39,622 nt of DNA from a virus (taxonomy: Duplodnaviria; Caudoviricetes). Below the pieces are notes generated by a model. The model saw only the letters and a program-made list of their open reading frames with translations. It did no database searches and was not told the DNA's origin. The translations under genes and the position numbers were made by a program. Below, one piece after another: positions 1 to 39,622 of this stretch (position 1 is its first letter; each line of letters begins with the position of its first letter). The stretch is from positions 1 to 39,622 of IMG/VR virus record IMGVR_UViG_3300037478_000532. One strand, 5' to 3'.

Positions 1-2
1 AG

Positions 3-132
3 AGGTATCTCGCGGGTCCGTCGCGACCGGACCGTCAGGGGCGCGGACATGCAAGGGCACCGACTCCGCGACTTTGGCGTGCCTTAAATCCCTACGTCGC
101 TTCGCCGCATAGGTGCCGCGACCGCGAGACCT
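3..132 (-). ncRNA. putative structured RNA (multi-stem, possible pseudoknot) directly 3' of tRNA-Gly
   Basis: Minus strand closes AGGT-CTCGCGG...CCGCGAG-AT-ACCT; internal hairpins CCTATG..CGTAGG, GGCAC..GTGCC, GTCCG..CGGAC. Confidence 0.45.
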
Positions 133-133
133 T

Positions 134-207
134 TGGAGCGGGCCGCGAGAATCGAACTCGCGTGGGCGGCTTGGAAGGCCGCTGCCTAGCCACTCGGTCA
201 GACCCGC
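134..207 (-). tRNA. tRNA-Gly (anticodon TCC)
   Basis: GCGGGTCTGACCGAGTGGCTAGGCAGCGGC-CTTCCAA-GCCGCCCACGCGAGTTCGATTCTCGCGGCCCGCTCCA: cloverleaf, TTCGA T-loop, encoded CCA. Confidence 0.95.
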
Positions 208-219
208 TGAACGGAATGT

Positions 220-304
220 ATCTCGCGACTGTCCGTTGCCATCCGGCTGGTTATTTCCGACAGCTAGACCGCCGGCTATTGCCGGCCGCTTGCCACCGCG
301 AGAT
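220..304 (-). ncRNA. putative structured RNA unit (85 nt)
   Basis: Closing stem ATCTCGCG...CGCGAGAT (same stem as unit 3-132), internal hairpin GCCGGC-AATA-GCCGGC. Confidence 0.45.
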
Positions 305-308
305 TGGA

Positions 309-384
309 TTGGGCGGCGACAAGCCTGCCTTCCGACAAGCTCACTCCCTCCGTTGCCGAAGGGAGCTGATAAAACGCCGCCCAA
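309..384 (-). ncRNA. putative structured RNA unit (76 nt, 3-way junction)
   Basis: 10-bp closing stem TTGGGCGGCG/CGCCGCCCAA; two GNRA-capped hairpins (GCAA, GGAA) with G-U pairs on the minus strand. Confidence 0.5.
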
Positions 385-389
385 ACTGT

Positions 390-469
390 TTCGGGCCGCA
401 GCCGTCGCACCGTTCAACGCCTGCGGCCGAACCGCTGGCTCACGGATTGAGTGTTGCTGCGAGCCCGAA
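390..469 (-). ncRNA. putative cloverleaf-like RNA unit (80 nt)
   Basis: Closing stem TTCGGGC(T)CGCAGC/GCTGCGGCCCGAA with three internal hairpins; no tRNA T-loop or CCA. Confidence 0.5.
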
Positions 470-482
470 TGGTGAAATTGTC

Positions 483-852
483 CATGCTTATCCGGTTGAC
501 ACACACAGGCGGAAAATGACCCCACATGTAGTGGCCCTCTCAGAGGATCATTCGCAGCGGGATCTCTTCGACGGTCGGTCGCGGGTCGGCCATTCGCTTC
601 AACTCGCGTTCGAAATCGGCCGTCAACGAGTCGATTCTCGGATGGGATTTGGAGATTTCCGGCGCAATCCGCGTGATAAAGCACTGCACCGGAACGCCGG
701 CCTCTGTTTCGCCCTGCCATACCCGCGCCGGAACGTCTTGGCCGCCGATAACCAGCGTCACAATCTTGCTGGTGCTCTCGATATTGATCCGCATTTTCGT
801 CTCCTACATCTAGGGGGTTTTGGTCGCTGTGTGTGTCAACCGGATAAGCATG
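483..852. mobile_element. non-autonomous MITE/MIC-like cassette with passenger gene
   Basis: Perfect 26-bp TIRs CATGCTTATCCGGTTGACACACACAG (483-508 and 827-852), flanked by 8-bp direct repeat AAATTGTC (475-482, 853-860); no transposase. Confidence 0.85.
540..794 (-). CDS. hypothetical protein, passenger of the MITE-like cassette (84 aa)
   Basis: AGGAG RBS 6 nt before ATG; fills the interval between the TIRs. Confidence 0.8.
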   Translation of the reverse strand: MRINIESTSKIVTLVIGGQDVPARVWQGETEAGVPVQCFITRIAPEISKSHPRIDSLTADFERELKRMADPRPTVEEIPLRMIL

Positions 853-863
853 AAATTGTCCGA

Positions 864-1205
864 TCATGCCGCGCGCTCCATGCGCTTGGCGGTGGAGTAC
901 GGACCGCGCTTCTTGCCGGTCATGGTCGCGCTGATCTTGGCGCAGGTCTCGGGGCTGCGCGGCTTACCTTTCATGGGCGACGGCTTGCCGGCCAGCGACG
1001 CACTGATCTTCGCCCGCGTCTCGGGGGTATGCGGGCCGCGCTTCTTGCCGAGTTGCGCCGCACTGATCTTGGCGCGATGTTCTGGACTTTTCGGCTTGCC
1101 GCGCCGCGCTGTGCTCAACTTGGCGCGTACCTCGGGCCGCTGCATCGCCGCTGCGATATTGGCGCGTGTCTCAGGCGAACGGGGCACCCCCTTCGGCCAT
1201 GCCAT
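864..1205 (-). CDS. NUMOD3-repeat DNA-binding protein without nuclease domain
   Basis: Repeats G(K)xxSPE(T/H)RAKIS; RBS GGGAGG before MAWPKG. Confidence 0.8.
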   Translation of the reverse strand: MAWPKGVPRSPETRANIAAAMQRPEVRAKLSTARRGKPKSPEHRAKISAAQLGKKRGPHTPETRAKISASLAGKPSPMKGKPRSPETCAKISATMTGKKRGPYSTAKRMERAA

Positions 1206-1206
1206 G

Positions 1207-1380
1207 TCAGGCGCCCTCCCCCGCAAAGCCATATTCCACATAGGATCGGCGGAAACGGTTTACCTTGCGGCAACGATCATCACGGCTATGGGATGACAAG
1301 CTCGCGCTCGCGTTGCAGGCTTGGTGCAACCGCAAGGGGGAGCCGTGGCCGAAGTCGTTATGTTTCCGAGGCGACGTCAT
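1207..1380 (-). CDS. hypothetical protein (57 aa)
   Basis: ATGA overlap with the cro stop; ends just before the NUMOD3 start. Confidence 0.45.
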   Translation of the reverse strand: MTSPRKHNDFGHGSPLRLHQACNASASLSSHSRDDRCRKVNRFRRSYVEYGFAGEGA

Positions 1381-1613
1381 GGCCGGGCCTCGACAGGCGA
1401 GCGCGAGGCGGAAGATTTCAGGAGATCGTTGGCGGTCACATCGCCGCCGGTTTCGCGTTCGATGGCCTCAACGATCTCCCGGCGCGGCCACATCCGGCCT
1501 TCCGCATATTCGGTCACCATCGTTGGCGTCACGCCAATGGCCGCCGCAAAAGCGTTCTTGCGCTTTTTGGAGCCGTCCGCATTCGGGATGGAAAGCCATT
1601 CGTTCAACGTCAT
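1377..1613 (-). CDS. cro: Cro-like HTH regulator
   Basis: MTLNEWL...AFAAAIGVTPTMVTEYAEGRMWP...IERETGGDVTANDL; divergent from repressor. Confidence 0.85.
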   Translation of the reverse strand: MTLNEWLSIPNADGSKKRKNAFAAAIGVTPTMVTEYAEGRMWPRREIVEAIERETGGDVTANDLLKSSASRSPVEARP

Positions 1614-1621
1614 GGGGCGAA

Positions 1622-1705
1622 TCTCTAGCATGCATGGAATTCTAGTTCAACCGGAATTCTATTCAGGCTCCGTAGCCCTGGGGATTGGCGGGCCTAGAAT
1701 TCCAG
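1622..1705. promoter_or_regulatory. divergent cI/cro promoters with three operators
   Basis: Minus strand TTGAAC-17-TAGAGA 8 nt before cro ATG; plus strand TAGAAT 7 nt before cI ATG; operators ATGGAATTCTAG 1634, CCGGAATTCTAT 1651, CTAGAATTCCAG 1694. Confidence 0.75.
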
Positions 1706-1707
1706 TT

Positions 1708-2091
1708 ATGGTGAATGAAGCTAGGGCCTATTATCGCCAAACCGCCAACATTCCGGCGGACGTGGGCAATTTCATTCGGCAATGGCGTGAACTCCCGCGC
1801 CCGGCTTATCCCAAGGGCTGGAGCCAGGGAAAACTAGCCAGTGAAAGCGGTGTATCGTTATCGTCGATCTCTGCTTACGAGCGCGGGGAAAATGATCCCA
1901 GCATCAAATTCCTAGGGATGATCAGCAAAGCCCTTGGCGTGCCCCGTGGTGTGCTTTTGGACGTGGACCCTACCAAGGACCCGGAATTGTGGGATGCTTG
2001 GCTCAGGGCCAGCCCCAGCGAACGTCAGAGCCTCAATAAAGTAGCGGCGGGCCTGGTCGGGCCGCTCTCGGCAAGGAAACGGCGGGCATGA
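1708..2091 (+). CDS. XRE-family HTH repressor (cI-like, no S24 peptidase domain)
   Basis: WSQGKLASESGVSLSSISAYERGENDPS HTH; divergent from cro. Confidence 0.85.
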   Translation: MVNEARAYYRQTANIPADVGNFIRQWRELPRPAYPKGWSQGKLASESGVSLSSISAYERGENDPSIKFLGMISKALGVPRGVLLDVDPTKDPELWDAWLRASPSERQSLNKVAAGLVGPLSARKRRA

Positions 2092-2510
2092 TGCGCTGCA
2101 TCGTCGCTGCGGCGGTGCTGTGCGGCACCATGACCGTCACCATGGCCCAAGGCCAAACCAAGCCTAGCCAGCTCATTGGCGCCCAAATCCGCGCCGACTA
2201 CGCCGACCGGCTGCGGCGGTCGTTTCTCTCGATCGGATTGAGCATGAGCGTGATGTCGTGGGAGACGCAGCCCAAGTCGGAAATCCGGTTGGACTCGCTC
2301 AAACGCTACCCCAAGCTTGTGATCTTCGGCTACCTCGACGATTCGGCGGTCTACCGGATCATGACCGAAGGCGGGGTGCTCAAGAACGCCCGCGCGATCG
2401 GCTATAGCGGCATCGAATTCATGACCAAGGGTCCGGGCGGGCGATGGCTCTACGACATTACCGGCACCGAACCGCACCCCTGCGACATTTCCAGGCGGGT
2501 TTGCCTTTAA
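2088..2510 (+). CDS. exported protein co-transcribed with the repressor
   Basis: N-terminal signal peptide; ATGA overlap with the cI stop. Confidence 0.7.
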   Translation: MMRCIVAAAVLCGTMTVTMAQGQTKPSQLIGAQIRADYADRLRRSFLSIGLSMSVMSWETQPKSEIRLDSLKRYPKLVIFGYLDDSAVYRIMTEGGVLKNARAIGYSGIEFMTKGPGGRWLYDITGTEPHPCDISRRVCL

Positions 2511-2520
2511 TCCTGCCCAG

Positions 2521-2561
2521 CTATAATTCCAGTTGCAGTAGAATTCTAGTTACGCTATAAC
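2521..2561 (+). promoter_or_regulatory. early rightward promoter with two operators
   Basis: TTGCAG(2533)-17-TATAAC(2556); operators CTATAATTCCAG 2521 and GTAGAATTCTAG 2538. Confidence 0.75.
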
Positions 2562-2605
2562 CCTCCCGAACCCAATCGGGAGCCAGGGCCATGGCCCTTT
2601 CGATT

Positions 2606-3046
2606 TCAGCGGCGGGCTTGCGGGGACGACGGGACGGCACGGGCCGCGCTGTCGATCTCCGGGAATGGCCGGTAGACGGCATTGGCGCAGGCGATCTGCG
2701 CCAGCTCGCGGTCGACGACGACGGTAAGCTTTTGGTCGCGAAACGTGTAGGCCGTGGGCTGCGCGCCGGTATAGCCGCCCATGCGGTTGCGCGCGTTGGC
2801 GCGAACGCAGACCGTCGCCACCGGGCCCATGATCGACGTCCCCGGTATCGGCGCCGATATCCCAGCATCGCGGATGCTGTAGGGGTCGACGAAATCGGCC
2901 ATGACCTTTTCGACGATCATTTGTCGGTAGGCCGGCGGCAGCGACGCCCGCGCCTGGGCCGCGCGCTCCGGGCCCGTCGAGGCCGTCTGGCAGGCCGCCA
3001 GCGTCGTCACCGCCAACGCAACCGCAATCACACCACGCCACATCAT
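2606..3046 (-). CDS. lipoprotein (accessory, antisense to early operon)
   Basis: Signal peptide with lipobox LAAC; DPYSIRDA..CVRANARNRMGGYTG motif. Confidence 0.8.
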   Translation of the reverse strand: MMWRGVIAVALAVTTLAACQTASTGPERAAQARASLPPAYRQMIVEKVMADFVDPYSIRDAGISAPIPGTSIMGPVATVCVRANARNRMGGYTGAQPTAYTFRDQKLTVVVDRELAQIACANAVYRPFPEIDSAARAVPSSPQARR

Positions 3047-3141
3047 CGCTTCGCCCTCCCAGGGGTGAGGTCTTGCAACCGCGCATTGTAGCGCAATCGG
3101 GGCGGGACGGGAATCCCCCGTTCGGAGACAGGAATAGGGAT

Positions 3142-3564
3142 ATGGCGAAGGGATTTCCGATTGTCGATCGCGAAGCCGACGAAGCGGCGCGCGATGGAGT
3201 CGACGATAATTGGCATTGGCAGCGCGGTTACGATGTGGGCGCGCGAGACCTCGACGAACGCAGGATCGAGAATGATCGCCTCAGTCGACAACTGGAGGAA
3301 GCTGCCGCAGAGACCGTGCGCATCCAAGACGACCTGGGGCGATTACTGCACTCTGCGGAGAACGATCGCGACACGTTTCGGCGCGCCCTCTTGCAATTGC
3401 ATCGTGCTATCCGCGCGCTAGGCGCGACGCACGGAACGCGGACGTTTTTCGAGTGCAGTCCCTTGGAAAGCAGGGAGTGTTTCGAAGCGTGGTTTGAGTT
3501 GAATGAAGCGCAGGCACAGGCGGCAGATGTGCTTCCATCCCGCGAGCAGGACGAGGGTGCGTGA
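3142..3564 (+). CDS. hypothetical protein
   Basis: RBS-like AGGGA; coupled to next ORF. Confidence 0.65.
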   Translation: MAKGFPIVDREADEAARDGVDDNWHWQRGYDVGARDLDERRIENDRLSRQLEEAAAETVRIQDDLGRLLHSAENDRDTFRRALLQLHRAIRALGATHGTRTFFECSPLESRECFEAWFELNEAQAQAADVLPSREQDEGA

Positions 3565-3782
3565 TGAGAAGGCCAAAACTGCATCGAAGCGAAGTCCTCA
3601 TCAGATCGAGAGGCGATGCGATCTCGAACGCCGCGCGGGTGTTGATCGGAATCGTGCGGTCGACGGAACGTATCGAAAGAGGCCGCTCTAGCGTCGCCGA
3701 GTTATCGCTTGAGGTCGAGTTGACGGGCGGCGGTGTCGAGACATGGAAGATCACCATCGAACGCACCGCGTCGAGCCACTGA
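3561..3782 (+). CDS. hypothetical protein
   Basis: Stop/start overlap with the previous gene. Confidence 0.6.
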   Translation: MMRRPKLHRSEVLIRSRGDAISNAARVLIGIVRSTERIERGRSSVAELSLEVELTGGGVETWKITIERTASSH

Positions 3783-3796
3783 AGGCAGAGGCACCC

Positions 3797-3907
3797 ATGC
3801 TCGACCACATCATCCCCGCCGGCTGGACGTTCGGCCCGGTCGATATCGCGGTGCTGCTGATCCTGGTCGCCGGCGTGGTGATCTACACGCTGTGGCCGAG
3901 GAAGTAA
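3797..3907 (+). CDS. small membrane protein (36 aa)
   Basis: GAGG RBS; MLDHIIPAGWTFGPVDIAVLLILVAGVVIYTLWPRK. Confidence 0.55.
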   Translation: MLDHIIPAGWTFGPVDIAVLLILVAGVVIYTLWPRK

Positions 3908-3944
3908 CGGCGATGCGTCGATCAACTGCAATCGGAAGGCAGCC

Positions 3945-4163
3945 ATGACCGAGACAGCAGACGTCGCTCTGGCGACCAAAATCAATCTCGCGGTCGATGC
4001 ACTCAACGCGACCTTACGTGAAGCCGCCGCCGCCGGCCTTCACGTCGAACTGGTGTCCACTTCATTTCGGTCGGTGTTGTCTTTGGCCATGCACGAACAC
4101 TACACCGTGATCGTCGAGCGGCGATGCAGGATCGGCATTGCACAAGGAGGGCAGGGGCAATGA
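3945..4163 (+). CDS. hypothetical protein
   Basis: GGAAGG RBS; coupled to next ORF. Confidence 0.65.
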   Translation: MTETADVALATKINLAVDALNATLREAAAAGLHVELVSTSFRSVLSLAMHEHYTVIVERRCRIGIAQGGQGQ

Positions 4164-4756
4164 TTGCCGTGCCAAACACCAACAGTGGAGTAAGCGTCAT
4201 GTATCTTTGTGAAGCGACCGGAAAATGGATGCTCACCCGCAAGGAAGGCCAAGCCGTCGTCGATTCGCTGGCCGCCTATTCACCGCCGGCGCCGGAGCTT
4301 GCCGCCGAGCTCGAAGCGATGCCGACGCTTCGCCGGATCGCGCTGATGCAGATGCACGAGAGCCACGTCAGCCGCACCGTCACCAAGCGCCTGATGGAAG
4401 ACGTCCAATTGACCGCGGGCGCCGCCGACTACGCCGCGCTGCGCGACCGCGGCTTCTGCGAACGCCGTCCGGCCGACCGCTGGCACAATCTCACCTGGGC
4501 CGGACGCGAAGCCGCTTCGCACCTGGAGCGCTTGCTGTGCAAGCGCTTCGGCATTCACCTGATGATGGAGGTCGGCACCGGAAAGTACGACGTGCATTTC
4601 CGCTGCCCCTGCGGCGAATGGGATTTCCGCTCGGCCAAGGGCGATTACACAGTTGCCAACGCAAGGCACTCCTACCACAAGCACGTCGCAACGGCGGACG
4701 GCATGATGAAGCTGTTCGTGGCGCTGCGCGCACCGGCGAAGATGGAGAGTGCATGA
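4160..4756 (+). CDS. hypothetical protein with C-terminal CxC..H..H metal-binding motif
   Basis: ATGA coupling; AGGAGG upstream. Confidence 0.7.
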   Translation: MIAVPNTNSGVSVMYLCEATGKWMLTRKEGQAVVDSLAAYSPPAPELAAELEAMPTLRRIALMQMHESHVSRTVTKRLMEDVQLTAGAADYAALRDRGFCERRPADRWHNLTWAGREAASHLERLLCKRFGIHLMMEVGTGKYDVHFRCPCGEWDFRSAKGDYTVANARHSYHKHVATADGMMKLFVALRAPAKMESA

Positions 4757-4992
4757 CGGCCCGACGCACCCTCCCCTTCCGCGTTGCCGAGTTCGCCATC
4801 AACGGCGGCGGCGATCCCGACGTCATCCTGCATGACGATCCGGACGCGATCGACGAATCGACCGAGGCGGTCGGCGACTGGCCGGAGATCGAGGAACGAT
4901 GTCCCAAGGCCCCGGCCGGGCAGTGCGAGTACATCATGGCGGACGGATACGTCCGCTGCATTCATTGTGGCAGGCCGAGCGGGGTGTGGTGA
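4753..4992 (+). CDS. small Cys-rich hypothetical protein
   Basis: ATGA coupling; C..C..CIHC. Confidence 0.65.
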   Translation: MTARRTLPFRVAEFAINGGGDPDVILHDDPDAIDESTEAVGDWPEIEERCPKAPAGQCEYIMADGYVRCIHCGRPSGVW

Positions 4993-5198
4993 TGAAGCCT
5001 GGGCAATCGTTCGCAATCGGCGGATGGCGTCAGACCGGGAGCGTTCGGATTCGGCAAGGCTTTCTGTTCGCTCGACTTGAAGAGCTCTGGGAACATCGCG
5101 ACGGCCGTAGAGAATGGAAGAGTTCATCACTCGACCAGTTCGTTCTCCAAGACGAATGGAAATCGGATAACAACCCGCCTCCCGCGAAGAACGACTGA
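4992..5198 (+). CDS. hypothetical protein
   Basis: TGATG coupling. Confidence 0.55.
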   Translation: MKPGQSFAIGGWRQTGSVRIRQGFLFARLEELWEHRDGRREWKSSSLDQFVLQDEWKSDNNPPPAKND

Positions 5199-5363
5199 AC
5201 ATGACCCTCGAACGTCTCTGCCTATGCACCATCATCGCCCTGCCGACATGGCAGGTCTTGGTGGCCATTGTGAAGGTGTTGGGATGACGAAGTCCGTTCG
5301 CATCCAGCGCAAGCACCTCGCCACAAAAGTGCGTCGTAATCGAACTACGAAGGTGGACGCCGC

Positions 5364-5864
5364 ATGACCGCGTCACGCTTGATCCACTATTCGCGCCGTC
5401 CGCTGCTCCATGTCCGCAGTGTTGAGCAATCGCGCCGCGCCGACCGAGGTGTCAAGCCGGACGGGCTGTGGTTCTCGGTCGGCGATGGTGAGGACGGCTG
5501 GCGCTCCTGGTGTGCTTCGGAAATGCCACACTGGCTTGATGGCGCTTTGGCAACCGAGGTTGTGCTGGCATCGGATGCCACAATGCTGCGACTGGTCGGT
5601 GCGACGGAAATTGATGCATTCACTGCCGTGTACGGCATTCTGCCACACTACGCGAACGGGCGAACGGACCTGTTCACCCACGAAGACGCGATTGATTGGC
5701 GGCGGGTGGCCGAGAAATATCAAGGCATCATCATCGCACCATATGTATGGGAGCGACGTCACGAACTGCGGTGGTATTACGGATGGGACTGCTCGTCGGG
5801 CGTCGTTTGGGATGCGAAGGCCGTCGCTGAGTTGCGACTGATGACGAAGGCGGACACAGCATGA
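5364..5864 (+). CDS. Trp-rich phage hypothetical protein
   Basis: KPDGLWFS..W..WC, IDW..VA..Y.GIII, WYYGWDC motifs; coupled at both ends. Confidence 0.75.
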   Translation: MTASRLIHYSRRPLLHVRSVEQSRRADRGVKPDGLWFSVGDGEDGWRSWCASEMPHWLDGALATEVVLASDATMLRLVGATEIDAFTAVYGILPHYANGRTDLFTHEDAIDWRRVAEKYQGIIIAPYVWERRHELRWYYGWDCSSGVVWDAKAVAELRLMTKADTA

Positions 5865-6247
5865 CCCTCCCCCGCAAGCGCCTCACCACAAAAGGCCGCC
5901 GCGAGCTCTACCGGCGCGAGGCGGCCAAGGCGCGCGACGCGGGCCTGGGCGAGCATCCCATCTGTAACATTGCGTGGTGCGGGCTGCCGGTGCTGCCGGG
6001 GCAATCGTGGGACGAAAGCCACGACGGCATTCCGCACGCCTTCGGCGGCACTGTCGTCGGCGTCGCGCATTCCCGCTGCAATCGGATTCACGGCGCCCAG
6101 GTCGTTGTGCCCGCGGTCGCCAAGTCCAAGCGCGTGCGCGAACGCCATCTCGACATTGCGCGGACGGCGCGGCCGTTGCCCGGCGGGCGCTTCGACAGGT
6201 TGCGGAAGACCATGACCGGCCGCGTAGTGGAACGCGGCACGAGGTAA
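5861..6247 (+). CDS. HNH-like zinc-binding endonuclease family protein
   Basis: C....C...WDESH...GG...HSRCNRIH. Confidence 0.65.
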   Translation: MTLPRKRLTTKGRRELYRREAAKARDAGLGEHPICNIAWCGLPVLPGQSWDESHDGIPHAFGGTVVGVAHSRCNRIHGAQVVVPAVAKSKRVRERHLDIARTARPLPGGRFDRLRKTMTGRVVERGTR

Positions 6248-6271
6248 AGCAAGCAAGTGGGGAGTCGTGCA

Positions 6272-6700
6272 ATGCCGAGAATCTACAAGCTCTATTGCGG
6301 CCGCGTCCGGCACAAGGAAATGTGCAAGGCCCGCACCATGCTGCATCGGGGGCATACGATGGACGACGTCCTGGCCGCGCTCGGCAACAGGTTGCGGGCG
6401 GACGAGATCATGACCGCGATCGAGAAGGCGCGCTGGATTCATCGCCGCGACCACACCCCGACTGCCGGCGTCACCAAGACAGGCGCGTTGCGAAAGAGCA
6501 CCATCGCGGCGCCGCCCGGTGCATTCGACGAGCGCGACCGTAGAGCCAGGTTGCTGCCCCGCAGCCTCACCGCATCGTTGATGGGCGACCCGCTGCCGGG
6601 ATATTCGGCGGCCGAGCTTCGCGACAATGACACGCCGTCGATCATCTCCGATCCGCTCGACGCCCTGGTGTTCGGCCGCGACGGGGTGCTGACGATCTGA
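6272..6700 (+). CDS. hypothetical phage protein
   Basis: GGGAG RBS; LTASLMGDPLPGYSA motif. Confidence 0.65.
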   Translation: MPRIYKLYCGRVRHKEMCKARTMLHRGHTMDDVLAALGNRLRADEIMTAIEKARWIHRRDHTPTAGVTKTGALRKSTIAAPPGAFDERDRRARLLPRSLTASLMGDPLPGYSAAELRDNDTPSIISDPLDALVFGRDGVLTI

Positions 6701-6724
6701 GCGCGCATATCAGGAGCAATTGGC

Positions 6725-7507
6725 ATGGACAACGAGAAGCTGATCGAGGAGATCGCGCGGATTGTCGAAGATCGACGTTACTCTGATGAGGCTGTCGGAA
6801 TAGCCATTCGCTTCCGCTGGTATACAATCCGCGCCGCGCTCCTCTCCCCCACAGTCACCCCCGCCGAAGCCTTCGAGCCGTCTAAGGAAGAATGGGTTTC
6901 TCGCGACGAGCATAACGCCGCCGTCAGCAAGATTCGGGCCGAATATCTATCGCGCTACTTCTTCGCCAGATGCAAAGCCTTCGAGCGGGCGCGGGAGGAA
7001 GCGGCGAACGTCGTTCGCGGTGAAATCCACGCGCATCGTTATCGCAACTGGCCACAGGTATCCAACGGAGGAAACAGTGCGAATGACAGTTATCTTGTGA
7101 GGCACTGCGACGCACTGGCGAAGGCAATCGACGCCCTCCCCAATCCCTATGACGGTGGATCGCCTGGGCAGGTCCGGCTTTGGTGCAGCCTCCATATGAG
7201 TGACTGCCCAACGCCGGAGGAATGTAAGACGCAGCCTCATTGCAGTGATCCAAATTATGCTGGTCCTCCTAGCGATCCCAAGGGCGGGAGCCCGATTGGC
7301 CGGGGCCAGCCGTCGCCAGCCCCGCGAGAACAACAGCACAATATCATCTCTGACAAAGATACCGGAACAGCGGGCAGCGTGCGCGTGATTGCTTGTTCAT
7401 GCGGCCTTAAGTTCATCGGCAACTGGAATTCAGCGCGGGAACTATTTGACCTACACATTCCCGCGCCCGAGCCCGTGACTTCTGCAAAGGGGCACGCAGG
7501 TGGCTGA
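6725..7507 (+). CDS. hypothetical, apparently mosaic protein
   Basis: AGGAG RBS; several short segments including Cys-rich ones joined by linkers. Confidence 0.6.
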   Translation: MDNEKLIEEIARIVEDRRYSDEAVGIAIRFRWYTIRAALLSPTVTPAEAFEPSKEEWVSRDEHNAAVSKIRAEYLSRYFFARCKAFERAREEAANVVRGEIHAHRYRNWPQVSNGGNSANDSYLVRHCDALAKAIDALPNPYDGGSPGQVRLWCSLHMSDCPTPEECKTQPHCSDPNYAGPPSDPKGGSPIGRGQPSPAPREQQHNIISDKDTGTAGSVRVIACSCGLKFIGNWNSARELFDLHIPAPEPVTSAKGHAGG

Positions 7508-7508
7508 C

Positions 7509-7892
7509 ATGGAACCTCAGACAGCAACCACAGAACGCGAGCCAGGTCCTATTTGGGGCGGATGGTGGGGATGGGAGCCGCCGCCTGGCGCTGAGAAGGA
7601 ATGCCAGACGGCATCGCGACCAATGGAAGTTCATGGGCGCGTCACGCTCCACATTACGTCACACGCAATCAGGCGATGGCAGCAGAGAATTGAAGATGTT
7701 TCGGATGAAGCCGCAGCACTTGGAATTGTTGCCGCTCTGCAATCAGCCAAGGCTAAACATTTTCGCAAGTTCAAGGTGGCCAAGGAGACGTTCTACATTC
7801 CAACGCCGCGCGCAATTCTGGTTGGATCGAAACACAAAATTGTGACGGTGCTACCACGCAATACAATGGTGTTCGACATTGACGATCAGTGA
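7509..7892 (+). CDS. hypothetical protein, possible BECR/RelE-like RNase fold
   Basis: ITSHAIRRWQQR...IVTV pattern. Confidence 0.55.
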   Translation: MEPQTATTEREPGPIWGGWWGWEPPPGAEKECQTASRPMEVHGRVTLHITSHAIRRWQQRIEDVSDEAAALGIVAALQSAKAKHFRKFKVAKETFYIPTPRAILVGSKHKIVTVLPRNTMVFDIDDQ

Positions 7893-7914
7893 CTTCTGCA
7901 AAGGGGCAGGGACA

Positions 7915-8169
7915 ATGACAAAATTTCTTTGTCTCGAATGCTATTGGGGCGGAGCCGAAGAAGACATTCTTCGCGCTCCAAATCCATTTTCAGACGATGA
8001 AACCGATCAGATTATGGGCTGCCCGAAATGTCGCGAACCTAACACGATGCAGCGCGCGTGCGACCACGAAGGGTGTTGGAAACTCGCAACATGCGGAACA
8101 TCTACACCAAACGGGTACAAAGTGACTTGTCATGACCATTGGCCCGTGACAGCCGATAAGGGGCACTAA
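7915..8169 (+). CDS. Cys-rich zinc-finger protein
   Basis: CxxC, CPxC, CxxxxC, CxxH. Confidence 0.7.
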   Translation: MTKFLCLECYWGGAEEDILRAPNPFSDDETDQIMGCPKCREPNTMQRACDHEGCWKLATCGTSTPNGYKVTCHDHWPVTADKGH

Positions 8170-8201
8170 GATTTCGGCCGGTTGACTACAGGTAGTAGGT
8201 T

Positions 8202-8516
8202 ATGCGGATGCGAGAATGCCACTGTCAAAGCTGCCAGGAGTTTGACGCCATGGAAGCCAAATACCGCGAGTGGCTGCGTCAATTGGACGAAGACGTAATC
8301 CAAGGCGAGTTTGGCTACGAACCGGGTGAATTCACTGTGTATTCGAGTCATTGGCGCGAACCATATGACCAAGGTTTGACCCCGCGCGCGGCGTGGCAGC
8401 GTGCATTGGACGGTTTTGCCAACGCCCGCCGCGACAAAGAGGACCGCAAGATCGCTAACTACGCGCGGATTGTTTCGGAAGATGAAGCGGCGGTCGAGCG
8501 CGAGCGTCAAAAATGA
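8202..8516 (+). CDS. hypothetical protein
   Basis: ORF in the early array, AGG RBS. Confidence 0.65.
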   Translation: MRMRECHCQSCQEFDAMEAKYREWLRQLDEDVIQGEFGYEPGEFTVYSSHWREPYDQGLTPRAAWQRALDGFANARRDKEDRKIANYARIVSEDEAAVERERQK

Positions 8517-8553
8517 ACGGTACACCCATGACAACGGACAACGGGACCGGGCG

Positions 8554-8898
8554 ATGACCGCGCTCCCCGACCACACCACGCCGGATGCGCTGGCCGAACA
8601 TCTTGGTTGGTCGGCGCGGCGTGTGCGAGAGATCGCACGGGGGCTTGGCGCGTGCCGGATTATGGGCAATCGTATGGTGCTGCTGCCTGACGACGTGCAG
8701 GCCATCATGGAGGCAAGCCGGCCATGCCCCTTGAACTCTACCGGCGCGGAAAAGTCTGGCACTATCGCGGCACCGTTGCCGGTCGGCGACTACGCGGCAC
8801 TACGGCAAGCCAGGACAAGGACATCGCCGCGCGGGTCGCGGCCAACATCGAAGCAAAGGCGTGGAAATGTCGTCTCGATGGCCCGCAAGCGGTCCTGA
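8554..8898 (+). CDS. xis: excisionase/RDF-like wHTH protein overlapping the integrase start
   Basis: TPDALAEHLGWSARRVREIAR..IMGNRMVLLPDDV; immediately upstream of int. Confidence 0.7.
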   Translation: MTALPDHTTPDALAEHLGWSARRVREIARGLGACRIMGNRMVLLPDDVQAIMEASRPCPLNSTGAEKSGTIAAPLPVGDYAALRQARTRTSPRGSRPTSKQRRGNVVSMARKRS

Positions 8899-9701
8899 CC
8901 TTCGCCCATGCGGCGATGATGTATCGCGCCGCCGGCAAGCCGACGCGGTTCCTGGCGCCGGTCGAGGACTATTGGAAGGACACGCTGGTGCGGGATATCA
9001 CAGCGGGAGCTATCCGGGCCTCGGCGATTGCGCTGTATCCCAACGCAGGCGGAGCCACGCGCAACCGGCAAGCCATCGTGCCGACGCAGGCCATCGTCAA
9101 CCATGCCGCCGAATCCGAACTGTGCACACGGATATCGGTGAAACGGTTCCCGGTCGAGCGCAAGATAAAGACGCCGGCCACATGGGAGTGGGTCGAGACC
9201 TTCATGGCGCACGCGCCGCCCCATCTGGCGGGGCTGGCCTGTTTCATGTTCCTGACCGGAGCCCGGATCGGAGAGGCACTGGCGCTGCGCTGGCAGGACG
9301 TGGACCTTCAATCCCGCACCGCCCTGATCCGGCAGACCAAGACCGGACGCGAGCGGCTGGCACACCTTCCGCAGCCGCTCTTGCTCGCGCTCGCCAATGT
9401 AGCGAAGCTGCCTGGCCGCACCGTGTTCCGCTACACCGCGCATTGCTCGGCCGACAAGTCGTGGCGCGCGGCGGTCAAGCGGGCCGGGCTGCCGATGCTG
9501 TCGTTTCATTCTTGCCGGCATGGCTTTGCCACGGCTTTGTTGCGCTCCGGGGTTGATCCGGTCACCGTCGCCAAGCTCGGCGGCTGGAAAACCCCGCAGC
9601 ACGTATTCTCGACCTATGGCCACGCCAGCGACGATGCGACCCTGACCGACCGGATTGCCGGGAATGCGGCTGTAACAATTCGTGATAGAAAGACCGGATA
9701 G
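8724..9701 (+). CDS. int: tyrosine integrase
   Basis: Catalytic motifs TGARIGE, KTG, HSCRH, GWK, TYGH. Confidence 0.95.
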   Translation: MPLELYRRGKVWHYRGTVAGRRLRGTTASQDKDIAARVAANIEAKAWKCRLDGPQAVLTFAHAAMMYRAAGKPTRFLAPVEDYWKDTLVRDITAGAIRASAIALYPNAGGATRNRQAIVPTQAIVNHAAESELCTRISVKRFPVERKIKTPATWEWVETFMAHAPPHLAGLACFMFLTGARIGEALALRWQDVDLQSRTALIRQTKTGRERLAHLPQPLLLALANVAKLPGRTVFRYTAHCSADKSWRAAVKRAGLPMLSFHSCRHGFATALLRSGVDPVTVAKLGGWKTPQHVFSTYGHASDDATLTDRIAGNAAVTIRDRKTG

Positions 9702-9736
9702 GCCATATTGCCCTATAGGCCAATTCAGCCTATCTT
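9670..9736 (+). promoter_or_regulatory. cassette 1 control region: 16-mer, tandem 17-bp operators, promoter
   Basis: CTGTAACAATTCGTGA 9670-9685; TAGGCCATATTGCCCTA 9699-9715; TAGGCCAATTCAGCCTA 9716-9732; TTGCCC-17-TATCTT. Confidence 0.7.
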
Positions 9737-9779
9737 AATTATCAGCAAGGGCAATGACGCCCGGCGATGGAGAGATCAG

Positions 9780-10082
9780 ATGCTTAGCCAGGAACAAATT
9801 ACCGCTTTCCGCCTCGCAACCGCAGCCAACAACAACGGCGGCTACGAAGAAGACGCAACCTTGGAAGACGCCTGTTGCTCGGAAGAACAGGTCGCGCAGA
9901 CCAGAGATACCGTGGTCGATTTCGTTGGCAAGTGGGGGGCGCCGCACGACACCGAAAAATACAGCTTCGGCACGCTGTTGATTTGGAACGCTTTGCAGAG
10001 CCGCAAAGGCGCGGTTCGTGGCGATTTGTATGTGATGGACTTCGGCGGCGCGCGTGCAGCCTATTTTAGTGGTGAGGCGTGA
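9780..10082 (+). CDS. hypothetical protein (cassette 1 cargo)
   Basis: GGAG RBS downstream of the cassette promoter. Confidence 0.7.
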   Translation: MLSQEQITAFRLATAANNNGGYEEDATLEDACCSEEQVAQTRDTVVDFVGKWGAPHDTEKYSFGTLLIWNALQSRKGAVRGDLYVMDFGGARAAYFSGEA

Positions 10083-10331
10083 ATGACCACCACCATTCAC
10101 ATCACGCCGGCCATGCTGCGGGCACTCACCAACGTCAAGATCGGTCGCGTGGACAATGTATTCACGCCAGCCGGGAACACATTCCAGGCCCCGACCGGGG
10201 CTTCACAGACCTACCGGAAGCTTCAATCCGCAAGGCTGATCGAAGATGAGCCGGGTCACAAGATCGGCGTATACACCACGCGCATCAGGCAACGACTCAC
10301 CGATAAAGGCCGCGAGGCCCTTGGCCTATGA
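10083..10331 (+). CDS. hypothetical winged-helix-like protein (cassette 1 cargo)
   Basis: YRKLQSARLI...LTDKGREAL wing motif. Confidence 0.65.
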   Translation: MTTTIHITPAMLRALTNVKIGRVDNVFTPAGNTFQAPTGASQTYRKLQSARLIEDEPGHKIGVYTTRIRQRLTDKGREALGL

Positions 10332-10594
10332 CTTCAACCCAATTTCGAGCCGCGCTGGCCCGTCTCGACCTGACCCAGGTCGGCGCGGCGCGGCTGTTCG
10401 GCGTCGGTGAGAGAACATCGCGGCATTGGGCCGAGGTCGGCGTGAGCGGCGCGCACGCGATCCTGCTGCATCTCATGCTGGCCGGGAAGATAACGGCAGC
10501 CGATGTTGCCAGAGCCAGGACGGGCACAAATCTGACACACAGGGAAAAGAGCGCGACGGTTTCGAAAGTGAAATCAAATCGCTATGCGAAATGA
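10328..10594 (+). CDS. XRE-like HTH regulator (cassette 1)
   Basis: LTQVGAARLFGVGERTSRHW; C-terminus runs into att arm sequence. Confidence 0.75.
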   Translation: MTSTQFRAALARLDLTQVGAARLFGVGERTSRHWAEVGVSGAHAILLHLMLAGKITAADVARARTGTNLTHREKSATVSKVKSNRYAK

Positions 10595-10746
10595 TATTTT
10601 CCCCTCGGTGGGGAGGGGTTGCCCGACGTGGGCATACGAAAACCCAAGGGAATCCGCAAGTCCTGCATCGTGACCTTGCAGGTTCGTGCAGGTTCAAACA
10701 GGAACGAGCTAGGAACATACAGGTTTCGTGGCACAGAACTGACACA
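10523..10746. other. putative attP region
   Basis: Arm-like direct repeat GGCACA-N3-CTGACACA at 10523 and 10730; IHF-like AATCAAATCGCTA 10572; roughly 10-bp periodic CAGG(TT/AA)C repeats 10679-10729; downstream of int. Confidence 0.6.
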
Positions 10747-10860
10747 ACGATGTTCGCAGATCGTTCACGGAGGCAGCCATGACCGACATCTATGACCGGA
10801 TGATGAAATCAGCGAAAGCGGCGTGACTCTGACTATGCACAACGGGACAGGACAAAATAG

Positions 10861-11169
10861 ATGGCCGATATCATCGACATGCCGAAAGGAACGCTGACTG
10901 GTCTGCTCGTCGGGCCGTTCGAACAATGGCGCGTGATGGTGGACGGCCGGGTGATTCCACGCCTCACCGGCCGTAAGAACGGCGACAGAATTGATCTGAT
11001 CGTAGACGGTCGATTCTCGGCGTCGTTCTCTGAGTCTGACGCCCGACAGGCTGCTTGGCTGATCGCACAAGCTATGGCGATTGGCGAAGGCTACAGCCAC
11101 CTTGGCGCGGAATCGAAGGATCGGCCCTTTGCCCCAAAGGGATTTGAGATTGAGAATCCGAATCACTGA
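10861..11169 (+). CDS. hypothetical protein
   Basis: AGGA RBS; member of the small-ORF array. Confidence 0.7.
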   Translation: MADIIDMPKGTLTGLLVGPFEQWRVMVDGRVIPRLTGRKNGDRIDLIVDGRFSASFSESDARQAAWLIAQAMAIGEGYSHLGAESKDRPFAPKGFEIENPNH

Positions 11170-11202
11170 CTGCGCAACACGGGCAAAGAATAGGAGAATA
11201 AT

Positions 11203-11361
11203 GTGCCACTCTGACTCGCAATTATTTGGTGCGTAGTATTCGCCGGCCTCGTCCAGGACAGAGGGTGGCGCGTTGCTTTCGGGTGGCTGGTCTTATGGAC
11301 GATTGCGTTGATCCTCGCGCAAATCACAAGGGTCGCGTGGCGGCATTGGAAAGCGCGCTGA
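11203..11361 (+). pseudogene. small membrane protein interrupted by early TGA
   Basis: AGGAG RBS then GTG CCA CTC TGA CTC GCA ATT ATT TGG..., a hydrophobic frame with an in-frame stop at codon 4. Confidence 0.3.
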
Positions 11362-11395
11362 CGAGACGAAACAATCACATAGGAACGGCAATCTA

Positions 11396-11602
11396 ATGTT
11401 GGTGCGCAATGAACTCAAGGCCTACCTAGCCGCACACTATGGTAAGTGCGAGCTTGGCAGCGGGCGGTGCTATCACGGGCCTGGGCCACAATGTTTGAAA
11501 CGCGGTGGCCATGAGGGGTGTCCACATTGGCGACCAACAACAGCGGCGACCTTTGACGAGTTGAAGACGGAAATGCTGAAACTATACGAGAAAGAACGTT
11601 GA
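11396..11602 (+). CDS. Cys-rich hypothetical protein
   Basis: Four Cys, CPHW. Confidence 0.6.
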   Translation: MLVRNELKAYLAAHYGKCELGSGRCYHGPGPQCLKRGGHEGCPHWRPTTAATFDELKTEMLKLYEKER

Positions 11603-11646
11603 TGGGCCGTCCAAGGACGTTGACCGCCGCAAAGGAGAGAGCACCG

Positions 11647-11877
11647 ATGCCAGCAGACTTTCGAGGCGGCGACGTTAATGCAGTCCTGCGCTTGGTGAAG
11701 TCCCTCACCGCGCCGGACGACGGCGATGCGCAACTTTCGATTCTCACCGAGGCATTGATCGTCGCGTGCCGCTCGTGCGGCGTCTCAAAGGAGGATGCAT
11801 TGCCGATAATTGCAGCCGCTTTCGATGCCGAACGTAAACTGGTTCCACTCGAAAGCTCCGAAGCTGTTGGCTCGTGA
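11647..11877 (+). CDS. hypothetical protein
   Basis: AAGGAG RBS. Confidence 0.6.
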   Translation: MPADFRGGDVNAVLRLVKSLTAPDDGDAQLSILTEALIVACRSCGVSKEDALPIIAAAFDAERKLVPLESSEAVGS

Positions 11878-12107
11878 CGTGTCGAGACAGGAGTCGGGGA
11901 GGGTCTAAGTTGCTTTGCGAACACGACATTTTCTGGGAAGGTCCGCGTATCCCTATGCGCTGGGGAACGTCGCCGACAGAAGTATGCGATAACTGCGGTG
12001 CTTGGCGAACAACACTGCACGGCAGAGGTCGATGGCGCGATCCGCCAATGCCAACGGAAGCCTACAAGGCACCAGATGAAAAAGCCAATTCTCGGACGCC
12101 GCATTGA
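11874..12107 (+). CDS. small zinc-ribbon-like protein
   Basis: CEH..CDNCG; GTGA coupling. Confidence 0.5.
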   Translation: MTCRDRSRGGSKLLCEHDIFWEGPRIPMRWGTSPTEVCDNCGAWRTTLHGRGRWRDPPMPTEAYKAPDEKANSRTPH

Positions 12108-12360
12108 CTTCGATGGAGGTCGCATTGTGTTTCTCGGAACGAGCGAAGCGCACCCGGAGACTGCATATGTCGCCTTCCGCAACACCGAGGGTGCCGATCT
12201 GTATTTGAAACTGTCGTGGGAAGCACTCGACGCACTGTGCGAACTTCGGCGCGACACATCAAGGGGCGGCCAGCCAGCAATCTACCCGCACAAGCCCCGC
12301 GAAGTAGTGATGGGCTGGAAACAAGTCATTCCGCAGGAGGCTGCGCAGAGCGCAGAATAG
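12076..12360 (+). CDS. hypothetical protein
   Basis: AAGG RBS. Confidence 0.6.
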   Translation: MKKPILGRRIDFDGGRIVFLGTSEAHPETAYVAFRNTEGADLYLKLSWEALDALCELRRDTSRGGQPAIYPHKPREVVMGWKQVIPQEAAQSAE

Positions 12361-12365
12361 CTCCG

Positions 12366-12626
12366 ATGCCAGAGACAGACGACTTCGTTGGGATTGTTGG
12401 TGCGCTGGTGAATTTTGTGCAGAACGAGCGCGTCGCAGCCTACAATGATGGCGTCGATATGACGCTCGCAAACATCAAAGACTGGATGACCGGGCACGGG
12501 TACAAGGCGACAATGAACACGGTTCCCGATCTGCTCGATGAACTCCGATCTCAGATGGAGGCGGATCGCCTCGACGGCATCGAATTACCAACCGCAGCAG
12601 ATGTACGCGGAATTTTGAAGGAGTAG
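12366..12626 (+). CDS. hypothetical protein
   Basis: Follows previous ORF by 5 nt. Confidence 0.6.
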   Translation: MPETDDFVGIVGALVNFVQNERVAAYNDGVDMTLANIKDWMTGHGYKATMNTVPDLLDELRSQMEADRLDGIELPTAADVRGILKE

Positions 12627-12675
12627 CCCGCTTCGCTAACATCACATAACGGGCACGCAGAAAAGGAACGCCATA

Positions 12676-12867
12676 ATGGATGCCACAAAATACCAAGAGG
12701 CGTTGACGCCAAGCGCCGAAACCAAGGCCGCCTACATCGGCGAGTTTTCAGTTCCGCTTCCCGATATTGACAACGACGGCAACGAGGTGATGCGGTCGAT
12801 CAATGTACCGTGGACGACTATCAAACAGATCATGGCCGCGATCCGTGCGCGAGCAGAGTCGAATTAG
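12676..12867 (+). CDS. hypothetical phage protein
   Basis: AAGGA RBS; TKAAYIGEF...VPWTTIKQIM. Confidence 0.75.
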   Translation: MDATKYQEALTPSAETKAAYIGEFSVPLPDIDNDGNEVMRSINVPWTTIKQIMAAIRARAESN

Positions 12868-12882
12868 GAACTCGACGCGCCC

Positions 12883-13230
12883 GTGATGGGCAACAAGCGG
12901 CAGAGACAAAGTAGGGCGCAAACAATGCCGGCAGATACACACTATTGGGATGCGGCAGCAGTGACGCTTGATCGTATGACGGACTCTGCGCTTGGAATCG
13001 GAGAAGTAAAAGCCACTCGGCAGCGTACAGCAAGGAAACCGACCAAGTTCAAAAATGGGCTGCGCGTTCGACTAAACGCTTCCTTCCCATATGGAGGTCG
13101 AGGCCGCGAGGGAACAGTCGTTCGCCGGTACGGAAATATTTTGAGGGTGATATTCGACGACAAGCCGGGTCAAACTATCCTGTACCATATGGGATACTTT
13201 GATGTGATAGAAGTGGCCGAGAAATCATGA
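12883..13230 (+). CDS. hypothetical protein with KOW/SH3-like C-terminus
   Basis: FKNGLRVRL...GREGTVVR...LRVIFD; start uncertain. Confidence 0.55.
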   Translation: MMGNKRQRQSRAQTMPADTHYWDAAAVTLDRMTDSALGIGEVKATRQRTARKPTKFKNGLRVRLNASFPYGGRGREGTVVRRYGNILRVIFDDKPGQTILYHMGYFDVIEVAEKS

Positions 13231-13310
13231 CCGCGAGTGACACACGAGCAAACCGCGAAAAGCAAGTTTCAAATTTATTTTCTTCAATGATTCTGGCGAG
13301 AGATCGCCGC

Positions 13311-13379
13311 TAAGTCATTGATGTTTGCGCGGAGAGAAAAAGTCGATGTTGACGCCGTGCTATAATATGCACATCAACA
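13311..13379 (+). promoter_or_regulatory. AT-rich promoter region with IHF-like site and palindrome
   Basis: TAAGTCATTGATG (IHF-like) 13311; TGcTATAAT extended -10 inside GTGC-TATAATAT-GCAC. Confidence 0.45.
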
Positions 13380-13391
13380 ATGGAGGGCCTG

Positions 13392-13772
13392 ATGGAACGC
13401 GCAGTCGCAATCAAAAAGCTCGGCAAGATACTCGGCAAGTCGCTTGGCTATCGCATCAACCCCAAGGCGCCGACGCAAGATGAGAGGGAAGCCGCGAGGC
13501 TCGAATTGCCGGCGGCGATCAAAGAGCGGAATGAACTGAACGAGCGGAGAGACGCGCGGCGTCGCGCGATCCTGGAAGCCGACGAAGAATTTCAATTGCT
13601 GATGACATCCTACTCGGCCGCCAGGGATCGAGTTGACCGCCTGTCATCGGTGACACGTCACCACAAGATCACCGTAGGCATATCGAGCGGCATGTTCTTC
13701 CACGTCAAGGCCGAAGGCGACTCGTGGGAGGAAATCATCGACAAGCTGGCAACCGCAAAGCAGGCTGCCTAA
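13392..13772 (+). CDS. hypothetical coiled-coil protein
   Basis: GGAGG RBS, own promoter. Confidence 0.75.
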   Translation: MERAVAIKKLGKILGKSLGYRINPKAPTQDEREAARLELPAAIKERNELNERRDARRRAILEADEEFQLLMTSYSAARDRVDRLSSVTRHHKITVGISSGMFFHVKAEGDSWEEIIDKLATAKQAA

Positions 13773-13878
13773 CCTGTAGGACATCGCCGCCATCGGCAAC
13801 GGGGGCGGCTACGCCTGTCAGGATCGCCCACCCCCTACGGCGGGCTGATGTGGAACGACGGCAGCGGCCGCCTGCGTC

Positions 13879-14034
13879 CTACGACCAGCTCGTAGGCGCC
13901 TGCGCAAACGCGATGGCCAGGATTGCCAGCACGCCCGGCAGACCGAACAGCGTGTGACCTAGCACCAGCAGCACCACGGCCGCGATGATGCAGAACCATG
14001 CGCCGACGAACTTAATCAATGGGATCGGGTTCAT
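13879..14034 (-). CDS. small membrane protein
   Basis: Two hydrophobic segments; TGATG coupling. Confidence 0.55.
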   Translation of the reverse strand: MNPIPLIKFVGAWFCIIAAVVLLVLGHTLFGLPGVLAILAIAFAQAPTSWS

Positions 14035-14192
14035 CACAGCCTCCCCAGCAGCACCAGGATCAGCACGACCAGCAGCACGACCCCGAGGCCGCCGGCCGGC
14101 CACGGTCCCCATTCGCGGGCGTGCGGCCATGTCGGCAGCGCGCCTACTAGCACAAGAACGAGCAAGATCAGAAGTATTGTACCGAGCGACAT
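14034..14192 (-). CDS. DUF3309-like small membrane protein
   Basis: MSLGTILLILLVLVLVGALPTWPHAREWGPWPAGGLG; GGAGG RBS. Confidence 0.8.
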   Translation of the reverse strand: MSLGTILLILLVLVLVGALPTWPHAREWGPWPAGGLGVVLLVVLILVLLGRL

Positions 14193-14226
14193 GGTTGCCT
14201 CCATCTGTTGAGATCGGACTTGCGGT

Positions 14227-14493
14227 TCAGGATTTACGATTTGCTTCTTGCGCGACGGCAGCCGCCTTGTCCTCGGCTTCCCCGCGCATTTCCTCACGGC
14301 CGGCGGCGTAGGCGGCCTTGCCGGTAGCTGCGACAAGTTGCTCGCTTAGGGAATTGGTGTTGTGTTCAGTCTGCTGCGCTATCTGCCTGGTTTCCTTTGC
14401 CGTGAGGTTGGTGCGCCATGTCACGATCGCGGTCAAGACGTTGAGCCCTGCGATCACCAGCAGGGCTACCGTGTTGAGGTCGAGGTTGAACAT
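14227..14493 (-). CDS. membrane-anchored lysis-region protein
   Basis: N-terminal TM helix; AGGAGG RBS. Confidence 0.7.
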   Translation of the reverse strand: MFNLDLNTVALLVIAGLNVLTAIVTWRTNLTAKETRQIAQQTEHNTNSLSEQLVAATGKAAYAAGREEMRGEAEDKAAAVAQEANRKS

Positions 14494-14508
14494 GGTGCCC
14501 TCCTTTTC

Positions 14509-14796
14509 CTACTCATGCCGTTCGCGCCAGAGGTTCGTTTGTGGGTCCCACACGCGGCCGGATGGTGTGACATTTTGAAGGGGAACTTTGACGACATCAG
14601 CCGTCACTCGAAACCCGGAAGCAATTCCGCCGGCTTCCGCCAAGGCGATGAAGCAGGAGGCACAGACCATGTCACTAAAGATAGGGTCGCCATTTATGCA
14701 ACCTCCCCGCATCACCGCATTCCAAAGCGGAGACGGTGCCGACCACGATGGATTGTCATGGCCGCAGCGCTTGCAGATTTCAGCATTGGGCGTCAC
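14509..14796 (-). CDS. Cys-rich inserted hypothetical protein
   Basis: CKRC..CASC; GGGAG RBS. Confidence 0.65.
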   Translation of the reverse strand: MTPNAEICKRCGHDNPSWSAPSPLWNAVMRGGCINGDPIFSDMVCASCFIALAEAGGIASGFRVTADVVKVPLQNVTPSGRVWDPQTNLWRERHE

Positions 14797-14811
14797 ATAA
14801 TTCTCCCGTCT

Positions 14812-15246
14812 TCACTGCCGCGGCACAGCCGTAGTCGGACGCTGCAACAGATCGACGATCTTGCCGAGCTGGTCGTTGGTCATCTTCTGATTGGTCTCTT
14901 GAACCGCGAGGCGTGTATCCAGCTTGCCCAGCACTTCGGTCATGCGCTGCTGATTGAGCATGAAGTCCTCGCGTATCTTGGCCCGCGACGCGGTGTCCTC
15001 CTGCACCTTTTCAAAGGCGACCTTGGTGCTCGTTTCGAGTTTCGTTGAAATCGCCCGGAGCGCATCGCCCTGCGTCGCCTGCCCCATCGCGAGATAGGCA
15101 TAGCCGATGCCCGCCGCCGCGATGATGCCCGACGCGACCACGGCCTGTTTCATTGAGATTTGAAGCAGGCTCTCCGGTGTCAGCGACGCGCTGCCGTTTG
15201 GAGTAGTGCCGTAGCGGCGGCGGGGCTGCTTGCGCTTGGTCATCAT
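14812..15246 (-). CDS. single-TM coiled-coil lysis-region protein
   Basis: TM segment plus coiled coil; coupled to the upstream holin. Confidence 0.7.
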   Translation of the reverse strand: MMTKRKQPRRRYGTTPNGSASLTPESLLQISMKQAVVASGIIAAAGIGYAYLAMGQATQGDALRAISTKLETSTKVAFEKVQEDTASRAKIREDFMLNQQRMTEVLGKLDTRLAVQETNQKMTNDQLGKIVDLLQRPTTAVPRQ

Positions 15247-15680
15247 TTCTTCCATATGCCCGCGATCTTGTCGGCGACCTTCTCTGCTGAGCGCCCGCCC
15301 ATGTAGGCAATCACTATCGTTGTGAGAAGCCAATACGCCTGCGAACTGAGCATGTCGGTTCGCCCGCCGGTCCACTGGCCTAATGCCAAGTCCCAAACCA
15401 AAATCTTCCAGATCAGGATAGCCGCAGCCAAACCCATGACTGGCCGGATCGAGCGCGTAACCAAATTGCCCTGTTCGGCAATGACGACGGCCGCCTGGAC
15501 TTCGGCCTCGCGCTTGTCTAGCTGGTACTGCTGCGTCGCCAACTCAGCAACGCGCGCCTCGTGACTGCCGGCGGCGTCGAGCTTTTGCTTCTGCGCCGTC
15601 AGCAGGCCATCGATGATAGGCTTCAACAGCGCGCCGATGATCGGGACGGTCAGGAGCTTGGCCGCGATCCATTCCAGCAT
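15243..15680 (-). CDS. holin-like protein (GTA 3TM type)
   Basis: Hydrophobic helices, IRP...YMGGRSAEKV motif. Confidence 0.7.
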   Translation of the reverse strand: MLEWIAAKLLTVPIIGALLKPIIDGLLTAQKQKLDAAGSHEARVAELATQQYQLDKREAEVQAAVVIAEQGNLVTRSIRPVMGLAAAILIWKILVWDLALGQWTGGRTDMLSSQAYWLLTTIVIAYMGGRSAEKVADKIAGIWKK

Positions 15681-15682
15681 GT

Positions 15683-16249
15683 TCAGCCCCGGCCCTTCTT
15701 GGCTGCGTCCTCGATCACCTCGTCCGCCGCGGCGGCCTGCTTGTCGTACAGCGCGCCGGCGGCGTTCTCCTGCTCGATCTTGGTCACGACCGCGACGGCC
15801 TCGACCTTGGACTTGAGCGCGGCATCGACCGCGACGGCGATCTCCGGCGAGTCGTCAATGGTCTTCTGAGGCAGCGCCACGATCGCCAGCGGCGTCGAGG
15901 TGTTGTTGCGGTTCTTCTCGTCGATCATGCCGCCGACGGTGATGACCAGCGGCAGCAGATTGATCGCCAGCGTGAATAGCCCCTGGTACTTCTCGGAGAA
16001 GAACGGCAGCAGCGGCGTCAGGTCGATTGTGCCGAGTTGGGTCAGGATCGTCAGCGCAACGCCGAGCATCATCTTGGCGCGGGCCTTGAGGATCGTCTGG
16101 GACTTTTTCCAAAACTTGATCTCGATCCATTCAACCCACGGGTTCGTGTAGAACGGCTTGGTCCACTCCTGCTGCTGGAGCCAGTCGCGACCCAGCGCCG
16201 CGTACCAGACAATGACAGCGAGCAACGTCAGCACAATCAGGATGGTCAT
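15683..16249 (-). CDS. multi-TM lysis-region protein (holin-like)
   Basis: Three hydrophobic segments; AAGGA RBS. Confidence 0.65.
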   Translation of the reverse strand: MTILIVLTLLAVIVWYAALGRDWLQQQEWTKPFYTNPWVEWIEIKFWKKSQTILKARAKMMLGVALTILTQLGTIDLTPLLPFFSEKYQGLFTLAINLLPLVITVGGMIDEKNRNNTSTPLAIVALPQKTIDDSPEIAVAVDAALKSKVEAVAVVTKIEQENAAGALYDKQAAAADEVIEDAAKKGRG

Positions 16250-16566
16250 GGTCGGTCCTTTCGTTCTGGCGCCGCCGCGTCCTCGCGCACTGCTGCCGCC
16301 TGTATGCGGGCTACCTCGTTGAGGAGTGAGAGCATGAATTCGTCGGCGTGCGAGCCATTGCGATCCGCGCTGGGGCGATGTCGATCCCACCAACTCTCGC
16401 GGTTGTGTTCGTACCAATCGCGCAGATACCTCGCGACGGCATCGCCGGCCGCTGTCGGCTCGCTGCCGAAATACATGTCGGCGGCGCAGACGCCTTCGCC
16501 CCAATAGCCCTCGCAGTACATGCGGCCGCACTTTGGGCAGAAGGTCTGGTCTTTCTCGCGCATCAT
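16246..16566 (-). CDS. inserted hypothetical protein with CPKC
   Basis: Coupled at both ends between endolysin and holin-like gene. Confidence 0.6.
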   Translation of the reverse strand: MMREKDQTFCPKCGRMYCEGYWGEGVCAADMYFGSEPTAAGDAVARYLRDWYEHNRESWWDRHRPSADRNGSHADEFMLSLLNEVARIQAAAVREDAAAPERKDRP

Positions 16567-17447
16567 CAGCCCTTCGCCCGCGCCAGCACCGGCTGCGTCC
16601 GCTTGTGGCGGATGTAGAGAACAATGCCGATGGTGATGACGATGCCGGCGACCACGAGCAGCGCGATCGTCAGCGGATCGAGCCCGGACTCGGCCGCCTG
16701 CCGCGCGCCCTCCGCCGTCGCCAACCCACCGCCGCCGGCCGTGCCGCCCTCAGGCGCACCGGGCTTTGGCGGTTCGACCAGGGGCGGCGGCTTCTCGTTG
16801 ACGATGGGTGGCGCTGCGGGGACCACTGCCGGCGCTCGCAGCCCCTTGTTCCAGAGCGCGGCCTCCTTATCGCGACGCTCGCGCAGCCCGCGCACACTTG
16901 GCCACAGTCGCTTCATCGCGCGGATATCGTCGTCCGGCAGACCGAGGCGCGCAGTCTTGATGTGCAGTTTGATGTCGCGCATCTCGCGATAGCGGTCGCC
17001 GGCCTTGTCGAACGACGCGCCGCGATTGTAGGCCACCGACACGATGGCGCCGAGACAGTCCGGCGCAAGCTTTGCCGCCTCCGGGATGCGGTCGCATACC
17101 GTCCTGGTCCACTGCGGCAGATCGACGTTCATGAACACGTCGATGGCCACGGCCCAGCCGATCTCGATGCGGTTCTTGACCCGCGGCAGCAAACCGCGCG
17201 CCGCAGTTCCGGTGACGCCGCAGCACTCCACCATGGCGTCGATCATCTGCTGCGGCACCTTGCCGGCAAAATCGCGTCGCACCTTGGCGGCATTAGCGTA
17301 GCCCAGATCATAGCCGATGCACACCGTCACGCCGGACGCGCCGCCCGGCCACTCCGGACGGCGGTATTTCTTTTCGTAATAGGCTTTGCTCGATACCTCA
17401 CAGGCGACGATCAGATCGACGGCGGCTTGAGAAACATGCAGCATCAC
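16566..17447 (-). CDS. endolysin (T4/pesticin-like muramidase) with C-terminal TM anchor
   Basis: Catalytic E then SGVTVCIGYDLG; GLRERRDKEA; hydrophobic C-terminus. Confidence 0.85.
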   Translation of the reverse strand: MMLHVSQAAVDLIVACEVSSKAYYEKKYRRPEWPGGASGVTVCIGYDLGYANAAKVRRDFAGKVPQQMIDAMVECCGVTGTAARGLLPRVKNRIEIGWAVAIDVFMNVDLPQWTRTVCDRIPEAAKLAPDCLGAIVSVAYNRGASFDKAGDRYREMRDIKLHIKTARLGLPDDDIRAMKRLWPSVRGLRERRDKEAALWNKGLRAPAVVPAAPPIVNEKPPPLVEPPKPGAPEGGTAGGGGLATAEGARQAAESGLDPLTIALLVVAGIVITIGIVLYIRHKRTQPVLARAKG

Positions 17448-17689
17448 TTCACCTTTGCCGGTTTGCGCTCACGACAGACGACGCCTTTGACCGTGACGAA
17501 AAACGGCGCAGCGCGGGCGATCCCCGCGAGCGGCGGCTTCGGAGCCTGCAAGCACAACGCTTTGGTCGCATACCACCCGCTGTATTGCGGTTTCTCCGGG
17601 TCCATGTAGAAGCTCTTGCCACCTGCAATCAGATGGATTGCCACGACCCAGACCGATACGGCTTCCATTACATCCCTCACTGTGCCCAC
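17444..17689 (-). CDS. small hypothetical protein
   Basis: Coupled to the endolysin start. Confidence 0.55.
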   Translation of the reverse strand: MGTVRDVMEAVSVWVVAIHLIAGGKSFYMDPEKPQYSGWYATKALCLQAPKPPLAGIARAAPFFVTVKGVVCRERKPAKVK

Positions 17690-17877
17690 AGCACTAGGAG
17701 GAGCAGCACATAGAGCGTCAGTGCGACGAAGCCTGCGACCACCAGCACAACGCGGTCACGCCGCGGCGGCCACAGCGCGGGCCGTGGCGGCAGCGGCGCA
17801 ATCGGTTCAAGCTGCGGCAGCACCGGGCCAAGGTCGTATTGCATCGGGCGGGTGTTTTTGGCTGTGCGACAGGTCAT
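17677..17877 (-). CDS. small Pro-rich membrane protein
   Basis: ATGA coupling; C-terminal TM. Confidence 0.55.
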   Translation of the reverse strand: MTCRTAKNTRPMQYDLGPVLPQLEPIAPLPPRPALWPPRRDRVVLVVAGFVALTLYVLLLLVLWAQ

Positions 17878-18485
17878 AGCGCCGCGCTCACATAGGCGAT
17901 CACCCGCGACCGCGGATACCAGCCCTCTGCCACCACGCGGCGGCCGGGCTTGCCCCTGGCATTGCCTGAGACCACCAGCACGGTTCCATTGCGCTTGACC
18001 TTCTTGACCACGCCGATGTGGCCGCCGCCCTTGCGGGTGAGAACGGCAATAGCGCCGGGCCTCGGCTTGACCTTGGGCAGGGCGGCCCAATCCTTGGCCC
18101 AGTTCGGATTGAGCCCCTTGCGTTTGAGAAACCGTTCCGCCTGCGGCACCAGCATCGCCATGAACCGCGCGCACCACAGCCGGCTCCATCCCGTGGGGTT
18201 GTCCCCGATATGCGCTTCCGCCCTGGCCAGCAGCGCCTTGGCCTTGATCGCGGCCACCGGCCTACGCGGCGGCATCGGGCGCGGCAGCACGGTCCCCGGT
18301 GGAGGCTGCCATCTGGCCCCGCTCGAAAGCATCGGGTCCGGGATACGTGGCACGGTGTCCGGCGCCAGCGCGTAGACCACGGGACGCGACGGCAGGAGCG
18401 GCTCCGGCTCCCGGTATGGCATCAAGCTCTGCACGGCAGCGCCGATCGCGCCGGCAATGGCCAGCGCGGCAAGGAAGGGTTGCAT
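17874..18485 (-). CDS. secreted CHAP/NlpC-like cysteine peptidase (TIGR02594-like)
   Basis: Signal-like N-terminus, Pro-rich linker, WCARF, GHIG, SGN. Confidence 0.75.
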   Translation of the reverse strand: MQPFLAALAIAGAIGAAVQSLMPYREPEPLLPSRPVVYALAPDTVPRIPDPMLSSGARWQPPPGTVLPRPMPPRRPVAAIKAKALLARAEAHIGDNPTGWSRLWCARFMAMLVPQAERFLKRKGLNPNWAKDWAALPKVKPRPGAIAVLTRKGGGHIGVVKKVKRNGTVLVVSGNARGKPGRRVVAEGWYPRSRVIAYVSAAL

Positions 18486-18573
18486 TGGTGTACCGTTGGC
18501 TGTTGATTGTGTTGACCGCAAACGATAATCTGAATTGTGCTTGGTCCGGGCACGTCCGGTAACCGTTCAACCA

Positions 18574-19293
18574 ATGCCCGCCAACAAACGATTCCCGACT
18601 TACCTGTCAGACCAGCGCGCCTTCCATGATGCGGTCGTCACCGAAGATTTGGCGTCGTTCGATTGGGAGCGCCGGAGAATACGCGAGAACTTCGACGTCG
18701 ATCAGATCATGCGTCACGGCAGAAGGCCGGAACGTATCCTTAACATCGGCTGCGGCACGGGAAGCCAGGATGTCATCATCGCCGACCGCGATCATGTGAG
18801 CGTGGTCCATGCGGTCGATCCGTCGCCAAAGAGCGTCGAAGCCGCCGAAAGGCACTTTCCTCACCCCAAGGTGAAGCGTTGGGTGGCTGGGTTCAAAGAC
18901 CTGCCGCCAACACGCAATTACGACCTGGTGATGAGCGTTGACGTGTTCGAGCACCTGGACGAACCAGATGCCTACTTCGAAACGGTCAGCAGAACCGCTC
19001 GTGCCGGCGGGCATATTGTCATCATCACACCCAATCGACTGCGATGGAGCAACGTCGTGAGAAAAGCTCTAGGCAAGCCCGCTGTTTTGCTCTCACAGAT
19101 GCATTATCGCGAATACTCAAAACAGGATTTAGTCGCGATCGGCGCGGCACATAACTTGACGCTTATCGACAGCTTCGGCAGCGGCATTCACGGCCCGCTG
19201 CTGCCATCGTTGCCGCTCGCGTCCAACCTCCGATTCGGGGCACGGCTGCCGATCATTGCCCATATCATCGGCGTGGTATTCAGAACTGCTTGA
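18574..19293 (+). CDS. class I SAM-dependent methyltransferase (accessory, antisense to late operon)
   Basis: LNIGCGTG, VFEHL, TPN motifs. Confidence 0.85.
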   Translation: MPANKRFPTYLSDQRAFHDAVVTEDLASFDWERRRIRENFDVDQIMRHGRRPERILNIGCGTGSQDVIIADRDHVSVVHAVDPSPKSVEAAERHFPHPKVKRWVAGFKDLPPTRNYDLVMSVDVFEHLDEPDAYFETVSRTARAGGHIVIITPNRLRWSNVVRKALGKPAVLLSQMHYREYSKQDLVAIGAAHNLTLIDSFGSGIHGPLLPSLPLASNLRFGARLPIIAHIIGVVFRTA

Positions 19294-20485
19294 ATTCTAT
19301 TTCCCGGATGTAGGGCTGGGGACTGGCCGCATTGCCAGACATTCCAAGAAGACGATAATTCGTCGAAGCCAAAGTGTTGACGTTCAATTCGGCCTGTGTC
19401 TGCACGGTGGCTCCGCCAAGCGTGAATGCGCTGCCGACCGGCTCATAGTTTCCATTATGCAGCACATGCCATTGCCACGCACCGTGCGACTGTCCACCGC
19501 TCTGATGAAGACGCGCCTCGACGACAATCACTGGATCGGAAAACTGAAAATCGATCCACTTGCCTGCGACAGCAGTCCCGCTCGGAAACCAGGTCGCGGT
19601 GCCGGCCGTATCTGCAAATGAACCGTCAACCAGATGCGAGCCGTCCTGCTGTAATGTGCTCGCACTCGCGGTGACCGTGAGAACGTCACGACGGTCGCCG
19701 GTCACGTATTGGGCCAGCACACCGCCTTCCATGAGGAATGTGCGTTCGGCAAATCGATGACCCAATTCGATCTGAGAACCTTGGTTGAGATGCACGTTGT
19801 CGGCATTTGTTTGCAAGTCCTCCGCCGTGACCACACCGATGGCGGGCACGACGCGATCGGCATAACGTTGATAGTCGCGCAGTTTTGCGGCGCCTGGATA
19901 TAACCCGGCCGGCAGTGGCCCCAACACCGAGAGGATCATGCCGAGATCGGGAAGGCCGCCGTCAAGTTTGATCTTCGTATAAAGATCGGCCAGCCCTGCC
20001 ATCCAGTAGCTCGGATTGGACGATGCGGCGGCGTCAGCCTCCCCGCCAAGCCACAAGATAGCCTTCGGCGTACCCCACGTTTTGGTGTTCAGGATGCGAG
20101 CAAGCGTCCATGAATAGGCCAACTCGCGACGGTTATAGCCCCTCATCCAGCCACGTGAAGAATTGATATCGGTTCCGCCCCAAGCGCAGGGCACAAGACC
20201 AATTTCCAATTCAGGATCGGCCTTGAGATCGATGCGCTTGTCCGCGAATGCGATCCCAAAACCAACTCCCGCTGATGGCTGAGAGTGAATTGGGTCGATT
20301 GCTTGATCCCATGTCCCCGCACCAGGGTTATCGATGTTGCATGGTCGCTGCGGGTCAAGGCTCGCATCCCACGGCTGCGAATAATAGTAGATGCGCGCGG
20401 CGTTGGCGTAACTCGGTGCTGGCGACAAGGAGCCCAGGCCGACCGCATTGGATGCTCCGAGGATATAGTAGATTTCTCGTGGCAT
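19280..20485 (-). CDS. SGNH/SASA carbohydrate O-acetylesterase with C-terminal beta-sandwich
   Basis: GASNAVG, WLGGEAD, DNVHL motifs; located at the end of the tail module. Confidence 0.85.
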   Translation of the reverse strand: MPREIYYILGASNAVGLGSLSPAPSYANAARIYYYSQPWDASLDPQRPCNIDNPGAGTWDQAIDPIHSQPSAGVGFGIAFADKRIDLKADPELEIGLVPCAWGGTDINSSRGWMRGYNRRELAYSWTLARILNTKTWGTPKAILWLGGEADAAASSNPSYWMAGLADLYTKIKLDGGLPDLGMILSVLGPLPAGLYPGAAKLRDYQRYADRVVPAIGVVTAEDLQTNADNVHLNQGSQIELGHRFAERTFLMEGGVLAQYVTGDRRDVLTVTASASTLQQDGSHLVDGSFADTAGTATWFPSGTAVAGKWIDFQFSDPVIVVEARLHQSGGQSHGAWQWHVLHNGNYEPVGSAFTLGGATVQTQAELNVNTLASTNYRLLGMSGNAASPQPYIREIEFKQF

Positions 20486-20491
20486 GGGTCG

Positions 20492-20905
20492 CTATTCCGG
20501 TTTGACTTGGAGTGCCGCGGCGATCTCGGCCGCTCTTGCCTTGCCCAGCGCCGCGATCATCCCCTGCCAGCCGCGCTTGAACCTTGCGCTGTCGAGGCTG
20601 ATGGGCTCACTTCCCTGTGCCTGCAATGCGGCCCACAGCAGGCCCATCTCATCCGACTGTGCGGCTGCCGTTCGGATCGCGGCGTAGTCGGTCGGCGTCA
20701 ATGCCGCGAACAACTCGCGCGCCATGAACTCGCGCTTGGGTGGATTGAGCACGGCTCGAATTTCGGCCTCGGTCGGCCTACCGCCGATGCAGTCGGCCCA
20801 ATAGTCCATACCGTCAATTGCGATAGGCCCATATCGCACCGCGTCGGGGTGCTGCGCGCTCGCCGGCCATTTTGGCTCGTGGCCGTGGTAGACGGCGCGG
20901 ATCAT
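20492..20905 (-). CDS. tail-fibre-associated protein
   Basis: Coupled to the fibre gene. Confidence 0.65.
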   Translation of the reverse strand: MIRAVYHGHEPKWPASAQHPDAVRYGPIAIDGMDYWADCIGGRPTEAEIRAVLNPPKREFMARELFAALTPTDYAAIRTAAAQSDEMGLLWAALQAQGSEPISLDSARFKRGWQGMIAALGKARAAEIAAALQVKPE

Positions 20906-23094
20906 GTCATGATCTCCTTCAACTCGATGTAGCTGTTGATGAGACCGCCATAGTCGCGAGACCCGGCCCGGCCGTTGAACGTCGTGGTCCCGGCCGAAGA
21001 ACTGCCGGCCCGGACGTTGAAGGTGATCGTACTTGTGGTGGCCGCCAACGCCACGTAATTGATGTTAGGAGGCGGGCAATGCACTGTGTCGGCAATGGCG
21101 CGTTGCGGCGCGACAGCCACCGTCGTGGTGCCATTCAACAAGAACGCAGCAAAGTTGCTACCGACGCTGTGCGCCAAGTACACCTGCGCTTCGACTCTAG
21201 TCAAATTGGCGGCGGATGTCGGCGTGATGCTATCCGACAGGAATTGCGTGCCTTCGGAGCTTGTCGGAGCCGAGTCGTCCAGGGGAACGGTCGTCGTTCC
21301 GGTGGCGACCTCGCCGTCGTCGTCGCGCTGGATTTGCAGGATGTCGCCGGGCAGCGGGTCGCCTGGAGCCCAGAGATGCTCGCGTGTCGGGGCAACCCAT
21401 GTGCCGGCGGTCAAGCCGCTTTCCCATGATGCCCAGCCGATGACGGTGTACGCCTTCGCGGTGACGGCGGAGTCGGTGTAGAAGATTTGTGATGAGTCTG
21501 ATCCGGTCCCTACCGCAGTCGAACTGGCGATGCCCCAGCCCCGGAGTCGGTACAGACTCACAAGTTTGCCTAATGATGTGGCTGCTGTCTTGATGACCCC
21601 CAGCCGCAGCGTTCCCCCATCATTGAAGATCGTCGCGTAGACGCGCGCGGCGTACCCGTTTACGAACCCCAACGTGCCGCCGCTCGGCACCGTCACCGAC
21701 AGCGGCGCCGTCACCGCGACCCATTCCGGCGCACCGTCCGTCACCGTAACGGAGCGGAACCGGACCCATACCGGATCGCCGGCGCTCGGATCGTTGCCGG
21801 CGTTGGTCTTCAATGCAGCGGTCAGGGCGTTGGAATCGACCGACCAATCCAGATAGCCGTTGACGATGTTGACATTCGCTTCGGTGTTTCCGACGCTCCC
21901 GCCGAAATCGACGTCGCCAACGAGAATCCGCCGCGGCCCGCCAGGAGAACCGGGCCGGGTGAAGTACAGTTCGTCTGTGTCAACGAGAGACGTTTCGAAC
22001 GCTTCGGTGCCGGCGAACAGGCCGTCCGCGCCGGCGGCACCGTCGGCCGCTTGCATGTTTATGCCGGTATCGACCCAAGCCAACGGCGATCCGGTCAGGA
22101 CATAGAGGTCGCCATCCGTCGAGTCGGCGTCGATCCAAAGCGACCCGGCCGGATACGTCGTCGCCGGTTCGTCGTTTTGCGTGACGATAGTCGAACCGTC
22201 AGCGCCGTCTGCCCCATTGGAGCCATTGGCACCGTTCGCCCCGTCGGCGCCCTGCATGTTGATGCCGGTGTCGACCCATGCCAGAGGCGAGCCAGTCAGG
22301 ACATAGAGATCGGCGTCGTCGGAATCGGCATCGATCCACAGCGAGCCGGCGGGAAACGTGGTGGACGGTTCGTCGTTTTGCGCGGTCGTCGTTGTGCCAT
22401 CGGCGCCGGACACCCCAGTCGCGCCGGTATCACCGTCGGCACCTGTGACATACGCCGGACCCTGCCACGACGGCGGCGAAGTCGCGAGCAGGCTGTAGAT
22501 CGCGGCACGGCCGTCGCCGGTGTCGTCGACCAGCACGCGAAAGCCAGCGACCTCGCCCTCGTAGGCCGCACGCGCGGCGATGTCGTCGACGTGCGCGTCG
22601 AAGTCGAGTCCCTCGCCGTCCTCGCCGATTACGCCTTGAACCACCGGCACGAACATCCAGAATGCATCGTCCTCGTCCGCAGTCGGCGGCACGTTGCCGG
22701 TGTTGTCGTCGACCTTGGATGCGAACAGCCGGCCGTCGTGGGTGACAAGATGTCCGGTGTGGTAGGTGGTCGACGGCGAGCCGGTGTTGTAGGCGCCTAC
22801 CGGAGTGAGGCCCAGAACGTCGCTGCCCTGCGCCAGGCCGATCGGGATGTAGCGCCATGTGCGCGAGAACGCGCCTTTGGTTGCGTCGATACGATAGTGC
22901 CCGCCGATGGTATTAAATCCGGCGTCGGCGCCGTCGGCGGCGACGAACGGGTTATCCATGCCGATCGCGCCGTTGAAGTCGGAAAAGAGCTGCGGCAGGG
23001 CGCCGGAAAATTCCGTCGTCACCGTCACGGTTGCGCCGTCGACGATGTCGCCGGCTTCGTCTGTGATCGCAAAATTGTAGCGCGCAAAGGGCAT
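20902..23094 (-). CDS. tail fibre/receptor-binding protein with collagen-like linkers
   Basis: G-X-Y stretches, duplicated module, position after the hub. Confidence 0.8.
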   Translation of the reverse strand: MPFARYNFAITDEAGDIVDGATVTVTTEFSGALPQLFSDFNGAIGMDNPFVAADGADAGFNTIGGHYRIDATKGAFSRTWRYIPIGLAQGSDVLGLTPVGAYNTGSPSTTYHTGHLVTHDGRLFASKVDDNTGNVPPTADEDDAFWMFVPVVQGVIGEDGEGLDFDAHVDDIAARAAYEGEVAGFRVLVDDTGDGRAAIYSLLATSPPSWQGPAYVTGADGDTGATGVSGADGTTTTAQNDEPSTTFPAGSLWIDADSDDADLYVLTGSPLAWVDTGINMQGADGANGANGSNGADGADGSTIVTQNDEPATTYPAGSLWIDADSTDGDLYVLTGSPLAWVDTGINMQAADGAAGADGLFAGTEAFETSLVDTDELYFTRPGSPGGPRRILVGDVDFGGSVGNTEANVNIVNGYLDWSVDSNALTAALKTNAGNDPSAGDPVWVRFRSVTVTDGAPEWVAVTAPLSVTVPSGGTLGFVNGYAARVYATIFNDGGTLRLGVIKTAATSLGKLVSLYRLRGWGIASSTAVGTGSDSSQIFYTDSAVTAKAYTVIGWASWESGLTAGTWVAPTREHLWAPGDPLPGDILQIQRDDDGEVATGTTTVPLDDSAPTSSEGTQFLSDSITPTSAANLTRVEAQVYLAHSVGSNFAAFLLNGTTTVAVAPQRAIADTVHCPPPNINYVALAATTSTITFNVRAGSSSAGTTTFNGRAGSRDYGGLINSYIELKEIMT
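22052..22387 (-). repeat. tandem duplication within the tail fibre (201-nt period)
   Basis: QNDEP.TT.PAGSLWIDADS.D.DLYVLTGSPLAWVDTGINMQ twice. Confidence 0.9.
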
Positions 23095-23130
23095 GATGGT
23101 CGCTCGATGTTGTGTGCTGGATCGACGCCG

Positions 23131-25392
23131 CTAGTTGACCTGGCCGCCGCGGCGGTCGCCGATCGGCGATCCCGAAGTCACAAAGCTGATGCCGTCGATG
23201 GCCTTACCTGCCGCGCCGGCGGCGGTGTTCGAGCTGTGGCCCTTGGTGCCGGCCTCACCCGGATCGCCGCCCCTGCCGCCGGGCGGACGGAAAGTGGCGG
23301 CGCCGCCGGCGCCGCCGACATCGGCGGTGCCGGGCTTGCCGTCCTTCGCATCGCCAGCCGCCTTGCCGCCGGCGCCGGGCACGGTTCCCGCGCCGCCGCC
23401 GCCGCCGTTGCCATACGCCAAGCTGCCTTGGCCAGCGCCGCCGCCGCCGCCGCCGCCGAAGATTTCTCCGGAAGCGTCGTCAACCGTGATAGCCGCACGG
23501 GCATAGAACGCCGTACCACCGGCGGCACCGGCTGTCGCCGCGGTTGGAAACTCACCTTTACCTCCCTTGCCGCCAGCACCCTGAATCCGTCCCACCAGGA
23601 CCAGGATCAGCGTCACCCCAGCCGGCCAATCTCCAACGTCAAATGCGGGATTCAGGTTTGAACTTGATCCGACTGTGACTCCCGCATTGACGATGCAGGT
23701 CACCGTGATGCCGGCTTCCGGCGCCGGATAGATCGAGTCGTGCGCGGTGCGGAAATTGTAGTTGTTGATGTTCGACGCGATGATCAGCGTGCGTTCCGTC
23801 GAATCCTCCGCCGGCACGTCGAACCTTGCTTCCTCGGCCTCGACCTCGATGTAGTCGGCGCCGGGTTTGAGCCGCACCACCTGCACCGGCGCGTCGGTCG
23901 GCGCCCCGGTGTCGTCCTGCATCGTCCAGTGCTCGACGCGATAGCCGCCGGCGAGCTCCGGCATCACCGGCAGGCTGTCGCGCAACAGATGAAACCGGAA
24001 CAGCCGCGGCGGGATGGTGAACCGCCCCAGCAGGATAGCGTTGCGGCGGTCGGCGGCGCTGCGCCCGGCGATCGGAATAAGCCGGGTGAAGTCCTGCCGG
24101 ATCGCCGCCGAGCCTTCGTTGGCCTCGGCAAGAAGGTCGATCGACGGCGCCACCGCGGCGAAGTTCTTGGCGTCGGTCAGGCTTGTGAGCGGATCGATCT
24201 GGGCGAAATAGGTAACGACCTGCGACAGCCGCTTGTCGGGCTGCTCCTGCACGTCGAAGCTGCCGGCGGCCATCTCGGCCTCGGTGAACCGCGCCGCGGT
24301 GGTATCGACGCCTTTGATGACTTGAAATCCGATCTGCTGGACGTCGTCGCGCCACCAGATCACCAGGCCGGCGACCTGGATCAATTCGGCCAGCAAGTCC
24401 TCGACCGGCGTCGGGTTTGCGACGATCCAGGTGTAGACCCGGTTGAGGTGCGCGGCGGTTTCCGCCTGCCACGCCGCCAGCGGAATGAACGAAGCATCGA
24501 CGCCGGCATAGTTGATCAGCAAATCGGCGACGATGTCGGCGGCGTCCTGCTGCTCGTAGTAGAGCACCTGCTGGACGCGGTCCTCGGCGGCGTGCAAATC
24601 CGCCGCCGTCGAAAGCTGCGCGCGGACGATGGTGAGCGCGTCGCTGGAGCGCGTGAACGAACATATTTCGCTGCCGCCGATCGCGACGTAGCCCGACGCT
24701 GCGTATTCGGCATTGCCGATGCCAGAAGGCGTCAGCGTCGCGGCAAGGTCGTTGTCGTCGATGCCGGCGACCAGGTAGCCGTTGTTCGGCAGCGGCGCCA
24801 GCGCGCGGTCGCCGGAAGCCAGCTTGAGCACGTCCTTGGCGACGATGGTGAAGATGCCGTCGGCGTTTGGGCCGTCGTAGTTGTCGATCACGAAATGGTG
24901 GGTTTCCATTTCGTCGATCGAGGTGCCGGGCTCGCCCAACTTCCAGCGCAGCGAGCGCCCGCGCATGTACGGGTTGCGGGCGTGCCACTTGCCGAAGAAC
25001 GTGCCTTGCGTGAATGCGTTGTAGCTGCGCTCGCTGAGATACTTGTCGCCGCCGGGCCCGGTGTCGCTGTGGCGGAAGTCGCGCAGCTTGACGGTGAGCG
25101 TCGCGCGCTCGCCCAGGTTCTCGCCGAGCGAAAGCCGGCCGGGATCGAACTCGATGTCGACGATGCAGGGAATCGCTTCGATGTCGGCGGGCAGGAACTC
25201 GGTCGGCACCGCGAACCGCCACGTCACCGGCACGTTGTTGAAGTTGTCGGGGTCCTGGCATGTGCCTAGCGAGTTGAAGCACTTGCGGGTGCCGGTCGGC
25301 GGCGACGCGGTAAGCGACGCCTGGCACGGCGCCACGCCGAATGTCTCGGCGCAATTGTCGACGTCGACCTCGATGTATTGCGCTATCCGCAT
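23131..25392 (-). CDS. tail tip/hub protein with C-terminal Gly-rich domain
   Basis: N-terminal C..C..C..C; GGGGGGG-rich C-terminus; position after distal tail. Confidence 0.8.
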   Translation of the reverse strand: MRIAQYIEVDVDNCAETFGVAPCQASLTASPPTGTRKCFNSLGTCQDPDNFNNVPVTWRFAVPTEFLPADIEAIPCIVDIEFDPGRLSLGENLGERATLTVKLRDFRHSDTGPGGDKYLSERSYNAFTQGTFFGKWHARNPYMRGRSLRWKLGEPGTSIDEMETHHFVIDNYDGPNADGIFTIVAKDVLKLASGDRALAPLPNNGYLVAGIDDNDLAATLTPSGIGNAEYAASGYVAIGGSEICSFTRSSDALTIVRAQLSTAADLHAAEDRVQQVLYYEQQDAADIVADLLINYAGVDASFIPLAAWQAETAAHLNRVYTWIVANPTPVEDLLAELIQVAGLVIWWRDDVQQIGFQVIKGVDTTAARFTEAEMAAGSFDVQEQPDKRLSQVVTYFAQIDPLTSLTDAKNFAAVAPSIDLLAEANEGSAAIRQDFTRLIPIAGRSAADRRNAILLGRFTIPPRLFRFHLLRDSLPVMPELAGGYRVEHWTMQDDTGAPTDAPVQVVRLKPGADYIEVEAEEARFDVPAEDSTERTLIIASNINNYNFRTAHDSIYPAPEAGITVTCIVNAGVTVGSSSNLNPAFDVGDWPAGVTLILVLVGRIQGAGGKGGKGEFPTAATAGAAGGTAFYARAAITVDDASGEIFGGGGGGGAGQGSLAYGNGGGGGAGTVPGAGGKAAGDAKDGKPGTADVGGAGGAATFRPPGGRGGDPGEAGTKGHSSNTAAGAAGKAIDGISFVTSGSPIGDRRGGQVN

Positions 25393-25436
25393 CGGCCGGC
25401 GTCGATCCGTTCAATGTTCGAAGGGCTGCGCGCCGG

Positions 25437-26255
25437 CTAGGCGACGCCGGTCATTTCAAGCGTGAGCGCCACCAGCCCGTGCGGGCTTTCGTTGACCGGC
25501 ATCGGCTCGTTGGTCATGGCGCAATAGCCGATCTCGGCCGGGTAGCTCTGCGGGCGCCAGCCGAAGAAGAACGGCGTGTCGCGGCTCGCAGCGACGAACG
25601 CATCGATGTGGGCGCGGTAGTAGGCCGGCTCGATCAGCGACAGCGGCACCTTGGATTCGCGGAATTCCTGGGTGACGATGCGGCCGAGATAGTCGCCGGC
25701 CTCGCTTCTACCGTTGGCCACCACCACGCGGCGGCCGTGCACGATCGGCGTGATGCCCTGGTACAGCTTTCGCGGCAGCACCAGAAGCTTGCCGGCGGAC
25801 AGCACCGCGATCTGCGCAACCGCGCTGCCGGCAGCAAGCTTGAGCCAGATCGCTTCGAGCGGCTGCGGCGTGAAGCGAAACAGCAGCGGGCCGTTGTCGC
25901 CCGGCAGTGACGGCCCGGCGAGCTCGGTCCACAGCGGCGGGCTTGCGGTATCGAAATATCCGACCGACGCGGCGATGCCGGCGGTGGCGAGGTTGTGCTT
26001 GGCGATCGCCAGCGCGTCGAGATCGTCGGCCGAATTTGTGGTGATCTTGATGTACTGCTCGACCGCGGTCGCGGCCTGCCATTTCAGGTGCGTCGCCGGA
26101 TTGGCCAGGTTGATCGCCGGGAAGTCGGCGTCCTCGGTATCTGCTTCGATGTTGTCGATGGTGACGATGTTGTTCCACAACACGATGGGATGATCCGCCG
26201 TCAGGCTCGGATCGTCCTCGGTGAGAACGAAGTTCGATGAAAGGACGATGCCCAC
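25437..26255 (-). CDS. distal tail-like protein
   Basis: Immediately downstream of the tape measure; NLANPAT...PFFFGWRP. Confidence 0.7.
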   Translation of the reverse strand: MGIVLSSNFVLTEDDPSLTADHPIVLWNNIVTIDNIEADTEDADFPAINLANPATHLKWQAATAVEQYIKITTNSADDLDALAIAKHNLATAGIAASVGYFDTASPPLWTELAGPSLPGDNGPLLFRFTPQPLEAIWLKLAAGSAVAQIAVLSAGKLLVLPRKLYQGITPIVHGRRVVVANGRSEAGDYLGRIVTQEFRESKVPLSLIEPAYYRAHIDAFVAASRDTPFFFGWRPQSYPAEIGYCAMTNEPMPVNESPHGLVALTLEMTGVA

Positions 26256-26274
26256 GGGGTGCGGCCCAGGTTTC

Positions 26275-28257
26275 TCAGGCCAGCTTCAGCTTGTAGCCGT
26301 TGCGAACCAGGTCGGCGGCGTTGTCGAGAAGGTCGCGCAGCACGTCGCCGCGGTAGTATTCCTTCGGCTTGATGCCCTTGATCGTCAGCATGCGGTCGCC
26401 GCCGCCGCCACCCGCGCCGGCCGCACCGTAGCGATTCGGCTCGACCGTGACCCGCTCGCCCGACGCCACCTGCATCTGCACCGACTGATTGTCGCTCATG
26501 CTGACGCCGCCCGGAACCTTGAACGAACCGCCCGCCGCAAAGCCGCCGGCCTGCACGCCCTTGATTCCGGCGACGGCTTGCGCGCCGGTCGCCAGCACCG
26601 TCGCCCATGCCGCGAGATTGGCCGGGAACGGCAGTTCAAGCGCCTTCGCCGCGCCGACGAACATCGAGATTGTGGCCTGCACCAGGCCCGCCGCGCGCGC
26701 CACCAGAGCCATCGACTTATTTTCCTTGGCGAAGGCGTTGCCGATCTGCTGGAACGATCCGGCGACCGATTGACCGACCTGGCCCCAGGTCGCCCCGTAG
26801 CGTTCGGCCACGGCCTGCTGCACGCGGCCGATCTGCTCCGCGCTGGCGCCGAACGCCTCCATGGCGCGGCGGTTGTTATCCATCTCGTTTCGGAACGCCT
26901 CGTGCGGCGCGAGGTTCTGCTGCACCAGTTGCGCGCCTTGCAGCTTGAGCGCCATCTGTTCGGCCGCGAACGCCGTTTCCGAGAGCTTCATCCGCATCGC
27001 ATCGGTCAACGGGATGTTCTGCGCCTGCGCGATGGCAAGCCCTTGCAGAACGACCTTCAGCCGTTCCTTTGCGCCGGCTGCCAGCCCGACCGTCGCAAGC
27101 TCGGCTTGCTGCGCGGCCAGCGACTTCTTCTGCGAATCGAGGAATCCATCGAGTGCACTCTTTGCGCCGGCGATGGCAGGCGTGAACTTCGCGACCTTGC
27201 CCGAGGCATTGGCGGCGCCGGCCGCGAGCGGACCGAACGCCATGCCCCATTCGCCGGCGGCGAGCGTGGCCCGAAGCAACGCGAAGTCTCGTTGCGTCTT
27301 CTCGCCTTCGGCGCGGAACTTTGCCCAATTCTCCGCGACCTTTCCGGAGAAGATATCGGTTTGCAGGAACTCGCGTAGCGCACCCCACTCGGCGCCGAGC
27401 CGTTGAAAGATCAGGATGGTGTGCAGGCCGACCGAAACGAGACCTTGCAGCATCGCCGCTATGCCTTCGCCGGCCGATTTTAGCAGGTTGGCGTTCTTGG
27501 CGACGACGACAAGGGCCTCCGACATCCTCTCCAGTCCCGGCAGCATGTGCGCCGTGATCTTGGTGATGATGCCGTCCTTGACCTTGCCGAGCCGCTTCAG
27601 ATTGTCGTTGAAGGCTTCGGCGGCCTTGCCGGTCTTGCTGTCGATGACGATGCCGAGCTGTTCGGCCTCGTCCATCATCTTTTTTAAGCCGCCGGCACCG
27701 GCGTTGAGCAGCGGAATGAGGTCGGCACCGGCGCGGCCCAGCAACTGCATCGCCAGCGCGGTCTTCTCCGGCCCGTCGCGCATCGCGGCGAACCGCGATG
27801 CGAGCTCAGGCATGATCTGGCTGACGGTCTTGAGACTGCCGTCGGTGTTCCTGATCTCGATGCCGAGCGCCTGGAACGCTCGGATCGGCGTCGACAAGCC
27901 TTGCGCGGCCTCGACCACGTTGCGGTTGAGCCGGCCGATGCCCTTGCTCAGAGACTCGATTCCGACGCCGCTGAGGTCGGCGGCGTGCTTGAGTTTCGAC
28001 AGTTCCTCGACCGGCACGCCGATCGACTGCGCCATCTTTGTGAGCTTGTCCGCTTCATTGATCGCGCCCTTGACCGCGACCGCGACGCCGACGCCGACCG
28101 CAGCAAACGCCGCGCCGGCGATGAGCCCGGCCTTGGCGATGCCGGCGCCGAAGCCCGCGAGCTTGCCCTGCGCCGATTTGAGCCCCTTTTCGAACGAGGC
28201 TGTATCGGCGCCGAGTACGACGCGAAGCGCACCGATGACGGCATTGCCTGCGGCCAT
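26275..28257 (-). CDS. tail tape measure protein
   Basis: 660 aa, Ala-rich helical; IGALRVVLGADTA N-terminus; GFAAGG..GERV C-terminus. Confidence 0.9.
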   Translation of the reverse strand: MAAGNAVIGALRVVLGADTASFEKGLKSAQGKLAGFGAGIAKAGLIAGAAFAAVGVGVAVAVKGAINEADKLTKMAQSIGVPVEELSKLKHAADLSGVGIESLSKGIGRLNRNVVEAAQGLSTPIRAFQALGIEIRNTDGSLKTVSQIMPELASRFAAMRDGPEKTALAMQLLGRAGADLIPLLNAGAGGLKKMMDEAEQLGIVIDSKTGKAAEAFNDNLKRLGKVKDGIITKITAHMLPGLERMSEALVVVAKNANLLKSAGEGIAAMLQGLVSVGLHTILIFQRLGAEWGALREFLQTDIFSGKVAENWAKFRAEGEKTQRDFALLRATLAAGEWGMAFGPLAAGAANASGKVAKFTPAIAGAKSALDGFLDSQKKSLAAQQAELATVGLAAGAKERLKVVLQGLAIAQAQNIPLTDAMRMKLSETAFAAEQMALKLQGAQLVQQNLAPHEAFRNEMDNNRRAMEAFGASAEQIGRVQQAVAERYGATWGQVGQSVAGSFQQIGNAFAKENKSMALVARAAGLVQATISMFVGAAKALELPFPANLAAWATVLATGAQAVAGIKGVQAGGFAAGGSFKVPGGVSMSDNQSVQMQVASGERVTVEPNRYGAAGAGGGGGDRMLTIKGIKPKEYYRGDVLRDLLDNAADLVRNGYKLKLA

Positions 28258-28282
28258 GATGGTTAGCCTCTATCGTGCGGGG

Positions 28283-28627
28283 TCAATGGGACGTGCGGTT
28301 TGCCGCGCCGGCGAGCGCCGACCAGCGTTCTTCAGGGGTCTGGAATCGGTGCTGCGGCTTGGCGCCGGGCTTGATCAGCAGCCTGTCGAGCTTGACCGGC
28401 TTGGCCCGCAGCAAGTCCGCGATGCGCCAGGCCAGATAGGTCGATTCGTTGTGTTCTTGAATCAATCGGTCCTGGTGGCCGTCGAACGCCAATTGCAGGA
28501 GCCGCGGCGTTTGCCGCCAGAATGAATCGGGGTCCAGCCCTAGCCCGCACCAGCAGCGGAAGAGGCCGGGCCAGTCGAGGGCGGTTTCTTCCGACCCGGC
28601 GGCGGAGGGTTCGGCGATACCGCGCCC
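28283..28627 (-). CDS. tail assembly chaperone gpT-like extension (-1 frame)
   Basis: Open frame without own ATG encoding DWPGLFRCWCGLGLDPDSFWRQTPR. Confidence 0.7.
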   Translation of the reverse strand, partial: GRGIAEPSAAGSEETALDWPGLFRCWCGLGLDPDSFWRQTPRLLQLAFDGHQDRLIQEHNESTYLAWRIADLLRAKPVKLDRLLIKPGAKPQHRFQTPEERWSALAGAANRTSH

Positions 28628-29004
28628 TTATCGGAGTCCGAGCCGATGCGCTCGAACAGCTTGTTCAACACGTCGAGCGCGCCGCCTTGCACGCCGTCCA
28701 TCAACGCGCCGGCCTGCTTCAACGTGACTTCGTCGTGGTGCTCGCGCAGCGCGCCCCAGAACAACGCGCGAATGAGCCGCATATCGACCCGCGACGCGCG
28801 GTCGAGCGTCTCGGCTTCCGTCTCCTGCGCCGGCTTGCCGTTGGCCGCGGTTTTCGGCGCCCAGGTCTGGAGCTCGCGCGCAATGTCGATCCATGTTCGA
28901 CCGAGCAAATCTTCGATCTCGCAGATCGCGTTGACGTTGAAGACCAGCGTGTAGGGGGTGCCGCCGATCTCGACGGCGACCTCCCCCATGTGCGGATTTG
29001 CCAT
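28540..29004 (-). CDS. tail assembly chaperone (gpG-like)
   Basis: MANPHMGEV...NAICEIED; between major tail and tape measure. Confidence 0.8.
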   Translation of the reverse strand: MANPHMGEVAVEIGGTPYTLVFNVNAICEIEDLLGRTWIDIARELQTWAPKTAANGKPAQETEAETLDRASRVDMRLIRALFWGALREHHDEVTLKQAGALMDGVQGGALDVLNKLFERIGSDSDKGAVSPNPPPPGRKKPPSTGPASSAAGAG

Positions 29005-29013
29005 GCGTCACCT

Positions 29014-29721
29014 TTACGCCGCGATGGTGTCGGTCGCGGGCGATGTTGCCGCAGCGGAGCCGGCCGAATTCACCGCTGTCACCTGCACCGAGATGTGATC
29101 GGTTTCGTCGCCGGCCTGAAGCGTGTAGGTCCGCGACGTTGCGCCGGCGATGGCCGCCGGCGGCGACGCCGACGCGGCATACCATTGATAGGTGAAGCTG
29201 GTCGGCTCGTTGGCCCAGACGCCTTCGTAGGCGGTGAGCACCTCGCCGACTTCCAGCAGGCCGGAGATCGCCGGCAGGGTCAGATTCGAAGGCGCCGCGG
29301 CGGCGTTGGCGGTCAGCGTTCCGCTGCGCTTGAGCGTCACCGCAGCTACCGACTTGTCCTCGGTCGGCGCTTCCGGCTCGACGCTCTGGATATAGCCGTC
29401 ATACTCGACGTAGCGGCCATCCGGCCAGACCTCGCGGAACGTCTTCTTGACCCGCTTGGCTCCTTCGAGAAGCGCCATGGTCGCCGACACCGGATCGTAG
29501 TGAATCTGAAACGACGTCTCGCCGGTGCGCACGATCCCGGCGACGACCTCTTCCTCGGTGTCCGGCGACTCGTTGTGGGTGGCGTCGACCATGTCGACGG
29601 AAAAGCCGGACGGGGTGACGTCCTTCATCTGGCCCAGCGTGGTGAACGTCACCGGCGAGGCCGAGGTCTTCATCTTGATCAGCAGGCCAAAGCCGATTTC
29701 CGCATTGGTTTCTTCCGACAT
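29014..29721 (-). CDS. major tail (tube) protein with C-terminal Ig-like domain
   Basis: DATHNESP..GETSFQIHY; PAISG..TYQWY..VTAVN Ig-like end. Confidence 0.85.
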   Translation of the reverse strand: MSEETNAEIGFGLLIKMKTSASPVTFTTLGQMKDVTPSGFSVDMVDATHNESPDTEEEVVAGIVRTGETSFQIHYDPVSATMALLEGAKRVKKTFREVWPDGRYVEYDGYIQSVEPEAPTEDKSVAAVTLKRSGTLTANAAAAPSNLTLPAISGLLEVGEVLTAYEGVWANEPTSFTYQWYAASASPPAAIAGATSRTYTLQAGDETDHISVQVTAVNSAGSAAATSPATDTIAA

Positions 29722-29796
29722 CGCGTGTCTCCCATTTAAGTCGTTCGGTGTGGGGAAGGCCCGCGAACACGACCCCCGCGGGTGACGGGGAGTTGA

Positions 29797-30342
29797 CTAC
29801 CGGCCGGCGGCGAGCTTTGCGGCTTCGCGTTCGGCTTTTCGTGCGGGGCGCTTGCGCGCCTTCTCGATGGCTTCGGCGAGCGTCGCGCCGATCGCGGCCG
29901 GGATGCTTGGCCCGATCCGGTCCCAGGTCGGCCGCATGAACGGCTGCGGGCCATGGTGCGCGGTGCCGAATTCCTGCAACGAACCGTGGAACGCGCGCTT
30001 GGTCGGACCGGCCTGCACCACGACCGAACGGCCGGTGCCGCCGGCGGCGCGATTGGCGGCGCGTGCAGCTTGTGCGGCTTCCGCCCGCGTCGATCCTTCG
30101 CGCATTGCGGCGGCGAACGCAGCGGTGCCGGGATTGATGATCTTCGGCTTTGAGACCTTGATCTCCAGAGCCAAGAGCGGACGATCCTTTGGTGCCTTCT
30201 CGGCAGCAGCGTCGGCGAAGTCGGCGCCCGGCCCCGCCACGGCGCGCTTGAGCACATTGCCCTGAACCGACTTGGGCAATTCCAGCAGCGCCTTTTCGAG
30301 CTCCTTCAGGCCCTCGACCTTGAAACTGATCTTTTGCGCCAT
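29797..30342 (-). CDS. HK97 gp10-like tail completion protein
   Basis: KVEGLKEL, QEFGT, PQPFMRP. Confidence 0.85.
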   Translation of the reverse strand: MAQKISFKVEGLKELEKALLELPKSVQGNVLKRAVAGPGADFADAAAEKAPKDRPLLALEIKVSKPKIINPGTAAFAAAMREGSTRAEAAQAARAANRAAGGTGRSVVVQAGPTKRAFHGSLQEFGTAHHGPQPFMRPTWDRIGPSIPAAIGATLAEAIEKARKRPARKAEREAAKLAAGR

Positions 30343-30353
30343 CCCGCCCATTC

Positions 30354-30415
30354 CTGTAACAATTCGTGAACGCCATCCAAATATTGCATGTCGCAATATA
30401 TTGCATAGCGCAATA
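30354..30415 (+). promoter_or_regulatory. cassette 2 control region: 16-mer and tandem 17-bp operators
   Basis: CTGTAACAATTCGTGA 30354-30369; TATTGCATGTCGCAATA 30382-30398; TATTGCATAGCGCAATA 30399-30415. Confidence 0.7.
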
Positions 30416-30443
30416 CCGTGTGACTTATCAACAGGAGGACGAC

Positions 30444-30713
30444 ATGACCAACGAAGACTTCATGATCCAGACGGCCGAGTATCTGAGCAAAATCACCGGC
30501 GTTCAGGCCCAATGGGCCTACGACTTCCTCGATCACGTCGGGGTCGCAAGCGAAGCTGATCTCTGCGCCATATACCTCGGCGACGGGCACAAGGAATGTT
30601 TGATGTTCCTCGAAAATGAACTGCGCTCTTACCCGTGGGACCCGGATGCCGAGTATCAGTTCGAAGCGGAGGTTTTCGAACCGTGGTTGGAGCGGATCGG
30701 GGGAATGGCATGA
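30444..30713 (+). CDS. acidic hypothetical protein (cassette 2 cargo)
   Basis: AGGAGG RBS; antisense to the late operon. Confidence 0.75.
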   Translation: MTNEDFMIQTAEYLSKITGVQAQWAYDFLDHVGVASEADLCAIYLGDGHKECLMFLENELRSYPWDPDAEYQFEAEVFEPWLERIGGMA

Positions 30714-30922
30714 CCCCAAAACAACTGCGGATCGCCATCGCGTACCTTTTCATCGGCGGCGAACGCGACGACGATCAAGGCATCGGTGCGTTTGCGCGTT
30801 GGCTCCGCATCAATCCCAGCACCATCCACCGCTGGCTATCCGGGGCCACCAAAGTCCATCCCGCCGTCGACAAGCTGTTGCGACTGATGGTGCGACACAA
30901 CCTGACGCCGGACGACGTGTGA
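30710..30922 (+). CDS. XRE-like HTH regulator (cassette 2)
   Basis: AFARWLRINPSTIHRWLSG; ATGA coupling. Confidence 0.75.
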   Translation: MTPKQLRIAIAYLFIGGERDDDQGIGAFARWLRINPSTIHRWLSGATKVHPAVDKLLRLMVRHNLTPDDV

Positions 30923-30979
30923 CCAGGTGCAAGGTCGATAGCGTTAGCGTCATCGAGGTCTCGCGGGTGGAGGCCATCG

Positions 30980-31405
30980 TCATCGTTCCTCATAGTGAAT
31001 GAAGTAATCCGCGATCTTGCCGCGAAGGTCGGCTTCGGTATCGTCGGAATCCCGCCAGCCATCGAGGAACACGCCTTGCACGGTCACCAGCGCGTCGCCC
31101 GATCCCATCGGGCCGCGATAACCGTCGATGCGTTCCTTGACCGCCAGATAGAGCGCGTGCGCGGCGTCGGCCGTCTGGGCCCAGGCCGCGATCTGCATCC
31201 GCACCATTGCCAGTCCCGACGGACCCTCGTTGTGGTGATCGCCCAGCCCGGAGATTTCGTTGTAGACGATGCTTGCCGCGGTCACGCCCTGCGGCAGCTT
31301 CACCGGATAGATTCGCGTCGTCCCGCCGCCCACCACCAGCGCCGCAATCGCCGCGTCGGCGGCGAGGAACGCGCGCAGCGCCGGGCGGATGTCTTTCAAT
31401 GCCAT
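30980..31405 (-). CDS. tail terminator (DUF3168-like)
   Basis: RIYP..LPQG, RMQIAAWA; synteny. Confidence 0.8.
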   Translation of the reverse strand: MALKDIRPALRAFLAADAAIAALVVGGGTTRIYPVKLPQGVTAASIVYNEISGLGDHHNEGPSGLAMVRMQIAAWAQTADAAHALYLAVKERIDGYRGPMGSGDALVTVQGVFLDGWRDSDDTEADLRGKIADYFIHYEER

Positions 31406-31407
31406 GG

Positions 31408-31776
31408 TCAGACGTCCGTGCGGCGCTCGGCCGCGATTCGGATGCCACGATCCCGTCCCATCTCCGGCGCGGCGAGAATGTCGAACACGGTGCCCGCCGC
31501 CGGCGACTGCACGTCGGCAGCGGCGGGCGCGGGGTAGAGGATGCGGTCGAGCGGCGACAGATCGGCAAGCGCGGGTGAATTCCGGACGATGAACTCGACC
31601 TGTTCCTTCGCCACTTCCTGCGCGGCGGTGAACCGCTCTTCGCCGCGCAGCGGGCGATAGCCCGCAAAGATGCGGTGGGCTCGGTCGGCCCAGGTCTCGA
31701 CCGGAGCGCCGGACGGCGATTGCGTCACGGTCTTTCTCTGGATGGTGATCAGGCGGTCGAGATTGCCGGCCCTCAT
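31408..31776 (-). CDS. head closure/head-tail adaptor (SPP1 gp16-like)
   Basis: MRAGNLDRLITIQ...G.E motif. Confidence 0.85.
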   Translation of the reverse strand: MRAGNLDRLITIQRKTVTQSPSGAPVETWADRAHRIFAGYRPLRGEERFTAAQEVAKEQVEFIVRNSPALADLSPLDRILYPAPAAADVQSPAAGTVFDILAAPEMGRDRGIRIAAERRTDV

Positions 31777-31779
31777 AGG

Positions 31780-32031
31780 TCACCCATGAACAAGGCCGAG
31801 CCGCTTTGCCTCAAGGTAGCGGGCGACTTGTCCGCTATCGTCGCGCAACCGACACTCCGAGATATGCTTCCAAGCCTCATCCGCCGACATGAAGCAGCAG
31901 AATGATCGTTGTCCGCTTGAGTCGAGGTAGTATTCCTCTATTTCCGCATGATCGCCGATCATCGCACGGACAGAATAAAAACTGTCTTCGTCGTCCCATC
32001 GTGGTTCGCTAGCGAATGTGTGCTCCGTCAC
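31780..32031 (-). CDS. inserted acidic hypothetical protein
   Basis: Flanked by 13-bp near-identical direct repeat. Confidence 0.6.
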   Translation of the reverse strand: MTEHTFASEPRWDDEDSFYSVRAMIGDHAEIEEYYLDSSGQRSFCCFMSADEAWKHISECRLRDDSGQVARYLEAKRLGLVHG

Positions 32032-32834
32032 AGGTCACCCCTCACATTCTCCCAGCACGCGCCGCTGGCGATCTCGTCCTTGGTCCATTGCTTCCACGCC
32101 AGCGCATGGGCCCATGCCGTTCGATCCGGCATCGGCGGCATGTTCAATTCGTGCCCCGTCACATCCCAGGCCATCGATCCTTGATCCATCGCAATCGCCG
32201 GAATTCCAGCCAGCACAGCGTCGACACCCGCGTTCGAATTCCATGTCACGACACAGCGCGCGCCGGATAGATCGTCCGCCAGAGAACGGTACGCCGCGGC
32301 AATCGCCCGCTCGCCGGATTTCGGCGAAGACCGCGGATGCGCCCGCACCATGGCGGCGATCCCCTGCGCGGCGAACGCCCGATGCGCTTTGGCGTAGAAG
32401 CCCGGCAGATCGACGCCGCGCACCGAATTGTCGCCCGGCACCTGCTCCATGATCAGCGCGTAACCGTCCGGCTTCGGATTCCACGGTTGCAGCAGATGCG
32501 CGAAGTGCCGTTCGAAGCGCGTTCCGTCATGGAACGGTCCGCGGAAAATGCCGCGGCCGTTCAAGCCGCCGCCAAAGCTCACCGACGCATACTTGAACCG
32601 ATCCGGCAAATAGGACCGCTCCAGGATGCAGACCTCGCAGCCGTCACGCCTGGCGCGCTCGATCGTCTCGCGCTGCGAGACCCCCCAGAACACCACCAGA
32701 TCGTTGCGGGCGTAATCGGTGCGCAGCTCGGCGCCCCAGCCGTGGCGCATCAGCCCCTCCGCGAAGGCGCCGCCCCAGCTACCCGCCCATTCCGTTTGCA
32801 CCGTGCGAACCAGGACGGTCGCCGATTTGGCCAT
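32028..32834 (-). CDS. GT-B glycosyltransferase, KpsC/KpsS (Capsule_synth)-like
   Basis: QVPGD, RAHP, VTWNSNAGVDAVLAG. Confidence 0.7.
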   Translation of the reverse strand: MAKSATVLVRTVQTEWAGSWGGAFAEGLMRHGWGAELRTDYARNDLVVFWGVSQRETIERARRDGCEVCILERSYLPDRFKYASVSFGGGLNGRGIFRGPFHDGTRFERHFAHLLQPWNPKPDGYALIMEQVPGDNSVRGVDLPGFYAKAHRAFAAQGIAAMVRAHPRSSPKSGERAIAAAYRSLADDLSGARCVVTWNSNAGVDAVLAGIPAIAMDQGSMAWDVTGHELNMPPMPDRTAWAHALAWKQWTKDEIASGACWENVRGDL

Positions 32835-33297
32835 GCAACGATTCCCAATCCGACTTGGCGCGGCGCAGGTCCGCCGCTCCGATGCCGCCGACGAGCAGCC
32901 ATCGTTCGCCCCAGGGCGATGCTGTGCCGGGCTTGTCGATCCGCTCGATTGCAACGTCGATGCCGAGTGCCAGCGCGCAAGCCAGACGGTGCGCGCCGTT
33001 GCGCATCCGCCCGTTCGTCCCGATCGGGATCGGACACGACGGATCGAAGCCGTTTGCCTGCATCGATGTCAGCAATTCGCGCGCGGCAGCGACGTAGTCG
33101 TCAACCGAACGCTTCCAGCTTCCCTTTTCGATGCCATTGGTGCGCTGCGCGATGTGCCAGCGATAGACTCGCTCCGCGTCCGGATCGCCGCCTGCGATCA
33201 GATGGCAAAAGAACCGCCACTTGATCGCGATGTCGAGTCGGTCAGGCGACAGCAGCGAGCGCGGGCAGACCGGCAAACTCCCGAAGCCTTGCGACAT
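32779..33297 (-). CDS. ParB/Srx N-terminal-like domain protein
   Basis: SMQANGFD..PIPI...NGAHRLA. Confidence 0.65.
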   Translation of the reverse strand: MSQGFGSLPVCPRSLLSPDRLDIAIKWRFFCHLIAGGDPDAERVYRWHIAQRTNGIEKGSWKRSVDDYVAAARELLTSMQANGFDPSCPIPIGTNGRMRNGAHRLACALALGIDVAIERIDKPGTASPWGERWLLVGGIGAADLRRAKSDWESLHGQIGDRPGSHGANGMGG

Positions 33298-33838
33298 TGT
33301 CGGCGACCGGCTCCGTGGTATCGATCTCGATCAATGGCACACCGGCGGCCTTCATCGCGGCAACGCAAATCGGCTGCACCGCGGCCATCCTTATCGACAG
33401 GGCGGAGCGCTGCTTGTTGCGGATAACCTTGCCGCGCGCGACGTTGCGACGATGCAGCGTGTCGATGTCCGCGTGCAGCGACGCCACCCCGATCGACACC
33501 GGCATCAATTCATAGAACTCCCGGATGGCGTTCGGTTTCGGCAACCGCCAGGCGATCGAGATGCCGCGATGCGCCAAGCCGACGTTCATGTAGACGCCAT
33601 CGCCGGGCATGCGCGCGATGTGCTGCATGCGCCAGATCGCGGTTTGCGTCAGGCGCCATGCGCCGGGATGCCCATTGGCCGAAGCCAGGTCGCACAGCCG
33701 CCGCGCGCATTGCGCGAACTTGTCCCACGCCTGCGGCAACTCGATGCGATCCTGCGAGTAGGTGTCCGGATTCCACAGCGGCGTGCAAATGGTTGTCTTG
33801 CCGACGCCGGTCGGGCCGAAGACGTCGACCCAGCGCAT
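33242..33838 (-). CDS. P-loop small-molecule kinase
   Basis: GPTGVGKTT Walker A; RRNVAR lid. Confidence 0.75.
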   Translation of the reverse strand: MRWVDVFGPTGVGKTTICTPLWNPDTYSQDRIELPQAWDKFAQCARRLCDLASANGHPGAWRLTQTAIWRMQHIARMPGDGVYMNVGLAHRGISIAWRLPKPNAIREFYELMPVSIGVASLHADIDTLHRRNVARGKVIRNKQRSALSIRMAAVQPICVAAMKAAGVPLIEIDTTEPVADNVARLREFAGLPALAAVA

Positions 33839-34209
33839 CACTTGCCATCCGCAAGCACGGCGACGAACAGGTCTTCCACCGCAACCACGCGAAGTACCTC
33901 CAGTGCCAGGTCTTCGGTACGCATGTCGCGCTCGGCGGCTTCCAGGCGAAGCGCGTCCAGCACTTCGCCGGAATCGATTCGCAACGACAACCCCGCATCG
34001 CATCCCGGCGGCGGGTCGAGCAGGCCGCGGGCGATGGCCTTGGTGCGGACCATGGTGACGTAGGGCCGCTTGCAGCCGCGCGCCGCGGCGATCTGCCGGG
34101 GCGTCATCGTGCCGACACGCAAGTCGGCGAGAACGCCTTCCGCCTTGCTGCCGGGCTGCGGAAACGGCAGCGCGTTGCTCGGCATCGCGAGTGCTCGGCG
34201 TTCAGCCAT
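33838..34209 (-). CDS. HTH DNA-binding protein
   Basis: TPRQIAAARGCKRPYVT. Confidence 0.6.
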   Translation of the reverse strand: MAERRALAMPSNALPFPQPGSKAEGVLADLRVGTMTPRQIAAARGCKRPYVTMVRTKAIARGLLDPPPGCDAGLSLRIDSGEVLDALRLEAAERDMRTEDLALEVLRVVAVEDLFVAVLADGK

Positions 34210-34822
34210 TTTGATCGGCCGGTTGCGGTTCGATCACGCGGCGCAACCTCACCATGTGCCATGCGTTGCGATGAATGAGCCGCACCTCTTCGATCTTCCA
34301 GCCCGGCAGGATTGCCGCTTCAAGCACGGTCATCGAATGCTTGCGGTGCCGCTGTCCGCGCTCGACGTCATCGCCGATGCGCAGCGTGAACACGACCGTC
34401 GACCGCGCCACCCGCTGCAACTCGCGGACCGCCGTTTGCATCGGCGCCCGGTCGATCAGATTGAGGATGCGGACCGCAAGCGCAACGTCGAACGACTTGT
34501 CCGGCGCGTCGATGGCGAGGATGTCGCCGACACGGAATTCTACCAGCCGCGGGTCGATTGCTTTGAGCGCAGCCTCCCGCAGCATGTCGGGATTGATGTC
34601 GAGGCCCAGAACGCTGAATCTCTTTTCCCGGTAGAACGGGATGAACCGGCCGGTGCCGAACGGAACGTCGAGGACGCGCGTTCCGGGCGGCAAGGCCCCG
34701 AGCATGTCGCGCACGGTTTGATCCTCGACTGCCCATCGCTCCTGGCCGACGCGCTTTGCTTCGTATTCCTGGGCATAGCCGCCCTGGTAGCGGCGGGCCG
34801 TCATGCCGGCGACCGCACTCAC
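34202..34822 (-). CDS. class I SAM-dependent methyltransferase
   Basis: VLDVPFGTGR, GLDINPDM, SFDV. Confidence 0.85.
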   Translation of the reverse strand: MSAVAGMTARRYQGGYAQEYEAKRVGQERWAVEDQTVRDMLGALPPGTRVLDVPFGTGRFIPFYREKRFSVLGLDINPDMLREAALKAIDPRLVEFRVGDILAIDAPDKSFDVALAVRILNLIDRAPMQTAVRELQRVARSTVVFTLRIGDDVERGQRHRKHSMTVLEAAILPGWKIEEVRLIHRNAWHMVRLRRVIEPQPADQNG

Positions 34823-35079
34823 GCGGCAGCCCTTCGTTCCACCCAAACGAGAGTGCGCGATGGCCATCCGATGCCGCCATCTGCAAAGTATTTGACGAGC
34901 TGATTTGGGTGCAGCCCTTCATTGGAATCCGGCAACACAAGCGTTCGAACGCGCGTGCGATCACTCTCCAAAATTTTCCGATCTTCGACGTAGCACTCCA
35001 TGGCCACTTCCGGCGACGCGCGGAGATACACACAAATTCGGAAGTCTGGATCGCATTTATCGAACGGCATCGTTCTCAT
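34819..35079 (-). CDS. inserted hypothetical protein
   Basis: ATGA/GTGA coupling at both ends. Confidence 0.5.
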   Translation of the reverse strand: MRTMPFDKCDPDFRICVYLRASPEVAMECYVEDRKILESDRTRVRTLVLPDSNEGLHPNQLVKYFADGGIGWPSRTLVWVERRAAA

Positions 35080-35804
35080 CGCCAATGTTCCTTCACCCAC
35101 GGAAACTTCGCCTGCACCTTCGCCATCCCCGGCTCGCGCTTGCCCATGAACAACACGATCTTTGCGTTGTCGGGCAGTTCGGTCGCGACGCCCGGCCCCT
35201 TGTCCGACATCCGCATCGCGTTCCAGACGCCGTGCGTGTGGTCCCAATACGGATTGTCGCGGTCGACCCGCGACGAAATCCACTTCTGATCGGTTCCCAT
35301 GCTGTGGCCGAGTTGCCGCATCAGGCCCGGTGTAATTCGCGGATCGAAATCATCGTAAAGATCGGGCCGCACTCCCGCAGTCAGCATGATCATGCTGGAA
35401 TTGAATCTCATGCGACCTCGTATCAAACCGAAATTCACGTTGCGGTACAGCACAAGCGGTTCGCTTCGCTGCACCAAGCCGTCGCAGTTTCGCACCAGCA
35501 CCACGTCAAGGTCGCTTGAGAGGATGCGTGGCCCGAGCAGCGCCGCGATGTCGCGACGAAACACCATCAGCTTGGCGTAGCGGGTGCCGGGAACGAAGGT
35601 CCGGCGATCCAGAGGCACGGTCCGGATCGATTTGTCGACCAGGTCCGGCCGGTCGGTGATGCAGACGTAGTCGTGCGGCACCGTCAGATGCCGCGCGAAC
35701 ATATTGCGGTGAATCTCGATATGTCTCGGCCGGTAGTCATAGCGTTCCTGGCCGGCGACGGCATGGTCGTGCCACCAAAACGAACAGACGGTTAGCCTAG
35801 ACAT
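35076..35804 (-). CDS. GT-A glycosyltransferase (GT8-like)
   Basis: CITD, DLD (DxD), NSS, TDQ.WIS, F.G..EP. Confidence 0.8.
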   Translation of the reverse strand: MSRLTVCSFWWHDHAVAGQERYDYRPRHIEIHRNMFARHLTVPHDYVCITDRPDLVDKSIRTVPLDRRTFVPGTRYAKLMVFRRDIAALLGPRILSSDLDVVLVRNCDGLVQRSEPLVLYRNVNFGLIRGRMRFNSSMIMLTAGVRPDLYDDFDPRITPGLMRQLGHSMGTDQKWISSRVDRDNPYWDHTHGVWNAMRMSDKGPGVATELPDNAKIVLFMGKREPGMAKVQAKFPWVKEHWR

Positions 35805-36450
35805 GACATGGCACCGCCTGCACCGTCGCGACCATATCGCGGAACGCCTGCGATTTCCTCATGGCGTGCCACACCGCCTTGTCCTCGTGACGCCGCGCCT
35901 TCTGGCGGCGCTTGGGTTCGTCCCACGAACTTTCCGGTTCGCCGCGCACGCGGTCGGTCAGCCGGATCGTGTGCCGGCGCAGATACACCAAACGACCGCT
36001 GGCGCGCGCGAGCTTGCGCCAGTATTGATCGAGCCCGTAGTGCTGCAACCCGGCCGGGCCGACGTCGCCGACCGCGCGCAACAGCGTGCCGCAGATTGCC
36101 GGCATGCAGTACCGGCCGCGGCCGTCGTCGCAATAGGCGATGCGGCCCGGCATGCATGCCTCGATCAGCGCCACGTCCCATCCGCGGGTGAGCGGCTCGC
36201 AGTCGTCGACCAGCATCCCGTACCATTGCAAATCCGGAAATGCGCGGAACGCGAACCTGACCTTGTCGACACAGCCGATCGATTCGCCGGGCCGCACCAG
36301 GATTTCGGCGCCGGTTGCGTGATATTCCGACGTGCACGGCTCGGTCTCGTCGATCACGACGACAATGCGTGTCTGTGTTTTCGTCGCGGCGCATGCCGCC
36401 AGAAAGCGGCGCAGCTTGTGCGGCCTTTGACGCGATGGCACGATCCACAT
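35797..36450 (-). CDS. GT-A glycosyltransferase (GT2-like)
   Basis: IVPSRQRP, VIDE, VDDC, GWD, HYGLD. Confidence 0.7.
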   Translation of the reverse strand: MWIVPSRQRPHKLRRFLAACAATKTQTRIVVVIDETEPCTSEYHATGAEILVRPGESIGCVDKVRFAFRAFPDLQWYGMLVDDCEPLTRGWDVALIEACMPGRIAYCDDGRGRYCMPAICGTLLRAVGDVGPAGLQHYGLDQYWRKLARASGRLVYLRRHTIRLTDRVRGEPESSWDEPKRRQKARRHEDKAVWHAMRKSQAFRDMVATVQAVPCHV

Positions 36451-37044
36451 TCAGCGGGTCCAGATCACGCCGATGCCGCGCCGGATCGGATCGACCGATA
36501 TCGTCTGAGCGCGGCGGGCTTTTGAGAGTTCATCGAACAGCGCGCCGGGCCCGGTCAGCCGGCGGCCGTCGCTGCACACATCGTGGAACGCGACGACGCG
36601 CCCCATCGCGCCGTAGTTAAACCAATCGGCATCGACGTCGTCCCTGGAATGTCCGGCGTCGATGAAAACCGCGTCGTAGGGTCCGCGAAGCATGGCGAGT
36701 TGCCGCGTCTCCATCGCGCGGCTGTCGCCCAGGATCACGCTGGCCTTTTGCCCGCGCGAGCGCAGATCGTCCACACAACGCTGCAACCGCTCGCGCTTGA
36801 ACGCGCTGTCCTCGCGGCGTTTGCTGCGGCCCGGCTCGTGCACGAAAGACCGACCCCAATCGACGCCGACGATCGTCGATCCCTGCGGCAGCGCGCAGCC
36901 GACCGCGTGCATGGTGTCGCCGTAACGGCAACCGACCTCCATGTAGGACCGTACGCCTTCGGCTGTCAGCAGTTCGATGAACCTGGCGAGTTCGTCCTGA
37001 TACTGCGGCCACGACTCGCCTGAGAAGCCGACGGCGTCCTTCAC
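36451..37044 (-). CDS. SAM methyltransferase (Methyltransf_24-like)
   Basis: YMEVGCRYG, GDS, FIDAGH, VAFHD. Confidence 0.85.
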   Translation of the reverse strand: MKDAVGFSGESWPQYQDELARFIELLTAEGVRSYMEVGCRYGDTMHAVGCALPQGSTIVGVDWGRSFVHEPGRSKRREDSAFKRERLQRCVDDLRSRGQKASVILGDSRAMETRQLAMLRGPYDAVFIDAGHSRDDVDADWFNYGAMGRVVAFHDVCSDGRRLTGPGALFDELSKARRAQTISVDPIRRGIGVIWTR

Positions 37045-37045
37045 G

Positions 37046-37633
37046 TTACGGCCCGTTCCATATCAAACCGATGCCGCGGCGGTGGTTGCTGGTCGAGATG
37101 ATTTTCGAGCGGTGGTCGATGGCGAGACCGAGATAGAGCTCGCGCACGCCCCATTCCGGCAACCGGTTCATCACGTCGTGGAACGCGACGATGCGCGCCA
37201 TCGGCCCGTAGTTGTGCCAATCGGAGGTCGCGCCTTCGCTGGTGTGGTCGGCGTCGATCAGCAAGGCGTCGAACGGACCAAGGAATCTTGCCGCCACGAT
37301 CGTGGCCGCGTCGCGGCTGTTGCCGATCACCAGATGCGCGTCGCGGCCCGCCTCACGCAAAGACGCCACCGCGCGGACGAGATAGGGCTCGCTGCCCTGA
37401 ATCCTGTAGGACAACCCGCCGGTCTTGATGCCGGGCAGATCGACCCCGACGATGCGCGAGCCTTCCGGCAATGTCATCCCGACTTTGTGCAGCGTATCGC
37501 CCCAGCGGCAACCCACTTCGAGATACGATGTTGCGCCTTCGGCACGCAGCAATTCGACGAAGGCGGCCAATTCCTGCGGGTCTTGATTCAGGCGTTTGCC
37601 GGACAGCCCGTCGGCTCTTTCACTACCGCGCAA
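37046..37633 (-). CDS. SAM methyltransferase (Methyltransf_24-like), paralogue
   Basis: YLEVGCRWG, GNS, LIDADH, VAFHD. Confidence 0.85.
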   Translation of the reverse strand: MRGSERADGLSGKRLNQDPQELAAFVELLRAEGATSYLEVGCRWGDTLHKVGMTLPEGSRIVGVDLPGIKTGGLSYRIQGSEPYLVRAVASLREAGRDAHLVIGNSRDAATIVAARFLGPFDALLIDADHTSEGATSDWHNYGPMARIVAFHDVMNRLPEWGVRELYLGLAIDHRSKIISTSNHRRGIGLIWNGP

Positions 37634-38276
37634 GCTCGCCCTCCAGGTCCGCGATGCGAAAGCACTTCAGCGCGCTGCCGGGCGTGCAGTTGACGATCTC
37701 GACCGTGTCGGGCAGCGCCTTCGCCGCCTCGTCGAACGTCGGCACCCAACTTTCGAACCGCGCGGTGTTGTCGAGCGGCTTCGGATGATTGCCGAAGAAG
37801 TGCCTTCCGTTCCTGGCGTGCATATCGAAACCGACCAGCACGATCGCGCCGACAAATCCCAGCCGGTGCAGTGTCCAGTTGATCGTCTGAAACCCGCTGC
37901 TGAAGCCGTAATGCACCAGCGCCGGATCGCGTGAAAACTCCGGCGCGTACTTTCCGGACACCAGCCGCAGCCCGTATTTCTCAGCGACCCTGGTCTTCTC
38001 GTTTTCCGGCTGGCCGTGACCCAATGGCTTGACACCGTGACTGCTCCACTTTTCCCCGGCAAAGTCAGCACAGCCCTTGTGCAAATCCCACCACTTGCCG
38101 TCGCAGGCATACAGTGCATCGGCGAACGGCATCGGCCGGTAGGCGTCATTGACCGCCATGACCTTGTGCGTCCCGCGCTCGTGCGCGGCGCGGCACAGGT
38201 CGGTGACGGCGGTCGTCAACGACGGTCCGGTCGCTGCCACGATGCAGCGCTGCCCCGCCCATCGGGGCTCGATCAT
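37623..38276 (-). CDS. Maf/DUF115-like (CstII-type fold) transferase
   Basis: ATGPSL, AVND, YACD, SSG, LVGFDM, HFFG, IVNCT. Confidence 0.7.
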   Translation of the reverse strand: MIEPRWAGQRCIVAATGPSLTTAVTDLCRAAHERGTHKVMAVNDAYRPMPFADALYACDGKWWDLHKGCADFAGEKWSSHGVKPLGHGQPENEKTRVAEKYGLRLVSGKYAPEFSRDPALVHYGFSSGFQTINWTLHRLGFVGAIVLVGFDMHARNGRHFFGNHPKPLDNTARFESWVPTFDEAAKALPDTVEIVNCTPGSALKCFRIADLEGELAR

Positions 38277-38299
38277 CTCCAGCACGGCGGGGTGCGCGA

Positions 38300-38689
38300 T
38301 CAGGCAGCCGCGATCACGGCGATCTTTTCGCCTTCGACCACCGCCAATTCCAGCACCTCGTTCTCCAGCATGTAGTGACTGCCGACCACAACGGCCGGAC
38401 TGGCGTCGAAGCCCACCTGGGCGATCGGCGACGCCAGCACCGGCGGCGAGCCGACATAGGTTTCCGGTCCGACCGCGACCCAGCATGCCGCGCCGGCGCG
38501 CAGCACCACCGCGTCGTCCTTGGCGTTGGCGCCGAACTCGCTGAAGACCGACTCCGATCCGATCGCCATGCGCAGGCTGCGCACGCCTGAGCCGCGGGTC
38601 GCCTTCCAGGAAGCCAGCGTATCGGCTGCACTACCGGAGCCCTTGAGCGGAGGACGCTTGCGCACGAACGAGACGACGAGATCGGCCAT
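38300..38689 (-). CDS. probable virion structural protein
   Basis: AAGG RBS; follows connector; contains GSPP/ASP motifs. Confidence 0.65.
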   Translation of the reverse strand: MADLVVSFVRKRPPLKGSGSAADTLASWKATRGSGVRSLRMAIGSESVFSEFGANAKDDAVVLRAGAACWVAVGPETYVGSPPVLASPIAQVGFDASPAVVVGSHYMLENEVLELAVVEGEKIAVIAAA

Positions 38690-38713
38690 TGGATTCGCCT
38701 TTCGATGTGTCGG

Positions 38714-39085
38714 TTAGGCAAGCGCCGGATCGCGCAGGCGCATCAGCAGCAAGGTTATGACGCCCGTCGGCGCCATGTAGTCGGCCAGCGTTCGATCCTT
38801 GTCGGCGTCGTAAAGGGCATCGAGCGCCAGCAGGATCGCGGCCTGGATATTCAGCGTGTCGTTGTCGCTGAAACGCGGCGGCGATCCGCTCCATATTGGA
38901 GGCGAACCGCCATAGACCGCCGCGGTTTTCAGATAATTCAGGACGATCGCTTCGGCCTGGGCGATCTTCATCTCGACGTCCGGCACCCGTGGATCGTCGA
39001 ACGCCGGCGGGCTCCCAGATGTCGTCAGGGTCAATCGCAGGTGATGATTGGCCTGCTCAAGCGTGACCAGCGGCATCGCCGTCAA
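38714..39085 (-). CDS. head-tail connector (HK97 gp6-like)
   Basis: LVTLEQANHHLR, AILL, RDPALA. Confidence 0.85.
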   Translation of the reverse strand: MTAMPLVTLEQANHHLRLTLTTSGSPPAFDDPRVPDVEMKIAQAEAIVLNYLKTAAVYGGSPPIWSGSPPRFSDNDTLNIQAAILLALDALYDADKDRTLADYMAPTGVITLLLMRLRDPALA

Positions 39086-39621
39086 GCCTCAACCCGCTGC
39101 GGATTCGGGCGCGCGTCCTTGCCGTCGCGTCCGGCCTTCACCGCCAGCCGCCAATCTCCGCCCTCGCCGGGTTTTTGTTCGGTCTCGCGCTGCGCAATCC
39201 ACCACGATCCCTTGCAGGTGACGCCGTCGCTGCGCTGATATTTCTTCGGCTTCCATACGCCGCGGTCGAGCACGATTGGAATCTCGAAGGCGAATTCCTT
39301 TTGACGGTCGCCGCGGACGAACTTGATCGTTAGGCCGCGCTCGCCGTCGTAGGCGACGGTCATGTCGTCAAAGCCGAAACCATCTTTGCCGTTGGCACCC
39401 TTCTCGCCGTCGCGACCGGGAACGCCAGCCTGACCGTCGCGGCCCGCAGCGCCGTCCTTGCCGTCGAGGCCCGGCTCGCCCTTCTCGCCGCGCAGGCCCG
39501 GAGCGCCGTCCTTGCCGTCGACGCCGTCGCGGCCGTCAACGCCCTTCTCGCCGCGCTCGCCCGGAGCGCCGTCCTTGCCGTCGACGCCGTCGCGGCCGTC
39601 AACGCCCTTCTCGCCGCGCTC
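39082..39621 (-). CDS. collagen-like head-associated protein (5' truncated by window edge)
   Basis: Uninterrupted G-X-Y frame (ERGEKGVDGRDGVDGKDGAPG x2) in frame with GFGFDD...DRGVWK...WRLAVK. Confidence 0.85.
   Translation of the reverse strand, partial: ERGEKGVDGRDGVDGKDGAPGERGEKGVDGRDGVDGKDGAPGLRGEKGEPGLDGKDGAAGRDGQAGVPGRDGEKGANGKDGFGFDDMTVAYDGERGLTIKFVRGDRQKEFAFEIPIVLDRGVWKPKKYQRSDGVTCKGSWWIAQRETEQKPGEGGDWRLAVKAGRDGKDARPNPQRVEA
39496..39621 (-). repeat. 63-bp tandem repeat in the collagen region
   Basis: Two identical 21-codon units. Confidence 0.8.
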
Positions 39622-39622
39622 G

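Follow-up and report, generated by a model that had tools for sequence, protein, structure and literature searches.

Why should unrelated virion proteins of one tailed phage share a short Ser-Pro motif, and what has it to do with the enzyme genes beside them? The question is raised by the window, by which we mean the whole stretch of 39,622 nucleotides of viral DNA analyzed here (IMG/VR record IMGVR_UViG_3300037478_000532); all features named below lie on its minus strand. The original prediction held that Ser-Pro-Pro (SPP), preceded by Gly, Ala, or Thr, is a candidate sequon for phage-encoded O-glycosylation, and every Ser-Pro site that it listed was found in its place. Our analysis indicates that a tag made of a small residue followed by Ser-Pro is probably such a sequon, and that its putative reader is likely a single-domain Maf-like transferase (217 aa; positions 37623 to 38276) encoded between the connector and head closure genes.

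The head-tail connector (gp6/Ad1-like, 120 aa; 38714 to 39076; phrog_40, E 0.0016) carries three SPP sites, at S22 (39005 to 39013) and at S58 and S65 (38876 to 38905). A 129-aa protein (38300 to 38689), whose site was confirmed and whose virion location is presumed, has GSPP at S81 (38441 to 38449) and ASP at S87 and S97. The major tail protein (29014 to 29721; PF16461) bears ASP at S22 (29653 to 29658), ASPP at S186 (29158 to 29166), and TSP at S227, and the fibre (20902 to 23094) bears TSPP at S206 (22471 to 22479), GSPL at S269 and S336, and GSP at S106 and S383. The sites in the two proteins originally called distal tail and hub were likewise present, but these names are positional: the former (25437 to 26255; ASPP at S105, 25935 to 25943) is assigned to phrog_11633, a family of unknown function, and the latter, a hub or tail-tip protein with a Gp38-like C terminus (23131 to 25392; PF05268; ASPP at S30, 25297 to 25305, and GSP at S742), to phrog_11439, a tail fibre family. 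The head closure protein (31408 to 31776; PF05521), with QSP at S91 (31501 to 31506) in a variable loop, is a weaker case.

The predicted enrichment of the motif over shuffled proteins was confirmed. Among the 13 proteins (4060 aa) that we ourselves classified as structural, SPP occurred 8 times against 0.68 expected, a count reached in none of 3000 per-protein shuffles, and it was spread over 6 proteins against 0.65 expected. It was the top-scoring tripeptide of this set (Poisson p 7.8e-7; about 0.006 when corrected for 8000 tripeptides), followed by GSP (9 versus 1.2 expected), while TPP, APP, and GPP were each absent from it. The 32 non-virion proteins (5212 aa) contained no SPP, with 0.77 expected. 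Since the tag serines are encoded by TCN as well as AGY codons, an origin from a DNA repeat was ruled out. The proteins put forward as free of Ser-Pro proved weak negative controls, because their Ser and Pro contents predict only about 0.7 SP pairs in the tape measure, 0.5 in the gp10-like protein, and 0.2 in the tail terminator. Besides, the terminator fails as a nontarget, as one of its loops has an SP insertion in seven relatives encoded in Maf-bearing loci.

Compared with close homologues from phages lacking the enzyme cluster, the sites are insertions of 2 to 4 residues, a more extended insert in a loop, or substitutions of single residues. The original prediction had anticipated insertions; insertions or substitutions were found in the tube, distal tail, hub, connector, fibre turn, and terminator relatives. 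In the major tail protein, ASP at S22 substitutes for the TGP of homologues with 54 to 71% identity, and ASPP at S186 is a 4-residue insertion. ASPP is an insertion of 2 to 3 residues at S105 of the distal-tail-position protein and of 3 residues at S30 of the hub, and the turn with GSPL at S269 and S336 of the fibre is 2 residues shorter in five homologues. Among the 31 connector homologues (the window's own included), SP is present in the loop of site 1 in 23 and in that of sites 2 and 3 in 28, being absent from the latter loop in L002 to L004, and it is retained with varied flanks. The 129-aa protein keeps SP at S97 in all four homologues and at S81 in three, the segment being missing in the fourth. 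Placement of the motifs in loops is borne out, as a prediction, for the three connector sites: in the connector model (pLDDT 86) and the homologue alignment, S22 falls at the tip of a predicted β-hairpin and S58 and S65 in an inserted loop of low confidence. A fold search with this connector gave a weak match to HK97 gp6 (E 3.4) and none at E≤0.001. The sites of the tube, distal tail, hub, and fibre are placed in loops by alignment. The tags appear to occupy different loops of different folds.

We further examined the tag in 120 other loci bearing the Maf-like gene and in 44 Maf-free loci that cover the genes from head to tail, with proteins deduplicated at 70%. Outer virion proteins of Maf-bearing loci contained 171 [GAT]SP against 63.7 expected, whereas those of Maf-free loci contained 47 against 49.0, and the non-outer proteins of Maf-bearing loci contained 42 against 56.0. 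No comparable effect was seen for [GAT]TP (1.27 versus 1.05). Among tripeptides present in at least five families, GSP showed the strongest enrichment in outer virion proteins when the locus had the Maf-like gene (50 versus 9.0 expected, in 7 families) and occurred at the expected level when it did not (6 versus 6.4). Per locus, exact GSP in the connector, tube, terminator, or distal tail was found in 27/44 Maf-bearing but only 2/31 Maf-free loci; the looser [GAT]SP gave a modest contrast (48/69 versus 11/31). Fisher tests revealed no enrichment in the portal, head closure, and hub proteins, and the HK97-type capsid site showed no clean Maf pattern. In the short connector family, the raw table reads 11/13 versus 1/22, with just three supported pairs in a tree-pair test. 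Two Ser-Pro-bearing loci, L066 and L420, were counted as Maf-free: a divergent Maf-like gene was considered in both and rejected, since a noncircular profile test gave a probability of only 2% (E 0.02), and the L066 match comparison and the L420 match are circular, L066 being itself part of alignment A3.

These comparisons also define the sequon. Strict SPP was rejected on account of the varied flanks in connector homologues and the predominance of GSP over SPP across loci, and none of 27 tail tubes from Maf-bearing loci contained SPP. What stands of the original motif is its core of a small residue, Ser, and Pro, with GSP strongest, SPP itself being a local flavour. Furthermore, GSP was found in none of three loci with a GT-A homologue alone, which identifies the Maf-like gene as the one that the tag follows, and in 6/10 loci with the Maf-like gene but without the two other profiled glycosyltransferase families.

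The predicted co-occurrence of tag and cluster across phages held also in a test blind to the motif. Among 185 tail-tube loops of the form G[DN]GAxPEVF, a Maf-like gene accompanied 24 of the 69 with Ser at x and 1 of the other 116; the loci are not independent, the 24 records forming 16 groups at 60% identity. In the 45 remaining Ser loops no Maf-like gene was found, many of those records being fragments. Asp or Thr occupies x in 92 of the 185 loops, so Ser-Pro there is also an ordinary turn. All 11 loci with the Maf-like gene in the flank had Ser, compared with 13/56 Maf-free loci whose upstream flank covered 7 kb or more (Fisher p 2e-6). Seven independent pairs on the tail-tube tree gave 6.0 in agreement and 0.1 opposite (median p 0.03), and in held-out records, whose flanks had not been seen beforehand, the gene was present in 8/15 Ser and 0/24 non-Ser cases. 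An apparent exception (L262) has its Maf-like gene 10.8 kb upstream, and in another locus (L495) the tube tag GDGASPE recurs in the head closure protein.

The Maf-like protein belongs to the P1 PmgO/D3 orf7 family (phrog_4603, E 1e-30; 27 to 32% identity), for which we know of no function. One domain spans the whole predicted model, and its best fold match is the flagellin Maf 5mu5 (Z 15.5, rmsd 3.1, 180 aligned residues), also the top match by Foldseek (E 2e-4, TM 0.59), with weaker matches to CstI (Z 10.2), ST6GalNAc2 (Z 8.9), and GT29 sialyltransferases (Z 8 to 9). PF01973 was matched by 9 of 11 aligned relatives (best E 8e-6) but not by the window's own protein at E≤1, and NCBIfam gave no name to any of the window's transferases. 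Relatives number at least 566 in IMG/VR, and 65 phage records in GenBank contain the family, among them those of P1, D3, and Caulobacter jumbo phages. In P1, pmgO was reported to be nonessential in a knock-down (PMC10695390).

The neighbouring cluster comprises two class I methyltransferases (Methyltransf_24; 36451 to 37633), two further glycosyltransferase-like genes of 217 and 242 aa (35076 to 36450; phrog_14945, E 8e-17, and phrog_1962, E 1e-9), a third class I methyltransferase (Methyltransf_25; 34202 to 34804), and, at 32779 to 33838, a P-loop protein with a visible Walker A motif and what we take to be a ParB/Srx-like protein. The last two had no substantial match in the profile libraries searched, and their genes recur within the same cluster in L001. 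A 268-aa protein (32028 to 32834) is a lead for a capsule-type enzyme, the fourth candidate among the phage's glycosyltransferase genes with those of phrog_4603, phrog_14945, and phrog_1962: its ESM Atlas neighbours are named capsule polysaccharide biosynthesis, with PF05159 on 17 to 18% of members in two clusters.

Of the original picture of a glycan-coated virion built by this cluster, the comparative predictions were borne out, and glycosylation itself is what we infer. The Ser-Pro insertions and substitutions in unrelated outer virion proteins would be acceptor sites, to whose serine the Maf-like enzyme would attach an O-linked sugar. Having none of the additional domains found in flagellin Mafs, the enzyme would recognize the local small-Ser-Pro turn. 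The first sugar of the glycan may be an ulosonic acid supplied by the host in CMP-activated form, with Kdo the most plausible choice; extension and decoration may fall to the products of the three other glycosyltransferase-like genes, together with the methyltransferases and the P-loop protein. Neck, tail tube, tail tip, and fibre would thus be studded with glycans; the capsid genes lie outside the window. The general form of the idea stands at slightly under an even chance: that in widespread tailed phages of Gram-negative bacteria a stripped-down Maf reads a portable small-Ser-Pro sequon, repeatedly written into exposed loops of capsid, neck, tube, tip, and fibre, and that these phages coat the particle with Kdo-started, methylated, capsule-like glycans from host donors.

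It is conceivable, though unlikely, that the same cluster reads the tag but leaves a non-sugar mark, such as a group of phospho or pyrophospho type. Proline-directed kinases act on Ser-Pro, the window contains a P-loop gene, PF01973 carries the name MptE-like, and the Maf-like model also matches the pyrophosphokinase HPPK/MptE (Z 11.5) and thiamine pyrophosphokinases (Z 7 to 8). However, the fold match to Maf leads by 4 Z units, the weak PDB sequence matches of the profile are mostly Campylobacter-type sialyltransferases (E 0.07 to 2), the gene neighbours are glycosyltransferases and methyltransferases, and the P-loop gene gave only two six-frame matches. The counts by gene family bear on another reading, in which the tag serves for noncovalent docking or is modified by a different enzyme of phage or host, with the Maf-like protein coming in afterward, for instance to cap a glycan begun by another enzyme: the absence of GSP from GT-A-only loci and its presence in most Maf loci without the two other families argue against this, although further transferases may be encoded there. 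In its favour are the CstI and GT29 relatives, which add caps to existing glycans instead of modifying protein serines, the GenBank annotation of the PAJU2 homologue as "structural protein," and the lack of the tag in some Maf-bearing phages; even so, we consider this reading very unlikely.

Could Ser-Pro be merely a favoured turn, linked to the gene by shared phage ancestry? Such a view draws on the interchange of Asp, Thr, and Ser before Pro in the tail-tube turn, on the Ser found in Maf-free loci, and on the narrow sampling, in which related loci recur. It is highly improbable in view of the lack of Thr-Pro enrichment, the different loops and folds involved, the position of the window's own tube ASP inside a TGP clade, and the positive independent-pairs and held-out tests.

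Some observations in cultured phages count against the O-glycosylation sequon. In three phages with the Maf-like gene, namely Psp6, PAJU2, and phiNP, the capsid, connector, closure, and tube proteins are all devoid of GSP; the PAJU2 terminator contains a single TSP, and both PAJU2 and Psp6 show GSP in tail-tip or fibre genes. Phage D3 carries the gene together with GSP in tube (DSSGSPTG), terminator, and capsid (Ser310), and therefore makes the idea testable in a cultured phage. The D3 capsid GSP stands where relatives carry GNP, yet the term "glyc" does not occur in the main text of the paper reporting the cryo-EM structure of this capsid, with a virion vertex map at 2.7 Å (PMC12749128; PDB 9osb group). 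Should the tag prove to be a sequon, one could predict glycosylated phages from sequence, the unexplained Maf-like family would gain a function, and a three-residue cytoplasmic O-glycosylation tag would be useful for glycoengineering. Our literature search, with subscription papers outside its coverage, returned no description of a virion sequon built on Ser-Pro or of a virion transferase resembling Maf.

Phage virion glycosylation is described as known from a few mycobacteriophages, whose particles it shields from antibodies (PMC12363180). As for the precedent originally invoked, phage-encoded glycosyltransferases of Che8, Corndog, and Myrna are reported to modify these phages' own capsid and tail tube proteins (PMC12363180, PMC11256854); in at least one mycobacteriophage, Maravista, the glycosyltransferase genes lie near the 3' end of the genome rather than among structural genes (PMC11256854). 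The window's phage resembles them in encoding its own glycosyltransferases; it differs in that the enzyme that follows the tag has a predicted Maf/sialyltransferase-like fold and lies in the head-tail module, in that the phages carrying the gene infect Gram-negative hosts, and in the short tag across many virion proteins. To CstI/CstII and GT29 the enzyme is related in predicted fold, with weak motif similarity and 10 to 16% identity, and P1 PmgO and D3 orf7 share its sequence family, although in several cultured phages with such a gene the head-tail proteins are free of the tag. Flagellin receives nonulosonic acids from Mafs, which vary in their serine-site specificity and use an additional substrate-binding domain (TPR) or a GlfM partner (PMC13317340). 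With the flagellin Maf of M. magneticum (5mu5) our protein shares, by prediction, the catalytic-domain fold, serine acceptors, and a CMP-ulosonate donor. It is, however, a single domain of 217 aa without TPR, aligned only to residues 266 to 512 of the 632-aa Maf, and it is phage encoded outside any flagellar locus, with virion proteins rather than flagellin as its predicted substrates.

The window, 39,622 bases in length, is an entire virus record that CheckV rates as about 50% complete. Its minus strand carries, between 39,621 and about 19,300, a siphophage module with the order collagen-like gene end, connector, 129-aa gene, enzyme cluster (38,276 to 32,028), head closure, terminator, gp10-like gene, tail tube, chaperones, tape measure, distal-tail-position gene, hub, and fibre; no capsid or portal gene was found within the window. 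Two small plus-strand genes (30420 to 30922) lie opposite to the structural operon, between the terminator and gp10-like genes. Past the fibre genes, a 401-aa protein (19280 to 20485, minus strand) with a sialic-acid-acetylesterase domain (PF03629; E value, 5e-33) and a C-terminal ASPQ is probably a surface polysaccharide deacetylase. The host is likely alphaproteobacterial, since the integrase matched best, within a plasmid collection, to one from Pseudorhodobacter (52%) and one fibre relative was from Afipia felis.

All the Ser-Pro sites listed in the original prediction were found in the window proteins. SPP occurred 8 times, in 6 of the 13 structural proteins, against 0.68 expected, a count reached in 0 of 3,000 shuffles, and 0 times in the 32 nonvirion proteins (0.77 expected). 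SPP and GSP were the two most overrepresented tripeptides of the structural set, in which TPP, APP, and GPP did not occur. The tape measure, gp10-like protein, and terminator indeed lack SP, but their value as controls is small because less than one site is expected in each. A small protein at 864 to 1241 (minus strand) has repeated SPE(H/T)RA(K/N)I-like units, which we take to resemble NUMOD3 DNA-binding repeats and which are unrelated to the virion tag.

As SPP had been picked after inspection of the data, the test was extended to other DNA. Genes were called in the collected loci and clustered, and 120 other loci bearing a Maf-like gene were compared with 44 Maf-free loci spanning head to tail genes (the remaining Maf-free loci were excluded as too short), with protein counts deduplicated at 70%. 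The predicted co-occurrence of tag and cluster was borne out: outer proteins contained 171 [GAT]SP sites against 63.7 expected in Maf-bearing loci and 47 against 49.0 in Maf-free loci, and nonouter proteins of Maf-bearing loci contained 42 against 56.0. The motif was present in 36/57 connectors, 17/27 tail tubes, and 42/52 capsids of Maf-bearing loci versus 2/17, 4/18, and 7/16, respectively, of Maf-free loci, whereas portal, head closure, and hub proteins did not differ in this comparison. GSP was the top tripeptide among those present in at least five families (50 against 9.0 in Maf-bearing and 6 against 6.4 in Maf-free loci); in a set of 124 SP sites, Gly and Ala take the lead at position -1, with Pro, Glu, Ala, and Val after the proline. 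Exact GSP in the connector, tube, terminator, or distal tail was seen in 27 of 44 Maf loci versus 2 of 31 Maf-free loci, the latter comprising three loci with the GT-A family alone, none of them with GSP; the looser [GAT]SP gave 48/69 versus 11/31 loci. Proteins ending exactly in Ser-Pro, such as a capsid ending in GEGGSP, were observed in L005, L015, L035, and other Maf-bearing loci, with no clear excess (12/1,424 proteins versus 3/539 in Maf-free loci).

The Maf-like gene lies upstream of the terminase in locus L493 and forms a tandem pair behind portal-region genes in L501, and thus is not restricted to the neck region. D3 (L043:7748-9143), Psp6, and PAJU2 (L484 and L485) have a smaller cluster type than the window, with a Maf-like gene, a different unannotated gene of about 276 aa, and a methyltransferase. 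Right behind the connector, L066 (4570-5364) and its L420 homologue carry a gene with faint Maf-like motifs, which may represent a divergent second family and gave a weak match in a noncircular profile comparison; these phages carry GSPL and ASPE tags.

A motif-blind test gave the same association. GTDB genomes and IMG/VR were scanned for G[DN]GAxPEVF, a turn of the tail tube, leaving x free; this gave at least 240 matches, including 185 tail tubes, among which (for the matches listed) x was Ser in 69, Asp in 50, Thr in 42, Glu in 10, and another residue in 14. Among the matches listed, Ser stood at x in all 11 loci whose flank had a Maf-like gene and in 13 of the 56 Maf-free loci for which 7 kb or more of upstream sequence was available (P = 2e-6). 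With site x excluded, a tree of 97 tubes contained seven supported independent pairs, 6.0 changing in the same direction versus 0.1 in the opposite one (median P = 0.03). The search was then extended to whole records for 150 of these tail tubes; of the remaining 35, 10 came from flank-positive loci and 25 from contigs whose full length had been covered before. In 39 viral records with previously unseen flanks, the Maf-like gene was found in 8/15 Ser versus 0/24 non-Ser records (P = 1e-4), in all eight on the same contig as the tube. The total, among the matches listed, was 24/69 Ser (16 groups at 60% identity) versus 1/116 non-Ser records; L246 (Ser) and L277 (the sole Thr case), with the Maf-like gene outside the compared locus, were counted at the record level. 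Linkage to the tube was checked in L262 (10.8 kb), L330, L331, and L339.

On the alignments, the Ser-Pro sites are recent local edits. The proposal that they are insertions relative to homologues lacking the cluster holds for the tail-tube ASPP loop, whose four residues are missing from 54 to 71% identical homologues of this kind; ASPV of the tube replaces TGPD of the same homologues. The distal-tail-position and hub sites are insertions of two to three residues relative to L037 and L042, the upstream region of L037 being too short to judge the cluster. By sequence, a turn of the fibre repeat is two residues shorter in five homologues and reads GSPL in three. Counting the window's own protein, 23/31 connector homologues have SP in the first loop and 28/31 in the second, with variable flanks (GSPP, ASPP, DSPQ, and NSPL). 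The connector model (pLDDT, 86) has a hairpin tip at S22 and a loop of low confidence around S58 and S65. A terminator loop that lacks SP in the window contains it in seven relatives with the cluster, so sites are gained and lost. In the Maf-bearing prophage L495, whose tail tube reads GDGASPEQF, a head closure protein (12108-12506; G214:C45) has GDGASPEVF, the turn of the tail-tube family, near its N terminus, which may reflect copying of the tag from one gene to the other.

The Maf-like gene (37,623 to 38,276) belongs to phrog_4603, together with P1 PmgO and D3 orf7. The best fold match of its model (pLDDT, 88) was the Maf glycosyltransferase 5mu5 (Z score, 15.5; root mean square deviation, 3.1; 180 aligned residues), followed by HPPK (11.5), SteA (10.4), CstI (10.2), and GT29 sialyltransferases (8 to 9). 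The protein consists of a single domain and lacks the additional domains through which, according to a section of PMC13317340, flagellin Mafs gain acceptor specificity; the modeled architecture fits recognition of a short local tag but does not show it. The first sugar would likeliest be Kdo, because no nucleotide-sugar synthesis gene was seen in the window, the bacterial hosts named among 60 of the 65 GenBank carriers, which also include three algal-culture records and a few without a named host, are Gram negative, one cluster gene resembles capsule-synthesis proteins (a lead), and CMP-Kdo, used by PF05159 enzymes, is general in Gram-negative bacteria; this is the weakest step of the proposal. 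A passage of PMC10695390 gives pmgO as nonessential in P1, which fits an accessory coat and is silent on chemistry.

Some observations count against this reading. Psp6, PAJU2, and phiNP have the Maf-like gene, with the tag nearly absent from their head-tail proteins; their enzymes lie near that of D3 on a weakly supported branch. Most Ser tail-tube loops, among the matches listed, had no Maf-like gene found, many of the records being fragments, so that the Maf-free class contains false negatives. In the D3 capsid protein, GSP stands at a position that reads GNP in relatives, yet the available main text of the D3 cryo-EM paper (PMC12749128) contains no "glyc" term; this counts weakly against glycosylation of that site, because the map might fail to resolve a flexible glycan, or the site might not be in use.

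We are highly confident both in the Ser-Pro tag itself and in its link to the Maf-like gene, and we consider it likely that this enzyme reads the tag as an O-glycosylation sequon. Our literature search found no paper on a Ser-Pro virion tag, and the excerpted text of a jumbo-phage survey (PMC7824862) links such clusters of glycosyltransferases in phages to the surface polysaccharide of the host. The proposed system uses a Maf-like domain; by architecture and context it falls outside the flagellin Maf family. Its proposed mode of working resembles mycobacteriophage virion glycosylation, as outlined in the accessible parts of PMC12363180 and PMC11256854 and a reference in PMC12582341.
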